From the NCBI GenBank assembly GCA_051362555.1, contig CM120641.1:36772401-36836400 (forward strand): a DNA stretch of 64,000 nucleotides, read 5' to 3'. Source of the stretch: Lingula anatina (lineage: Eukaryota; Animalia; Brachiopoda). Positions 1 through 64,000 of the stretch are shown here, in pieces. Each line of letters opens with the position of its first letter. Position 1 is the first letter of the stretch. The position numbers and the translations under genes are program-made. Under the pieces are notes generated by a model. The model was not told where the DNA came from, ran no database searches, and worked only from the letters and a program-made list of their open reading frames with translations.

Positions 1-3000
1 CAACAGGAGGAACGTACGCGTTCCAAGACTAGGCAGCGGATTCAACTTGGGTGAACTGACGTACATTGGCGGGTATAGGTATACAACCAATTCGCTGCTC
101 CCTTGGAAGACATGGGCTCGTAAAGGCTATGTGGGTTGTATTTCAGATTTTGTGGTCAATGGAAAATACGTTGATATCAAACAGCTGGCTGCCCAACAGA
201 GTGTTCGCACAGGTGGAATACAGGAGGGTTGCTTCTCAATGCCGACCCGTTGTAGAAGTCAGCCATGTTTGAATGGAGGGGTGTGTCATGACCGGTGGGA
301 TAGATACGAATGTGACTGCACCGCCACTGACTACAGAGGGCGTAACTGTGAACAACGTAAGGAAAATTTAATCGCATTTGAATTGTTTCATTTGCTAATT
401 TTACTCTCAGTACATAGTACTCACCATTTCACACTTGCACACACGCACACACACACACACTACATGTAACACACACACACACACACACACTAAAACTGAC
501 TTCAGCAAACATTTCTGGTTTGAACATCAAGCCTATCCTAATATCCATATTAAACTCAACGTAAAACCTGTGAATTTGACATTGTAAAACATTGCATTGA
601 CACGATAGCCTTTTTGACATGTCACCCTCACTTGGATAATCGTACCTTACAGTTGCACCCATTGGGAGATTTGACGGCCGAACTGGAGTTTACGTGGATA
701 TCTTCCCGTCTCTCCACACCCACAAAAACGATATCAGCTTACGTTTCCTGACAACAGAGAGAAATGGCGTTTTGTTCAACACCTATGATGGAGGGCGGAC
801 CAATACCTACATGAAGGTTGCCCTTGAAAACGGGAGAGCTAAACTCATGACAAATCTTGGTGGACGTGAAATAGTAAGTTTGCATACACCCATGCTTCAT
901 GTACGTTGATGACCTGGCCAAAATAACAATATCATGAAATTACATATCTCTCTTTATATAGATAAATGACGTCAACAGTTATCTTACGCAATTGTTCAAA
1001 ATATAACAATACCATAAAAAAGGAAATACATCTATCACAGCATAAATGAAACCAATATTATTTCTACGCAGTAGTCGATAAATTCTTTTATGAAAGATGA
1101 ATTAAGCGATAAAGTTTACTAGAGAATAATCATTTGAAGAAGGTGAATAACGACACATAGGCCTATATTAATATTATGTGTAACTATTTTCAGAACCCCA
1201 TGTATACTGGAAATAATCTGAACGATGGCAATTGGCATACTCTCCACGTCAAAAGACGCGGTGAACAACTCGAGTTCTGGATTGACAATGACGCTCATCA
1301 AAAATGTAAGTTATAGACGCCTTCATACTTCATTTCAAAGTCTACATGGATGTCACTTCTATCAGCATGTTAAGTGTGTTAATTTTTATGTATGTGTGTG
1401 CGTGCGTGGCAGTGAGAGAGAGAGACCGCTAATATTTCCCCGTTTTCTTACAGACACATTACCCGGCGAAGGATACTTACTGGACATCGCTCGCATTAAT
1501 ATCGGATATCCAGGCGGCAGCATACAGAACCTACGCCCCTCTGACATATTCAATGGCTACATCAAAAACATGCACTTGGCCGAGCTACCCGATAATATCA
1601 TTATCGACTTCAAAGATCTGAGAATTTACTACGTGCCCAACTATCCCGTCACTTTCCGTTCCCACCAGACACACGTCTCAATAGACGATCTCCGCAACAG
1701 TGATTTGAACAACCTGAAATTTGCCTTCCGCACCAATAACACCGACGGCCTAATTCTTTTCAACGGTCGGGGTGCTAATGATGATTTCATCGCCGTAGAG
1801 TTAGAAGGAGGCTACATAAGCTTTTCGTTTAACAACGGTAACTCTGGACCAGTGAAAATTAAGAATATCAAGAAGGGGCCACTGAATGACAACAGGTGGC
1901 ATCTTGTGGAAATCCAACAAACGTCGCCAACGGAGTGGGTCGTCGGCGTGGACAACATTTATGAGCGAAGAACTATCAGTCAACAACAGACGGGAACTTT
2001 TAGCCTTCGCGGGGGTCTCTTCATCGGGGGCGTGCCCGAGAATATGTATAATCAGCTGCCAAGGGTTATCACATCTCGGCGCGGGTTCCAGGGCTGTTTC
2101 GATGATCTCACTTTTGGCCAGGGATCGAAACCTGACCTGGTCCGAGCAGGTGCAGGCCAAGTTAGCGTAGGTTGCACAGGTGAGTGCGAGTCTTTGTCCT
2201 ACAGACTCCGCGAATAATGTCCCCTTTTCTTTGGTAAAGTTTGCGTCCTTTTTGATTGTTTAAATTATTACTGGTATTTCCTTTTTCTGCTGTGGTGGAA
2301 TAAGGGAAATATGTAAGAACGGTCTTTGCAGGGACTAGATCAGAATAGTTTTCTGTAGTGTAGAAAGTTTATTATGTTGAGAAGGATGAGCAGTTTCACT
2401 AAAAACTTCTGTTAGCGAGGTGCACTGGATGGTACATACAGTCTTGCTTAGTGCATAGATCTTAAAAAAAATACAACACTGGTACTGTCGTGTTTCATAC
2501 CGTAAACGATAACCTAACTGTTTAAAATGTTTTCTTTATTTAGCAGGTGTAAATGGTGTCAAATTTTCAAAATAAGGCACGCTTGTTTGGAAAGCATATA
2601 AGATATGCCGTAATTTGAAAGGATGCAGGTACCATAAAGACTTTTTTTAAATTCTCTGGATTCATTTTACACAGGTCCAATTGCAATGTGTGCTGACGAC
2701 ACATGCAAGAATTCAGGAGAGTGTATTCAACTTCCAAATGGGTTCTACTGTGACTGTAACATGACCTCCTATACTGGAGATAGATGTACAGAGGGTACGT
2801 AATTATCATGTAATACACGTGTATTCTGTGAGTTTTTTTTAAAAGAAAGTGCAGGGATTTTCTCTTAGTAGAATATGTTGAAAATTTATATCCCGTGACA
2901 CAGATAGGCCTATTATCGTGAAATGAATCATATTACCTTAATAAATATATTGAATGCACCTTCGAGATTTCACGACCGAGTGATTTTACTCAATTATTAT

Positions 3001-6000
3001 TTATAATCATTTTTCGAAGTTACATGTATATGATATTATTTAGATTAATTTTTTATTTATAAATTGCAGACAGCACTTCGTTCTCCTTCACGAAGGGAAT
3101 CATCGTGTACCGTATCAACGACCCCACCCCGTCCAGTAAGGATGACATCGCCCTCGGGTTCATCACCAACTATCCTGACGGGACCCTGCTTCGTTCAGAC
3201 GGCGCAGGCGGGGACTTTATAGAGCTCAAACTTGTAAGTGAACTTCATAAATCATTCTCTTTATAGATTTTATCAGAATTCATCGCCGGATGTTTATTAG
3301 CCATTAAAACAATTTAAATAAAATTGGTAGATTGAATTTAATTTTTTTTACTTCTGAAATGGTAATATTCACCTTTAACTGTTGCGCTTAGGCCTATTGA
3401 TTACATTCTAAATCTCTACTATTGTGCGACTACGGAGACTGAATTAATTTTTTGGGGAGGGACCCCCCCCCCCCTCAACCCACTAGGTCTGCCTCCGATA
3501 TAAGATATCTGAAATTTACGATTCATTCCAGGAAAACGGGTATGTGGTTGCCACTTATGACATTGGCGACGGCGTCCAGAGAGTCGTAGAGGACAGGCGG
3601 AGATTCAATGACGGCAACTATCATATCGTGCGTTTTACAAGAGATGGCCGCAACGGATTCCTTCGAGTTGACAGCTTACCAACAAGAGCGATTAGACCCA
3701 GTGAGTTTTAAAAAAAAATTTATATGCATTATTCAGTTAAAATGACTTAACGTCACTTTTTACAAATTTTTTTAAAGATTCATGTAAAACGCCTTCTTTT
3801 ATACAATTTTTTTTTCAATTTGACATCAGATTTATGAATACTTTTCATAATGGCACGCTTTTCTCTGTCATCAGGTAGTGGAGTGATGACATTTTTCAAT
3901 CTCCTGAAGGAAATAAAAGTAGGAGGAAACCTGGACTCCAGAGGAAATATTATTGACTATTTCACAGGAATTATCTCAGGTAAATTACTGGTGAAAATTA
4001 AACAGCGTTTATGACGGACTTTCCTATTAATGTAGCATTAACAGGATTAACAGTATTGTACTAAATAGAGCACTTGGAGATGAGGAAGATGACATTGACT
4101 ATTAAGGGAAATAAAGAAAACAGAATAAAAATCCAATACATGAAATATTTTGCACTCTTAGGCATAATTCCTTTAACACCAAATAAAATTATACTGTATT
4201 AAACAAAATCTCTAGTTATTAACACCAGGTTGTTTTTTGTACAATGTACTTGTTTATGTGAATTTCAAATCGGGGTCCAATTCTAGGTACAACAAGTTTA
4301 ATGTCTTATTTTCAGGGGTAAACTATAACAGGTTGAGGGTCCTGGATCACGCCAAGGGCAATCCAGACATTATCACTGGGACCGTGCGTTTTACATTCCC
4401 GCCATACGTGTAAGTTACTATCCATGTGCACAGCTGTACCACTGATTAATCTTCTCTTTTTTCAGCAAATGATAACTTTTGTAGTCATGTGTTATGATTT
4501 TGTTAATAAAACATAAAATAGCGCTTCCTTTTTCTAACCATGACATGTTATTTTCTTCTCTTTTGACAGAGGGAGGGTGTTCAGTCCACAACATTTATTT
4601 TTGTGTGGTCGTGGGGGTGGGTGGGTGGGTGGGGGGGGTGGATGGGGATGTGATTGGGGGGGGGGTTGGAGTCACCCTCTTTATCCAACTGTGTAACTTC
4701 TTATTGGCATGTTTTACGGTGAGAATATGTGCCTATATACATGTACTGTGTAACATTTTCACTTCTTTTTTTTTTTCAGAATCCCAACTACACCTGTTAT
4801 TTCAACAACTACACGGGGTATGTATCAACAGTGGACACCATTATTCAATGGAATATATGTCATATTAAATTATATTTTTAGGGTAAAAGTCAAATCATAG
4901 TTGAAATAAACAGTTTGGCATGATACGTGTATCAGAGAACAGTCTTTTCTGTTTAATCTAACAAATGAATTTTAAGTGGATATTTTACTTCTCCTTTCCC
5001 TTAATATAGGGCCTATTAGTTGAACATCCAGTGTTAAACACTATTTAATCCTCAATTTTCTCCTGCAGCTCCAAGACCCCCAGGGCCACCAGAGGGAATC
5101 CAGGTTGATGTCAGGACCACAGATGCCAGGGTCACCTGGCAGAGTCCCGCCAACACTGGAGGTTCACCCCTCAGGGGTTATTTGATTAGGGTCAAACAAG
5201 AAGGGGGCGTGTGGGAGACTGCAAACATGGGACCAGATATCTTCTCTCACACTTTCACAAACCTCATCCCAAATACCCAGTATTATACTCAGTTGTTTGC
5301 ACTCAACTCTGATGGATACAGCGTTCCTGTTCCTGCTGATTTCCAAACACTGACTGAAAAAACAACACCTGGACCACCAAGGAATCCTGTGATCACTGAC
5401 GTCACTTCAGAACGGGCTGTTGTCAAATGGCTGCCTCCAGCTGATAATGGTGGATCTGAGATATTGTATTATGACGTGGCCATCCGAGACCTCGACAACC
5501 CTACATGGACCACTGTTGGGAACCGGCTTTCAGTAGGGACAACACAGTACATACTGAATAATTTGGTTGAAGACAAATACTATACAGTGCGTCTCTATGC
5601 CTATAATGCCCAAGGGCGCAGCCCTCCAGCCATCATTGACAGATTCAAAACCGAAGTTGTACGAAGACGCCCTGGTCCACCACAAGGTTTGAGACCTACC
5701 AACATATTAGCAGAATCCCTTGTCCTGAACTGGTCACCTCCACAGCGACCCAATGGTATTATCCGCCATTACGAAATTGAGAGCAGAAATGAAAGAGATC
5801 CACCCAACAGATTCCAGTCTCATGGTAGAGTTAATGGAATAACACTGAGCAAACTGATATCTAATCTAATTAGTGATGACAGATATGTATTCAGGGTGAG
5901 GGCAATCAATGATGTTGGTCCTGGTGACTGGGCATCAAGTGTCTTTCAGGTGACTCCTGCTGAAGGCACACGTCCATCCCGTGTCCGCGACTTGGTGTTT

Positions 6001-9000
6001 TCTATCATTGGTGAAGACAGTCTGACCCTAACCTGGCAACCACCTATACTTGAGGGTGGTGGACCTGTGACAAATTATCTTGTGCAGTATCAGAACATCA
6101 ATGATGAAAGGTGGAGAAACGGCCCCACAGTCCCAGCACCTGTTACTAGGACAACTCTAACTGGCCTAACCAACAAACAATACTACAATGTACGGGTTGC
6201 TGCTGTTAATAAGTATGGCAGAGGTGACTTCAGTCAGCTGGGCCCACAACTTGTTGATGTGGCCTCTACTCCACCAGAACTTCCAAATGATCTGACTGTT
6301 ATTGCTGAAGATTATGATGAGAAAAGTATGACTGTCAGATGGTTCCCTCCTACATACGCAGGAAACCCTCCATTTGATAGATACGTGTTACAAATCAAAG
6401 ATGCTGATACTAACAGATGGATGAGTCCAGTGACCCTTAGTGATGAAACAACTACGTACAAATTCAAAGATTTGGATCTTGGTCAATACTATTCTTTCAG
6501 AGTAGCAGCAGAAAGTGAAAAAGGAAAATCTCCATTCTTCACCATTGGCCCCATCCTTTTCCAGAGTAAAGCAGAGAGACCAACTCCACCACAATCTTTG
6601 AGAGTCATGAATGTCACCAGAAACAGCATCACTGTAGCATGGGATGCACCTATTTATGATGGAGGGTCTTCAATTATCCATTATATTGTCGAGACACGTG
6701 ACATGAATAGCAGTTCTTGGGTTGTCAGAGGAGCTGACATTGGGGCTGAGGTTAGACTCTTCAGGATAACAAATCTGCTTGAAGAACGACCATATTTGGT
6801 TCGTATCAGTGCTGAAAATGTCATTGGCAGAAGCAACCCCAACCAGATGACAGAATATGTCACACCAAAAGATATCATTCAAACACCACTGGAACCACAG
6901 TATATTTATGTAGAAGAGATGAAAGACACCCACATGATAGTCAAATGGGTTAAGCCTATTTGGGATGGAAATTCACAGATTCTTAGATATGTCATTGAAA
7001 TCAAGGAAGAAGGCACTAATAGATGGAAAGTAGCATCAGAAGTTGGTCCTGATAAACGTACCCATCGCATCGATGGACTTAAGCTAAACAAGGGCTACTG
7101 GGTTAGAATAAAGGCAGTGAATAAAAAAGGCAGTGGACCTTATAAGAGCACTGACTTGGTGAAACCAACTCTCAATGTCCCATTTGCCCCCAGGGAAGTT
7201 CATGTGGTTGGAATTGCAACAGCAGACAAAGTTCACGTTGAATGGTTAGAACCTCTGTTTGATGGTAACTCAGTCATTACCAACTATATAATTGAAATTA
7301 AAGATGAAACGGCAGGAAGTGGCTGGAAAAGAATCGGAAAGACTGCCGGTGGAATTAGAGAATATTTCCTCAGGAATTTAACTGAAAGCCACATCTACCT
7401 TGTGAGGGTCTCTGCAAAGAATGCCATTGGTAGAGGTGAACCAAAGGAAGGAAATGAAAGAATTGTCATTCAGACCTCGATCAAGCCTCCAAGTGCACCA
7501 AGGAACCTTATAGTAAAATCCGAAGGAAATGGGCTGATTGCCTCATGGGAGGAGCCAGTAGACCTTGGCGGTGCTGTTATAGACAGATATATACTGGAAT
7601 CCAGACTGTCATCAGCTGATGACTGGGTTTTGTACAACTTCATCCCAGGTACCTCACTTTCTCAAGTCATTAAAGATCGTCAAGTGGGAAAGGGCTATTA
7701 TGTCCGTGTTGCAGGTATAAATGTAGCTGGCCAAGGTCCATTTACTGAAACACCAGGCCCCATAGTTGTTGTAGGTGGCCCAGTTGTGCAACCTGGGAAA
7801 CTTCCAAATGGCATGGGTGGTGCTGGGGCTGCTGGTAGTGGAGCTGCAGGTAATGTGATAGGTGTGCCTGGTACTGCATTTGGTGGTGCTGGACAGGTTG
7901 GAGCTGCTGCCCTGGCACCAGCTGCAGTTGTTGCTGGAGCTGGTGGATCTGGTGCTGCGGTAGGTCCTCTAGTTGGAGCAATAGCAGGCACTCTACTAGG
8001 ACTTATGCTTCTTGGCAGTGCAATAGCATGGGCATTATACAAGTGCAAACCTGGTTTGATTCCATGTGGTGGTGGCAAAGCTGGAGGAGGTGGTATTTCA
8101 TCGATCTCTTCGCCAAGTGGTGCAGCTCTGGTAGGAGAGGGTGCAGGTGCTGGAGCTGGTGCTGGAGCTGGGGTCAAAGCTGATGCTAATGGAGCTGCAG
8201 CAGGTAGTGGAGGTGGAGCAGCTGCTGAAAACTATTTTGCTGCCATAGCTGGAGCAGGTGGAAATGCAGGAGGCAGACACGGAGTAATTTCGGTATATGA
8301 TGCAGCCAATACTGACATAACTGATGCAGGTGCATATGGAGCAGGAGCAGGTGCAGGCTACGGAACAGGAGCAGGAGCTGGATATGGTGCAGGTGCTGGG
8401 TATGGAACTGGCAACTTTATGCAGGAATCCATGCAAACCCAGTCCTATGAATCTGCTACATATGGTGGCTATGGAGCAGGGGCTGGTGCAGGTGGTTATG
8501 GTACCACAGGTGCTGGAGCTGGTGGTAGAAGTTACAGTATGAGTGATGCAGGAGGGTCTATGACTGGTGGCAATGCTGGCTATGGCACAGGTGCTGGCTA
8601 TGGCATGGGCACCATGGGCTCCTCTTCCTACAACTACCAGATGGAAAGCACCATGACTACAGGAGGTGGTGGGAATATTCAGATGATGGGTATAAACCAG
8701 GCTGCTGGAGGAGTGCCTGTTCCATTCCTGACTCTGTCTGAAGAAATCAAGGTGGATACCTGCCTACTGACCAATAATGGCCGCTATGTGGTGACAGGCT
8801 CAAGCTGTGGACCTCCCCAAATTTGGGACATGAGTGTAAGTTACCTAAATGTCTACTTAATTATTAGTTGTTTTAAAAACAAACAAATGCTACTGTTCAT
8901 TAGGACAATTACTTTATCTGTGAAATTATTATGAAATATTTTGAAATGAGACCAACAAGCTCTTTCAACTCAAATACTGATTTTGTCTATTTCAGAATGG

Positions 9001-10471
9001 TGAACTGGTGCGTATTATGAAGGGAGATGACATGGCCTCTACTGATCTCCATCTTGCCATGAATGATTCCTTGTTAGTTGGTCAAGTTGGTGCTGAACCA
9101 GTTCATTTAGATATGAATGATGTCCAAGCTGGAAACCATGTTCCATACAGGAAACTACAGGTATGAACATAATAGAAATGTAGTATGAAATTTCACAAGG
9201 TTCTTAACTTATTAGATTGGAAACTTTTAACGTTAGCATAAATATTAGGGAAAGAAAAAGAATAGATAAAGCATTGTTAAAGAGTAATGTTTTATATTAT
9301 TTCAGATCTGGGACTTTGACACAGGAATGCCCCTTGACATGCCCCATCCAGAGCTTTGCACAGCCAGTTGTATGATGAATGATGGAGAAAAGGTTGTCTT
9401 TGCACGCACCGATCGTTTTGGAAACAGCACCAGTGTCATTGTCTATGATCTCCCTGGAAATGAAGTTATTCGTGAGTTCAAGTATGAGGGTGCTATAGGG
9501 ATAGCTGACAGTGTTAGCTTCCTCGCCCTCTCTCCAGACAACCGGTATGCTGTGGCTGGGTTCCACAATTCCTATGATGGAAATGCCAACTTCTTGGTCT
9601 TTGATCTCACCAGCCCATACAACACTGCCGAGCCCAAAATCTTGGCCCTTGACGCAGAACCTGAATGTACTGCTGTTCTGGATAACCACGAGGCAGTTAC
9701 TGGTACACGCAAGGGAGAACTTACCATATGGAGTTTGAGAACCGGTAAAGCACTCAGACAGCTGATTACTGGAGGGGACACCACAACCATGGGCAGAGGG
9801 GTTTCTAACACTGTTGCCCACACTGGTGAGGTTAGGGCTGTTGTTTTGTCTCCTGATGGAAAGCATCTTGTATCAGCCTCTTCAGATGGAACTCTTAAAG
9901 TTTGGAATACAGCTACAGAGAAAATGGAACACAATCTTCGGGGCCACGCAGATGAGGTTTGTTCATTGTTATTTGTAGTGTGTTATAATTTTTTCCTATG
10001 CATATAATGCTTGAAACAAAACTTATGTATAAAGACAAAAAATGCAAAAGGTTAGTTTCTGTTTAATGTCGGTTTTAATTTTTTTTAACATCTATATATT
10101 TCCCTTGTAATATCACTTAAAACTGCATGAATTTCAATGGTTTACAATTAACATGCCAAAACATGGCAGTTGCATGTTTAGATTAACTTCGTGAAAAACC
10201 TTTTATTTACAAATCGTGCTCCTTTTTTTAGGTTTGGTGTGCAGCCATCTCCCCAGATAATGACTTCATTGTCTCTGGATCTCGCGACTGCACCATACGC
10301 TTGTGGAAGATGAAGTCGGGCAAAGAGATCTGCAACTTCTACACAGGTATTGATGTCTTCACAGTGAAGATAAGCAGTGACAAGAAAACCATAGTGGCAC
10401 TGGGTGACAAGTTTGCATCAAGAAAACTTATTATGTTGCAAATAGTGCACAGCAAAGGACCTAGGAGATAA
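1..10471 (+). CDS. Neurexin/axotactin-like single-pass receptor (LamG-EGF-LamG-LamG-EGF-LamG, 9xFN3, TM, Gly/Ala-rich, WD40); 5' end outside the window
   Basis: In-frame GT-AG exon chain read by eye: <1-356, 653-873, 1194-1305, 1454-2179, 2675-2794, 3070-3233, 3532-3700, 3875-3979, 4316-4409, 4780-4817, 5069-8835, 8996-9160, 9306-9956, 10232-10471 (TAA). LamG motifs (LNDGNWH, LFIGGVP, GFQGC), EGF (CRSQPCLNGGVC..YECDC), FN3 repeats (PGPP..V.W.PP..GGS.I..Y), TM segment LVGAIAGTLLGLMLLGSAIAWALY, WD40 repeats (HTGEVRAVVLSPDGKHLVSASSDGTLKVW). Confidence 0.88.
443..490. repeat. (CA)n microsatellite
   Basis: Direct reading; similar tracts at 28305-28331 (TG), 41435-41470 and 50284-50321 (GA), 55433-55461 (AT), 57221-57289 and 63079-63113 (CA). 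Confidence 0.9.
5069..8835 (+). CDS. Single 3.77 kb exon encoding all 9 FN3 domains, the TM helix, the Gly/Ala-rich linker and the start of the WD40 region
   Basis: cctgcag acceptor before 5069, gtaagt donor after 8835; matches the 1250-aa ORF 5182-8934. Confidence 0.85.
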
Positions 10472-11392
10472 TAGGAAAGACTTCCACATCATGATTTACA
10501 TGATAATGTTAAAACACCTGAGTAAACATGTCAGTGGAATTGGTAAATTTCACTGAGGCAATGTGAATTTGGAAAAAAAAAGTTTTAAGGTGTTTCCATC
10601 AAATTGTGCAAAGACTAGTGATCAGAAATAATTGGTTTATAGTATTTAGACTTGGTAAACTTGCCAATGTTGAAATGTGATATATTAAACATTTGAGATA
10701 TAGTATTAAAGTTTGAGCTGAATCTCTATTTATGAGACAAAATAGACAGCACGAGTCTTGCAGAATTCTAGTAGAGTAGTTTCTGGATATCAGTTACCTT
10801 GAGGGTAGGGCTCATAGCTAGCACATATGTTATATATCTGTATCTGTTAACATGTATTGTTCAACAAATCACAAGTAGAATTTACTGAAACAAAACACTT
10901 TTTCTGAGATTGAATTATAAGTATACATATTATTCATTTATTTGATATTCTTTACGCAATTTTCAAGTGCATTTTAACAAAGAAGTAACAGTTTGGTGTA
11001 GTGCTGCCTTACTATTTATATTATTCGCATTTGCTATTTCATATATTAATTACACATTTTTCTTGAAACGTATTGTAGACAATTGGTCATGCAATGACAT
11101 TTGTTGCAGCATGTATTATATCATTACTTTATACCAAGTCGTATACATGATTAATAATATTATTAAATACATTTTATTAACTTATATACATCGTGCATGC
11201 TTAGTTGAATATAATGTGTGAAGGAATTGGAAAAGACCAGCTAGATATTTATTGCATTGTCTTTGCAATTTTATGAAGAGTTATGCCAAAAGACAAAATA
11301 AGTGCCATTATTTATACTTTTAACTGTGACATATATGATTTAAGGCTTAACTATGTTTGTGCTGTAATGTTTAATGTTTTTAAAGTGTCAGA

Positions 11393-11864
11393 AATAAAAC
11401 CCAAGTTTATGGCACAGTGCAATATGAACTTTGTGGTGAAGAGGTTTCTTTTTTAGTTTTTGTTGGCAGCTTCTTTCACCTATGCTCATATTTGACAGGT
11501 AACATGGTATTTTACTCATCTATATTTCAAAGCTCCCCATGATCCCTTGTTTTTTGTTTTTTTTTTTTACAGTCAAATGACGTAAAAGTTTATCTAAAAG
11601 AAGACATGGGAAACAAGACAGCTTTGAAATGTATGGTATTTGTGCATAATCCAATTAAAGGATTTCAATTGACACAGTAATTAATTTGCTTTTCAAAATA
11701 ATAGGTCTCAAACAATAGGTCAAAAAGTAGATGTAATTTATTCCCTTGCTTTCAGCACTTTTTTTGTTATATTTTATACTCTTCTGTTGCTTTAATGTCT
11801 TATTGTCTTTTTACATACAAATACAATTCTGCTGTTTTTGTACACTTGCTTTTTTAAGGAATAA
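11393..11864 (+). terminator. Candidate poly(A) signals (AATAAA) of the receptor gene
   Basis: AATAAA near 11393 and 11859 downstream of the stop at 10471. Confidence 0.4.
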
Positions 11865-12279
11865 AATGACATATGTGAAATGTCAAAAAGATGCAATTAT
11901 TGATTGATCACAGTATTCTTAGAATTAACAACTCCAGTGCAACATTCCCCACTTATTTAAAATTCAACATGCCCCTCTATTTTGTTCACAATCACTATAT
12001 AATAATAATAATTTGGTCTGGAGGCTCTGAATACTCCATCAAACATATGAATATGTTGCTAAAACTTATGATCATCTGCTGGCCAGCACATATGAAAGCT
12101 GGCCCATTTAGTTCCTGAGAATAAAAGCAGATCTGAAGAGCTTGTAAACATGTTTATAGACCCTAGTTCCGAAACTGTTTTAGATAGGGTATACCTTAGT
12201 GATAAAGAGGAAATTGTTGAAATTTCCAGGAAAATTTATTTATTTGCCATATAAATTTTCCACGAACATGGTATACCCT

Positions 12280-12711
12280 TTAATTCAAATTTGATTTAAA
12301 TCCCACCTTAGAATAAAATAAAGGTTTCCAAGCATATACGTTTTGCACTAATCTGGCATAATCATTGCCTATATAAACATTGCATGCATCTACGTAACAC
12401 ATCGTGGCAGTACCTGGCTGTTTTTGAATATGAGGATCTGGCGTATTAAAGACAGTTTTGTAAATCTCTGATGATATGTTAAATTCTCCAGGAATGCATA
12501 CCTCTTTTGGGCATTTTTTAGCAAACAGAAAAGACCCCCTTCCTGAGGTGGGTGCTTCGATACATTTACCTAACCCAAGTGATTCTAAATACTTCATGCA
12601 TTGTTTCACTCCAGCAGACTTGAACTTGTTCAACTTTATCCTTTGTATTGTTCTTGCCAATACTATTGGCCCTGGGTTCATTAAGATGACTCTTCCTGCT
12701 TTGACAAAGTC
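12280..12711 (-). CDS. Terminal exon, non-ZF winged-helix-like domain (paralog of 18026-18442)
   Basis: ttttcag acceptor, phase 0, DFVKAGRVILMNPGPIVLAR..YLESLGLGKCIE..FAKK..stop; selector-like aggagttcact at 12887-12897. Confidence 0.7.
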   Translation of the reverse strand, partial: DFVKAGRVILMNPGPIVLARTIQRIKLNKFKSAGVKQCMKYLESLGLGKCIEAPTSGRGSFLFAKKCPKEVCIPGEFNISSEIYKTVFNTPDPHIQKQPGTATMCYVDACNVYIGNDYARLVQNVYAWKPLFYSKVGFKSNLN

Positions 12712-14420
12712 CTGAAAATTTCAAAATAACACGTACAGTTCAACCAGACCAGCTTTCTAAAAATATGTAAAGACAATATTATAGAATAGTGATTGCACTA
12801 CAATACATGAAATCTGACCTTTTTCTCATATCAGTTAATGCAATACAATTTGATTTATAAGAGATATGTCAGCACACAATAGAATGAGGAGTTCACTAAA
12901 AGCATGAAATCTGTATTTTTATTAGTTTATACCATAGCTTTATCATTTTTAAATCTCATATATTTTGGAGTCTTATTCACCGATTTTGGCTCATGGAAAA
13001 ATTGCCCTTTAAAAGAACAGGTCTTCATCCAAATTAGTATTTCTGTACATGTATACCTTATGTGGATGGATGAAATAAATTTAAATTGTGATATTAAAAA
13101 AGTGCATTCCAGTTTGCTTAACCAGCAATTACAAAATAATCTATTCTGTAAAAATTAAATTGTCTTCTCTGGTAATGTGCTGCAAAATCACACTTGGAGT
13201 TTCTGAACATGGGTCGCTTAACTCATTTGCATAGTAAAATGCATGTGTACCAAGTTGGTGGCCACTGTTCTGGAACACTCTGCTTCTAGCATGCTTGTTA
13301 CATACTAGTACATTGGGAAACCTTTCAGGACATATGCTGGGTGCCTCCGACTACTAGTTAGGGGCCACCTGTATACTTTTTTAAGTGTTTGGAGGTTATA
13401 TCCTAAGGTACACTTATGAGACATTGATGTTAGGAAATTTTTGGCTCAATTTCTGCATGCTTAAGGTAATGACTTGATCATTTCGACTGAAAATTCTTAA
13501 AATCAGGATATTCTTAGTGAGTGGTAGCAACACAATTGAAAAGCAGACTACCTAATGGTTGTATTCTATACAGCAAAAGCACCAAAATGCTACAGAGAAA
13601 TGTATCTTTAATGACTCCAAAATTATGTATCCAAAAATTAATAATTTCTGCTGGTTGAAACGATCGTGTCATTACCGTACATTTACTTTTTAAGAATGTG
13701 TTCAAAGAATGCGTTGATTCATTTATTCAGATATACTATCAAGGGGCATTTAAAACTCAAAAGCCATATTCTTTAAACTCAGCGGGAGATAAATCTCAAG
13801 TTGAAAAACATTTTTGAGAAGTAAGGAATATTGACAATGTTCCAAATATAAAAAAGGAGAAAGGGTTCATTGAAGTTGGATAAAAATAGTAACTGAAAAC
13901 AGGGTGTCTTATCACACACAGTAATATATTACTGTATATCTAGATCTCAAGATTTATAAATCTGTTTTCACAACAAACCAGACAAATCACAGTCATAAAA
14001 TCTACTTTATTCACCATAGCCATAGATAAAATTAAAAATTTCATAAATCCCAGGTAAGTATCAATCTGTTTCTGACTGCGTGCACGGGTTACTCCAACTA
14101 AAAGAAAAAAAGGAGAAAAGAACAAATTATACAAATTTAACCTTACTTATCATGTTATACTCTGATATCCAGTTATATCAATATTTGAAATGATATAACT
14201 TAGAGGGAAATATAATTGCATTTGAATAACCATAATTTCAGTCAGCAAGTTCTTGTTTAATTAGCTCCAAAGTCCTGAATTTAACTTGTCAATGACAAAT
14301 ATCAGTTTATCTGTGACTGAATTGTTCCTAATTTTATTCTGAATGAGCAAAGGTAAAGTAATAACTTTGAAAATTAAAAAGACCTTTGACCATTTCAATC
14401 TTGCTTCTAATAATACTTAC

Positions 14421-15813
14421 CTTCCTGAGACATCTGCGTGATGTTGAGATTTTAGAATTAATTGCTGCATTGACTTGTATAGCATTCAATCCTAATTTGG
14501 ACATTCCATAGACTGAATAAAAAAAGAGAATATAAAGTGGCTGCAATTTATCAAACTAATAAAATTAATATTCAAACTGGCAATTCTTTTAATCAATTAT
14601 ACATCATATTTAGACTTAAATTATGCTTAGTTACTTCAATAATATATCCCTCTTCTTATATGAAATTTACAACATTAAAATAGGCCTTATTTTATCAATA
14701 ACAGATAACATAAAAAAAGTAATGGCACAATATATACATATTCTTACAGCTGAAAATAAAAACATACTCTGTAGAGCCTTTGCCACTGGGGAGTCCTTCA
14801 AAAAGGAAACAGCAGTTTTTGAGGCAAGTTCGTGTGGGGTAAAAAAGCCATCAAACAACTTCTTCAAAACAAAGCTGCTAGGCTTATTGGTGCATTTTGA
14901 CAGTGTTTCCATAAGCCATTCTGATTCTACTACCAGGTCTGTCCCCTCTAGTCTGGTCATGCCAGGGTCAACCTCTTGTCCACTCTCCAATATCACCTGA
15001 AAAATTATTTGTCCATTTAACTTCATGATGACCAAAAGCTGTGAAAGCAAGAGAAATTTGACCTATCTTAGGAATCAAGATTAAGGAAATGACCTGGTGA
15101 CATACCAGACAAAAGTGGGTATAAATAACATATGACAATTAACAGTATTACAGTATTAACAGTATTTTACTGAAGCTAAAATATGCTTACAAAGTTTGCT
15201 TGCTCAATTCTAAGTCCTCTGCTGGGCTGGTATTTTTCTGTGTTTGGGTTCAGGTCCACACTGGGTGTCAAAAGCTGTTCTGAAATTGAAATGTAAAAAT
15301 CAGATAAAATATGTGATACTCTTTAGCACTTGAACATACACTTCTTTGTAGTCCCTCCAAATCAAATACTCATATAAATACTTCTTTTTAGCCAAATTTA
15401 TTTTGGTTAATAAGGATTTGACTGAAAAATGTACTGGAAAATTTTATAAAATTTTTTTGCACTAAAAAGCAATTTTAACAAAATGGATACATACCATATT
15501 TCAGCTGCAGCTCAGCATAGTCTACACATTTCTTTATGTTGTCTTTCCTCAGCGTCTCAATGGCTGTTGTAGCCTCTTGCAGTTTTTGCTGCAGCGAGAT
15601 GCATTCATTACACCCATTAGTGTCCAGCATGAGAAAGGCACAGCTGTGCATTGTAGTAGTATGATGATGCTGGGCCAGGCTGGGGGTGGTAGGAAGGGGC
15701 TGGGTCAGGAGTGCATAAGAAACAGGTGTAGGGCCTGTAGAGGGAGCTGGTGGTGGGAATCCCAAGATGTCAGAAGTTGAAGATGTAGTGGGTGCAATTA
15801 CTCCTATGCCCTT
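14421..15813 (-). CDS. Four-exon coiled-coil + BEN-domain module (exons 15495-15813, 15191-15279, 14768-14996, 14421-14512)
   Basis: GT-AG exons join in frame (phases 0/1/0/1/0): LQQKLQEATTAIETLRKDN coiled coil, then KPSSFVLKKLFDGFFTPHELASKT..VAKALQIYG..VNAAINSKISTSRR, which resembles a BEN domain. The last donor is phase 0, so it can join 14097 (LE*) or 12711. Confidence 0.7.
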
Positions 15814-16179
15814 CTGATAAAGAAAAAAAATTCAAATTTAGTTACAGTTAAATAGTCTTTTTGATTGTAAGTAATGTCAATTTGATGTCACAAATTTTGC
15901 AGGGGGTTTTCAGTACTCAACACTCAATCATTACTTCAAATTGGGAACGAGGGCATTTGCTACTTTCATATAAACTGAGAAATCTAATTTTGTGGGCTAA
16001 TGTCCACTGCACACTTAACACCCTTGTACAAATTGTACTCATTACCAGTGCAAAATTCTCGCTGGACGTCTGTGTTGTAATACCAGAACCATCTATTACA
16101 GCCCACAAGTTAATCCATTTGTCTTCAGCGCTCTTCGCACAGCTAGCAACTCTGTGTGGCACCAAAGGGCTTAACGCTC

Positions 16180-16360
16180 GTTATGCTGTCTGTTTTCGCT
16201 TGCATTATCTCTTTGGCAATCATGTCACGTGATTAGGTTGGGTTTTGCAAAAATGCGCACAGGCATATCACAACGCAGAGAGAGCAATTACGTCAGAGCA
16301 ATGGACTGTCCTGATTACTGTCAGGAAAAATTGTGCGGGACTTGGCGAGTGCTTATACCT
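16180..16360. promoter_or_regulatory. Local CpG-enriched promoter-like patch with E-box GTCACGTGA and NRF1-like TGCGCACAGGCA
   Basis: Motifs at ~16224 and ~16254 in otherwise CpG-poor DNA, just upstream of the BEN module. Confidence 0.4.
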
Positions 16361-18025
16361 GGTGAGAAATGTAAAGTGTGACCAACCCTTAAAATATTGC
16401 TCGGATATACTCACAGGGTAAGGGGACAAAAAGTCCACAGAATCAGTCAGAAAAATACCTGTGAATATCTTGTGAAAGATAAATCCTTGGTCCTGGTAGA
16501 GGGTATAGAAACTGTATGCAACAAACAAGCCCCCAAAATAAACTATATAAATATTCAAAAGATGGTGTTTATAAAGTTGTACCAGTAATTTAATTTACAC
16601 AAACAATAGTTAATATATATTTCCTTTTGGTTAAAAATATTGTTTTTCCAATATCTTTATCAGTTTTTCATACTAGGATTAATTAATACTGTAATATGAT
16701 TTGTGTATTTAGTAATACTGCCTCATATTATATTTCACGCACAATGCTTATCAGTATCTGTAAAAATCCTATAAAAAACCAGATTTATCTCCAATTGTTC
16801 ATATTCTAACAAACAGAGACTCCCTTACTTATAATCAATTCCTCTTATTGGATATAATTATCACTTTCATCTTATTTTGATTTAACTGATTTTCGTCTAC
16901 AACTGTTAATCTTTCACCCTTGCTACAGGATATATACAAGAACTAAGAACCAATCAAAACCCAAAATATTTCTCACTTCATTTTCATTTCTTTTATAAAA
17001 TGGTTTGTTTAAATGCAACATACATTATTCTGATTTCTCAAGTATCAAAATACATCCTTCCCATTCCCTTACTTCTCAAACTTTGCCAATTCAAAGAAAG
17101 TATTATCAACATGTTATTAATTAAAATTACAGATCCTCATAGTCATAGATATACTTAATAAATTGCCTAGACAGAATACATACACTCTGGTTGGTTCATG
17201 ATGCGCTTATAGTCAACAGCACACTCACTCCTCCTTTGGAATTTAATGTTAATGTTTGTTTTTCTGGTCTGCTTTGCCCCAGTGCCTGTTTTCACTCACA
17301 TAGTCCTCCTTTGTTTATATTTTTTCTTCGTGCCAGTTTGCTGCTAATCTAAAGCATTGTTTATCACATCGCCATACTATTTGTTGAGGTTATATAAACC
17401 TTATCCTAAAATCCTGCATCTCATGCTTTTTTTTTTATTTATGACGACTTTCAAGATCCTTCTTTTGCAAGACTGTTAAAAATATTTTTTTGATCTCAAG
17501 GATACTTAAGAGTAGCAATATAAATTTGTTTAAGAATCATATCTTCTGCATTGAACTTTTTAATGAATGCTTTCCTCTAGAAGTATTAGCAAAATACACG
17601 CATTTCTTACTGCACATCTGCCACTGTAACAGCTTGGCTTAATATTTTGGTATCTGTATATTAAATACTATGAACTCTGAACATAATATAGGGCTTAGAC
17701 TTATTAAGGATCAAGTAAAAAGTAATCAACCTTATATATGTCAGATATTTGGAAAGAAGTAAAGAAAAATAAGGTGCATGTCTTTATTAAACAATTACTA
17801 ACATCATAACTGATTACACTGATATGTTGCACAACATCTAATTAAAAGTAATATGAAACTACTGAACTAGCCAAAAAAAAAAAAAAAATGCAAAATGGAC
17901 CATAAATAAATAAATATTAAACAAACAAATAAATAAATAAAATAATAAATCAATAAAATAAATCAATAAATAATATTTAAAAGATAACATGAGGTACAGT
18001 GCATCATGAGTTTTTTCCTCTTTTA

Positions 18026-18442
18026 TTACAGAGTCAGTGATAATTCTGTTTCAATATACATCTCGCGTACTAATCTAGCATATTCATTGCCAAGAAAAGT
18101 ATCACATGCCTCTACAAAATGCAACTTGGCAGTAGTTTGTTGCTTCTGAATAAGAGGATCTGGTGTGTTAAAGACAATATTGTAAGCCTCTGATGATATG
18201 TTAAATTCTCCTGGGATTTGGATCTCTTTTGGGAGTCTTTTTGCAAACAGAAAAGACCCCCTTCCTGGGGTGGCTGCTTCAATACATTTACCTAACCCAA
18301 GTGATTCTAAATACTGCATGCATTGTTTCACTCCAGCAGACTTGAGTTTTTTCAATTTATTCATCTGCATCATCCTTGCCAATACTATAGGACCAGGATG
18401 TATCAAAATGACTCTCCCGGCAAAGACAAAATCTTGATATTC
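18026..18442 (-). CDS. Alternative terminal exon, winged-helix-like domain
   Basis: tttttcag acceptor, phase 0, EYQDFVFAGRVILIHPGPIVLAR..; selector-like gtaggttcacaggcttcac at 18820-18838. Confidence 0.75.
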   Translation of the reverse strand, partial: EYQDFVFAGRVILIHPGPIVLARMMQMNKLKKLKSAGVKQCMQYLESLGLGKCIEAATPGRGSFLFAKRLPKEIQIPGEFNISSEAYNIVFNTPDPLIQKQQTTAKLHFVEACDTFLGNEYARLVREMYIETELSLTL

Positions 18443-18857
18443 CTGAAAAAACAGTTTAATTCTATCAAGGCATTTCATTTGGGCAACATTTCATTTTTAA
18501 GAATTAATCATCACATTATATTTGCACTTCTTAGATAGTAATTATAGCAAAATCCTGCTCTTTTCTTTTGTCAGTTTAGTCCCACAAAGGTACAACACAT
18601 TTACCGAAGACATTGAGGTATCTTATGCATACTGCATATCAGTTAAGAGTGGTACTTGATCAAATGTAAAAGAACAGGATTTCATGCTATTCAAGCCTAT
18701 ACTCTACTTGCACAGCAAAAAAGTTTAAAATATCTATCTAAACTTGAAACTAGACTTGGAAAGGGATTTAGTAACAGCTATATCCTGCAGTTACCTATGA
18801 GGCAGTAAACTTAATAGTAGTAGGTTCACAGGCTTCACAAAGCATAGACTTAGGGCA

Positions 18858-19145
18858 ATCCCCAATAAACCAATTGTTTTTCGTAGGTCAATCCAAGGCT
18901 GTGGGGACTTTTGCTGAGTGCAATCATATAATCTGAATGACACACCTCCTTGAGCAGCAAGGGGTTGATTAACTTGCGTGTGCATTTGGTCGCCATCAAT
19001 ATGAAGTCAAAAAGCTTTCAGAAGCCGAGCGCACATGAAAGTTAATCAGCCCATGACTACTCCAAAAGGCGTGTCATTCAGTTTATCTGCTGCATTTAGT
19101 AAGAGTACCTATGAAGACGAATTGATCTACATAGAATGGTAGCTT
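18858..19145. mobile_element. Degenerate palindromic MITE-like element (family B)
   Basis: Inverted arms (ctgaatgacacacctcc / ggcgtgtcattcag; gtaggtcaat / attgatctac); shares ttgctgagtgcaatca with 40815-41050. Confidence 0.55.
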
Positions 19146-19839
19146 CATGATGAATGGACCCTTAAGGTCAATTCAAACCATGGTGTCTGTTATTTTAATT
19201 ATTTAAAAAATAAACGAGGAAAACCAATTTTTATCTAAAATAGAACAAACATTTGGACAATTGGTTACTTATATTTATACACAAATGGAAAAAGAAGTAA
19301 ATTTTGATGTAAATGTAGCTGCTAACTTGTGTGCGATATGAACTTAGGTTATATTTTTCAAAAATCAGACTACAGGGATTATTTACTGTCTGTGTTGAGT
19401 CTGATGAAGGTGCATTAAGTTAGTGTCAAATAATAATTCTTTGACTTTTTCCATGAACAAAAGTACAACTACAGAAATAAGTGTAATATCCCAAACCACC
19501 ACCTCTTCTCTGGTTTTTTTTTTCATTTATCCTATATATATAAACCATTCAATGCAACAAAAAGGTACATCAATTATTTCTGCTTCTATGTCTAGCCTCA
19601 ACTAAGTCAATTAAATGCTATGTTCTTATATCGTCCATGGTGGAATTTTAAAATTGTTAACAAAATTAGAGTGAAAACAACTTCCAACAAAATAAAACCA
19701 AAATGGAGGTACTGATCATTCTAAATGAACCAGATTTACTGGTGTTATTCATATTATATGTGCTACAACTTTTTATCGTTTGACTAGAAAGTGTCATTTA
19801 AATGAAGGACCAGTAGTTTTAACAGCTCTTAAATTTTGA

Positions 19840-20253
19840 CTATACACTATGAAAGAGTTCTGGATATAGCATCTTCATAAGTGCTTTCTCATGGTGGGCT
19901 TCAACCAGTTTCCGCAGTGTACTTTTAGTCAAATACCGATCTCTCTCTCTGTACTTTCTTTTGTACATTTCTGGTGTTATACAATACATTGATAATGTAT
20001 TTTCATCTATGTGGCTATTCTTCATAAAATTTTCCTTGAGCCCTAGAAAGAAGACCTGGAGTTTTCCACAGCCAATCTTCTCAAGATGTAACAAAAATTT
20101 CATGATGGTTGAAGACGTGGGACTCCGCGCTCCAAGTTTTCTCATAAATGCACGAGGATTGATGAATGGACCAGGATGCAACAGCAAATTCCTCTGGAGG
20201 ACATGCTCAGCAGAAAGCACAGAACTTGACAATACATTCTTGACTATAGGATA
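19840..20253 (-). CDS. Alternative terminal exon, winged-helix-like domain
   Basis: ttccag acceptor, phase 0, YPIVKNVLSS..LLLHPGPFINPR..HLEKIGCGK..; selector-like gtaggtg..aggtgttca at 21304-21331. Confidence 0.72.
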   Translation of the reverse strand, partial: YPIVKNVLSSSVLSAEHVLQRNLLLHPGPFINPRAFMRKLGARSPTSSTIMKFLLHLEKIGCGKLQVFFLGLKENFMKNSHIDENTLSMYCITPEMYKRKYRERDRYLTKSTLRKLVEAHHEKALMKMLYPELFHSV

Positions 20254-20389
20254 CTGGAATTTTTGAAGGAAGAAAATCTCGTATAATATGCTTATTGATA
20301 TATTTGACAAAATCCCTTAAAAACCCAACAAACAATTCCAAACACAGAGTTCTAAAAAATCAAAATCACTGCGTTAGAGTCAAAATGTT

Positions 20390-20637
20390 AGGGACCATTC
20401 CCACAGATATTTGGATCGATCTATCTCCTTGGGGAGTCTCCCTAAATTGCTATCAACTTAACTGGCTAAAATGTCTGCACTGCCTAGCCAAGTTGTTTGG
20501 GGGTAATTATCTTTACTCCCAAGCTGATTCTGTAGGTGTGACAGACAATTAAGCTGGTTAAGTAGATAGCAATTTAGTGAGACTCCCCAGGGAGTTAGAA
20601 CGATCCAGATGGATTGATCTAGGCATGGGAACCCACT
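20390..20637. mobile_element. Palindromic MITE-like element (family A)
   Basis: Long inverted arms ggggagtctccctaaattgctatc / gatagcaatttagtgagactcccc; related copies at 22264-22521 and 57848-58075. Confidence 0.75.
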
Positions 20638-21095
20638 CATAGTGAAGAGGGGCAAGATTGTTAAATGATAAAAGTTTGATCTATAGCAAAAGAAATTGAC
20701 CAAAATTTGACATTAAATGCCTTACTCACTTCATCAGGTGAGTAAAGCAAAAAATAGATATAAAGGCCTAAATTTTCCTGAATGTGGCGTGCGATGTCTA
20801 ACATTAATTTGGAGCCATTATGTGTTTTATTCAATCATTGTTTTCAAATCCAAATACAGAGTCAAACATAATAATGCTGTTCTGTTGATGATATCCCACC
20901 ATCCAGTTCTACCACAAGATCTAGGTTACCAATGGAGAGTAGTCTGTATTTAATTGTAGGCGAATTTGAAAAAAATTCTCAAACTTTGCAATTAAAAAAA
21001 AGTTGTGTGTAACTACTTTCTTGAAAATGATAAAGAAATGTAATTTCACTGTGATGCAGTTGTTTTTTTATGAAAAAAGACTTGCTTGATTCTGA

Positions 21096-21131
<36 letters not shown>

Positions 21132-21538
21132 AGAAGAAAAAAAAGGAATTACAGTGCATTTCTTAAACATGGTAACGGCCACTTATTATTACCTTGTAGA
21201 AGTAATTACAAAGGGACCTAGGAGTACACACACATGACAAGACATAAATATTCCACAGGATTCATGCAAGAATTTTTCAGTTTATATCAAAACTTAAGAA
21301 ATAGTAGGTGTGCCCACATGAAAGGTGTTCAACAGTGATCTATACTTAAGACATATACAGCCAAACTGTTATATCAGATTATATGGACATAGTTTAAGTT
21401 ATCTAATTTTATGTGTCTCTGGTGTATAAAAACTTGATCAGGATGTACTTAATATCCATTTTACTAACACAGTAAGAGAATCTAAAATATGAACATAACT
21501 GAAAAAAATCTCTAACTCTTTTGATATGGTAATATTTC

Positions 21539-21997
21539 TTATATAGAAGCCATTGGATTGGCTGGATTCTTTGGTGTGGTATCCTGGAATTCAAGGTATA
21601 GTTTTCTTAAAAAATCTGTGTGGCTCTTTCCAAAATGTTGTTCCACACTATTCATTAAATTTTCCTTCAAATTAACGGCAAGTTTTGAAAAATAATTGTC
21701 TTTCAAATAAAACTGCTGTTGGTATTCTTCATACTCAATATAATACAAAGAGTCCTTCACATCCAGAGGCGGTCTTTTCATGAAACATTGTGTGTGATGC
21801 CAGGCAACTATTATTCCTAGTCCCATGGCCTGTAGTTCTTCCAAAGCCTGATAAATGTCAGCAGATTTGAATTTCCGTATGAATGCATTTCCTCGGGCTT
21901 TGACCAAGCCTCTTACAGGCACAGCTGGTCCTGCATATCTCAAAACTGCATTCATAAGAAGTGCTTTGCTATTACTTGTTAGTGGAGTCGAAGGGAA
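21539..21997 (-). CDS. Alternative terminal exon, winged-helix-like domain
   Basis: tttttcag acceptor, phase 0, FPSTPLTSNSKALLMNAVLRYAGPAVPVR..ALEELQAMGLG..FMKRPP. Confidence 0.75.
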   Translation of the reverse strand, partial: FPSTPLTSNSKALLMNAVLRYAGPAVPVRGLVKARGNAFIRKFKSADIYQALEELQAMGLGIIVAWHHTQCFMKRPPLDVKDSLYYIEYEEYQQQFYLKDNYFSKLAVNLKENLMNSVEQHFGKSHTDFLRKLYLEFQDTTPKNPANPMASI

Positions 21998-22263
21998 CTG
22001 AAAAATATTGTGGTAGAGAAGCTACTGACACAACCATAAGAATTTGAGAGATGCAGGCATGCCTTAGATAATAACAAAACCGTACAAAACTTCAGACAAA
22101 AAGCTAATAGCAGTATATTTTCATATAATCTAATTTTATTAACATATTTCATCATTTTTTAGAATCGTATTACTGGAATGAGAAAAAGCTGCCTATTTAG
22201 CAATGAGCTTAAAAGATCTCCTCTTTGAACTGGCCAACTGCAGTGTATAAATGCAATATAGAC

Positions 22264-22521
22264 TGGGTTCCCATACCTAGATCAATCTATCAGGATCGAT
22301 CCATCTCCGAGGGGTTTCTCACTAAATTACTTTCAACTTAAGTGGCTTGGATGTCTGGGACGCCTACTGAAGCTGATAAACTATACTTAATTACCCCCTA
22401 GCAGCTTCAGTAGGCTGCTTGACAGACATCTAAACTGCTTAGGCTGATTGCAATTTAGCGAGAATCCCCTAGGAGATAGATCCATCCACAGTTAGTCCGA
22501 TAGGGTCTGGGAATGGTCCCA
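22264..22521. mobile_element. Palindromic MITE-like element (family A), inverted relative to the 20390 copy
   Basis: Ends tgggttcccatacctagatcaatc ... gggaatggtccca are the reverse complement of the 20390 copy ends; internal palindrome. Confidence 0.75.
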
Positions 22522-23217
22522 TAGACTTAAACTTGACAGAAATTATACAAATGTCGACGCAGAGATTGGAATATTATGGATAGAATGGTCAGAAATAATA
22601 ATGCTAACAGTTTGTAAATATTTGTATTTTCATGCAGAAATAAAGCCACTATTAAACATCAAACGAGAACCAAATGCATTCAGGAATCACTGATGTCAAT
22701 ACAAAATTCTCTAAGATAACTTTTGTCAGATTTATACAAATTGTTTGCTTTTAATGGGGGTGATTTTACAACAGGAGAAAATATCTTCTCTTTTCTTGAA
22801 AAATTAACTGAAAAATTGCCAAGAGGAAAGCCATTTTGTTTCAACAAATTGCTTAAACGACAGTGGCACAATAAGCTACCTTTTTACCCCCTCCCCCTCT
22901 CCTTTTTTACACATTAATTACACAGCTCAATATCAAAGAGAATATTTTTTTACTATTTCAACAAGAAGAAGATTACATAATTCTTAAAATTCAACTACAA
23001 ATCATCTTTTAACATTCAAATCAGCCTTCCCTAAATGCACAACAGCACATATCAATCTGTGGAAATAGCACAAATATCATAAACACACATTTGATTTCGT
23101 GCACAATTCATTCATACAGACACTGGTGTTGTCAAGACATGAAACACTTATCTACATGAAATTAAATCAATTAGGTCATATAATATGAGACGCTGCATTC
23201 TGCCTTGTCTGAACCAG

Positions 23218-23553
23218 CTAAAGAATAGTAATATTATGAGTTTTCTTCATGTGGTCAAGCATACTTTTGACATGTACAAACAACTGGCCGCATCCTTCAA
23301 ACTGACATGGAAACTGTTGCGTTGAACAACTGTTCTCCTGTTCAGAGTGAATACTATGCCGTGTCCGCATGTGGGAACGCATGTTATCCCAACGCAAAAA
23401 CGTATGGCCACAGCCTTCATGCAGACATGGAAATCTCGTCCGTGAACGTTTGTCACGATGGATATCAAAATGCCTTCTTAGGTGGTGAGATTTTGAGAAT
23501 CTTCTCCCACATAAATGGCAGTGGAAAGGCAAACCTGTGGCACTTTTCTTTCT
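23218..23553 (-). CDS. Alternative terminal exon, 3 C2H2 fingers
   Basis: cttctag acceptor, phase 0, RKKSATGLPFHCHLC..FPCLHEGC..FPCQFEGC; selector gtaggtgttcact 23621-23633. Confidence 0.85.
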   Translation of the reverse strand, partial: RKKSATGLPFHCHLCGRRFSKSHHLRRHFDIHRDKRSRTRFPCLHEGCGHTFLRWDNMRSHMRTRHSIHSEQENSCSTQQFPCQFEGCGQLFVHVKSMLDHMKKTHNITIL

Positions 23554-24310
23554 CTAGAAGAGATAGGGGTTTCGAGACAATGGTGCTTGTCAAAGTACAT
23601 ACAGAAAGCAAGGACAATACGTAGGTGTTCACTTAAGAAATCAAACTTGATTCTCCTTGTTAATAAAAGACAAAGGCCTTGTATGAGGTGTGAATAAACT
23701 ACACCAGAAAAAAATCAAACAAGTTGAAAATTCATGTGAAAAATGTGAAAAAAAGGTGCAAGTATTAAAATAATATCTTGTTTATTCGCTTGTGTCATAT
23801 GAAATGAAAGAAATGATACACATCAATCAGTTGTACAAAAGATGAAAATAATGAGGTAAAACATTTTAAAACAACAGCCACCCTCAGGTCCATTTAAAAA
23901 AGTTGTTATTCTAATGAGCATAAAATAATTACATACATTCTAGGTGGGTAATGTTTGGTTATATAATGAATTGCAAAATTCACTTTTAACTATGTAAACT
24001 TTTGAAGATAAATTAGGTTGATTTAAGAGCTAACCAAATTCTGTTCGATCTTATGTTTATATTGATTTTAAAGAATCTGACATAAAATTTGGATAAAAAT
24101 GATGGAGCTATTATATCTAAAATACCTTAATACAACATCACTTACTGTTTTTACAGGATAATTTTTAATGAGCGTCTTAAATTATGTAAAAAGATGTGCA
24201 TAAATTTATCAATGTCAAAAATAAAAAAACCTCTGAACTTGAACATCAATTTTAAAACCACAGAAAAAGTCCCCTGGTTAGGCATGTCTAGTCCACCATC
24301 TCTAACTAGT

Positions 24311-24514
24311 CTAATTGTGAAAATTTTTCAGATGAGTCCTCTTAAAATGCCTTCGCATGCTGTCATAGGACAGATATCTCTGCACACACCCCTGCACTGG
24401 GCACTGATACATTGGCCTCTCTTTCATTGCCTGGTGTACACTCATGTGGCGCACCAAGTGGTGCCGTAGTGCAAACCTCCGCTGACATTGCTGACACTGG
24501 TGGTAAAGGAATAC
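24311..24514 (-). CDS. Alternative terminal exon, 2 C2H2 fingers (not in ORF track)
   Basis: VFLYHQCQQCQRRFALRHHLVRHMSVH..YQCPVQGC..HFKRTH; phase 0; selector caggtgttcactgatgttca 24806-24825. Confidence 0.82.
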   Translation of the reverse strand, partial: VFLYHQCQQCQRRFALRHHLVRHMSVHQAMKERPMYQCPVQGCVQRYLSYDSMRRHFKRTHLKNFHN

Positions 24515-25773
24515 CTTTAAAAAAGAGACCCTACCCTTAATAACAGACAGGACTTAACACCTGGCAATTAAAACAGTTTAAGAACAGGAAAAAATCCAAA
24601 TAAACATATATTTCTAAAGCATACTGGTTATTTTGAGGGCTTCTCTAAACTACCTTAGAGACAGCTGATTTAGATAAGCGACTGTCCTCATCTAACATCA
24701 AGACTTGCATTACAATTTTTCTTTTGAATGTGTTTCTATGGACTTGATGGATCTCCAGGAAGAAGAAGATATTTGTGCCCCACTTAGTTAATTCTTAAAA
24801 CATTTCAGGTGTTCACTGATGTTCAAATCAACAAGTGGTGTTTGTGTTTTAACTGCTTTACTCAGTAAGCTATCCATGATAACAATATTTATTACAAGAC
24901 CATGCTATTTGCCTTTTTGGAGAAATCTTAAAAAGGATATGGAAAATGCCACTAATCAGTGGCCTACCTTCATACAGAAAGATTTGGTTAAGAAGATTCT
25001 GCTACTTGGGTAAAATAATTTTAGAAGTTCACAAGAACAATTTTGGAGAAAATTTATTCTGAGATGAAATATCAAAATAATTATTATTCATTCCAGCTTT
25101 TTGGTGCTTCTTTTTACACAATCTAAATTACAAAGATTTATTTAAAAAAAACACTATTTTAGTGAATGTTTCACTGATGCTGAGGTCAGGCTATTTCTCA
25201 TGGATGAGACATGTACAGTAGACACACACACACACCACATACTGTATGAGCAGTTGGAATCTTTATGATAGCATGACTGTTTGCAATAGGTCAATGAAAC
25301 ATGAACGAACCATGAGTCTCGGGGCAAAAGAAATCTGAATTCAGCAAGAATCTGAATTATCTCATGCTATTTAAAAAACAGAATTATCTTTAAGTGTGAT
25401 AAAAATTTGATCCAATGCAGAGTGGACTCCTGTCTCAAAAGCAAGTGTTCTTCTCAGAAGTTGGACTACTTGAATCCCTGTAATCCTTCAGTTTCTGAAC
25501 CAACAATGATGTTAGAAGCTACAAATTCATCAGTTTCCTTCTGGAGAAGCAGATTCCTTGAAAGAGGTAAAACAGAAGGTAAATGACTTATGAACTGAGG
25601 AATAATTTCAAAAATACTGTTTATAATGAAAAAGACTTGGGAGATCAAGTGTATGATTTAATTACTAAATGCCTGATACAGCAGCAAACATCACAAAACA
25701 TTAGAAATTTCCTTAAAAACAATAATTTTCTCAATCAATATCTCATTCTGAATTCTACGCTTTTTAGAAAAAC

Positions 25774-26022
25774 TTATAAAATGCTACCAATTTTATTTAC
25801 TGATGTGGAATTTAATGAATTCACTTGGAAGAAGGTTCCAAATGTATACCTGAGATGAAGTGTTCGGATGTGGACCTTCAGATTATCTTTTCTCTTGAAC
25901 ATACTATGGCAGATGCCGCACCTAAAGCGGAGACTCGTGTGCTGTTCTTGCATGTGGCGTTTCAGGTCCATTTTGCGGTTGAGTCTTATGTTACAAATAC
26001 CACACTCAGTGTCTATTAGGGC
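25774..26022 (-). CDS. Alternative terminal exon, 2 C2H2 fingers
   Basis: ALIDTECGICNIRLNRKMDLKRHMQEQH..FRCGIC..; phase 0; selector ctgtaggt..ggtgctcacca 26108-26136. Confidence 0.83.
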   Translation of the reverse strand, partial: ALIDTECGICNIRLNRKMDLKRHMQEQHTSLRFRCGICHSMFKRKDNLKVHIRTLHLRYTFGTFFQVNSLNSTSVNKIGSIL

Positions 26023-26660
26023 CTGGCAGAAAGACAGCTGTGAATGGAATGGCTAATATGGACTATCTAATTCATTTTCTCTTTGAAAAAATGTACAAGT
26101 CCAGTTCCTGTAGGTTTCTATACATGGTGCTCACCAAGACCAAGTCACATTCAGTCACTCAGTAGTGATCATATTTTCAGACACAAGGGTAATAGAGGAG
26201 GTAGAGAGAGGTGAGAAGTTTGGTTAGCTTTATATTTTATTAAGACAACAAGTACAAATAAAATTAAACGTACTTCATGCATTATATGCCTAAGCACCAC
26301 CAAAAATATACACACGTAAAATAAATCCTGATATCCTACAGTTAATCCAAGATCTAATTAGCATGATTATCTTCAGAGCAGAGCCTGTGTAAAAACTAAG
26401 CTATCTGGGTCATCTATTAGCTCAACAACATTATTTTTAATTCAGAACAAGAGAGAAAGAAGTTATCTTTTTTGAACCACTATAATTCCAGTTCCCATGC
26501 TGGCTTAAAACAAGTAATATATTAAAATATATTAATATTATTATTATCATATGCACACATACCTAAATAAAGCTATGACAATAAAAACAAGACTATCACC
26601 AAGCCTTTCAAATGTCACGTCAAACCCATCTTTAAAATAGTAACAAGCTTCTGGTGGTTC

Positions 26661-26831
26661 CTACTTGTGAACTGTTCTTATGTGATTTTTAAGATGATCT
26701 TTACGTTTAAAGGCATGGTCGCATATGTCACATGTGTAACGAATGGCGGTGTGTTGTTCCTTAATGTGACGGCTAAGATCGGCTCTTCTGCGTACAATTG
26801 TACTGCATACTGGACATTCCACGGTACTTCC
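26661..26831 (-). CDS. Alternative terminal exon, 2 C2H2 fingers (not in ORF track)
   Basis: GSTVECPVC..LSRHIKEQH..YTCDICDHAFKRKDHLKNHIRTVHK*; phase 0; selector aggtgttcaccagtgctcac 26925-26944. Confidence 0.85.
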   Translation of the reverse strand, partial: GSTVECPVCSTIVRRRADLSRHIKEQHTAIRYTCDICDHAFKRKDHLKNHIRTVHK

Positions 26832-26943
26832 CTAATAAAATATGAATTGTTACTAAAATTCTTGATAAATAATTTGCTATCCTTATTTTTACATAAAAGA
26901 GTATTTTAAATTATCAAAACAGAAAGGTGTTCACCAGTGCTCA

Positions 26944-27060
26944 CTTTTTTTATTATTATTACCATGATACATGATAATGCGCACAATTTTGGTGTGAAAT
27001 ATTTTTTATTATTATTACCATAATACATGATAATGCTCACAATTTTGGTGTGAAATATTT
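26944..27060. repeat. Two-copy ~56 bp tandem duplication
   Basis: tttttattattattacca..catgataatgc.cacaattttggtgtgaaata repeated twice. Confidence 0.8.
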
Positions 27061-27691
27061 ACAGAAACCTTTAAGCTTGAGGAGTTAAGAAGTAAAAATG
27101 CCATCTGTTGGACATATAAATAGTCTTAATAGTAATGCAGAACATATACCAATAATGACAACACTATACACATATAAACCAAATCTACTTGATTGTACAA
27201 ATATCTTTAATTAAACTTTCTGCTTTCATGCAATATCAGTATACAAATTGTTACTGTCTTCCCTTCATTATTTACAACACAGGGGTAAGATACATTGTGA
27301 ACAAAATGACACCATTTTTAATCTAAAATCAGACCACATGGATGTACACTTTATATAAACAAATATCAAACCAATTTTCTTCTTTCGTCTAAAATATACG
27401 GGAAATTCAAGACAACATTAATCATTGTAAGTCTCGTGGTCTTATTTTCTTAGGATTTTACCTCATGAGATGGTTACAAAATGGTTTTCTTTCTTTGTTA
27501 TAATCTTTTAAAATTGTTGTTTTCAAAATTGATACTATTTGATATGAAAACATATGTTTCTCCTGGTCATGTTAAACTTAATCAAATAACATTTTGAAAT
27601 GTGTTTTTTTCTAAAATTCTAGGATATGGATGACATAATTGATGAATTTTAATATCAAATCAAGTAAGTGTTATTAAACTTCATGAACAAT

Positions 27692-27907
27692 TTAATCAGT
27701 GCATTCATCTTTCTCTTGATCAGAGACGATGATGTAAAAGGCATTGTTTCCATGGTGAGAGGAAATGTGCCTTGTCACATTCTCTTTACGCTTATACACG
27801 CGCTGACACGCAGCGCATTTGTATCGCATCACACTGTGTTGCTCCTGGATATGCCGTCTAAGATGGGATGCTCGCTTGAACATTCTATCGCAGAGACAGC
27901 ATGCATG
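27692..27907 (-). CDS. Alternative terminal exon, 2 C2H2 fingers
   Basis: ttgcag acceptor, HACCLCDRMFKRASHLRRHIQEQH..; selector tgcttacaggtgttcac 28010-28026. Confidence 0.85.
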   Translation of the reverse strand, partial: HACCLCDRMFKRASHLRRHIQEQHSVMRYKCAACQRVYKRKENVTRHISSHHGNNAFYIIVSDQEKDECTD

Positions 27908-28297
27908 CTGCAAACCCAAAAAAGGAGCATCAAAAATGACCAAATATTTATAGTTTTAACTTCTCAAAGAAAAAAAATAATTAAAAAGGATTTCAAGACC
28001 ACTCCTAACTGCTTACAGGTGTTCACCATTTTTGCATTTTATGTCTCAGGACTTCATCTGAAGCACCTTTCCACTAAAATCTCAGAGTTTAAAACAGCTC
28101 AATTATAATTTTTATGACTACTTTTATATAAATATTTTTACCAAAATTATGATTACATTTGCTTAAACAGCAGATGAAATTCCAATCAGAACCCTAGCAA
28201 TAATAGCTATAAGCAGAAACAGGTATTTAATTTGTTCTGTATCTGTGTTTTTTTATCTTGTACAATACAAATATGAAGAGATAGGAAAGCATCCTTT

Positions 28298-28332
<35 letters not shown>

Positions 28333-28480
28333 CATGAGAATTAGAGTGTGAGCACAATGTTTTTCTCGGATTTCTTTTTCCTTATCTTGCAGTTATCAAA
28401 AATATTTAAAATACGTTTGATTAGCTGCTGCAGTCTGTAATTTTTCCTAAATGAATAAATAAAAACTGTCCAGAAATCTG

Positions 28481-28702
28481 TCATTTTTTCTTCCTTGGCT
28501 TAGGAGTTTCATTGCCCTTGCATTTTGAAGATGTTTGATGGAGCCGCAGGTGCTGCAATCTTTTAAATGTTTTTCCACACAAGGTACAAGCGTGCATTTT
28601 CCCCATTGTGTGCTGTTCTCTCATATGCCGTCTGACAGAATCCTTGTTGGTGAACACCCGGTGGGGACAGTAGGGACAATATGTCAGACCTCGATGGTAT
28701 AA
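28481..28702 (-). CDS. Alternative terminal exon, 2 zinc fingers
   Basis: ttacag acceptor, LYHRGLTYCPYC..HMREQH..HACTLC; selector gctcacaggtgt 29000-29011. Confidence 0.8.
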   Translation of the reverse strand, partial: LYHRGLTYCPYCPHRVFTNKDSVRRHMREQHTMGKMHACTLCGKTFKRLQHLRLHQTSSKCKGNETPKPRKKK

Positions 28703-29549
28703 CTGTAATGGTGGATAATTTCGTTGTGTAAAAATACGACAAAAATAGCCTATGCCCAGTGCAACAGGGAAAATAATGAAAACTTTTGAGGGTGCAACTG
28801 TCACATCAGTAACAGAATGTGACTGCAGCTTGAACTCTTGAATTGTTCAATAAATTTTTTTCATTCCGTGTTACATCACCAAAACATCTTTATGAAGCAC
28901 ACACGAAATCATGATCACATATAATGTTCAATTTCAACAGTTACACCCTTTGTCTACAATCATTATTTGGGTCCATTTCAAGGCATTCCATGCAAGCTAG
29001 CTCACAGGTGTACCAAGATCATTGGAGAGGGAGAAAACTAAATGGTATTCATTGATCCATTCGAGTGAGGCAATATATAGTCAGAATTAATATTGTGCAA
29101 ACCTGGATAAAATATTCCAAAACTCTTTTTGCAGCTTGCAATTTGACATTTGATGGAGATCTAGCAAACAAGATTTTAGGAAACTTTGAAAGCTTTTATT
29201 CTATTACAAAGTAAGAAGTATGCCTTTTACAGATAGAAAGGATTGAACAGAAGTACATCAAGCCCAGCATACCAAATCTTTAGAACTTCTTTAAAAAAAA
29301 AAAAAATTAATCAGTGATCATTTTAAACACGAGGTTATTTATTTCTAAGGCCTATTTTAAATACCAGTTATAAACTGTTTTAAAACTCATAATGATTTAA
29401 ACAGCAGATAGACCCTTATTTATATTTTAGAAAATATCAAATACCTAAATAAAAATATTATATTGATTCAAAAAGTGAAAATAAACACAGAATTATTCTA
29501 TACCAATATTCTCTCCATCAGGTCTTTTAAATTTCACTTTCCTCCAGAA

Positions 29550-29780
29550 TTATTTCTCTATAACACAATGTGACTTGTACTGTGGGCCATGTGTATTAGT
29601 AACATGGTAATGTGCGTGTGCTTTTCGTTTGAACTCCTTGCTGCAGATCGTGCAAATAAACCTCCTTCCGCTATGCTGCTCCCTGGCATGTCTCTGGTAA
29701 CCTTGACAACTCATGAAGCTTCTGCCACACAAAACACAGACAAATTCGTTCTTATCTGTTAGAAAATAATGCCCAGACAT
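29550..29780 (-). CDS. Alternative terminal exon, 2 C2H2 fingers
   Basis: ttccag acceptor, MSGHYFLTDKNEFVCVLC..; selector ctgtaggtgct 29939-29949. Confidence 0.85.
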   Translation of the reverse strand: MSGHYFLTDKNEFVCVLCGRSFMSCQGYQRHAREQHSGRRFICTICSKEFKRKAHAHYHVTNTHGPQYKSHCVIEK

Positions 29781-32245
29781 CTGGAAGAACCAGTAAATAA
29801 AGACATTCTCTGAACATTGTCATTTCCCTTTTTTTTTTTGCATCATGTACAAATTTTTAAGGTTATGAAACCAGAAGAATTCAAGATTTTTCCCCAGCAG
29901 TACTGAATAATAACAAGGATGATTAAAAAGATGACAAGCTGTAGGTGCTTCTAAGTGGTTTATCATATACTCAAAGGAATAATAAAAGTCTACACAAAAT
30001 ATCTATAATAGAGCTCTGTCAACCCTTTGATAGTCTGGGGAATAGTGCTTTAAAAAATTTGGAAATCTTATTGATATAAAATTTCTCTATGTACATGTTG
30101 TTTGAGATCATGACATGTCTGATAAATGCCTTTTTACATTAGCCAGTTGTTCTAGAAAATGTTAACAATTTAAACCAAATCAACGAAGTTTTGGTGAAAA
30201 AATAGACCAAAGGCTTAGACATATAATCCAGCTTATTTTCCTTGTTTCTTTTAAATTCAAAATAAAACTGGGGCAGTTATAAGGTAGGTGCAATTCAATC
30301 ATCATTCTGTATTGCCTGTCTGGGATTTGACCACATATGGGCCTCATGAACAATAATTGCCATTTGCGATCACGAGCCTCACGAGTGCAAATGCCCAAAT
30401 GAACAACTCAAATCACAATTTCCTGGCACAAACTTAAAGCTAGTGGCCATCTTTTTACTGCATTGAAATGGAGCTTAGTTGCGAGTCAGAGTAGTAATCT
30501 ATGCATGCTTTCAGGTGGAAGATAGAGCACAGTTTCTTGTCTAAAAAGAGAGATTAAGGTATCAGCCAAAGCTACGATCACTGCCTCACTCAAATTGTTC
30601 ATACTCTGGCTTATGGTTTCACTGCTAGATGTTACGAGTTGTACATGTAAAATACACAAATCACTTCACATGACTTTTCAGGTTGTTCACATTAATGCAG
30701 GTAACAGTCAACTAAACAGAATAGCAGTTGTGGCCATGTCTAGGTTTTAGACACTTCTTTGGTAAGGTTTTCTAGAACCCCAGATGTCAGCCATGATTAT
30801 GCACTCATAATTATTATATCTTCAACTTCTTTCCATTATAACATATGGCTTTAGGTTTAGCCCCCAGTCTTTAAAAAAGAATATTTTTTTCTTTTAACTG
30901 CCTTAATAAATGCTTCTACAGAAACATTTTATAATGAGCTGGATAAATAACTTTTTCCTCTTTAATGCATATAAAACAAACTTTATTTCCTTATTCAAAT
31001 AACAGCAGTGTTAAAACATTTATCAGTGATAATTTTTCTACACAGCTTTTCAGTCTTTATCTTTTCATATAAAAAAAGACATTTCTACAAATAACCCCAT
31101 TTTTCTTATGATCTCCTACAAAAGATGCCTGTACTAGGAAAGTTAATTTTTGTCCACTTCATCTTTTAAACTGATTAATCGAAATAATATCATGTTTCTA
31201 ATTAAGAGAATCCAAAAAATAAAGTTCATGCTTACTCATCTATACTTTATATATGTAGTTGTCTTTCTAGACAACTAGACAAGTAGCTGGTTACCTAGAG
31301 AGGTCACTAAGGAATAATATAAGTTTTTCATACCTCCACTGCATTTTTCACTGTTTTATTATGACATTTAGAGTTAACTACCTCACCACAGAAAGAATAA
31401 CCTAACCTAGAAATGTGAGCTATCTCCTTGAATTTCAGCCAAACAGATTTATCTTAAATACTGCAAATATTGTAAGATCTCTTGTAAGTTAAGTGTAGTG
31501 TAGCAATAGTTGTCTCTAGTACCTGAATTAATGTCGCCTGCTAAATTAAGCCATGTGGGACATGCTGATTGAATACAACCTGTTCAAGGTTTGTGAAATT
31601 TATGGTGCAAGTGATGGGCAAAAATGCTTGCAAAATATCAAAATTGTATATATTTTTTTAAATCATTATAATAATTAGAGAAAATATACAGGAAAAAACG
31701 AATGAACCTGGGATTTGAAAATTGGATTTGTAATATGATTAGTGAAAATTATTAAACACAAGCAGATATATTTTCATACCCTTAGCTTATAGCAAACCTG
31801 GGCGAAGGCCTTCATCAGACATATGATCCAACTACCAAGCTAACAAATATTTTTGCTCTTGGATTTGTATTGATCACTAGTATGCAAGTCCGTGAGACCA
31901 GAAACTGATTCAAGACTATGACCTAAAATCGTGACATGGATTTTTAGAAATAGGTCAAATATTCAGATTTATAAATGGATAAAAAAAAGGGAGTATTTAT
32001 AACATTGAGAATCAGTAATTGTTTTGAACTGCCTGCAAGCCTATGTTCAGCTATGTCAGTATACCCACTGCCTAGTAAAACTAATACCCTCTCCCCCCAC
32101 TTTTTTTTAAATTAGCACAGAAATCTCTGATTTGGTAGTTCACAAAATATATGGCAATCATTTTGTGTTGGTAAGTAAATGAAAGTAAATGAAGCAAGTT
32201 TCACAAACTCCTGTAGTAATTTGGGTCATAATTTGAAGTGAGAGC

Positions 32246-32464
32246 TCAGCAATTCAGTGTAGGTTCCATATGGCTGTATTCTGGGTGATTCTTTGCTATG
32301 TGTTCAAAAGCATAATGCCTTCTCGTAAACATTTTGGTGCACAAAGGACAGCAGTATCTCCTGTTTGTGTGTACCTCACGCACATGCCTCGACACCTCAT
32401 TACGACGATGGAAAACTTTCCTACAGTGAGGACAGGTTCTGTTACTCTCGCTACCTACAGCAAG
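32246..32464 (-). CDS. Alternative terminal exon, 2 C2H2 fingers (not in ORF track)
   Basis: LAVGSESNRTCPHC..RHVREVH..YCCPLC..HIAKNH; selectors aagtgttcactgg 32532-32544 and ggtgttcac 32581-32589. Confidence 0.85.
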   Translation of the reverse strand, partial: LAVGSESNRTCPHCRKVFHRRNEVSRHVREVHTNRRYCCPLCTKMFTRRHYAFEHIAKNHPEYSHMEPTLNC

Positions 32465-33614
32465 CTGAAAAAGGAAATTCCTCCAGTATGATTCAATATA
32501 AAATGAACTCTACAAATTTCCTGTCTAATATAAGTGTTCACTGGGTTGAAAGACATATGATTTTAAATATTTGAGGACTGGGTGTTCACATTTCTTCACT
32601 CAACAATGTGAAAAAGAGTAACATCCACAACTATTACTAGTAATGGTATGAAATTTCCACACAACTTAATATTTTTTATGTATATAGAAACACACAAGGT
32701 ACATCACAACAACTAAATGTTTAATTGTTTCAGTTCAAAGATTTTGCAGAAGTATCATAATTATCCCGACTACTAAACGTGTTATCAATTTTGGGAGTTG
32801 TGAATATCAAAATATTCTTTGACAATTAAACACAAGTATTCTCACAGTATCACTTCTATGCTGTACACTGCAGTACTAGCAATTGTAGAATTAACTGATT
32901 TTGTCTCACTTCATCATAACAAATATCATTAATGGGATTTAAAGAGGATCTTTGATTTTGATCGTGTTATTACTTCCACTTCTCCCCAAATATCATAACT
33001 TAATACCTATATATTATCTCTAATACCCTCACAATACATGATAATCAATTTTTACGTTTATCATTTTGACAGAGGAGAAATAAAAACACCTTTGGAATTT
33101 GGAAAGTTTATTAATTTGTTCTTAAAGTGTAATAACCATATTATATATTCAAATGCCCAAATAAAGACACTGTCACTTCTCATCTTTTCAAGAACAAAAA
33201 CTGATTTTTGTTCCAACTTTTTAAAATTGAACTATATAGAGTATTCAAAATTAACAAACAAATAAAATTGCAAAAGGAGAAACGCAAAACATATAAAATT
33301 ATGCAATAGGTATTCTAGAATATATGAACAATTTAGCATCTGTAACATATATATTTTCGGAAATCCAACTGCTTATCACTAAAGCTTGATACTGCTACCT
33401 GCTCCTGTGAGAAACCGTCATCTACAAAAGATTCCTTGCTTAAAAAAATATGCTAGCTGTATTCATGAAACTGTTTCAATTATAAAAAACCAAAGCATAC
33501 CTAAATATATATATATATAAATAACACCAACAGACCAAAATCATTTGTTTTTAGCACTTGTTTGATCAGAAATGACCAGAGGCCATTGAAAACACTTTGA
33601 CAGCAAACTCCTTT

Positions 33615-33800
33615 TTATTTTTGTTCTTCAGTTTCAGGGGTACACTGATGTACTGCTAAATCCCGCTTAAAAGTTTTTTTGCACACAAGGCACTGATATC
33701 TCCAGTCTTTGTGAATGTCCTTCATGTGCCGTGCCAGGTTACTGCGTCGAATTAACTTCCCACAATGCTTGCAGATTTTCATTTCCTTTGGAACAATGTC
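33615..33800 (-). CDS. Alternative terminal exon, C2H2 finger plus truncated finger
   Basis: poly-T/ccaag acceptor, DIVPKEMKICKHC..HMKDIH..YQCLVC; selector tgctcacaggtttcac 33992-34007. Confidence 0.8.
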   Translation of the reverse strand, partial: DIVPKEMKICKHCGKLIRRSNLARHMKDIHKDWRYQCLVCKKTFKRDLAVHQCTPETEEQK

Positions 33801-34562
33801 CTTGGAAAAAAAAAAAAAAAAAAAGCAAATTTGCTGGATAGTTTCCCAGTCCAAAAATATAAGAAGTGACCACAACATGAGGTTGCAGGGAAACACTTCA
33901 CCACAACAGAGACTTCAAAAAAGTTCCTAGTGCATAAACAAATGAGACAAAAACCACAATTTATGAAATCTGACCTAAAGATGCCTTGAGATGCTCACAG
34001 GTTTCACGTCATATGCAACAACTGACTGAATACATAAGAACACAAGATATCATTCATCAAAGATGGTAATCAGATAAAAATTCATTGTAAAAAATCTTAT
34101 TTTCCATGTTTACCATCCACTACAGGCAATGATCAAGACTCCATTCCCGATTTATCTACATGTTTAAGGAGAAGAGAATGGGATCTATTCAGATTACAAA
34201 AATATAATATTTATAGTTAAGAGAATGGAAAAATTCCTCCTTAAATCTTTGAAATAAGCAAAACAAAATTTATCCACAAAGTAATTAGCGAAAGTCGACC
34301 TAAAATTTTCAAACTTTGTGCCACCTGCTCTCTGAGCTTAAGTAAAAGGTTTCTTTAAGAAACCCTCAAACAGAATCACTGTGGAACGAATCATGGCAAG
34401 TGCCTCATGACCCATGTAAATGCTAACTGCAATGTCAGCACAAATTCAAACAATCAAATCTTTCTAAAAAATATGGACCTCCTGCCTTTCTTTTCAACTA
34501 AGTTTGGCCATCAAAATTAACTTGCAAAGTCTTTACATCAAAAGTCAAATGGGACAATGCCA

Positions 34563-34781
34563 TCATATTGTAACTGGCTCCAAACTCCCTTGAAAATTAC
34601 AGTCTCCATGTATAGCTGCAATATGCTTTTGAGCATAATCTCTCCTCATGAAAAGTTTATCACAAACGGGGCACTGGAACCTTCGTCCACCATGTTTTTC
34701 TTTTATGTGCCTGGATAATTCCGTGGGCCTCTTGAAAGAACGGAGTACTGGGCAGTGTGGGCAGACATTGCGCCCTGATGA
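34563..34781 (-). CDS. Alternative terminal exon, 2 C2H2 fingers (not in ORF track)
   Basis: SSGRNVCPHC..HIKEKHGGRRFQCPVC..HIAAIH; selector tgctcacagatgttca 34905-34920. Confidence 0.85.
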   Translation of the reverse strand, partial: SSGRNVCPHCPVLRSFKRPTELSRHIKEKHGGRRFQCPVCDKLFMRRDYAQKHIAAIHGDCNFQGSLEPVTI

Positions 34782-35095
34782 CTACAAAAATAATCACATA
34801 TGTATGAATCTCACAAACTGTTTTGCTGGGGATATCTACCTAGCTATGTCAATACTATATGTAAGCATATAAAAGCAAAGGAAGTGTCCATCTTTTTGGG
34901 GCACTGCTCACAGATGTTCAGATCCCATTTTGCACACCACTGTTCACATTTCGCAAGGGAGAGGTTATTTGTGTTATCAAAAATCTATAGTTTATGCTCA
35001 AGGTTATTTATTTCTTAAAACATTTTACCAATAATAAAATAAAACAAAAGATGTGTACTACCATGTTATAATGCATCAGACATCATTTTATTTTT

Positions 35096-35341
35096 CTAAC
35101 TATTTAAATCTCTAATTCTATATTCACTATTCTCCTTTGAATATAAGGTAACCTCTACATAGTTCTGTGTTTCACCATGCACTTTAATAGTGTGTTCAGC
35201 AGCCATATTCTTTCTCTTGAATAGCTTAAAACATGTGCAACACTGGTATCGACGGCCCTGGTGCATTTCCATTTGGTGGCGATTACGTTCACAGGAGCTC
35301 TTGAAGGTTTTGCCGCAGTCTGGACACTTGGCTAGCGCCAC
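35096..35341 (-). CDS. Alternative terminal exon, 2 C2H2 fingers
   Basis: ttgtag acceptor, VALAKCPDCGKTF..HQMEMH..YQCCTC; only a weak selector, inside the neighbouring exon's 3' end. Confidence 0.82.
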   Translation of the reverse strand: MALAKCPDCGKTFKSSCERNRHQMEMHQGRRYQCCTCFKLFKRKNMAAEHTIKVHGETQNYVEVTLYSKENSEYRIRDLNS

Positions 35342-35403
35342 CTACAAGTGGAGAGGAAGAGTTCCCACATGATAAACACTTAAGTTGAAGATAATAACAT
35401 ATT

Positions 35404-35631
35404 TCAAGACTGCTCTTCAGTGATCACCACTGTATATGGGCCATGTTCTGAGACATTGTGGGCCTCCTTCAAATGAAGACGCGTTAGATGTTTGCGCTTG
35501 AAAATCTTGCCACAAATTGTGCACTTAAACCTACGGCCCATGTGCTTTTCTCTGACATGGCGAAAGTAGTTGCCTTTGTTGAAGCTCTTTTTACACTCTT
35601 CACAATAGTATATTGAGTCCGTTGTATCAAT
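35404..35631 (-). CDS. Alternative terminal exon, 2 C2H2 fingers (not in ORF track)
   Basis: IDTTDSIYYCEEC..HVREKHMGRRFKCTIC..HLKEAH; selector acaggtcttcactggtgt 35711-35728. Confidence 0.85.
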   Translation of the reverse strand: MDTTDSIYYCEECKKSFNKGNYFRHVREKHMGRRFKCTICGKIFKRKHLTRLHLKEAHNVSEHGPYTVVITEEQS

Positions 35632-35972
35632 CTGAAAGTTGCAAAATCACTAGAGTATCTTAAAATTAATGTTAAAAAAGGAAATGGAAATATGTTAGCA
35701 AACAGCTTCAACAGGTCTTCACTGGTGTTCTTTACCGTATATAGAAAATTCTGCAGGACCCGTCTTACTACTTACTATTACTAGACAGCAACAAAGTTAG
35801 AGCATCTTTTTTAAAATTAATTTGAGCTCATTTTGTAGATATTTAATTTGTAGATTATTTCCATCACTTTTATAAGGTTTCCTGATGTTGGAAATTATGT
35901 TTTTCTACTTTCCCGTTCAAAATCTTACAGAAAAAAGTCAAGGTAATCAAGTGTATATATCCTCTTTTAATA

Positions 35973-36218
35973 TCATGGTGTTTTTTCACTTAATTCTGTT
36001 GAAAATGAATGTTCCTGTCCATTTATAGTTTCTATGAGGTCATCCTCATTTCTACAATGTTCGAGCTGTAAATGTTGTTGTGCTTTATGTTTGCGTTTAA
36101 ATTCAACTTGACACAACAGACATTTGAATCTCCGTCCTAAATGTTTTTCTTTCATATGCCTGCTGTATGACTTCATAGACCAATAACTGCGATTACACTC
36201 CACACAAATATATAGGCT
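35973..36218 (-). CDS. Alternative terminal exon, 2 C2H2 fingers
   Basis: tttcag acceptor, SLYICVECNRS..HMKEKH..FKCLLC; selector caggtattcactgg 36308-36321. Confidence 0.85.
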   Translation of the reverse strand, partial: SLYICVECNRSYWSMKSYSRHMKEKHLGRRFKCLLCQVEFKRKHKAQQHLQLEHCRNEDDLIETINGQEHSFSTELSEKTP

Positions 36219-36913
36219 CTGAAATGTGGAACAATGTGGAATGAAATGTCAAATGGCTAACTAGTCTATCTTGAAATGACACTTAGGAGTATTATAACTA
36301 AATTCTCCAGGTATTCACTGGCCAACTCATTGTCACAGCTTTTGAATTAACCTACTCGTTCTTAAAGGAACTCATGGACACGAGTCAAGGTAGCATACCG
36401 AAATATTCTGACATCTAAAAATGGATTTGTAATGTCAAAACAAATACTATTCAGTTCATTTTCACCCATCATTCACCAATTTGGCCAAATGGTTATATAT
36501 ACAACTCAAACAAAATGTATGCTAGTACAAACCCAAACTTAAAATCCATGGTATCTTAAAACTTCCATGATTCCAACCAAAGTAAAACAAAAAATATTTA
36601 ACTGGCTTTATTAAATTATCATTTTTATTACCATGTTATTGGGTTTTATGAAAGTAAAAGTTACATATGATATAAGTATTAATAATAAAACTGAAGAAAG
36701 CTGTAAAGTACTGTATATCAATGTACCTAAATTCTGTCCACAACAAATCTGTCAATCTATTTAAATACAATGAAAATACCACATTTTTACATTTCCAAAT
36801 TATTCAGGCTAAACAGTAGAACGTGGAAAATTTAAAACTTAACAACTTAAAGGAAGTTTAGTAATGTACACACACTATTCTTATCAAGTCATATCTCAAA
36901 AGCAAGGGGATTT

Positions 36914-37180
36914 TCAGTCATAAAATTCTGTAGCAGTCTTGAGCACATCACAATGCTCCCAGACATCATTGTATTGCCTTATATAAATCTTATGCCTGCT
37001 CTGCAAGTGTCTTTCCACGTATTCCAACCTTTTGAACATACGGTTGCAGTGAGAGCACGAGAACCTGCGTCCCATGTGGACTTCTCGTATGTGGCGCACT
37101 TTTGCAGTTGCTGAGAGAAATACCTTTGGGCATTTTGAACACTGGTGGGCTGTTGTCCTCCGTGGTTTTAATGCAAGGGT
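36914..37180 (-). CDS. Alternative terminal exon, 2 C2H2 fingers
   Basis: tttcag acceptor, TLALKPRRTTAHQCSKC..HIREVH..FSCSHC; selector tcacaggtgttca 37403-37415. Confidence 0.85.
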   Translation of the reverse strand, partial: TLALKPRRTTAHQCSKCPKVFLSATAKVRHIREVHMGRRFSCSHCNRMFKRLEYVERHLQSRHKIYIRQYNDVWEHCDVLKTATEFYD

Positions 37181-38311
37181 CTGAAAGTCATTTTGCAAAT
37201 AGTTTCTTTAACTTGTATGCAACTCCTGTTTATATGATCACATCTCGGTTTCTTTCTAAATACCCACTTATCATGAAAATCATGTTTAAAGACTACATGT
37301 AGGTCAACTGATCTGGTTAATATCAGAGAAAAACTGACAAGAAGTTGATCCTGGCTTATAGTTACCCTAGGTAGGCGTTCCATTGAAATATGTTAACTCG
37401 TGTCACAGGTGTTCAAGGTCAAACTGACTTAACAGAACACACTTATTTTTAAAATTAAGTAAAGAAACAAAGAATACAAAAACCAAGCTCTTTGAGTTCC
37501 TTTTTTTTTTTCACAAAACAAAACAAAGCAGTGTATTATTGATTGCACATCATCTTAACATCACACATGCACATACTAGCACGCACAAACATTCTAAACT
37601 TAATAACACAAAAACAGAAGATAGTTTTACTTAAACATCAGAAACGTAACACACAAAATAACACTGCCCTAAAATGGACATACAAATAACATGAGCACCA
37701 CTGTATGTTTATTGCAGCTTTTACATTAAACATTACAGAACACAAACCTTTTTGTAGAATCTGGACAACAAGGATTTAATATCTAATAGCTATGCAAAAA
37801 CACACATATATTATAACAGGCAATTTTTTAAAAGATTAACCTGAACTTTTGTAAACAATGTTCATAAAGCTTTTCAATATTTAATCTCGGAGTAACAAAA
37901 GTTTAGAAGTGTCAAAAAAACTTATAACTCATGTCACATAATATTAAGTCCACTAATTATATTGGAAATATTCTATCAATGTTTAACCAAATTCATCTTC
38001 AAATAGATTGTTTCGATTCAGAATACCTGTATTTAGAGGAGATGGACATATTTTTTTAATGCCAGATCTACTGTTAGGCTGACCCCAAGTAGGGGATTCA
38101 TACCTAGGTCTGCATATGCTTATCTTTAAAAATGATCAAACATGAATAAATATTTCTAGTAACCTACAATGAGCCTTCTTGTAGTGAGCCAAATATGAAA
38201 ACTTTTGGATTTTTCTCAGTGCTCCTATTTGTGTTTTTTCTCACAGGGTTGAAAACTGCCTTCAATGTCTTTGTCACCACCAGTTTTTTACCATAAAATA
38301 TGACAGATGTA

Positions 38312-38578
38312 TCATCTTATTGTCTGCTGCTGGGGGGCATCTGGTACAGTGTATTCAAGACTGGTATGTTCTAATGCCTGTCTGGCTGTCACTTTAATAG
38401 AATGACAACGTTCCAAATGCTTCACAAAATATTCTAATCTGGTTAATTTTTCACTGCAATGCCTACAGCTAAAACGCTGCTTGAGGTGAACTTCTCGATT
38501 GTGCCGCCTCAGGGCATGCTGATAGGAAAATGTCTTCTGACAAGTTGTACATTTATAAGTTCCTCTGTCATTGAATCT
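38312..38578 (-). CDS. Alternative terminal exon, 2 C2H2 fingers (not in ORF track)
   Basis: RFNDRGTYKCTTC..HNREVHLKQRFSCRHC..HLERCH; selector tagtgttcacaggt 38758-38771. Confidence 0.85.
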   Translation of the reverse strand, partial: RFNDRGTYKCTTCQKTFSYQHALRRHNREVHLKQRFSCRHCSEKLTRLEYFVKHLERCHSIKVTARQALEHTSLEYTVPDAPQQQTIR

Positions 38579-38809
38579 CTACAAAATAAAATTGAACATG
38601 TTGGATGCTGACTTGCTGAGGAACCAGTGGTTGTTCATTTTATCTCAAACAGTGCAGGTCTTAACAGAAACTCAAATACGTTTCTAAAATGGTTGCAAAG
38701 AAGTGCTGGCTGCATTTCAAATTAAGTAGCCCTTCAGTTTAATCACAAGGTATTCCATAGTGTTCACAGGTTGTGTTTTGATAAAAGCTGTCACTGACAC
38801 TGTATATTC

Positions 38810-39017
38810 TAAAGAACTTTTTGAAAGCTACTGTGCCAAGCACTGTGCCATGATGGTGCTTTTTCAAGTGTTCACAAAATGTATAAGTTTGGTGTGCATT
38901 ACTGCAAGTGAATCTCAATTACGGTACTTCAAAGCTTTTTGGAAGGAGGATTCTACACAATGAAATGAAGTTTCTTCAAATATCTTTATTAACTGAATGC
39001 AAGCCTTTACTGGCCAT
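38810..39017 (-). pseudogene. Probable degenerate zinc-finger pseudo-exon
   Basis: atacag acceptor gives MASKGLHSVNKDI*; downstream remnant LRFTCSNAHQTYTFCEHLKKHH resembles the second finger of the flanking exons. Confidence 0.45.
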
Positions 39018-39269
39018 CTGTATAGGGGGTTTGAATTTGGTATATCTCTCTTTCTTTAAAAGAAATTTAAAAGAAAATATAAATTTAAATTGCAGAAATG
39101 TATCACTACCAAGGGGTACTTAAGCAATCCACTCTGACACAAAGGTGCACGAAGAGATGAATTCCACAAATTAGTATGCAGAAGAGATGTTCCTGATAAG
39201 CTTTGCCATTACCAATGACAAAAACCCCCATGACTGATTATCTGTATTTCTCAGTGGTACACATATATT

Positions 39270-39512
39270 CTAGGTTGTACCTTCTCCCAAAATCACAACC
39301 TCCATATGATTTAGTGCCTCCTTGTAGTTGTGCACCTGGATTCCATGTTGCACTTTCAGGTGCTTGTAGAAATACTCTGGCCTTGTCTGCAGCTGATCGC
39401 AATACAGGCACTGAAATCTCCGCCCCAAATGCACCTCTCTGTTATGCCTCCGCAAAGCATCGGAGTTAAAAGTTTTGTTGCAGATTTTACAAGGAAGCCG
39501 TTGCTGCTGTCC
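39270..39512 (-). CDS. Alternative terminal exon, 2 C2H2 fingers
   Basis: GQQQRLPCKIC..HNREVHLGRRFQCLYC; selector tcacaggtattcaatggttgtcac 39681-39704. Confidence 0.85.
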   Translation of the reverse strand, partial: GQQQRLPCKICNKTFNSDALRRHNREVHLGRRFQCLYCDQLQTRPEYFYKHLKVQHGIQVHNYKEALNHMEVVILGEGTT

Positions 39513-39738
39513 CTGCATGTGTACAAAGTATAGAAGACTTCATTACTTGGAAAACAAGTTCACACACGAGGATCGTACATGCTTATGCAGATCCCAGGAA
39601 GTAGATTTGAACTCAAAATGAGAAACTCAAGAAGTAGAAAAAAGTTATGAACACAGACATAACTATCAATAGTCATATTGTCACAGGTATTCAATGGTTG
39701 TCACTTTTATATATGAAAATAAAAATAACTTAAAAAAA

Positions 39739-40173
39739 TTACATTGTTCCCTTATCTTTTGAGGCATTATTTTGTTCTGTCTGATTTCCCTTGGTGATTT
39801 CATGGGGATTTGTGTCTGTTTGTGATTGATCCAACTCCTCCCCAGTAATTAGGGCCCCACTGGTTCCACCTGCCCCCCTAGGATCCCCATCACCCTCCCC
39901 CAAATCAGATTTTGAACTTTGCGACATAACAGACTGGATGTAACACCTTGTCCCACGCTTGTGTTTCAACACATGATCTTTTCTGTAAAACAGTTTACCA
40001 CAAATGTCACAGGCAAAAGTGCGCTGCAAGTGAATATTCATGTGGCGCTGGAGATGATGGCGATGAATGAAACTCTTGGGACAAAGAGTGCACCTATGCC
40101 TTGGCCTGGGGTCTAATAGGACTGGCCCCCGAGGAAATACTACGTCCAATGCCCATCCCTCATAACCAGAGTA
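39739..40173 (-). CDS. Alternative terminal exon, 2 zinc fingers with C-terminal tail
   Basis: ttttag acceptor, YSGYEGWALDV..HRCTLC..HMNIH..FACDIC; selector caggtgctcacag 40310-40322. Confidence 0.85.
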   Translation of the reverse strand, partial: YSGYEGWALDVVFPRGPVLLDPRPRHRCTLCPKSFIHRHHLQRHMNIHLQRTFACDICGKLFYRKDHVLKHKRGTRCYIQSVMSQSSKSDLGEGDGDPRGAGGTSGALITGEELDQSQTDTNPHEITKGNQTEQNNASKDKGTM

Positions 40174-40814
40174 CTAAAAATAACAAAAGGGAGTCAGGGA
40201 CTATAAATCTATGAGCAAGGTTATTTTAAAAAAACAAAAAAACAAAAAAAAAAAAAAAGAAAAAAGAAAAAAAAAAAGCTGACATACTTCTAAGCTTCAA
40301 TATAAATGGCAGGTGCTCACAGATTTTAAACATTTTATTTGTAATCAAAGAACATAAGTCACACATAAAAATATTGCAATTAAGTATTTTCCCCTGTCCT
40401 ATTTAAGATTTAAAGAAGACACAAGACCATTTGAAGCATAAGAAAATTTATGTCCACACCTATATTTAAGAATATTGGCCCCAAATATAATATTGAATCA
40501 AAAGGCAACAGAGATGTACCTGTATCAATATAAAAAGAAATATCATAAAAGAGAGACAAAAAAGCTAAATTCTCCTCATCAGGGTTAATGCATAAATCTA
40601 CTCGGGAGATATTCCAAGAAAACATTACTGATAATGCAATACCAGAACCTCCAGGTTGATAAAGAGATGGTTTCTACACATTCTATACAGGTTTACAGTG
40701 GTTTGTATCCATCATCAATCCATCATTAAAATTAAGGAATTACACTGTTATGTAATACAATTTATTTAGTTTTCAATTACATATCTTAATCTTCAGTTGA
40801 TAGTTACACCGAAC

Positions 40815-41050
40815 ACCATCGGTCTAAGTGGATCAATCCAACTCAGCACTGAGCAGGGATCCTTGCTGAGTGCAATCAGCTTAACGCACCTCCTCCTGGC
40901 CTAATGTAGATAACACAAAAGCTGGTGATTCTGCGAATATGTTGGTTAAGCTGGTTGAACTAAGCAAGAGTCCCTGCAGAGTTGGGTCGATCTAGGTAAA
41001 CTGATGGGTGTCTATAGGCACGGGGTCTAGGACTGCTAAGAATCCCTACG
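40815..41050. mobile_element. Palindromic MITE-like element (family B)
   Basis: Inverted arms ccatc..gatcaatccaactc..gcagggatccttgct / agcaagagtccctgc..gagttgggtcgatc..gatgg. Confidence 0.65.
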
Positions 41051-41086
41051 TACTGGTGGGCTAGCACTGTAAATATGCCTTGCACA

Positions 41087-41374
41087 TTAGTCATCTGATT
41101 CCCATTCCCAGTTCTGTTTATTGGTGTCCATCTTCTTGCAACTTTCCTTATGTACCCTAGTTACATGGCGCACCAGGTTGTCTTTTCTATAAAATGCACG
41201 GCCACAGTTTTCACATATGTATTTCTGCTGTTTGTGGACATTCATGTGGCGAGAGAGAATGGTTTGCTGTGCAAAATGTTTCCCACAGTGAACACACTGG
41301 TACCTAACACGACCACCAATATTTATACAAAGCACCGATCCCTTTTTTCTGCCCCTTTTGCTCCAAAACCAAGT
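41087..41374 (-). CDS. Alternative terminal exon, 2 C2H2 fingers
   Basis: cttcag acceptor, TWFWSK..YQCVHC..HMNVH..YICENC; selector gtgctcaca..caggtgaca 41516-41541. Confidence 0.85.
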   Translation of the reverse strand, partial: TWFWSKRGRKKGSVLCINIGGRVRYQCVHCGKHFAQQTILSRHMNVHKQQKYICENCGRAFYRKDNLVRHVTRVHKESCKKMDTNKQNWEWESDD

Positions 41375-41431
41375 CTGAAGTGGGAATAAAATATATTGCA
41401 CTGAGTGTGAAATGAAGCAGCCTAGGCAGGT

Positions 41432-41476
<45 letters not shown>

Positions 41477-41901
41477 GAGTGGCAAATCAATCTTTTTAAA
41501 ATTCAAAAACTGCCTGTGCTCACAAAAAGTTTCAGGTGACAAGAGTTATTTTATTATGTTAACACTCATTACATAAGTACTGCAGGGGACCAGTTTCTTT
41601 TTTAAGGGGGATTTGGGAGTGAAAATAATCATCAATATTAAGAGGATGTCGTTTTTTTTTTATTATTTACGGTCTTCCTTTCACAGAAGAAGATACTCCA
41701 AAAATTTCATTTATTTTCCCATTTCCCTATATCTTCATCTGATTCGATTCAATAAAATATAGACAATAAGAACATTAGGTTAATTTATTTGAAAGAAATT
41801 AACAATAAACATCAGTTTAAAGATTACTTATATATTTATTTTGTATCAATTAAATATAGCAGCTTACAAATATAAAGGTTGAAACTGGGTAACAAGTCAC
41901 A

Positions 41902-42117
41902 TTATAAGGTTTCACATCTTTTTTTGTGTATTTTCATATGTCCTATCAAGACATCTGAGCGCAAAAACCCTTTTTGGCAAATGTCACACTTATAGATCTT
42001 TTTTTGTAGATGTATATTGACATGCCTCATTAAATGTCCCTTTTGAGCAAAATTTTTAGGGCAGTGGGGACAACAGTATCTTCCAGAGATAGAACTTGCG
42101 GATTCCTCTTGTGCAAC
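41902..42117 (-). CDS. Alternative terminal exon, 2 C2H2 fingers (not in ORF track)
   Basis: VAQEESASSISGRYCCPHC..HVNIH..YKCDIC..HMKIH; selector taggtgttcaccaggt 42412-42427. Confidence 0.85.
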   Translation of the reverse strand, partial: VAQEESASSISGRYCCPHCPKNFAQKGHLMRHVNIHLQKKIYKCDICQKGFLRSDVLIGHMKIHKKRCETL

Positions 42118-42429
42118 CTAATACAAATAGCAAATAGTGACTTGAAGAGCTCTACAAATAACTATTCAATTAAGAACTAGTACTTCAAGAACAACGTTTT
42201 TATTATTTCCAGAACTTGCCCTTATGAAATTTCAAAATTTAAGTTACACTGAAAATGCTACTGCTTGCAGATCTGCAACCAAATGGCATGCTGGATACCC
42301 AAGTGCCCTACTTCCACTTGTCACTCAAAACAATATGACCTTTCACCTGAGCATAACTCATTAAATTTAAAACTGATCAAACTGAGAAGATTAGAGTACA
42401 ATTCTCCCCTTTAGGTGTTCACCAGGTCC

Positions 42430-42651
42430 TTAGTGTGACCCTTTTGGGGTAGGAAAAATATTTTTGTGCTTATATCTCTGGTGGCTGAGTAAAGTGTCTG
42501 TCCGGGAAAATGTCTTCCCACAGAGATAACATGGATAGGTTTTCTCCAGGTGAACATTCATATGCCTGGTTAAGTGACTTTTCTGACCAAAACTTTTCCC
42601 ACAATAAGAACAGACGTGTCTTCTAGCATTTAATATTCCGTCTTCAGTTAC
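42430..42651 (-). CDS. Alternative terminal exon, 2 C2H2 fingers
   Basis: VTEDGILNARRHVCSYC..HMNVH..YPCYLC; selector tagtgcttcacaggtgt 42749-42765. Confidence 0.87.
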   Translation of the reverse strand, partial: VTEDGILNARRHVCSYCGKSFGQKSHLTRHMNVHLEKTYPCYLCGKTFSRTDTLLSHQRYKHKNIFPTPKGSH

Positions 42652-43491
42652 CTGACAATGAATAATATTCACTATAATTTCACTACATTTAACCTTTTGA
42701 GGCAAGATTAAAATGTTTTTGATCAAATATAAATATTTTGCTTAAAACTAGTGCTTCACAGGTGTAAGTCCTTCATACATAAAATGCTTCATATTTAAAG
42801 AAACTGCTTTTGATAGAAAATTCACCCACCCAACTCTGATTCTGTAAGTATACAAGCTATTACTAAATGCCAATACAAACATAACTAAAATATTATTCAA
42901 CAATTGTAATCACAAAGGTGAAAAAACAAGTCCCTATAGAAGACCTGAAAAACAAAAGTACATTTCCTTTACCTCCAGAGGTCAGTAATAAAAAAATTCA
43001 CTTTGCTTTTAATTCAATCTTAATACATGTGGAGAGACCCTTCAGTCCCCAGAACTGTGGTAACATAACTAAATAAATTAACAATAACAAAAGACTGTCC
43101 AAAAATGTATCCTCAAAGTAATTATAGAGATTTATCTCCAAACAAATATCCTTATGGCTGGGTAAGTGACATTCTGAGCAAGATCATTCATCAAAGAACG
43201 ACAGGTATTACAAGTTATACAGCAAATTTCACAAATATACAGAAAAAAGTTTCTATCACATTTTGCCAAAAAAAAAAAAAAAAAAAGAAATCTTTTCATT
43301 GTAGAGTAACTGTTTTGTAACACAAAGCTTTGTAAACTTAAACTATTTCAGTACCATTGTCCAAGAACTGTTACAAAAATCCCTAAACCACATAAGTCAT
43401 GTGCTTCAAATCAAATGCAACATATCCCACGCACAAAATTATTAATTGTGAAAGAAGAAGCATTTTCTTAAGTTGATCCTGAAAATGGTTC

Positions 43492-43713
43492 TCAGATGAA
43501 CCCCTTGGCTCCGAGGACCTCATTTCTGTGTTTTCCCCTCTGGTGACTTAACAAGTTATCTGTTCTGTTAAAACTTTTCCCACAGAAGGAGCATGGGTAG
43601 GTCTTAGCAAGGTGAACATTCATGTGTCTGTTTAAGTGACATTTCTGCACAAAACTTTTCCCACAAATGGAACAGATGTGTCGCTTGCAGCTTGAATTTT
43701 CTTCTCCAGCCAC
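43492..43713 (-). CDS. Alternative terminal exon, 2 C2H2 fingers (close paralog of 42430)
   Basis: VAGEENSSCKRHICSIC..HMNVH..YPCSFC; selector ctgtggtccacaggtgtt 43774-43791. Confidence 0.87.
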   Translation of the reverse strand: MAGEENSSCKRHICSICGKSFVQKCHLNRHMNVHLAKTYPCSFCGKSFNRTDNLLSHQRGKHRNEVLGAKGFI

Positions 43714-44002
43714 CTAGTAACAATTTTTTTTCAATGTATCTCGACAGTATGTTTTATATTATTTTAAGGCTGTCTGTGGTCCACAGGTGTTGGCTTTTCA
43801 GTCACAAATTCAAGAAAAATGCATTAGATTTCTTTGATTGTTTCAACGATGAAAATCCAAAATTTGAGTTTCCTTTTTTTCTAATGGACGAGGATATGAA
43901 AAATCTTTAGTTTTACAACAATAAGGAAGCTTTACAACTATTTTCTGTGAAAAATTTTTCTTAGAATGATTTCCTAGAAAAATTACTTTAACCATGCATT
44001 AT

Positions 44003-44185
44003 TTACTGGACATGGTTCACTTTCACATGGGACTTCAGATTGTCCTTTCTATTAAACACCTTCCCACAATGTTCACATGGGAACAACTCTTGGAAGTCGC
44101 CATGTAGCTGCATATGGCGTTTCAAATTACGAGGAGAACTGATCCACTTATGACAGAGATGACACTCCACCTTGCCTTGCTTGTT
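44003..44185 (-). CDS. Alternative terminal exon, 2 C2H2 fingers (not in ORF track)
   Basis: NKQGKVECHLC..HMQLH..FPCEHC..HVKVNH; selector tgttcattggtatc 44228-44241. Confidence 0.85.
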   Translation of the reverse strand, partial: NKQGKVECHLCHKWISSPRNLKRHMQLHGDFQELFPCEHCGKVFNRKDNLKSHVKVNHVQ

Positions 44186-45089
44186 CTGAAAAAGGTGACC
44201 AGGATTTAGGATAAACTATGGTACAATTGTTCATTGGTATCCACTGTAAGTTTTTTGCATTTACATTACGCTGCACACAGGTAGAGGACTGTTGTCGACG
44301 GACCACCAAATGCCTTCACAAGCGTGTCCAAACAATTTTTTTGTCAAATCTCTTTCATTACAATTTGAAACAGCCGGGTTGGCAATCTTGCACAATTGCA
44401 CCACTCAGCTGTCAACATCAGAGATTGAACACAACTGGTGTGCAATTAACACTCAATTTGTCTCAAAACATATCTTTAGCCATAGAGCCTCTCTTGTTTG
44501 CAATATTTACCCAAATCACTCTAGCTAGCAACTTATTAAAATTTTCAAAGTAAATATTTGGTTTCATTAGGAAAATGAAACTTACTATCATGGTCTTTCT
44601 CACGTCTCCTTAGATCATCACTCTTGAAATTTTCTCCAAAATATTTACACACTTGCCCATCATTACCTCAGACAAGGTTAGTTCATTTGTTCACAGCATT
44701 ATGCAAAAGTAATGGGCAATTTTCATGAAGTTTTCAAGGAAAGATCACAAATTTGTACAATTAATTGATTAAATAATTAATGTTTAATTGTTACTTATTT
44801 GTTTTGGCAGAGGTCTGCCCTGAGCGCCTTTCTAGTTGTACATTTTTTTATTTCATGTTAAAATTTTTTGTGAAAGGGTATCCACATATTCTACAAAGGA
44901 ACCTCCGAGTCTGGAATAAGTAAAATATTCTCTTTTTGTGTTTTTATTGACATGGATGCACCAAATTTCCAGCAGTATAAAGCAATTGTAAAACATACCA
45001 ACAGGGAGACTTCAGAAATTGTATCACAAAGAAAACAGAACTTGAAAAAGTCATATCCAGACGAAATCTGCAGAGCTGCCATTTACCAC

Positions 45090-45302
45090 CTAACTCCTCT
45101 GGTTTGCTACAAATTTTTTCTTCAAGCAAGCAATCATGTGTCTTTTTAAGTTATCCCCGCGATTAAATGTCCTGCTACACTGAGAACAAGTCAGCAGAGT
45201 CTGAGTAGTGTGGTTTTTTACGTGCCGTTTCATGTTACTGGGACAGGTGAATGCAACATCACAAATATTGCACCTGTATTCTGGCTTTCCATGCTGTGAC
45301 AC
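45090..45302 (-). CDS. Alternative terminal exon, 2 zinc fingers
   Basis: VSQHGKPEYRCNIC..HVKNH..LTCSQC; selector tagtgctcccagtg 45452-45465. Confidence 0.85.
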   Translation of the reverse strand: MSQHGKPEYRCNICDVAFTCPSNMKRHVKNHTTQTLLTCSQCSRTFNRGDNLKRHMIACLKKKFVANQRS

Positions 45303-45642
45303 CTGAGATACAAAACAGTGCAAAGGTAGAAAATGGATTAAAATAAAACAAAGACAAATGTGCGACGGGGAAAAACTCCAATTTTAATTTTTTGTTGTTC
45401 TTCTTCTACATTATTTTTGTATCGTGAGTCAACTTCTGCTTGCCTGTTTGCTAGTGCTCCCAGTGATTTTAAGTGTCAGCTTCAACATATCCCATCACTT
45501 CCATGACATTATAGCTTTTCATTGTAAAACAAGTTTAAAAATAATTTTCAATGACACTTATTGTTAACATCGTAACAGATGGTCAATAAATAAATTTTCT
45601 CCTGCTGCAGTCCAAACCACAAATTTTGATTTAAAAAAAAAA

Positions 45643-45903
45643 TTAGGTCCACTTTATACTAGAATGATACATGGAATGCTCGTTTTTATGAGCCTTCATA
45701 TGCTGTGTCAGCACATCACTCCTATAGAAAACCTTCCCACATGTACGGCACTCATACGTCCTTTTCCAGTGAATATTCATATGGCGATATAAGTTACTTT
45801 TATTGACAAAACTCTTGTTGCAAGCCAAGCACCAGTGTTTTGAACCCACTGTTACCCATGTTGCGGAACCTGCAGCTGAGCCTTTTGTTTCTTTTCTCAT
45901 CAT
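45643..45903 (-). CDS. Alternative terminal exon, 2 C2H2 fingers
   Basis: ttttag acceptor, MMRKETK..HWCLAC..HMNIH..YECRTC; selector ggtgttca 46063-46070. Confidence 0.85.
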   Translation of the reverse strand: MMRKETKGSAAGSATWVTVGSKHWCLACNKSFVNKSNLYRHMNIHWKRTYECRTCGKVFYRSDVLTQHMKAHKNEHSMYHSSIKWT

Positions 45904-46163
45904 CTAAAAGGAGCAAATGGACAGCAACTTTGGAACTTGATCAAAGATGGGAGCATAAACAGAGATTCCAAACATACTATCATGCAGTTAAAGTTTGGAA
46001 AGTGATATTTCTGAGTAGGTTTTTTTTATTGGAGGGGCATCAGTACGTGCTATTTTAGACATGGTGTTCAGAATTAAAGATTTCTTTATCCAAGCAGCCA
46101 CCTGCCAAACCACTTTTCTATAATTAAACAGTTTCCTTTTTTTTAAAAGCATTTTGGCAGTTA

Positions 46164-46409
46164 TCACGACATGGTGAGATTTTTCTGATGACTTTTTACA
46201 TGAGCATTCATGACATCTCTTCTATGAAATGCTGCCCCACATTTTAAGCAAACATGTTTTCTTGGTTCGTGGGAGTGCCGATGTCTTATCAAACTGCGCC
46301 GATGTACAAAACATCTTCCACATTCCTCACACTCATGTTTTGTCTCCTCTCTGCCTTGAAACAAATCCAGCCATGTTGAACTGGACAAAGGGGTATCAAA
46401 ACCAGGTAC
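46164..46409 (-). CDS. Alternative terminal exon, 2 C2H2 fingers
   Basis: acatag acceptor, VPGFDTPLSS..HECEEC..HRHSH..HVCLKC; selector ctgtggtgctca 46543-46554. Confidence 0.8.
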   Translation of the reverse strand, partial: VPGFDTPLSSSTWLDLFQGREETKHECEECGRCFVHRRSLIRHRHSHEPRKHVCLKCGAAFHRRDVMNAHVKSHQKNLTMS

Positions 46410-46993
46410 CTATGTAATAAACATTAATTCACTACAGATTCTTGTGTACTTAGTTACTCAAATGAGAGACTTCTGCAAAAACAGCACTAAATATTGTATG
46501 TAAATTTGTACTTAAACTAAGAGATATTACTGCATGGTATTCCTGTGGTGCTCATCAAGAATAACTTGTGTCCCAAAAAAATTAATTTGTAAGTATGAAA
46601 ACCAGATTATAGAAACCATTAAATTCCTTTATTTAACTTATATGAAATTATAATAATGGGCATATAAGTAGGGAAGAAGCATACTTGTACACAGGATTAA
46701 TACAGTTTCAAGGTTCTACTGTAATGTGCAGTATGGCCTTCAAGGGTACTATTTGTATGTAGTATCATTCTATTATAAATAAACATATTAACATCCTAGC
46801 AGAATATATATATATATTTTTTTGAATGATTGTATCCATGAGACCATTGTATCCATGTAAAATATTGCTGCCACGCAACACCAGCATTATCCATAGCTGA
46901 GCACATCCCTCTCTTATGAAAAAGTCATGATACGTCTTAACTTATAAGGTATCTAGGCTACAATTTTCCAAGGCAATATTCTTTAGTCAAGCA

Positions 46994-47173
46994 TTAAAAT
47001 GTGGCTAGGTGTGCTCTTCTTTTATGAAGAAGCAATGTATCATCCCTGCTAAACAGCTTATCACAGTAGTCGCACCGAAACCGGATTTCTGTGTGTATCA
47101 ACTTATGTCTGTTCAGGTTCCTCTGCTGGGTGAAGCCTGATCTACAAATCTCACAGAAATACACCTTAGGGGT
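46994..47173 (-). CDS. Alternative terminal exon, 2 C2H2 fingers
   Basis: tttcag acceptor, TPKVYFCEIC..HKLIH..FRCDYC; selector-like ctgcaggt..tgctcac 47237-47260. Confidence 0.83.
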   Translation of the reverse strand, partial: TPKVYFCEICRSGFTQQRNLNRHKLIHTEIRFRCDYCDKLFSRDDTLLLHKRRAHLATF

Positions 47174-47283
47174 CTGAAATAAAGATGGGCAACTTATCTC
47201 ATTATTTTTTTCTTTGGAAAAAAAAAATACTGATGCCTGCAGGTAGTAGTACATGCTCACGACTAAGATAAAGTAGTTGAATT

Positions 47284-47619
47284 CTATTGAGTAGTTTCAC
47301 TGTCAGCAGATGCAGGACGCATTACAGCAGACGTGGGGACAACAAGCTTTTTTCCTGTTAGTGGCATCCCAGCAGCTTTCTGGTGAACGTGACGAGTGTG
47401 CTCAAGAAGATAGTCGCTTCGTTTAAAAGCTTTGCCACAGGTGAGGCAGACAAATCGCCTATGAGTATGCACATTCATGTGTCTTCGCAAGTTGGTTAAA
47501 AGAGTAAAACTCTTGTGACATATTGTACATGGAAACCTCTTCTGCTGTTGAAGATCCACACCCATCTTAATTGGTGTTGCTTTTCTGTAAAGTGAGCCCA
47601 TTACTCTTGCTCTGGGTAG
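47284..47619 (-). CDS. Alternative terminal exon, 2 C2H2 fingers
   Basis: tcctag acceptor, LPRARVMG..FPCTIC..HMNVH..FVCLTC; selector ctgtagtgcacaggtat 47707-47723. Confidence 0.82.
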   Translation of the reverse strand, partial: LPRARVMGSLYRKATPIKMGVDLQQQKRFPCTICHKSFTLLTNLRRHMNVHTHRRFVCLTCGKAFKRSDYLLEHTRHVHQKAAGMPLTGKKLVVPTSAVMRPASADSETTQ

Positions 47620-48033
47620 CTAGGATTAATACAAGAAAAATATCTTACTAAGACTGCCCTCATTCAGATTCTTGTTAATTCAAATGAAGCAAGCACATAT
47701 ACAAGTCTGTAGTGCACAGGTATAGATAATGGGGAAAATCCCAATATTTGGAACCATGATGCTGATGCTAAATTAGTATACATATGTTAAATTAATGATA
47801 CTGGATGTCTTTTTTCTACAGATGTTCTTGAAAGTGTTATCAATATACAATATATATGATCATTTTTGGTTTGTGTACAATCACATCCTTGGGGAGTAAT
47901 TTTTCACCAAATTTCAAATGCTAAACCCTACATGAAAACCAATCCATCTTTATACTTTTTCACCAAAATAATCTACACCTTAAATTCCTTAATGCACATT
48001 TGAATCTTGAAATGAACAAAAAATGCTACCATC

Positions 48034-48306
48034 TCACTCTGGTATTTGACATTCCCTATTTGATTCACTAACATGTACATCCTTATGGCAGTTTCTAAAA
48101 TGATTTTTCAAACTGTCACTTCTAGAAAATTCACTTTTGCAGACAGTACAGTGCCAGGTTTTATTGCGATGAACATTCATGTGCCTTGATAAATTGTTGA
48201 CATGTTTGTAACTCTTCAGACACAATGGGCATTGGTATTTCCCTACAATTTCCATATAATATCGGTGGTTTCCTTCACTGTCTGTATAATGATTTCTTCC
48301 ATTACT
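48034..48306 (-). CDS. Alternative terminal exon, 2 C2H2 fingers
   Basis: ccacag acceptor, SNGRNHY..YQCPLC..HMNVH..WHCTVC; short selector cacaggtg 48419-48426. Confidence 0.85.
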   Translation of the reverse strand, partial: SNGRNHYTDSEGNHRYYMEIVGKYQCPLCLKSYKHVNNLSRHMNVHRNKTWHCTVCKSEFSRSDSLKNHFRNCHKDVHVSESNRECQIPE

Positions 48307-48629
48307 CTGTGGAAAAATAAAAGATATGAAGAAACAAAGGCATATATGCATTCTACTTTTGAATATTCTTAGTATTTATTGCAAGATTCATATCTACTTT
48401 TTCTACAATCCAAGCCCCCACAGGTGGTAGTACTTTTTTGCCACTTTAAAGTGTTGTTTTTTGTCAAAATTTATGATGTATTCCACATTTCATGCAGGTA
48501 AGTTAACAGTGACAGTCAAGAAATCCAGCTACTCTTTTAAAAGTCTTGGCTTATGCTGCTGAAATCATTAGCATTTTTCTTGTGACAGTATAGTTTTTGT
48601 ATGGATTTTATGTTGTTAATACAGCTCCT

Positions 48630-48842
48630 TCACTTCTTTTTCCGTTTGTGGACATACTTCATGTGATTATCCTTCCTTTGCAATATAAAAGCTTGACAAA
48701 TTTCACAGAAGAAAGATTTGTGCTTGTGAACTGTGTTTATATGGCGCAGAAGGTCATGCTTGAAATTAAATTCCTTGAGGCACATTGCACATGCAGGTTT
48801 TTTAGATGAATCTCCTGAGCTACACACTACACTGTGTTCTTC
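48630..48842 (-). CDS. Alternative terminal exon, C2H2 finger plus atypical short finger
   Basis: ctcaag acceptor, EEHSVVCSSG..ACAMC..HINTVH..FCEICQAFILQRKDNHMKYVH; selector gctcactggtgggtcac 48953-48969. Confidence 0.8.
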   Translation of the reverse strand, partial: EEHSVVCSSGDSSKKPACAMCLKEFNFKHDLLRHINTVHKHKSFFCEICQAFILQRKDNHMKYVHKRKKK

Positions 48843-48954
48843 CTTGAGAAAATAAAATGAAATACTTCCATTAAACTACATTTGTCACCGTCATAAATGG
48901 TCTCCTTTTTTTTTTTTTTTACACCACCAGCAAAAGATGCGGGTCACATAACGC

Positions 48955-49245
48955 TCACTGGTGGGTCACTTTTCCTGTTACTCGTTTCCTATTGTGGGCA
49001 AACTTCATGTGGTTATCTTTTCTCTGTAGTACAAATGCCTGACAAAGGTGGCAATAGTGGGGTTTTCTTTTATGCACCACATCCACATGTCTTGTCAACG
49101 AAGATTTACAAACAAATTTTTTCTTGCACTGGTTACAAGCTAATTTTTTCGTCAAGTTTGATTTTTCAGCATTTTGGAGGAGAGAGCCCCCTGGATAAGG
49201 TGACACACCTGGTCCCCACCTTAACTCCTCAGAAACAGCATGCAC
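48955..49245 (-). CDS. Alternative terminal exon, C2H2 finger plus atypical short finger
   Basis: caccag acceptor, VHAVSEE..LACNQC..HVDVVH..YCHLCQAFVLQRKDNHMKFAH; selector ctcacaactgttcaatggt 49367-49385. Confidence 0.82.
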   Translation of the reverse strand: MHAVSEELRWGPGVSPYPGGSLLQNAEKSNLTKKLACNQCKKKFVCKSSLTRHVDVVHKRKPHYCHLCQAFVLQRKDNHMKFAHNRKRVTGKVTHQ

Positions 49246-49632
49246 CTGGTGGGTAAGAAAAGGGAAAATATCCATGTCCTGGCACAACATTAAGCACCAA
49301 AGAAACTAAAACTACTTTTTCTTTTGGGAAAAAAAGAATGTATTCTAGGGGCTTTGAATAAGGAAACTCACAACTGTTCAATGGTTTCGCTTATATTTCC
49401 CTTCTGTCATCTAATCTTGTCACAAAGCATAATGCAGCATGTACATATCATAATTTATATATTAAGTGAATAAAATATCAATAAAAAAACTTAAATATTT
49501 GTACATACTGACAAAAACTATAAACAATTCATGCCTTAAGAAAATTCGACAAAAAGTATCAAACTATCCTGACCACAGAGTTTACACAGCATCCAAGCAC
49601 AGAGCTCGTGTTCTTTTTCGGATTCTATTATT

Positions 49633-49896
49633 CTACTGTGGAACATCAGGCTTTTTAGTTGGTTTTATCTTATGAAATGATTTCATATGATTATCTCTTC
49701 TTTGTAAAATAAAGGCATCACAGAGATAACAAAAGAAAGTACGACTCCTATGAATAGTATTCTTATGCCGTGACAAACTTGTCCTGTCACTAAGTTCTTT
49801 ATTACATATTTCACACATCCATTTCTTAGTATCAGACAGAGCCTCTTTCGTGGGGGTTGGGGTTGACAAGAACATTTCACTGTTCATCCCAAGGGC
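49633..49896 (-). CDS. Most proximal ZF alternative terminal exon, C2H2 finger plus atypical short finger
   Basis: atgtag acceptor, ALGMNSE..WMCEIC..HKNTIH..FCYLCDAFILQRRDNHMKSFH; short selector ttcactggt 49964-49972. Confidence 0.83.
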   Translation of the reverse strand, partial: ALGMNSEMFLSTPTPTKEALSDTKKWMCEICNKELSDRTSLSRHKNTIHRSRTFFCYLCDAFILQRRDNHMKSFHKIKPTKKPDVPQ

Positions 49897-50279
49897 CTAC
49901 ATAAAAGAAATATGACAGTTATGCTACAGACACACTGAGCTTTGTATCACATGTATTAGTTCATTCACTGGTTGAATGCTGTACAGTATGCAAAGCCTCT
50001 TGGTGCTCTTGTGCTAAATACACCAAATTTCATTGAACTGTGTCCTTTTATCATTGATATACAAGAGCATATTCCCTATCATTCATCTTTATTTGTATTA
50101 CCCCTACAATTCACATATGCATCAGCGTATTTTTTGTACTATTATCATTAAAATGATAGCCCTTTCACATTCATACTGGACCACACAATCTAGCACAATT
50201 CATCTAGCAGAGTTGTTTTTTTTTCACACATTCAATAGGGGCTTAAAAATCTAAGCACAAATTTAGCACAACGATTTTC

Positions 50280-50326
<47 letters not shown>

Positions 50327-51106
50327 AAAATGGTATATTAGATGCTTTCTCTGAGACATTTGCAATGCACAGCATATATATATACCAAGGACTTTACAGT
50401 GTAAAACCTAAGTGAAAATCAGTGTGATTTTGAATGCAATACTAGAGCTGATATCCACTGTTAAAAAACCGAATAGGTCAATCCATGATTAGAATTTGTA
50501 TTTGGGTGCATCTACCTGGAGTAAAATTTTCTATCGGGACACACCATGCAACAATTAACAAAGAAATAAATCTCGATAAAAAGTCATTAATCATTCCAAG
50601 TTGATACTTGCCCCATTGCTCTCATTATACTCAACTAATACTGGAAAATAATCCACAACTCAAAACAGAAGAATTCACTTTATTTTCCAAATAAAAAAAT
50701 ATTTACAAGGGTATATAAAATGTATATCAGCAACACAGAAAGCCTACCCCTAGATCATGTCTTTTCATACCATCATAAATGCCTATTTGCCAACCTAATA
50801 GCATGCGGTGTGGAATCTATATATTATTTATAGTAGTATAAATTTGATTTCTTCCAGCTGCAGCAGCAATTATATAACAATATAACCCAGACTAACAACT
50901 TATGCATGACCAGCTGTAGGTCATGGCAGCCCTGACTAGCAAATAATGTGGTAGAGATGGGCTTGGCGGGTGGCTGAGAAACTCCAAATTTTGGTCATTT
51001 TTTTTCTTCTCCAAATTTGGAAGAAATAATAAAAGGAATGCACTTTTTTTTCATCTTTCAAATGAGAAATGATTCAAATTTTGGTTCAATTTTGTGTTTT
51101 GTTTTG

Positions 51107-51150
51107 GCCAAAATTTTGTGACACCAGTGAACACCTGTGAGCACCTACAG
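51107..51150 (-). promoter_or_regulatory. Putative intronic RNA docking site for mutually exclusive terminal-exon choice
   Basis: + strand gccaaaattttgtgacaccagtgaacacctgtgagcacctacag (RNA: CUGUAGGUGCUCACAGGUGUUCACUGGUGUCACAAAAUUUUGGC). Single copy, ~1.2 kb after the common donor, reverse-complementary to motifs upstream of ~30 alternative exons. Confidence 0.8.
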
Positions 51151-52385
51151 ACTGTACATGCAAGCATCAGCTGCCTTAAATATGGAGGGCAGCTACTAGG
51201 CTTGGGGGTCTAAGAAATCTGTCAGACACGAAACAAATATATTTAAATATATATACAGATACATATATTAATACTATAGATTTACTTCTATATTCATTAC
51301 TCTCAGTTGTCACAAATATTTAAACATTATTTTTTAAATTTCAAAATATTAATGGCAAGCTGTTAACTTTTAATTCAAAAATTTCAAACCATTTAAAAAT
51401 TAAATCAATTGACAATTTAAACCAAGTTTCAAAAGATCAGCCAATCCAAAGCCCATTTTCTGAAAAGTCTATGTCTGTTATCTGTCTATTAATTTGCTGC
51501 TGTAAGTTTTTTTTTTAAATCTTGTTAATGACATACTTGCACAGTTTCTCTTAAATGAAGGGGTCACCCCAGGTGGAGTTTAATTTTTTCAGAAACAAAA
51601 GAAAAAGCAAAAGGTAAACAGTTCACTTCATACGGGCTGCATCGCTTATCTTTTGAGAGGACAGATTTCCTAAACCCCAAGCCAGGTTAAGGGAAAGAAC
51701 AGAAACAGAGAGAATGTTCATATTAAAGTTAGAAACTGCGAGCTCAATAACCATCCCATTTTTCTTAAAAAAAAAAAAAAAACATTCCTTTAAAATAATG
51801 TCAACCTGTTAAGACATGATAACTTGACATTGGAAATGTAAGACAATTTGATATCCAAGTGCCGAAAATAGTACACTGCAGTTTCCAGCTTTGAATTCAT
51901 TTTTTTTTTTTTCAAAATACTAGGCAAATTTGATCTCAACTTTACAATTCCAAATAAATACCAAGGTTTTTCTGTCATTCTTTTTTTTTTTTTTTTGTCA
52001 AATGTGCCTAGATATAGCAATACCCATCCATTCATCCAGGCACACTAGAAATTTATACTGAAGTGAGGATGGATTCTTCATGGATGGATACAATTCAATG
52101 TAAAAGAACAAGCAGAAGCAAAGTGAGATTTCTTTCAATACAGTGAAGTTGTCATTTATTTCTCAAAAACTTTCGATAATGTATAAATGCAAATGACACA
52201 CATCTTTTAGGCTATAACAATGAATTTATTGAAATGGGAATTCACCAGGACTACTTTTGAGGACAGCTCAGCATTTTGCAAAATTCCACATGCTGGATTG
52301 AACCTAGTTCTTGCACAACCAGAAATCTCTCCCACTTTGGCTTGTATCCTGAGTAAAATATTGGTACAAAAAGACTGGTACTTAC

Positions 52386-53446
52386 ATTTCTTGGTTTGGC
52401 AGGAGACTGTGTTTGAGAACTGCTGCCTTCACCAGCACTGTGATCAGGAGATTGCCAGTTGGGAATTAAAGAGTTATTTGGATCTGAGGGGAATGATAAA
52501 GAGTCTGATGCCTGACTGGGACCAGCACCTTCATGTTCTTCATTTGCTATAGAGAAAAAGTCTTGTATGAATGGAGTGGATTGTGCTTGATCATTGTCCG
52601 AGTTAAATGAAGACACCACCCCCGGTGCTATAAATGGCCCAGGAGGAATATCTTGACTTAAACTTTGGTCCCCCAAACTTTGGTGAGATTCACCGTCGTC
52701 TTTGTCAGAAAGTTCGACTACATCTTCCTCTTTTTTAATTTCTATTATCACATCTTTGGCATCAAAGGGGTTTGTGTTCATGTTGTCAGTATGACTGTTT
52801 GATTCTTGGGTATTTGAGCAATCAGATTCAGGAACAAGCTTTGGTCTTTTGGAAGCTGATGGGTCCATCACATGAGGGGAGCCTGAAGCTGCACTTGGAG
52901 CCCCAGAAGCTGCACTTGGCTCAGATCTTTTCCCAGCAACATTTCTGTACAACTGTCTTGGAGAAATTGTCTTTTGTGGTGCTACATCATCTTTTTCTGG
53001 TCTTCGACCAGAGTGAAATGTAGTCAGTTTTGTATGAGTGTTTCTATATTCTACTGAGGAAGGAGAAGTGAGATCTGGCAATGAAACGTGATCACCAATG
53101 TGGGGAATTGCCTGTAATGTAGGGTCATTAGTTTTTTCTTGAGAAACATTTCTTGGTTCTGAAATATATAGACTAGTAGAATCTTGAGCACCTTTTCTAT
53201 GAGTAGCACCATCATTTCTGTTTAAAAAAGTCTGCCTGTCAGGAAGCATGTGTCTTTGATGAGGAGAGATTGCTGCAGGTGGTGGTGGTTCAGTTCCACC
53301 CCCTGCATCCCCTTGATAAACTTTGAAAACTTTCATTATCTGAGCCACAAACCTCCCATCTTCATATCCAATTTCCAAATTTGAAAGTTCAAGTGAAACT
53401 ACATTTTCTTGTTTGCTTTTCACTTCAATACTGTGTTGAAATTCAC
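52386..53446 (-). CDS. Common (constant) exon 2 of the multi-isoform ZF locus; long disordered Ser/Pro-rich region
   Basis: tctttag acceptor (phase 1); ORF 52251-53465; ends SPAKPRN|gtaagt, a phase-0 donor at 52385 compatible with all downstream exons. Confidence 0.85.
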
Positions 53447-53669
53447 CTAAAGATAGATAATACAAAATTCATGCCAAGTGAAAAGGTATAAAACTTTTCA
53501 AAGTTGCACACAAACATTGCACGAAACAATTTGCTAAATGCTTACATCTAAATTTCAATGGTTTCTGAGCACAAAAGTGTTTAATTCCACCAACCGTTTA
53601 ACACTATGCAAGAAAAAAAAGCTTATTGAACAAAGCAACTTGAGACATACACAACAGCTTTTTTCATAC

Positions 53670-53778
53670 CTTCTGTATTTGTTGCCACAAATTTGCACAG
53701 CTGGCTTTCGTTTAATGCAGCACATGTTTTAACCAGGTCCAGTGGCAAGTGTATGTCAAGCTTGGAAATCTTCAACAT
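53670..53778 (-). CDS. Common coding exon 1 (ATG at 53778): MLKISKLDIHLPLDLVKTCAALNESQLCKFVATNTE
   Basis: ttttcag acceptor before 53786, ATG 8 nt inside the exon, phase-1 donor g|gtatga matching the next exon. Confidence 0.75.
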
Positions 53779-53797
53779 ACTTATTTCTGAAAATTGA

Positions 53798-53852
<55 letters not shown>
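53798..53852. repeat. (AAT)n microsatellite
   Basis: Direct reading. Confidence 0.95.
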
Positions 53853-53856
<4 letters not shown>

Positions 53857-54399
53857 TAATTCAACATACTCATTTCTGATAATTATAATATAATAAAATA
53901 AAAACAATTTGAGAAATGACACAAATTTAAGTATTTGTTGAAAAAAGTCACTGATAAACTTCAGATGACTATAACCACAGATATGAGGAACTTAAATTTG
54001 ACAAGTATTTTCTATCACCAAACTACCTAAAAAAATTTCAAACTTGGATAAATTACAAATAACATGAGAATTGATATCAAATGATGTTATGACATTACTG
54101 GTATGAAAAGTTAATAGATTAGATTAGGTGTGTGTGTGGGAGGGTGGGTGTGGGGAGGGGGGGGGGGTAGAAAAGAATGATCAATGGTTGGAGCTCATGG
54201 GCTGCTCCCTAACCTGAGTAAACATCAGCATTAAATATATAAACCTTTGTGTCCAAAGCGTGCATAAAACATTTACCCAGCAAAACCTTCAATCAAATGC
54301 TACTATCAACTTTGCTTTAAAAATAAACTTCACAAAGTCCCTCTTAGAGGTGCTACACGTGAGAACAATGAGCCAACGGGCTTTGGGAAATTCCCACTT

Positions 54400-55030
54400 A
54401 TGTAATCATATGCCGATTAGAGCGCCACCACTAAATGGCGTCATGTGTCAATCATGCCGGTTTTTCCCCCAGAAGGAAGTCGCCATTTTTCAACCGAAAG
54501 ACAAGAACAAAGAAAAATAGCAAAACTGATGTACTGTCGCCTTATTCTAAGAGCTGCGAGTGAAAGGAATAGTTTTGTTAAATCTTAAGTAAAAATGATG
54601 TCTTCACATCGGTTAATTTTAAAACGGATACTTATGGGTTGGCGTGAGATCTTTTGTCCGTACAGCCCAAACCCCAAACAAACTGCAGCCAGCCGGATGC
54701 TGCACAAACACAACGATTACAGCAACCAGTTGCGTAAATGTCAATCGATTTTCATGTAACTAGCATCCAGAGAAAGCCATGATCATACCCATACCTTTTA
54801 AGTGGCGAAACACAGGCAATTTACGGTGAATTTTTTCAAATTTCACCAGTCGACAATGGTTCCGTGATCCTCCGCATTCCGTGTCTAGTCGAAACCTGTG
54901 ACGTCAAGAACCGGTGCGATATCATGTGACCTGCACCAGCTGCCTGGCAAATCCGGTGGTCGATGGGCGGTACCATCTTGGCAATACTGCATAAATTATG
55001 CCGATGCTGGTGGCAAATGGTAGAAAAATA
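54400..55030. promoter_or_regulatory. CpG-enriched promoter/5'UTR region of the ZF locus (possibly bidirectional)
   Basis: High CpG density, YY1-like CGCCATTTT (54481), CRE TGACGTCA (~54899), candidate minus-strand donor aag|gtatgg near 54794. Confidence 0.55.
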
Positions 55031-55428
55031 TGCACCTCTCTCTCTCTCTCTTTGTTTTCTTTTTTCTTCTGTTTTATTGTGGAGATTGCACAGTAAAATA
55101 GACGAGAATACACCAATCGTAAAAAAGGCAGATATAGAGACGAAAAAACCTTTCAAGTCCGTCAGCAAATGCATTGTGGTAGCCTATCACCTGCATCCCT
55201 GATCCCTCGGCCCTAATCAAATGTACATGTACATTAACTGCTCTCGCTTGATTTTTTGTTTGTGATGAAACAAATTATCTAAAATTGATTTTACCTGTAC
55301 ATTCGCCATATACTGGTACCGTCTAGGCATTATGCAAATGTTTTCATTAGAATATTTTAATATTAAGATATATTAATATTGCTCTTCTCGACCCCTTTGT
55401 GGTCAAGTGGGGTCGATAACTGGATGAC

Positions 55429-55465
<37 letters not shown>

Positions 55466-56429
55466 ACCACCCTCCCATCACGTCTTTTTTTTTGCTGCCA
55501 CATCTTCCCCTAGGTCCCACCAAAAGCCAGGTTCTTTTTGCTTTAACTTGCATGTTTTTTATATATTGAGGTAAAATAAGTTGCATCTTTTCTTAAGTTG
55601 ATGATCGATAAATGATCTAAGAGTCATGAAGAGAACAATTTGTAAGCCCATGCCAAGTTTCAAGATATCCGCCGGGAAATTCCCACCTGAGGGCAGCACC
55701 GTATTGGGATTCCCTTACAACATGGCGTAAAGTTTGGTACCGCTACTGGTGCCGTAAGTTTTTTTTTTTTGTAATTGAACCTAGATGAGCATTGTTTTTT
55801 TCTGATTTTCTAAACCAGCATAATAATACCCTAGCAAAGGTTAATGTTGTGCAGCATATGTATATAGCTGAATGCTTCTGCAGAACGTGTTGGTTCAGTC
55901 AAAGCATAGAAGTACTGTAGAGGAAATACGACCTTCGATTCAAAGCTTGCATCCTTTTCATTCTCATTTCAACAAGGTTGTAACGATAATGACATCATAC
56001 AGCTGCTTGATTGAACCAGGGAATTATATCGTAGATGATATAATTCCCTGATTGCACCAAGGGTCAGTTAGGGTACATGTAGCACCAGGGTCTGTTAATT
56101 TAGGACACCGACTTTTACAATATTGTTTGGTGCACGTCGGTATGATATACATGTATCACTGTGTACTTGACACGTTTTTTGTTGCTAGTAGCCATACAAT
56201 TACTACTGGGGGTATGTGGTTGACATGCCTGAATTCAAACTGTATCTCCATGGTATGTATATGGTATGTATATATACTTTCATAGTTGGTTGTTTAGACT
56301 GCAGCACTTAGAAGTCATGCATCCATCAATTAACAGTGAGTGACATGAAACAGGCACTTTTATAAAAACAAGCTGTGATCACTATGATTACGTATTGGTA
56401 CATTTTGTACATTTTGTAGTGTCTGCCTG

Positions 56430-56850
56430 GGTAGACCTGTCCTCAATAGCTCTATGGTGAGGGACTCACATGGTGAGCGAACGTCACAGGTTCAATCCTC
56501 AGTCCAGTCAGGTATTTTCCCCAAAAAACAATGGACTCCATCTTTCAGCATTTGAGGAGGGGGGGGGGGGGGGGAAGTGTAGAGACTGGCCAGGAAAGAA
56601 CTGGGTCCCGTAACTTGAAAGCATCGTGCATTGTGAGCGAGCGCAAGCATCTCGATTCCATAACTCCCCCATACTCGTCCCATATAATACATAATCATTG
56701 TAGCCTTTATGTGATATATATCGCTATTCGCAATACACGATGCTTTTGAGTTACGGGGCCCTGGACTTGATAGCTTAGAGGTAGAGCACTGACACTAAGT
56801 GAGCGCCTCAGTTTCAATCGTAGGTTGAGTCAGGTATTTTCCTCCACAAC
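56430..56850 (+). mobile_element. Two degenerate tRNA-like (A/B-box) SINE-type units
   Basis: tagctctatggt..ggttcaatcc..agtcaggtattttcc (~56447-56520) and tagcttagaggtagagcact..gtttcaatc..agtcaggtattttcc (~56771-56842). Confidence 0.45.
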
Positions 56851-57234
56851 ACTACAATTTTTATAAACATTGAATAATAACTCATTGTACCCTAGTCCCA
56901 ATTTAAGGTCTGCTACACGTAGTTAAAATTGTCAACTGCACTGATCTACTAGTACCGTTACTAAATGGCAATTATAACTGCAGAGCAAACAAGTTTTAAG
57001 TCACTGCATGGAAACAAACTATTTACTCTTGGGTATTTGTGTGTTAATGCCTAACATCACATTTTCTCTTCATTCTTACATATTACTACTATATTGCATC
57101 ACTAGTCTGACTATATATATATATGACTATAATACTATAGGCCTGGGGAATTGATCACATGTGAACATTAACCAGGCAATAGAATTAATAAACACACTCT
57201 CATACATATATGCATGCATGCACACACACACATG

Positions 57235-57291
<57 letters not shown>

Positions 57292-57847
57292 GGAACAATA
57301 TAAACAAGATAAAATCTGATCAATTTTAACAAATTTAAAGAACTCTTAAATTTATCAAGTAGACTGTGTATTGGTTTTTCTACTTTGCAATCTTATGAAC
57401 TGCAAGATAAAAGCTGGCATATTGGAATAGATATTTTCTGCTGCCTGAGATTTATGGCTAGAAATATTTATGTAAAAGTTATCTGAACAAGACAGCAGGT
57501 AGGAAAGAAGGGCCCTATCTTCCGTTCAACAGTCTTTTTACATTGTAGGCAATTTTACTTCAGGCTACATTATATGGAGCAGCATGAATCACTTATGCCG
57601 TAGACTGCATTCAGATTCACACATTGTTCTAGCTGGGTTGGTCCAATTCTGCCAGGGATTCTCTCTTAAGTGCTATCATTGGAATCCACTTAATTATCTG
57701 ACACGCCTTCTTTAGCAGCTTGGGGGGAGGGGGAATGAACTATCTTGTGCTTATTAAACTGATTCCACTAAAATGCACTTTTGTGAGAAACTTCCAGAGA
57801 GTTGGACAGACCCAGCTAATACGATGGGTGGATATGAATGCACCCTT

Positions 57848-58075
57848 AGACCCCATTCCCATGGATTTTAGATCGATCTATCCCTGTGGGGAGTCTCACT
57901 AGATTACTGTCAGCTTAGCCGGCTTAAGCGTCTGTTCCGCCTACTAAAAGCTGTAAGGGGGTAATTAACTATGGTGCGTGCTCGGCTGACTGCAATTTAG
58001 CGTGAACCCCCAGGGAGTTAGGTCGATCTAAATCTAAATCTCTGGATCGATCTAAATCTCTGGGAATGCACCCTT
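57848..58075. mobile_element. Palindromic MITE-like element (family A)
   Basis: ccattcccat..gatcgatctatc..ggggagtctcacta / gcaatttagcg..cccagggagttaggtcgatc..gggaatg; same family as 20390 and 22264. Confidence 0.7.
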
Positions 58076-61000
58076 AGTCTTGGTCAAACCAACTTATCAA
58101 GGGGAACATTTCTAAGTTTGTCTGGTGTCTCTTAAATTATTATTTTGATAGCTTTTCAAACATATATTGATTGCAGAAAATTGATGCCATAAAAACTGTT
58201 AAAGATTTTAAGAGGTCTTATTTAACTTTTGTGTCAAGTAGGAATTAACATGTAAAAGCACTATGCAAGTATTTTTCTTTTCTGATACCACAGCATGTTC
58301 GCAATATAATATGCAGTTTTTGGGAATAATGCCATTGAAATATGATTTGTGCAGCTAATTTTTTATGATTTTGTTTGGCATTCCACAGGGATCTGCAAAT
58401 CAAATAAATGCGGGTTCTTAGAAGAGGAGCTTTCCATTGTTATAGAGCTTTTTTCAACAACAACTCTGCTAAACACCAGATCATTCAAAGAAACATGGCG
58501 GTAGAGGCAACTGGCATCAAGTTCCTTGGGTAAGTTTTCTTTGTTGTAATTGACATTGAAATTCAGTTAATCCAGGAAACCGAAAGAAAAAATTGAGAGA
58601 GAAAGAGAGATTTCCTGAGCCCGTAGATTGAAAGGATACCCAATTTTCATCATCTCAAATCTCTCCAAATCTTTTTTGAAAAGGTGAAGGTTTAAGCCCT
58701 TACTCAAATGTTGAATTTTATGAAAGTTATAAATGAATGGAAGGCAGGTAACTGCACATTTGGCTTAATTAATTGAAGAAGACCATGAATCTAAGCAGTA
58801 TATATATATGGTGCAAAGTATGTTTGGATATAGATCTTGATAGAGTGATGGTCTGTAACAGTTTGTTAATGATTTGTTGACAGTGCATTAAATATTATAA
58901 TTTTTTACACCGAAGTTCATTTTCTTTTATTATCTTCTACATATTTTGTAGAAATAGGCTCACGATGCCAAGATTTGCATTGGAATTAGTCCACATGTAA
59001 AATAAAAATCTACCCATTTAAGTTGCTGTTGTGGGCATCAGATATCCATGATGATAAAAAAGTATAAAGCTTTTTTTATGATCCTAACACTGTAGCAGTT
59101 TGTACTCATTTCAAATTGTGTTACCACAGGGTGCAGTACAATGTGGTAGAACAGCCTGAAGATGTGAACACAACTAACACAATGTATATTTTTTCTTTTT
59201 GGCGTTATGACATTTAAATTCTTTAATATTTTTTTACTGATAATAATATGTAAATTTATATTCATTTTAATAGTTAAGGAGTTTTTTCTTTATTTTTTCT
59301 TTTGTACACTTAGAAAATTGAATATAATTTTAAAAAATTTATATGAATTTAAAGTGACATATTTAAACATTTTGATTTCTTCTTTTTTCATTGATCTTTT
59401 TTATAGAAACATCTCTATAAAAGTTGCTGTCATTACAGTCAAGTGGGTCTGAAGGACAGTTATGTAAAATATAATTTAGCACTAATGACATGTACAGGAT
59501 GCTAAGAATATGAAGAAAAAATATAAAGGATGATATATTTGTCTTTATTTTGCATTGCACTACACTTTTACCAAACTTTTGTTCCAGAAGAGCTTTCCCA
59601 TGAATCTGGCTGTCAATATGTGGAATACCTAATGGAGGCATCTGTCATAGTATTCTCCAGACATTTGTTTTCTGTGATGCAGCAAATGTGTAACAAATAC
59701 CAGTATTTCACAGTTTCATAATTGACAAAATGGCTATTTATTCAATGTTTTCTGCTTAGTGGGTTTTTTGCTCACTTGTAACCAATACCCTTTTTTGGAA
59801 ATCTGAGTTCTAGAGAGAAGTTTGTTTCCCTAACCTAGATTAGGAATTAAGGAAGCACGACTTATTGCAAGCATTTTGAATAAGTTTATTATAAGAGGTA
59901 ATTTCTCCTCATGTATCAAATGTTCATTTTCCTCAGATGTTAGGTTTCCATTTTAGTTCCATTAGTCATTGGTTATATGAAATTGTGTCATCCGAGGGAT
60001 TTTATGTACCAATTAGGTTATTTTCCCAGAGCAGAAGAAGTGAAATTCTGTTGTTTGTTTCTGTTATCTGAAAGCATATTGTGTCCATTGGCATATTGAT
60101 ATTTCAGACGTCAACATACTTTTTCCATTGCAGAGTGAGTGAGAGACAGATACAAATTTATGTATCAACATAGTTTTTCCATTGCAGAGTGAGTGATACA
60201 GATATGTAAAGACCACAAACATGTCCTAATAATCAAGACACAGCAGAATTGGCCTAGTGGCATTTTATTGTTTGTCAGAAAATTAATGGAAGGTTTGACA
60301 GTTGGAATTGATTGTCAATTATGGCATATGTAATTAATTGTTCTGAACTACTTCTGGCTACTGTTCTTTGCTATAACATATGTGAACATGTTCATCTCTA
60401 ATTATTTAGCTGTAAATTAAAATATTAGGAATGAGATATTGAGAAATTCATCCACTACCCCCCTTTCCCCCAGCAACCAATTCTTACAACAGTGTGACCC
60501 CTTGAAGATTATTTGATTAAGGTTAACTTTTGACTTGTTAATGAAGTAATTAAAAAAAGCAATTCTGTATAAAATATTTTGTCAAAAAAGAAATACAATC
60601 TGTGGTTAAAAGATCATGTATATTGTGCTGTTACAAAAAAAAAGTGACATAGAAAAAATTAAAGGTTGTTTTCCTGAAAAAAAAAAAGAAAAAGAAAGAC
60701 CTACTCATTTATAAGCAATTGACTGGCAAGTCCTCATTTTATCTAGTGAATAATGAGTTTAATTTCCTGAACCTTGCTGCAGTTATAATTAAGGATGTGA
60801 AGTTTTGTCCCCATTTATTCTTCTGCTTGCTTCAGAAAAAAAGGGGAGTGATGTTTTGTTCACAGGTTACAATTTAATCTTTTGATATAGTCAACATTTC
60901 TCCTAGGCAAAATATGCAGTTTATACTTTTTTATGTTATAGTGATTTGTAAGGACATCAACAGATGACAAATGATTTTACAAATAAATGATATTTATACA

Positions 61001-62344
61001 ATGTACATATTAGACTAACAAATAAACGTATTTGGTTCTAGGTATTTGTACAGTTAAAGAATTGCAGCCTGATCTGACTTATCATAAATATATTCAGCAG
61101 TGACAGATAAGTCAGCCAAAATGTTTGTATTAATATTTCATATTTTCAGCTCATGATATCAGAAATGCCCTCTGAACATATATAAATCCAATTATTTGCC
61201 ATCAAATGGCGTTTTATATAAGGCAATTGTGATAAGTGCCCAATGTATGAGGGCCACCATATATGCTTTACTTGCATTGACATACCACACACTTCTTTGA
61301 AGAGTCATGCTATGATTATGAAAAATTTATTTGGGATGTAAAATCTGTTTTACTTAGTATCCAGCTAAAAAGTTCAACCTTCACTTTAACAGTTTAATGA
61401 TTAAAAAAAAAAATTCAGATAAAAGTAATTTCAAAGTAAGAACCTATGCCTAAATTTCAATTCATATTATCAAAAATATGCAGGCAGAAATGTACACACA
61501 CATATGCACCCTTTTTTTTGCTGATAAATACCTATTTTAATTAATCTATAGTGTTCATGAGTAAAATAAATTCTAGATGACATAATAGGGTTAAATTTTT
61601 TTAGACTGTAAATGATAAATGACTTAACAGGTATTATGAAGTTTTTCATTTTTCTATTTATTAATATTTGATTTTGATGGCTAAATATATATATGAACCT
61701 TATGAAAGTATGAAATGTGCTAAATGTAAAGGTGCTTGACTAGCTCAGCGTTTTAAATCAGAATGTTATCAATAAAACTTGTATCCATCTTGTTCATTTC
61801 TGGTAATGCATGATCAGTAAGCATAATTGTGTTTTTTGAGGGACAAAGTGCTTGACAAAAAATACTGCATACTTTCAATAATTTTTTTATGAACCTAATC
61901 TCAAATGTTTTTGTTAATTCTGTTTCTTGGTATCTGTGTGTATTTTTAAATTTTTTTTTTTCAAAAATTGGAGTTTCTCTGCTTTTATGGATTAAGTATT
62001 GTGTAATATACTGGTATTGCTGTTAGTGTGTAACTGGAGCAAAAAGCTTTTATTGATAACATCTTTCTAGCGGTAATTTTTTAGATCCTTAAAAAGTACC
62101 TTAAGGTCATTTGATTAACTTTACTGTCTGAGAAATGAGTATTTGATATCCACAAGAGAGCCATTCTATTCTCACTACATGAATACAGTAAATGGGTTTA
62201 TGATAAATTACATGTAATGCAGTATGTTGTTTTTCATACTGTATAAAGCCTGTTCATACTAACAAAGTAGAATGGTTTCTGAAACTTTTTCTGGACAGTG
62301 TGCACTGGAATTGATTGGAATACAGTAGTACTGGACACAAAAAC

Positions 62345-62990
62345 AGGCCTACCCAACTACCAGCCTCGGCACCGAAGGATCCAAAATTCACCGGTAGATC
62401 GGATCACGCTGCCTGTTTTCAAGGTGTGTATCAGTACACACGTCGAAGTATCAGACTCGGCACCCTCTTGCCTGATATGCGATGTGATAGCGATGATTCG
62501 GAGTGGGGTTGGAAAGTAGTGCATCTCATCAAGATTTGTGCTACTGCTATTTTCTTTGTTTTATGTAATAAATCGAACAATAATGTGATTTTTTAACATA
62601 AAGTTCAGGTTTGAACATAGCCAATAATGTTATGCAGTAGTAAGTGGGTTTAAAGTCTTGCGAAAATACAGATAGATGTGTATATCCTCGCTAAACTAGA
62701 AAATCATCATAACAGTTAACATATAATCACTCGCTTTACTGTTAACGAAAAATTAATCATATGTTACTTACTGAGATTATTAAATTTTTTCACCAGCTAC
62801 ACCTGTGTCCATATTGTTGTATTCTTACAACTCCTACTTGACCAAAAACGAGGCTTGATACCCGGATTACAGGTTGAGCTTGTGGTCATCGTACAAAATT
62901 TCCTGGGGGAGGATACTGTGAAAAGCATAATGATACACATCTTGAAAACGGATAGCATTCAGTGCCGAGTCTGGTAGTTGGGTAGGCCTA
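62345..62990. repeat. Inverted duplicated segment pair
   Basis: aggcctacccaactaccagcctcggcac..gttttcaaggtgtgtatca (62345-62433) is matched on the minus strand at ~62929-62989. Confidence 0.75.
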
Positions 62991-63077
62991 AAAAAGAGCA
63001 GATTGGTTAGCCTTACCCTTAGTGGTGGTGGGATGTGACAAAACATGTATAAATCAATATGAAAGCCTGGATAAACC

Positions 63078-63116
<39 letters not shown>

Positions 63117-64000
63117 CTGACTTGAAATGTTGTCACCAAATCTCTCGAAGATGTAGAAGCTATAAAAAGCTGTATGAAAAATTTATGGTTTATAAATCGA
63201 AAGAATAGCATCATCTTATTGCACATGTCATGAGATTGTTTTGATTTTAAATAAAAAAGAGCTGTTCACAATAAGGTTTAAAATATCTGTGAAGTAAACT
63301 TGTAACAATTAGCCCCCCAAAAATGGTGTATGATTGAAACCTAAAAGATGCATGTTTTTATGAACTCATGAACTCTCCATGTTTTTCTGAGTTTAGAAGT
63401 GTTTTCATTTTTTTTGTTCCATATAAATGGACATTTTGTATCAGTGAAATGGTTTGTGTGGTGCGAGGGGGGGGGGGTATCTCACCTTGTTTCTCTCTTT
63501 GTATATTTATCATATTTTTATAAGGAAGGATGGGGGTGTTCCCTCTGCCTTTGGTATTCCAGTTTCAGGAAGATGTTTGTAAAAATAGTATTTTGTCCTT
63601 TAGATGGTCTATGATGCTCTCTTTTAGGGACTTATAAGAGTTTTAGCAGGTCTCAAATTGCACTTTTACTGCTCTGCTGTATAGATTTAATATAAGCAAA
63701 TTATCAATTTAGGTGTCTCATATATGAGAGAATGTAAGTTTATCAAATGTGAATATGTACTTACAGTTATGCTATAATCCCATTTGTTGGAGTAATTTTG
63801 AACTTTTTGGGTAGAATTATAGCTATTGATGAAAAGCATGCTATGCTAATTGCCAATTACAGACTTTCTTGGATGCCTGGTGATGCCCCAGCTCTTCTAA
63901 GAGAGTCCTAATGTAGTTACTTCTCTAATTTGTAGGTAACAGCTACCGGTAGAATAGATTGAAAAACTGCATGGGTACATAGTTTTAGAGAATAGAATCT

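Follow-up and report, generated by a model that had tools for sequence, protein, structure and literature searches.

The Drosophila gene lola joins a constant part with a TTK-type BTB domain to alternative C2H2 3' exons, and 20 isoforms, 17 of them with C2H2 fingers, are described (PMC11426971). The mod(mdg4) gene also encodes a BTB domain and gives rise to 31 trans-spliced isoforms, mostly with FLYWCH tails; its exons lie on both strands, five internal promoters are reported, and its introns are described as lacking functional complementarity (PMC13490949). These accounts tie the layout to arthropod-specific TTK-type BTB domains and call the choice of ending unclear (PMC11426971; PMC13490949). 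Choice by pairing of a docking site with selector sequences is reported for the 48 internal exons of Dscam1 exon 6 and for the 3' variable regions of PGRP-LC, CG42235 and Pip, with up to 10 cassettes (PMC6191721). Our literature search found no publication joining lola, docking site, selector and zinc finger.

We analyzed a 64 kb stretch of the genome of the brachiopod Lingula anatina (the window), and found a gene in which a constant 5' part takes one ending from a large set of alternative 3' endings, as supported by RNA reads for 6 of 36 endings. The gene resembles lola in having an invariant N-terminal part, a long linker and a large choice of terminal exons, most of them encoding two C2H2 fingers. 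As in lola and mod(mdg4), the alternative exons encode differing DNA-binding-type domains: the C2H2 pattern occurs in 31 modules, and winged-helix and BEN domains are predicted in the others. The gene differs from lola in its unclassified 82-aa domain, with no BTB by sequence, in its 36 endings, which include winged-helix-type and BEN-like tails, in its evident set of candidate docking and selector sequences, in belonging to a brachiopod rather than an arthropod, and in having a layout that recurs at five or more loci. In mod(mdg4) a similar number of endings share one constant part, but the Lingula modules are collinear, with 36 of 36 on the minus strand, and complementarity is clear. With Dscam1, PGRP-LC and Pip the gene shares a candidate docking site in the intron that follows its final constant exon and candidate selectors ahead of the variable exons; as for PGRP-LCa, one ending seems able to do without a selector. 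Unlike in those genes, the tails are of transcription-factor type and the gene lies outside arthropods; its 36 terminal modules are also more than in the 3' clusters described in PMC6191721. The earlier docking-selector systems were proven by compensatory mutation, whereas the candidate in Lingula is known from sequence complementarity.

Constant region and terminal modules

The constant coding sequence occupies 53778-53670 and 53446-52386 on the minus strand and comprises 390 codons, in agreement with the constant region of ~390 amino acids originally predicted. The first coding exon (53670..53786) contributes 36 codons and one nucleotide from the ATG at 53778, upstream of which an in-frame stop is reached without a Met. 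The second (52386..53446) encodes the rest of the 82-aa domain and a low-complexity linker, and ends at a phase-0 GTAAGT donor after 52386, as predicted. The joint 53670/53446 between them was recovered in 52, 4, 28 and 26 RNA reads. Loose ends of RNA reads at 53788 match 54797-54826, indicating a likely non-coding 5' exon (54795..54900, minus strand; the 3' end is exact and the 5' end approximate). A CpG scan places this exon in the sole CpG-rich window of the locus (54601-55000).

Downstream of the donor we identified 36 terminal modules: 31 zinc-finger exons, four predicted winged-helix exons and one five-exon BEN-like module. The 31 C2H2 modules were recovered by a pattern scan on the minus strand between 49896 and 23218; three plus-strand matches were rejected as they are not finger arrays. 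The four single exons without fingers begin at 21997, 20253, 18442 and 12711. The pattern scan and reading frames thus bear out the original prediction of 31 zinc-finger and four other minus-strand exons, which had overlooked the BEN-like module (15813-14089). Each module has its own stop codon, and the endings are therefore mutually exclusive; each is also open from a phase-0 AG, as had been claimed. A Met ahead of the domain or within the first 25 residues occurs in 9 of the 36 modules and is absent in 27, so the claim that most lack an ATG also stands. The acceptors had been called pyrimidine-rich AG sites: the AG is present, while the pyrimidine fraction is uneven (0.37 to 1.0; 0.37 at the RNA-confirmed acceptor 43713).

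RNA reads reveal GT-AG joints from donor 52386 to zinc-finger modules 1 (49633..49896; 11 reads in run X1 and two in X4), 8 (45643..45903; three in X1, two in X4), 11 (43492..43713; five in X1, one in X7, three in X9) and 21 (35096..35341; seven in X1). Loose read ends at the donor correspond to the beginning of module 28 (26661..26831; 13 reads in X1, four in X4) and of the BEN-like module at 15813. The proposal that a common donor serves alternative endings is thus supported by four joints and two loose-end matches, 6 of 36 modules, with acceptors up to 36.6 kb away, and junction reads do reach zinc-finger exons. The listing of joints covered 33796-53795 and recovered 4 of the 22 acceptors inside at a threshold of three reads, with 6-30% of each run read. 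Across the 20 kb tested, no module-to-module joint was listed, which speaks against zinc-finger exons being spliced in series into one protein. In the stranded runs X1 and X4 array reads fall on one strand, except at a repeat near 40.9 kb. In X1 the constant exon has a depth of 132, vs 0.35-6.6 in array bins, and reads are present in 30 of 30 bins.

The acceptors of the other 30 modules are predictions. Upstream of module 8 these are zinc-finger modules 2 (48955..49245), 3 (48630..48842), 4 (48034..48306), 5 (47284..47619), 6 (46994..47173) and 7 (46164..46409). They are followed by modules 9 (45090..45302), 10 (44003..44185), 12 (42430..42651; 76% identity to module 11), 13 (41902..42117), 14 (41087..41374), 16 (39270..39512), 17 (38312..38578) and 19 (35973..36218), and more distally by modules 22 (34563..34781), 23 (33615..33800), 24 (32246..32464), 25 (29550..29780), 29 (25774..26022) and 31 (23218..23553), the last with three fingers; modules 15, 18, 20, 26, 27 and 30 are given below with their candidate selectors. 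The AAG acceptors at 48842, 33800 and 24514 are guesses. Second fingers are atypical in the modules at 49896, 49245, 48842 and 33800. Pfam zf-C2H2 scored above the cut-off in five of six zinc-finger modules scanned, among them modules 8, 11 and 28, and below it in module 49896. Neighbouring modules are closer in protein identity (41.8% vs 33.2%), and no long intron repeats common to modules were found. The signals AATAAA or ATTAAA occur downstream of most modules.

The four exons without fingers (21539..21997, 19840..20253, 18026..18442 and, most distal, 12280..12711; minus strand, acceptors predicted) form one family, modelled as a winged helix. The exon at 18442 is the one folded (AF2 pLDDT 90.6); winged-helix structures top the list of matches to its model, of which the best (Z 7.7, rmsd 2.9, 78 residues aligned), being below Z 8, names no family. 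The exon at 12711 is an 82% DNA duplicate of that at 18442, and the exon at 21997 aligns both with that at 18442 and with paralog tails. A search for longer relatives of the winged-helix-type module found none, which is weak evidence, and Pfam gave no match to either the winged-helix-type or the BEN-like modules. The latter (14089..15813, minus strand) encodes 245 aa in five exons (15813-15495, 15279-15191, 14996-14768, 14512-14421 and 14097 to the stop). It has the largest donor read count observed: 43 loose-end reads in X1, with an agreement of 0.81 and a consensus equal to 15784-15813. Its end resembles the tail of RefSeq protein P0001. ESM Atlas BEN clusters (0.92, from language-model features; BEN on 20-33% of cluster members) lead us to predict a BEN-like tail of DNA-binding type.

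Candidate docking site and selectors

The intron after the common donor contains, 1.2 kb past it, a 40-nt candidate docking site of three imperfect tandem units (51119..51158, minus strand), complementary to short tags ahead of most acceptors. This site ranks first of 174 intron windows, with a mean duplex energy of -29.7 vs -16.2 +/- 3.2 kcal/mol, and first among the 12,792 sense windows across the full 64 kb. In the latter ranking it matches 22 modules at 9 nt (next best 14) and 15 at 10 nt (next best 8), the runners-up being A/T-rich. Candidate selectors lie at 40322-40311 (12 nt) for module 15 (39739..40173), 37415-37403 (13 nt) for module 18 (36914..37180), near 35728-35711 for module 20 (35404..35631), 29011-29000 (12 nt) for module 26 (28481..28702), 28026-28015 (12 nt) for module 27 (27692..27907), 24818-24806 (13 nt) for module 30 (24311..24514; acceptor uncertain) and 20538-20529 (10 nt) for the winged-helix-type exon at 20253.

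Exact complements of at least 10 nt number 15 in the 9.3 kb of acceptor-proximal intron in sense orientation, with none in 28.8 kb of other array sequence or in 21.4 kb outside; antisense counts are 0, 1 and 1, respectively. At 8, 9 and 10 nt the site matches 27, 20 and 15 of the 36 modules. Shuffled targets match 3.5, 0.8 and 0.2 modules (maxima 9, 4 and 3 among 300 shuffles), and the best of 1000 shuffles of the docking sequence itself matches 18, 12 and 8. None of six constitutive acceptors has a match above 6 nt, the longest being 5-6 nt. The tags cover differing, overlapping parts of the docking site.

An exact 8-nt complement is absent in 9 of 36 modules, including the RNA-supported 35341, which has its own 62-nt spacer without a selector, and 15813. 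A test for G-U wobble was null (36/307 compatible vs 22/207 incompatible transitions, p = 0.41), with a register blurred because the docking site is made of tandem units. Peaks of duplex energy are similarly dense inside and outside the locus (9.2 vs 8.5 per kb at -18 kcal/mol; 2.4 vs 2.9 at -24 kcal/mol), and therefore only the exact-match statistics discriminate. The region shows no unusual local fold (z 0.22). The layout resembles the docking-selector type of Dscam1 and PGRP-LC, which, from sequence complementarity, is probably the mechanism choosing the ending. The original prediction had overlooked these elements.

N-terminal domain and gene family

The constant part opens at the first Met with the 82-aa domain, behind which lies the low-complexity linker. 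No Pfam family was found on the two constant exons, nine full-length family proteins contain no BTB at E<=1, and the family profile, run against PDB sequences, found no BTB domain at E<=10, the ZBTB rows being finger regions. By sequence, the original statement that no BTB is recognisable therefore holds. The structural model is of low confidence (pLDDT 45-70 over residues 1-80), with one clear helix and five strands. The top PDB-sequence matches are Sm D3, weak at E=1.3-1.6 over 25 columns; Pfam LSM does not match the domain family, and no Sm structure is among the Foldseek matches listed for this poor model.

Six or more Lingula loci have the domain; besides the present gene, four of these likewise have swappable tails. 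Compared with five paralogs, its identity is 62-84% vs 19-36% in the linker. Paralogous genes are annotated as one constant part with many tails: LOC106170880 has 21 distinct tail starts among 22 proteins retrieved, and for one paralog the annotated isoform numbers run to X36. Joints at one donor and these multi-tail paralogs support the lola/mod(mdg4)-like layout first proposed for the locus. The expectation that annotation would split such a locus fared unevenly: only one RefSeq protein was found here (P0001, with a BEN-like tail and an N-terminus unlike the window's), while the paralog with isoforms to X36 runs counter to it. The gene family had been overlooked by the original prediction. 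A metagenome scan for related loci gave a single match, rejected as a spurious bacterial contig.

Choice of ending and origin of the array

We propose that transcription from a single promoter gives a pre-mRNA in which the constant exons are joined to one last exon out of many, probably chosen by pairing between docking site and selector; the products would share the 82-aa domain and differ in their predicted DNA-binding tails. Only one selector at a time would occupy the 40-nt docking site, and pairing would loop out the intervening RNA and bring the chosen acceptor near the donor, after which the RNA would terminate at the next poly(A) site. Endings without a tag (the BEN-like module and 35341) may be the default choice or use a neighbour's tag.

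The same products could arise by trans-splicing, with variable exons having their own promoters and any pairing taking place between two RNAs. We consider this unlikely, even though trans-splicing makes all 31 mod(mdg4) isoforms (PMC13490949), is described for lola (PMC11426971) and is assisted by RNA pairing in chelicerate sDscam (PMC9258826), and although cis and trans products give indistinguishable junction reads. All 36 modules share one strand and lie beyond the donor, and mod(mdg4) is described as having no usable donor-acceptor complementarity (PMC13490949). The sole CpG-rich window, at the 5' exon, is weak evidence against it, the best in the array having 8-12 CpG per 400 nt.

Next in probability, and likewise improbable, is ordinary choice of last exons through competition of poly(A) or splice sites, the complementarity being incidental and the tags a protein-binding motif or relics of duplication. 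The tags have a CACCTG core, which we take to be E-box-like, and an intronic motif would multiply along with tandemly duplicated exons. Neither the best-supported ending nor one further RNA-joined ending has a clear tag, the wobble test was null, and poly(A) signals stand behind most modules. Against this, orientation in acceptor zones is strict at 10 nt (15 sense vs 0 antisense), the tags match varied parts of the docking site rather than a single core, and they are kept though the exon proteins are ~33-42% alike and long shared intron repeats are lacking. Moreover, the site of best complementarity across the 64 kb lies in the only intron where a docking site must be. That many modules are independent tiny zinc-finger genes or dead exons, with few real endings, is hardly credible: 30 of 36 junctions are without reads and array depth is low, but 27 modules lack a Met ahead of the domain, all 36 open from a phase-0 AG, every X1 depth bin holds reads, and a paralog has 21 annotated tails among 22 proteins retrieved.

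Under the docking-selector mechanism that we favour, the choosing code is simple and readable, with one candidate docking site and about 27 tags, and is therefore directly testable with a small minigene. The array may have expanded by tandem exon duplication, with the unit copied to at least six loci. By analogy, the conserved N-terminal domain may take the role that BTB has in lola and mod(mdg4), likely self- or cross-association, and one scaffold would therefore be brought to numerous sites on DNA.

Of the 36 endings, the RefSeq model found for the locus includes just one. The gene adds a conserved protein domain that is unclassified, as well as a family of winged-helix-type tails. A lola-like layout in a brachiopod, built on a domain that looks unrelated, points to convergence, and the Lingula design is likely a separate invention. 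More tentatively, and with some doubt, it may be an independent brachiopod lola-like system of at least six genes, in which a novel N-terminal domain that oligomerises, perhaps derived from an Sm-like fold, stands in for BTB. Each gene would then hold a set of exchangeable tails (zinc-finger, winged-helix, BEN and Myb/SANT), with a Dscam-style RNA switch picking one for each transcript. If so, mixed oligomers across loci could produce DNA-binding complexes in a great many combinations.

A constant region that splices to alternative last exons

The locus almost certainly has a swappable-ending architecture, with constant exons followed by alternative last exons. Its constant coding sequence (53778-53670 and 53446-52386, minus strand) comprises 390 codons, the last of them followed by a GTAAGT donor in phase 0. 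In a six-frame scan of the window, C2H2 pairs turned up only between 49.8 and 23.2 kb of the minus strand; three plus-strand pattern matches are not finger arrays. The 31 zinc-finger (ZF) modules, every one open from a phase-0 AG and carrying its own stop, are followed on the same strand by four single non-ZF exons starting at 21997, 20253, 18442 and 12711. The original prediction had described this exon array, and its 31 ZF modules, four non-ZF exons, constant coding sequence and donor were all re-found; its list of parts left out a five-exon module (15813-14089, minus strand) and a 5' exon whose 3' end, at 54795, is matched by loose read ends at 53788. A methionine ahead of the domain is missing in 27 of the 36 modules.

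In RNA reads, several different last exons are joined to the constant exons. We mapped four of the nine raw-read runs carrying the same species label onto 33796-53795, sampling 6-30% of each run, and tabulated joints with at least 3 reads in some run. The constant-intron joint was recovered with 52, 4, 28 and 26 reads in the four runs. GT-AG joints lead from the donor at 52386 to the module acceptors at 49896 (11 reads in run X1, 2 in X4), 45903 (3 in X1, 2 in X4), 43713 (5 in X1, 1 in X7, 3 in X9) and 35341 (7 in X1), corresponding to four of the 22 acceptors within the mapped region. No module-to-module joints were tabulated there in the four runs. In the distal array (12.5-32.5 kb), beyond the mapped region, junctions rest on donor loose ends and prediction. 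Of the loose read ends at the donor, 43 in X1 fit the beginning of the 15813 module; since agreement is 0.81, some of these belong to other exons. Another 13 and 4 reads fit the beginning of module 26831. Four joints and two loose-end matches therefore show six of the 36 endings, the other 30 being predicted.

In the stranded runs the constant exon and the array lie on one strand. Reads from the opposite strand, with many loose ends, occur at 40860-41000 in all four runs and likely derive from a repeat expressed from elsewhere. The reads of X7 and X9 carry many fixed substitutions relative to the window, most being 95-99% alike; their source, a diverged population or sister species, could supply covariation between the docking site and its selectors discussed below.

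Adjacent modules are more similar to each other (41.8% vs 33.2%), and the array would have grown by tandem duplication. In three pairs (35631/35341, 47619/47173 and 49245/48842) the second module begins only 62-112 nt past the preceding stop, with no AATAAA/ATTAAA in the gap and no 8-nt tag of its own. Modules 35341, 47173 and 48842 may share with their neighbours both the tag ahead of the pair and a poly(A) site behind it; closely packed as it is, 35341 is joined in RNA all the same. Among the winged-helix-type modules lie hairpin-type inverted repeats (20409-20638, 22261-22488 and 18925-19089), which we take to be MITE-like. On the plus strand, flanking genes at 640-3711 and 5038-10471 converge on the distal end of the array; they contain laminin-G exons and a 1298-codon frame in which Pfam marks nine FN3 stretches, with WD40 exons after it.

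A candidate docking site and its tags

Reading the introns by eye, we found a motif near GTGAACACCTG ahead of many acceptors. The reverse complement of this motif occurs once, at 51158-51119, 1.2 kb past the donor, and this candidate dock was tested blind because the motif had first been picked by eye. Of 174 windows in its intron, none pairs more strongly on average with the zones upstream of the 36 modules. A scan of 12,792 sense windows covering all 64 kb puts it on top, with 22 modules hit at 9 nt (next best 14) and 15 at 10 nt (next best 8); the runner-up windows are A/T-rich. Matches of 8, 9 and 10 nt precede 27, 20 and 15 of the 36 modules; with shuffled targets the means are 3.5, 0.8 and 0.2. 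All 15 exact complements of at least 10 nt fall in the stretches 30-310 nt ahead of acceptors, 9.3 kb in total; the remaining 28.8 kb of the array and the 21.4 kb outside it have none. At six constitutive acceptors the longest match to the dock is only 5-6 nt.

The tags match differing, overlapping stretches of the dock. We consider it quite likely that the dock guides the choice of ending in cis: a single selector at a time would pair with it, looping out the rest, and endings without a tag would be defaults or use a neighbour's tag. Judged from sequence, this RNA docking switch is statistically strong yet unproven. Trans-splicing could yield the same endings, a route that we regard as unlikely; slightly less probable still is that the tags are incidental to the choice of ending. 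mod(mdg4) is described, in the accessible part of PMC13490949, as trans-spliced, with five promoters and no functional complementarity. Some results count against dock-guided choice: nine of the 36 modules, including the RNA-supported 35341 and 15813, have no 8-nt tag, and dock/tag mismatches show no preference for G-U (p = 0.41).

The case for dock-guided choice is built on exact matches, which took over from duplex-energy peaks: the density of the latter is about equal inside and outside the locus and does not separate array from flank. The local fold of the dock is unremarkable, and folding of the first 1.35 kb of its intron gave nothing interpretable. A second candidate dock at 50715 was rejected as A/T-rich (GC 0.20). 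Two tags (21331 and 30688) have no intact module within 330 nt downstream and are possibly relics of lost exons. A 56-nt tandem duplicate (26946-27057) immediately precedes the selectors of module 26831.

Paralogs, the N-terminal domain and the non-finger tails

The constant exon matches Lingula anatina RefSeq proteins. For this locus a single protein was found, P0001 (LOC106156780), which is 98% identical over half of the query and ends in the 15813 module. Compared with the window (~52940), its first 19 residues differ and the 82-aa N-terminal domain (N-domain) is missing, as if by a frameshift in its reference; the frame in the window is open and covered by RNA. With near-identical pairs taken as one, the constant regions number at least six. 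Paralog N-domains are 62-84% identical to that of the window, and their low-complexity linkers 19-36%. Four of the five other constant regions carry several tails: LOC106170880 has 21 distinct tail starts among 22 retrieved proteins, LOC106157998 five among six, a locus on an 880-kb contig five among five, and the three inspected proteins of LOC106156073 all have distinct tails. The fifth (P0050) is a single record.

When 1.84 billion representatives were searched by HMM, 11 matches came back, seven Lingula RefSeq and four unnamed Logan proteins; the N-domain therefore looks lineage-restricted at the sensitivity of that search. The Logan proteins (P0015, P0016, P0051, P0052) contain parts of the N-domain, 78% identical over the matched part for two of them, with the same apparent exon edges as the window's gene and diverged linkers. 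Alignment A4 omits P0059 and P0060, neither of which aligned with the N-domain. A metagenome scan for relatives returned one locus among 93 candidates (L001), which we rejected: the contig is bacterial and the match lies antisense to another gene.

Neither constant exon matches a Pfam family, and BTB is absent at E<=1 in nine full-length family proteins. Nor is a BTB hidden in the traced part of the 5' exon, because an in-frame stop there precedes the ATG. The structural model of the N-domain is of low confidence (pLDDT 45-70), and the fold searches with it are uninformative: Foldseek returned nothing at E<=0.001, and a wide structure search was filled by hits to a C-terminal helix. There was no usable ESM Atlas match and no match in phage tblastn. 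The best PDB-sequence matches of its profile, to Sm D3, are weak (E 1.3-1.6) and make an Sm fold a lead only. The N-domain would associate as BTB does.

The four non-ZF exons belong to a single family, whose members also serve as tails in LOC106157998 and LOC106150702. The model of module 18442 is confident (pLDDT 90.6), with winged-helix proteins as its nearest structural neighbours (best Z 7.7), a match that names a fold for the modelled module but no family. No longer relatives were found among 7,993 candidates, which is weak evidence on origin. The end of the 15813 module resembles BEN clusters (0.92), with no Pfam match.

Winged-helix-type tails are common to the paralogs and this locus. 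Further paralog tail types are Myb/SANT-like (PF13837), zf-C17orf113 and basic helical (P0009-P0014, P0036/37, P0044, P0047-49), and one type among these proteins is probably BEN-like. A tree built from 51 finger pairs mixes the tails of this locus with those of LOC106170880 (9 and 8 label changes; 52 columns, weak support), hinting that the module array may be older than the duplication of the locus.

Comparison with known systems

The locus works like lola and mod(mdg4), with 20 and at least 30 isoforms according to the accessible part of PMC11426971, but it stands outside that class because the defining BTB was tested for by sequence and not found. The layout of dock and selectors matches that of Dscam1 exon 6 (PMC6191721, in the part available, there citing Graveley 2005) and of the clusters at the 3' ends of PGRP-LC, CG42235 and Pip, where Pip has 10 cassettes (same part of PMC6191721). 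We found no publication on the locus or family among the titles and abstract beginnings judged; its novelty may depend on what the Lingula genome papers and supplements contain. The locus is a real, expressed feature, one of a brachiopod gene family of lola type that is likely convergent and rests on an unclassified domain.

Follow-up and report, generated by a model that had tools for sequence, protein, structure and literature searches.

Even for lola and mod(mdg4) it is a puzzle how a single splice donor bypasses many poly(A) signals and settles on one last exon out of dozens. The same question is raised by a Lingula anatina gene on the minus strand of the window (the whole stretch of 64 kb analysed here), whose orientation is given by stranded RNA reads and GT..AG joints. 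The locus can be read as a compact code, in which a single element, about 50 nt long, is complemented by 18-29 tags. We consider it rather probable that pairing in cis between this docking element and the tags, or selectors, picks one last exon, as in fly Dscam1.

The gene and its alternative last exons

Four RNA runs, chosen by species label, were mapped on positions 35001-55000; three of them are stranded, and the libraries are of the poly(A) type and of low depth. The minus strand is the RNA sense strand in all three stranded runs. The common part of the gene contains the following features.

54795..54888, minus strand: likely first exon, non-coding (read-end pile at 54887-54888; depth 60-96 at 54802 and 54831)
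54794, minus strand: predicted donor of exon 54795..54888
53670..53786, minus strand: common exon with start codon 53778 and the first half of an 82-aa domain (translation, paralogues)
52386..53446, minus strand: last common exon (depth 125-146 in runs X1 and X2; nine joints into the array)

The 5' end of the transcript is likely near 54888. The joint 53670-53446 is present in all four runs, and the shared donor is the phase-0 site 52386/52385 at the end of the last common exon. The best protein match of exon 53446-52386 is Lingula anatina LOC106156780 (NCBI name; 98% across 52% of the query), and 19 of the 21 matches carry the Lingula anatina name. The first 82 residues (53778-53310, minus strand) are conserved over several Lingula loci. 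A profile of this domain, run against 1.84 billion representatives, found 11 proteins with E <=0.001, 10 of these with E <=1e-10; they are Lingula records and a few proteins without a name. The domain had no Pfam match and no PDB sequence match below E 0.15, its predicted fold has a mean pLDDT of 41.5, too low for use, and a protein atlas search gave no usable match. No BTB family was seen in Pfam scans or precomputed domains, and the gene thus does not belong to the BTB-zinc-finger proteins, which have an N-terminal BTB. At least five Lingula loci (proteins P0002, P0009, P0017, P0022, P0053) form a family characterised by the 82-aa domain; most of them are annotated with many alternative C-termini (C2H2 pairs, Myb/SANT-like and others). 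The isoform names of one paralogue, LOC106170880, go up to X36.

In a six-frame scan, strict matches to C2H2 fingers were observed exclusively on the minus strand, mostly in pairs, at 23.2-49.9 kb. Pfam zf-C2H2 families were found in all four finger ORFs among the 14 ORFs scanned, in one case below the curated cut-off. The 36 candidate acceptors (31 zinc-finger, 5 other) comprise 12 read-supported sites and 24 that are predicted and hand-picked; acceptors 47173, 28702 and 24514 were taken by hand over the top-scoring site, 24514 from the reads.

23217..49896, minus strand: 31 alternative last exons encoding C2H2 pairs, or three fingers in one case (scans, Pfam, RNA)
Array acceptors, minus strand, first third: 49896, 49245, 48842, 48306, 47619, 47173, 46409, 45903, 45302, 44185, 43713
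Array acceptors, minus strand, second third: 42651, 42117, 41374, 40173, 39512, 38578, 37180, 36218, 35631, 35341, 34781
Array acceptors, minus strand, last third: 33800, 32464, 29780, 28702, 27907, 26831, 26022, 24514, 23553
12279..21997, minus strand: five distal non-zinc-finger endings, acceptors 21997, 20253, 18442, 15813, 12711

Candidate acceptors 21968 (out of frame, within exon 21997) and 16492 (neither domain nor homologue seen) were dropped, as was 14996 as a last exon, since it is an internal exon of the 15813 isoform.

Donor 52386 is joined to 9 of the 21 candidate acceptors inside 35001-55000 by 87 reads summed over the four runs: 49896 (19 reads), 35341 (18), 39512 (14), 40173 (8), 43713 (7), 45903 (6), 35631 (6), 47619 (5) and 42651 (4). 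Joints are listed from at least three reads, so that the other 12 of the 21 acceptors may still be in use below this limit. No joints between array exons are among those listed in 35-55 kb. Compared by eye, loose ends at donor 52386 (at least 179 reads) agree with the first letters of exons 26831, 24514 and 15813, and one mixed loose-end row resembles exon 33800. The two largest rows among those listed (43 and 83 reads, agreement 0.8) correspond to exon 15813, 36.6 kb from the donor, and the distal endings are thus well used. The distal acceptors in 12-35 kb are placed by loose ends, NCBI models and homology. Strand, common donor and the use of at least 12 acceptors are directly established, and the original prediction of one common donor serving many terminal exons is borne out by the RNA reads. 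A constant region is followed by many alternative 3' exons with variable C-terminal domains, which is the arrangement of lola and mod(mdg4).

In 28 of 36 cases the segment from the stop codon to the next acceptor contains a canonical poly(A) hexamer, although A/T-rich DNA would yield some of these anyway. Pile-ups of read 3' ends were observed at 42306 and 45599.

Three endings, 21997 (E 1e-33), 20253 (E 7e-20) and 18442, resemble isoform tails of the paralogues LOC106157998/LOC106150702. The four non-zinc-finger endings 12279-12711, 18025-18442, 19839-20253 and 21538-21997 (minus strand, 137-152 aa) had no Pfam match above the cut-off; a winged-helix-like fold is our guess. Endings 12711 and 18442 look like duplicates, and acceptor 12711 was placed by this likeness, seen by eye. 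NCBI model P0001 also joins 52386 to 15813 and then continues through exons 15280, 14996 and 14513; the apparently most used ending is multi-exonic, spanning 15813-14418 (minus strand) with its exons at these four positions. By eye, its last part resembles a BEN domain; Pfam gave no BEN match on this ending.

The putative docking element and its candidate selectors

The original prediction, made from the sequence alone, placed a single docking site at 51107-51150. The element as delimited here equals this segment plus about 6 nt on its 5' side, and sits in the intron after the last common exon, 1.2 kb downstream of donor 52386.

51107..51156, minus strand: docking element, three imperfect tandem units of about 10 nt (top inverted hub; per-base use profile)
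51121..51147, minus strand: dock core, covered by at least 10 of 29 selector alignments (51128-51137 by at least 20 of 29)
51169..51194, minus strand: small predicted hairpin of 7 bp directly 5' of the dock (pair probability 0.98)
51199..51683, minus strand: predicted nested stem, LCR-like or MITE (duplex -39.2 kcal/mol)

The core falls inside the segment first proposed; the element reaches 51156, and its A/U-rich end 51107-51120 serves few exons only. The tags are staggered over approximately 51107-51156. They overlap on 51128-51137, so that their pairings would compete; selectors overlapping on one dock are the Dscam1-type arrangement. Along the dock, no gradient with position was seen (rho -0.20, p 0.31). 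Shuffled sequences fold as well as the dock region itself (z -0.5), part of which is predicted to pair with itself. Rfam found no family over 49900-52400 (best E 0.09, below gathering). Sense coverage, which is low, runs across the dock and beyond it. The idea of a recursive splice site at this element was rejected, as there is no joint at this position and no pyrimidine tract before it.

The closing arms of the predicted stem, 51660-51683 and 51199-51223, form a helix of 24 bp that includes, on the sense strand, two G-U pairs. Its pair probability is 1.0 and 0.77, and it ends about 40 nt before the dock. Among the 159 sense-strand helices of the window that span at most 700 nt, its ungapped 19 bp rank second in strength. 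Folding z-scores of 51199-51683 are -4.1 on the sense and -4.5 on the antisense strand (30 shuffles), compared with -1.2 to +1.5 for four neighbouring segments (-1.2 and -0.3 for those in 51690-52385). The last LCR stem of Dscam1 directly precedes the docking site, and a single stem is enough in Daphnia (PMC3535345). One possibility is that 51199-51683 is a small transposon (MITE), because of its antisense z-score and the presence of other long inverted repeats. Such repeats, with nested arms and similar to small non-autonomous transposons, were observed at 62344-62990, 56603-56761 and 20410-20623.

The 13 positions first listed as examples of selectors all hold an exact plus-strand match of 8-13 nt to the minus strand of 51107-51150. 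As the gene is on the minus strand, these inverted matches can indeed pair within the pre-mRNA, as had been claimed. The distance of the tags from the acceptors, given originally as mostly about 45-300 nt, was measured as 38-298 nt with a median of 118 nt (29 of 36 zones, those scoring at least 10.5).

Exact 10-mers of the dock's first 32 nt occur within 11-51 kb at 14 merged sites in inverted and one in direct orientation, with 0 vs 0 outside. At k=8 the counts are 42 vs 13 within 11-51 kb and 11 vs 11 outside. The stray matches pointed out earlier outside the array, near 4576 and 60858, are present, and since the outside counts at k=8 are equal, they are background 8-mers.

Because the dock had been picked after the fact, an unbiased hub scan was performed, in which every 32-nt window of the 64 kb was compared by inverted k-mers with the 36 zones 20-350 nt upstream of the acceptors. 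The dock ranks first among inverted hubs, with 29 zones at k=8 (next window 19), 21 at k=9 (11) and 15 at k=10 (5). The best window in direct orientation reaches 20, 12 and 7 zones, respectively, which is below the dock; hence the dock matches the tags better than the tags match each other. The k-mer rank is inflated, as the dock itself consists of three similar units.

Whole-zone RNAduplex with the 44-mer was noisy due to large loops (16 of 36 zones below the background 5th percentile; run with 28750 for 28702), and compact windows and ungapped scorers were therefore used. A symmetric alignment score of at least 11 is reached in 18 of 36 zones, compared with 2/36 in direct orientation, 2/36 on the exon side, 2/68 outside and 2/68 in a fourth control. 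A wobble-aware score of at least 12 is reached in 22 of 36 zones (4/36 antisense, 6/136 outside), and a compact duplex of <=-24 kcal/mol in 29 of 36 (0/36 antisense, 9/36 exon side, 16/70 outside); 28 of these 29 zones belong to zinc-finger exons. The three scorers agree on the enrichment upstream of acceptors over background, by which the original prediction was to be judged, and differ on coverage. Tagging of nearly every exon, as originally proposed, was too strong a statement; with the three scorers, the share is 18, 22 or 29 of 36. Complementarity and the statistics on it are directly established, and the dock-selector layout is real and statistically strong, on a last-exon array verified by RNA.

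Candidate selectors are given below with their alignment score or exact match and the compact duplex energy, where available.

49367..49388, minus strand: selector for acceptor 49245 (score 14; -29.4 kcal/mol)
42413..42422, minus strand: selector for acceptor 42117 (exact 10-mer)
40311..40327, minus strand: selector for RNA-used acceptor 40173 (score 13; -29.8)
39681..39698, minus strand: selector for RNA-used acceptor 39512 (score 14; -34.9)
37403..37415, minus strand: selector for acceptor 37180 (exact 13-mer; -31.1)
36308..36321, minus strand: selector for acceptor 36218 (score 12; -32.7)
35711..35728, minus strand: selector for RNA-used acceptor 35631, may also serve 35341 (score 16; -33.9)
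34905..34920, minus strand: selector for acceptor 34781 (score 14; -31.6)
33989..34002, minus strand: selector for acceptor 33800 (score 12; -35.3)
29939..29949, minus strand: selector for acceptor 29780, complementary to the dock's 5' unit (exact 11-mer; -27.1)
29000..29011, minus strand: selector for acceptor 28702 (exact 12-mer; -30.6)
28010..28026, minus strand: selector for acceptor 27907 (score 15; -31.9)
26925..26943, minus strand: selector for acceptor 26831, which has RNA loose ends (score 13; -30.3)
24806..24822, minus strand: selector for acceptor 24514, which has RNA loose ends (score 15; -31.2)
23623..23633, minus strand: selector for acceptor 23553 (exact 11-mer; compact duplex only -21.9)
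15883..15898, minus strand: possible selector for acceptor 15813, its match being confined to the dock's A/U-rich 3' end (score 12; other scorer 13.1)

Seven of the 36 acceptors, 45903, 35341, 23553, 21997, 20253, 18442 and 12711, have weak tags. Two of them are used in the RNA, 45903 (-18.8) and 35341 (-23.8, 18 reads). Exon use does not simply follow pairing strength, since 45903, 35341 and 15813 are used despite tags that are weak or pair with the A/U end. Tag strength is uncorrelated with the strength of the pyrimidine tract (rho 0.07) or with distance (rho -0.21, p 0.26).

The selector 42413-42422 sits inside the 3' UTR of the 42651 isoform (stop codon at 42429, read ends at 42306), and RNA reads carry a variant at the adjoining position 42412. 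A helix of 13 bp is possible between 28648-28660, in the coding part of exon 28702, and 28016-28028, in the selector of exon 27907; it may be a chance match or a balancer-like competitor of the dock.

Probable pairing in cis and the alternatives to it

As in Dscam1, the array is joined one exon at a time, and one dock near the common exon faces many complementary selectors. Judged by every conclusive sequence test, the locus is like Dscam1 and pip. In the reading that we favour, the dock would pair within the same pre-mRNA with one selector, 40-300 nt before most acceptors. The intervening exons, up to about 35 kb, would be looped out and donor 52386 brought to one ending. Only one selector at a time would occupy the shared dock core. 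The stem 51199-51683 may shorten the distance from donor to dock or act as an activator, similar to the Dscam1 LCR, and each isoform would be cleaved and polyadenylated at its own poly(A) site. The products would be transcription factors with a constant N-terminal domain and a swappable DNA-binding tip. The likely origin of such an array is tandem duplication of an exon together with one stem arm, a process modelled in PMC6071210. Of the Dscam1-like reading as first proposed, the gene structure, the single top hub, the staggered tags and their retention have been confirmed, whereas the pairing and its action in cis are what we infer from them. As to the loop, put originally at up to about 38 kb, reads support splicing over 36.6 kb; the figure of 38 kb hangs on the predicted exon 12711.

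The complementarity statistics are blind to whether the partners lie on one transcript or on two. The architecture of the locus matches that of mod(mdg4) and lola, which are trans-spliced (PMC13490949), pairing-aided trans-splicing has been demonstrated for sDscam (PMC9258826), and the distal exons are well used in spite of many proximal poly(A) signals. All this is compatible with the common exons and the dock being on one transcript and the variable exons coming from internal promoters or the other allele, with pairing aiding the trans-splicing. On the other hand, no opposite-strand exon was found here, whereas mod(mdg4) has exons on both strands, and its 31 isoforms are made in trans without complementary sequences; pairing was sought there and rejected, while lola mixes cis and trans (PMC13490949). 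Moreover, there is no extra strong U1-type motif between 52400 and 49897, the stranded poly(A)-type runs of low depth have a single RNA 5'-end pile listed in 35-55 kb (54887-54888), and sense coverage, at this low depth, does not drop after the dock. Taken with these observations, trans-splicing appears unlikely.

The dock consists of three imperfect 10-nt units, which makes a short binding motif a fair rival of pairing. The tags would then be sites of a protein, such as a splicing regulator or a DNA-binding factor, and the dock a non-pairing inverted triple copy. Indeed, the central 10-mer of the dock is found with at most two mismatches in 18 of the 36 zones, and the core resembles E-box and T-box sites. 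Of the mismatches, 11 of 27 in tags are G-U compatible, against 13 of 88 in alignments arising by chance (p 0.006); when transitions are compared, which is the fair test, wobble gives no significant signal (G>A 10/96 vs C>T 4/67, p 0.24). However, the flanks of the central-unit matches, 4 nt on each side, equal those of the dock at 63 of 144 positions (25% expected, p 6e-7), so that the tags copy the context of the dock and cross its unit junctions. Some tags use non-overlapping parts of the dock, their orientation is strictly opposite to it, and the dock is located where a docking site is expected. No matches occur outside the array at k >=10. We regard a protein motif as quite improbable.

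Finally, the tags could be neutral relics copied with exon duplications and the dock a chance inverted copy, the choice being left to splice-site strength, poly(A) competition and polymerase speed. The most-joined exons in 35-55 kb, 49896 and 35341, carry modest tags and have the highest acceptor scores, by a matrix partly trained on them. Against this, the exon proteins have a median identity of 36% and a maximum of 67% (443 of 465 pairs, aligned over at least 35 aa), and the alternative exons are, judged by this divergence, old duplicates. With the tag removed, the upstream introns resemble each other no more than reverse-complement controls do (11.43 vs 11.41, p 0.39). Exons diverged and introns fallen to background likeness, with the tags retained, show that the tags have been selectively kept: they have outlived the surrounding sequence, which implies selection. 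In addition, the dock is the unique top hub. A neutral relic is thus very improbable, and both it and the protein motif fit worse than pairing.

Known systems and neighbouring observations

In the Dscam1 exon 6 cluster the dock likewise lies in the intron after the common exon, with staggered selectors upstream of the acceptors (PMC3535345, PMC8791459). A stem directly precedes it, as the predicted stem 51199-51683 does here, and in neither case are proximal exons favoured. Dscam1 encodes an arthropod adhesion receptor and the cluster consists of internal exons, whereas here last exons of a brachiopod nuclear protein are involved, presumably each with its own 3' end. The span is just over 10 kb in Dscam1 and approximately 35-37 kb in Lingula. 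Docking is established in Dscam1, whereas in Lingula it is predicted from the sequence. Docking is also known in 14-3-3, srp, RIC-3, Branchiostoma MRP, dynamin 1 and CD55, and at the 3' regions of PGRP-LC, CG42235 and pip (PMC8791459).

The last three genes likewise have a dock after the common exon and selectors before 3' cassettes, coupled to 3'-end formation. They have 3, 5-7 and 10 cassettes, respectively, over up to about 17.6 kb (reached by the 10 cassettes of pip), compared with about 36 endings over 37-40 kb in Lingula. Compensatory rescue has been reported for 3' cassettes, and pairing may be less common at 3' regions, according to PMC6191721. The term 'zinc finger' is absent from the text of that paper, and no 3' case is described there as a zinc-finger array.

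Both lola and mod(mdg4) combine a constant N-terminal half with one of 20-31 alternative 3' exons encoding a variable C-terminal domain (PMC13490949); they have a BTB domain, in contrast to the non-BTB 82-aa domain of the Lingula gene. In serpent, a GATA zinc-finger factor, RNA pairing also picks zinc-finger-related exons (PMC4691838), in a small internal cluster (4.1, 4.2) with bidirectional pairing, unlike the approximately 36 last exons with one upstream dock considered here. The statement that no such mechanism was described for a zinc-finger exon array must be narrowed accordingly, since the serpent pairings are published, and within the literature covered holds for large dock-run arrays of zinc-finger last exons. 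In mite sDscam-beta one kind of pairing acts within or between transcripts, as it might here; that system differs in having a 5' variable region with alternative promoters, and encodes adhesion molecules (PMC9258826). The literature covered, the main texts of mostly open papers, yielded nothing on this gene family, nor on any dock in charge of a large array of zinc-finger last exons. The words 'zinc finger', 'splicing' and 'C2H2' are all absent from the main text of the Lingula genome paper (PMC4595640), and the text of PMC12962786 had no match to the terms sought. An alignment-based metagenome scan for a related locus turned up 192 matches to the pattern, none of them a relative.

If the pairing is true, docking extends to brachiopods and to large arrays of transcription-factor exons, with a span beyond the known 3' cases compared here. 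Together with the paralogues of the same many-endings layout, it would point to convergent evolution of gene layout and RNA switch. A bolder version, possible and in our view doubtful, is that a lola-like generator of transcription-factor isoforms arose independently in brachiopods, based on a lineage-specific N-terminal domain other than BTB. It would be run by a complete Dscam1-style RNA machine (stem, dock and about 30 competing selectors, over 35-38 kb and dozens of poly(A) sites) that chooses a single DNA-binding tip for each mRNA, present also at the paralogues and possibly providing cell-to-cell variation in transcription-factor specificity.

Some further observations concern the RNA reads and the rest of the window. 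Run X7 on 35001-55000 has many fixed letter differences from the window, most of its reads being 95-99% alike, which is not the case for X1, X2 and X4; X7 probably comes from a divergent population or a related species. Given deep enough intronic reads, it could yield covariation data. At 40866-40900, plus-strand RNA reads of X1 and X2 cover a segment of 35 nt, with loose ends to its left and right; they probably stem from another transcript or a repeat that matches this short segment. Region 1-10470 of the window contains, on the plus strand, coding exons with laminin G, followed by a frame of 1298 aa with nine FN3 repeats and a hydrophobic stretch, and then by WD40 repeats in the same direction, an unusual neurexin-like/FN3/WD40 succession.
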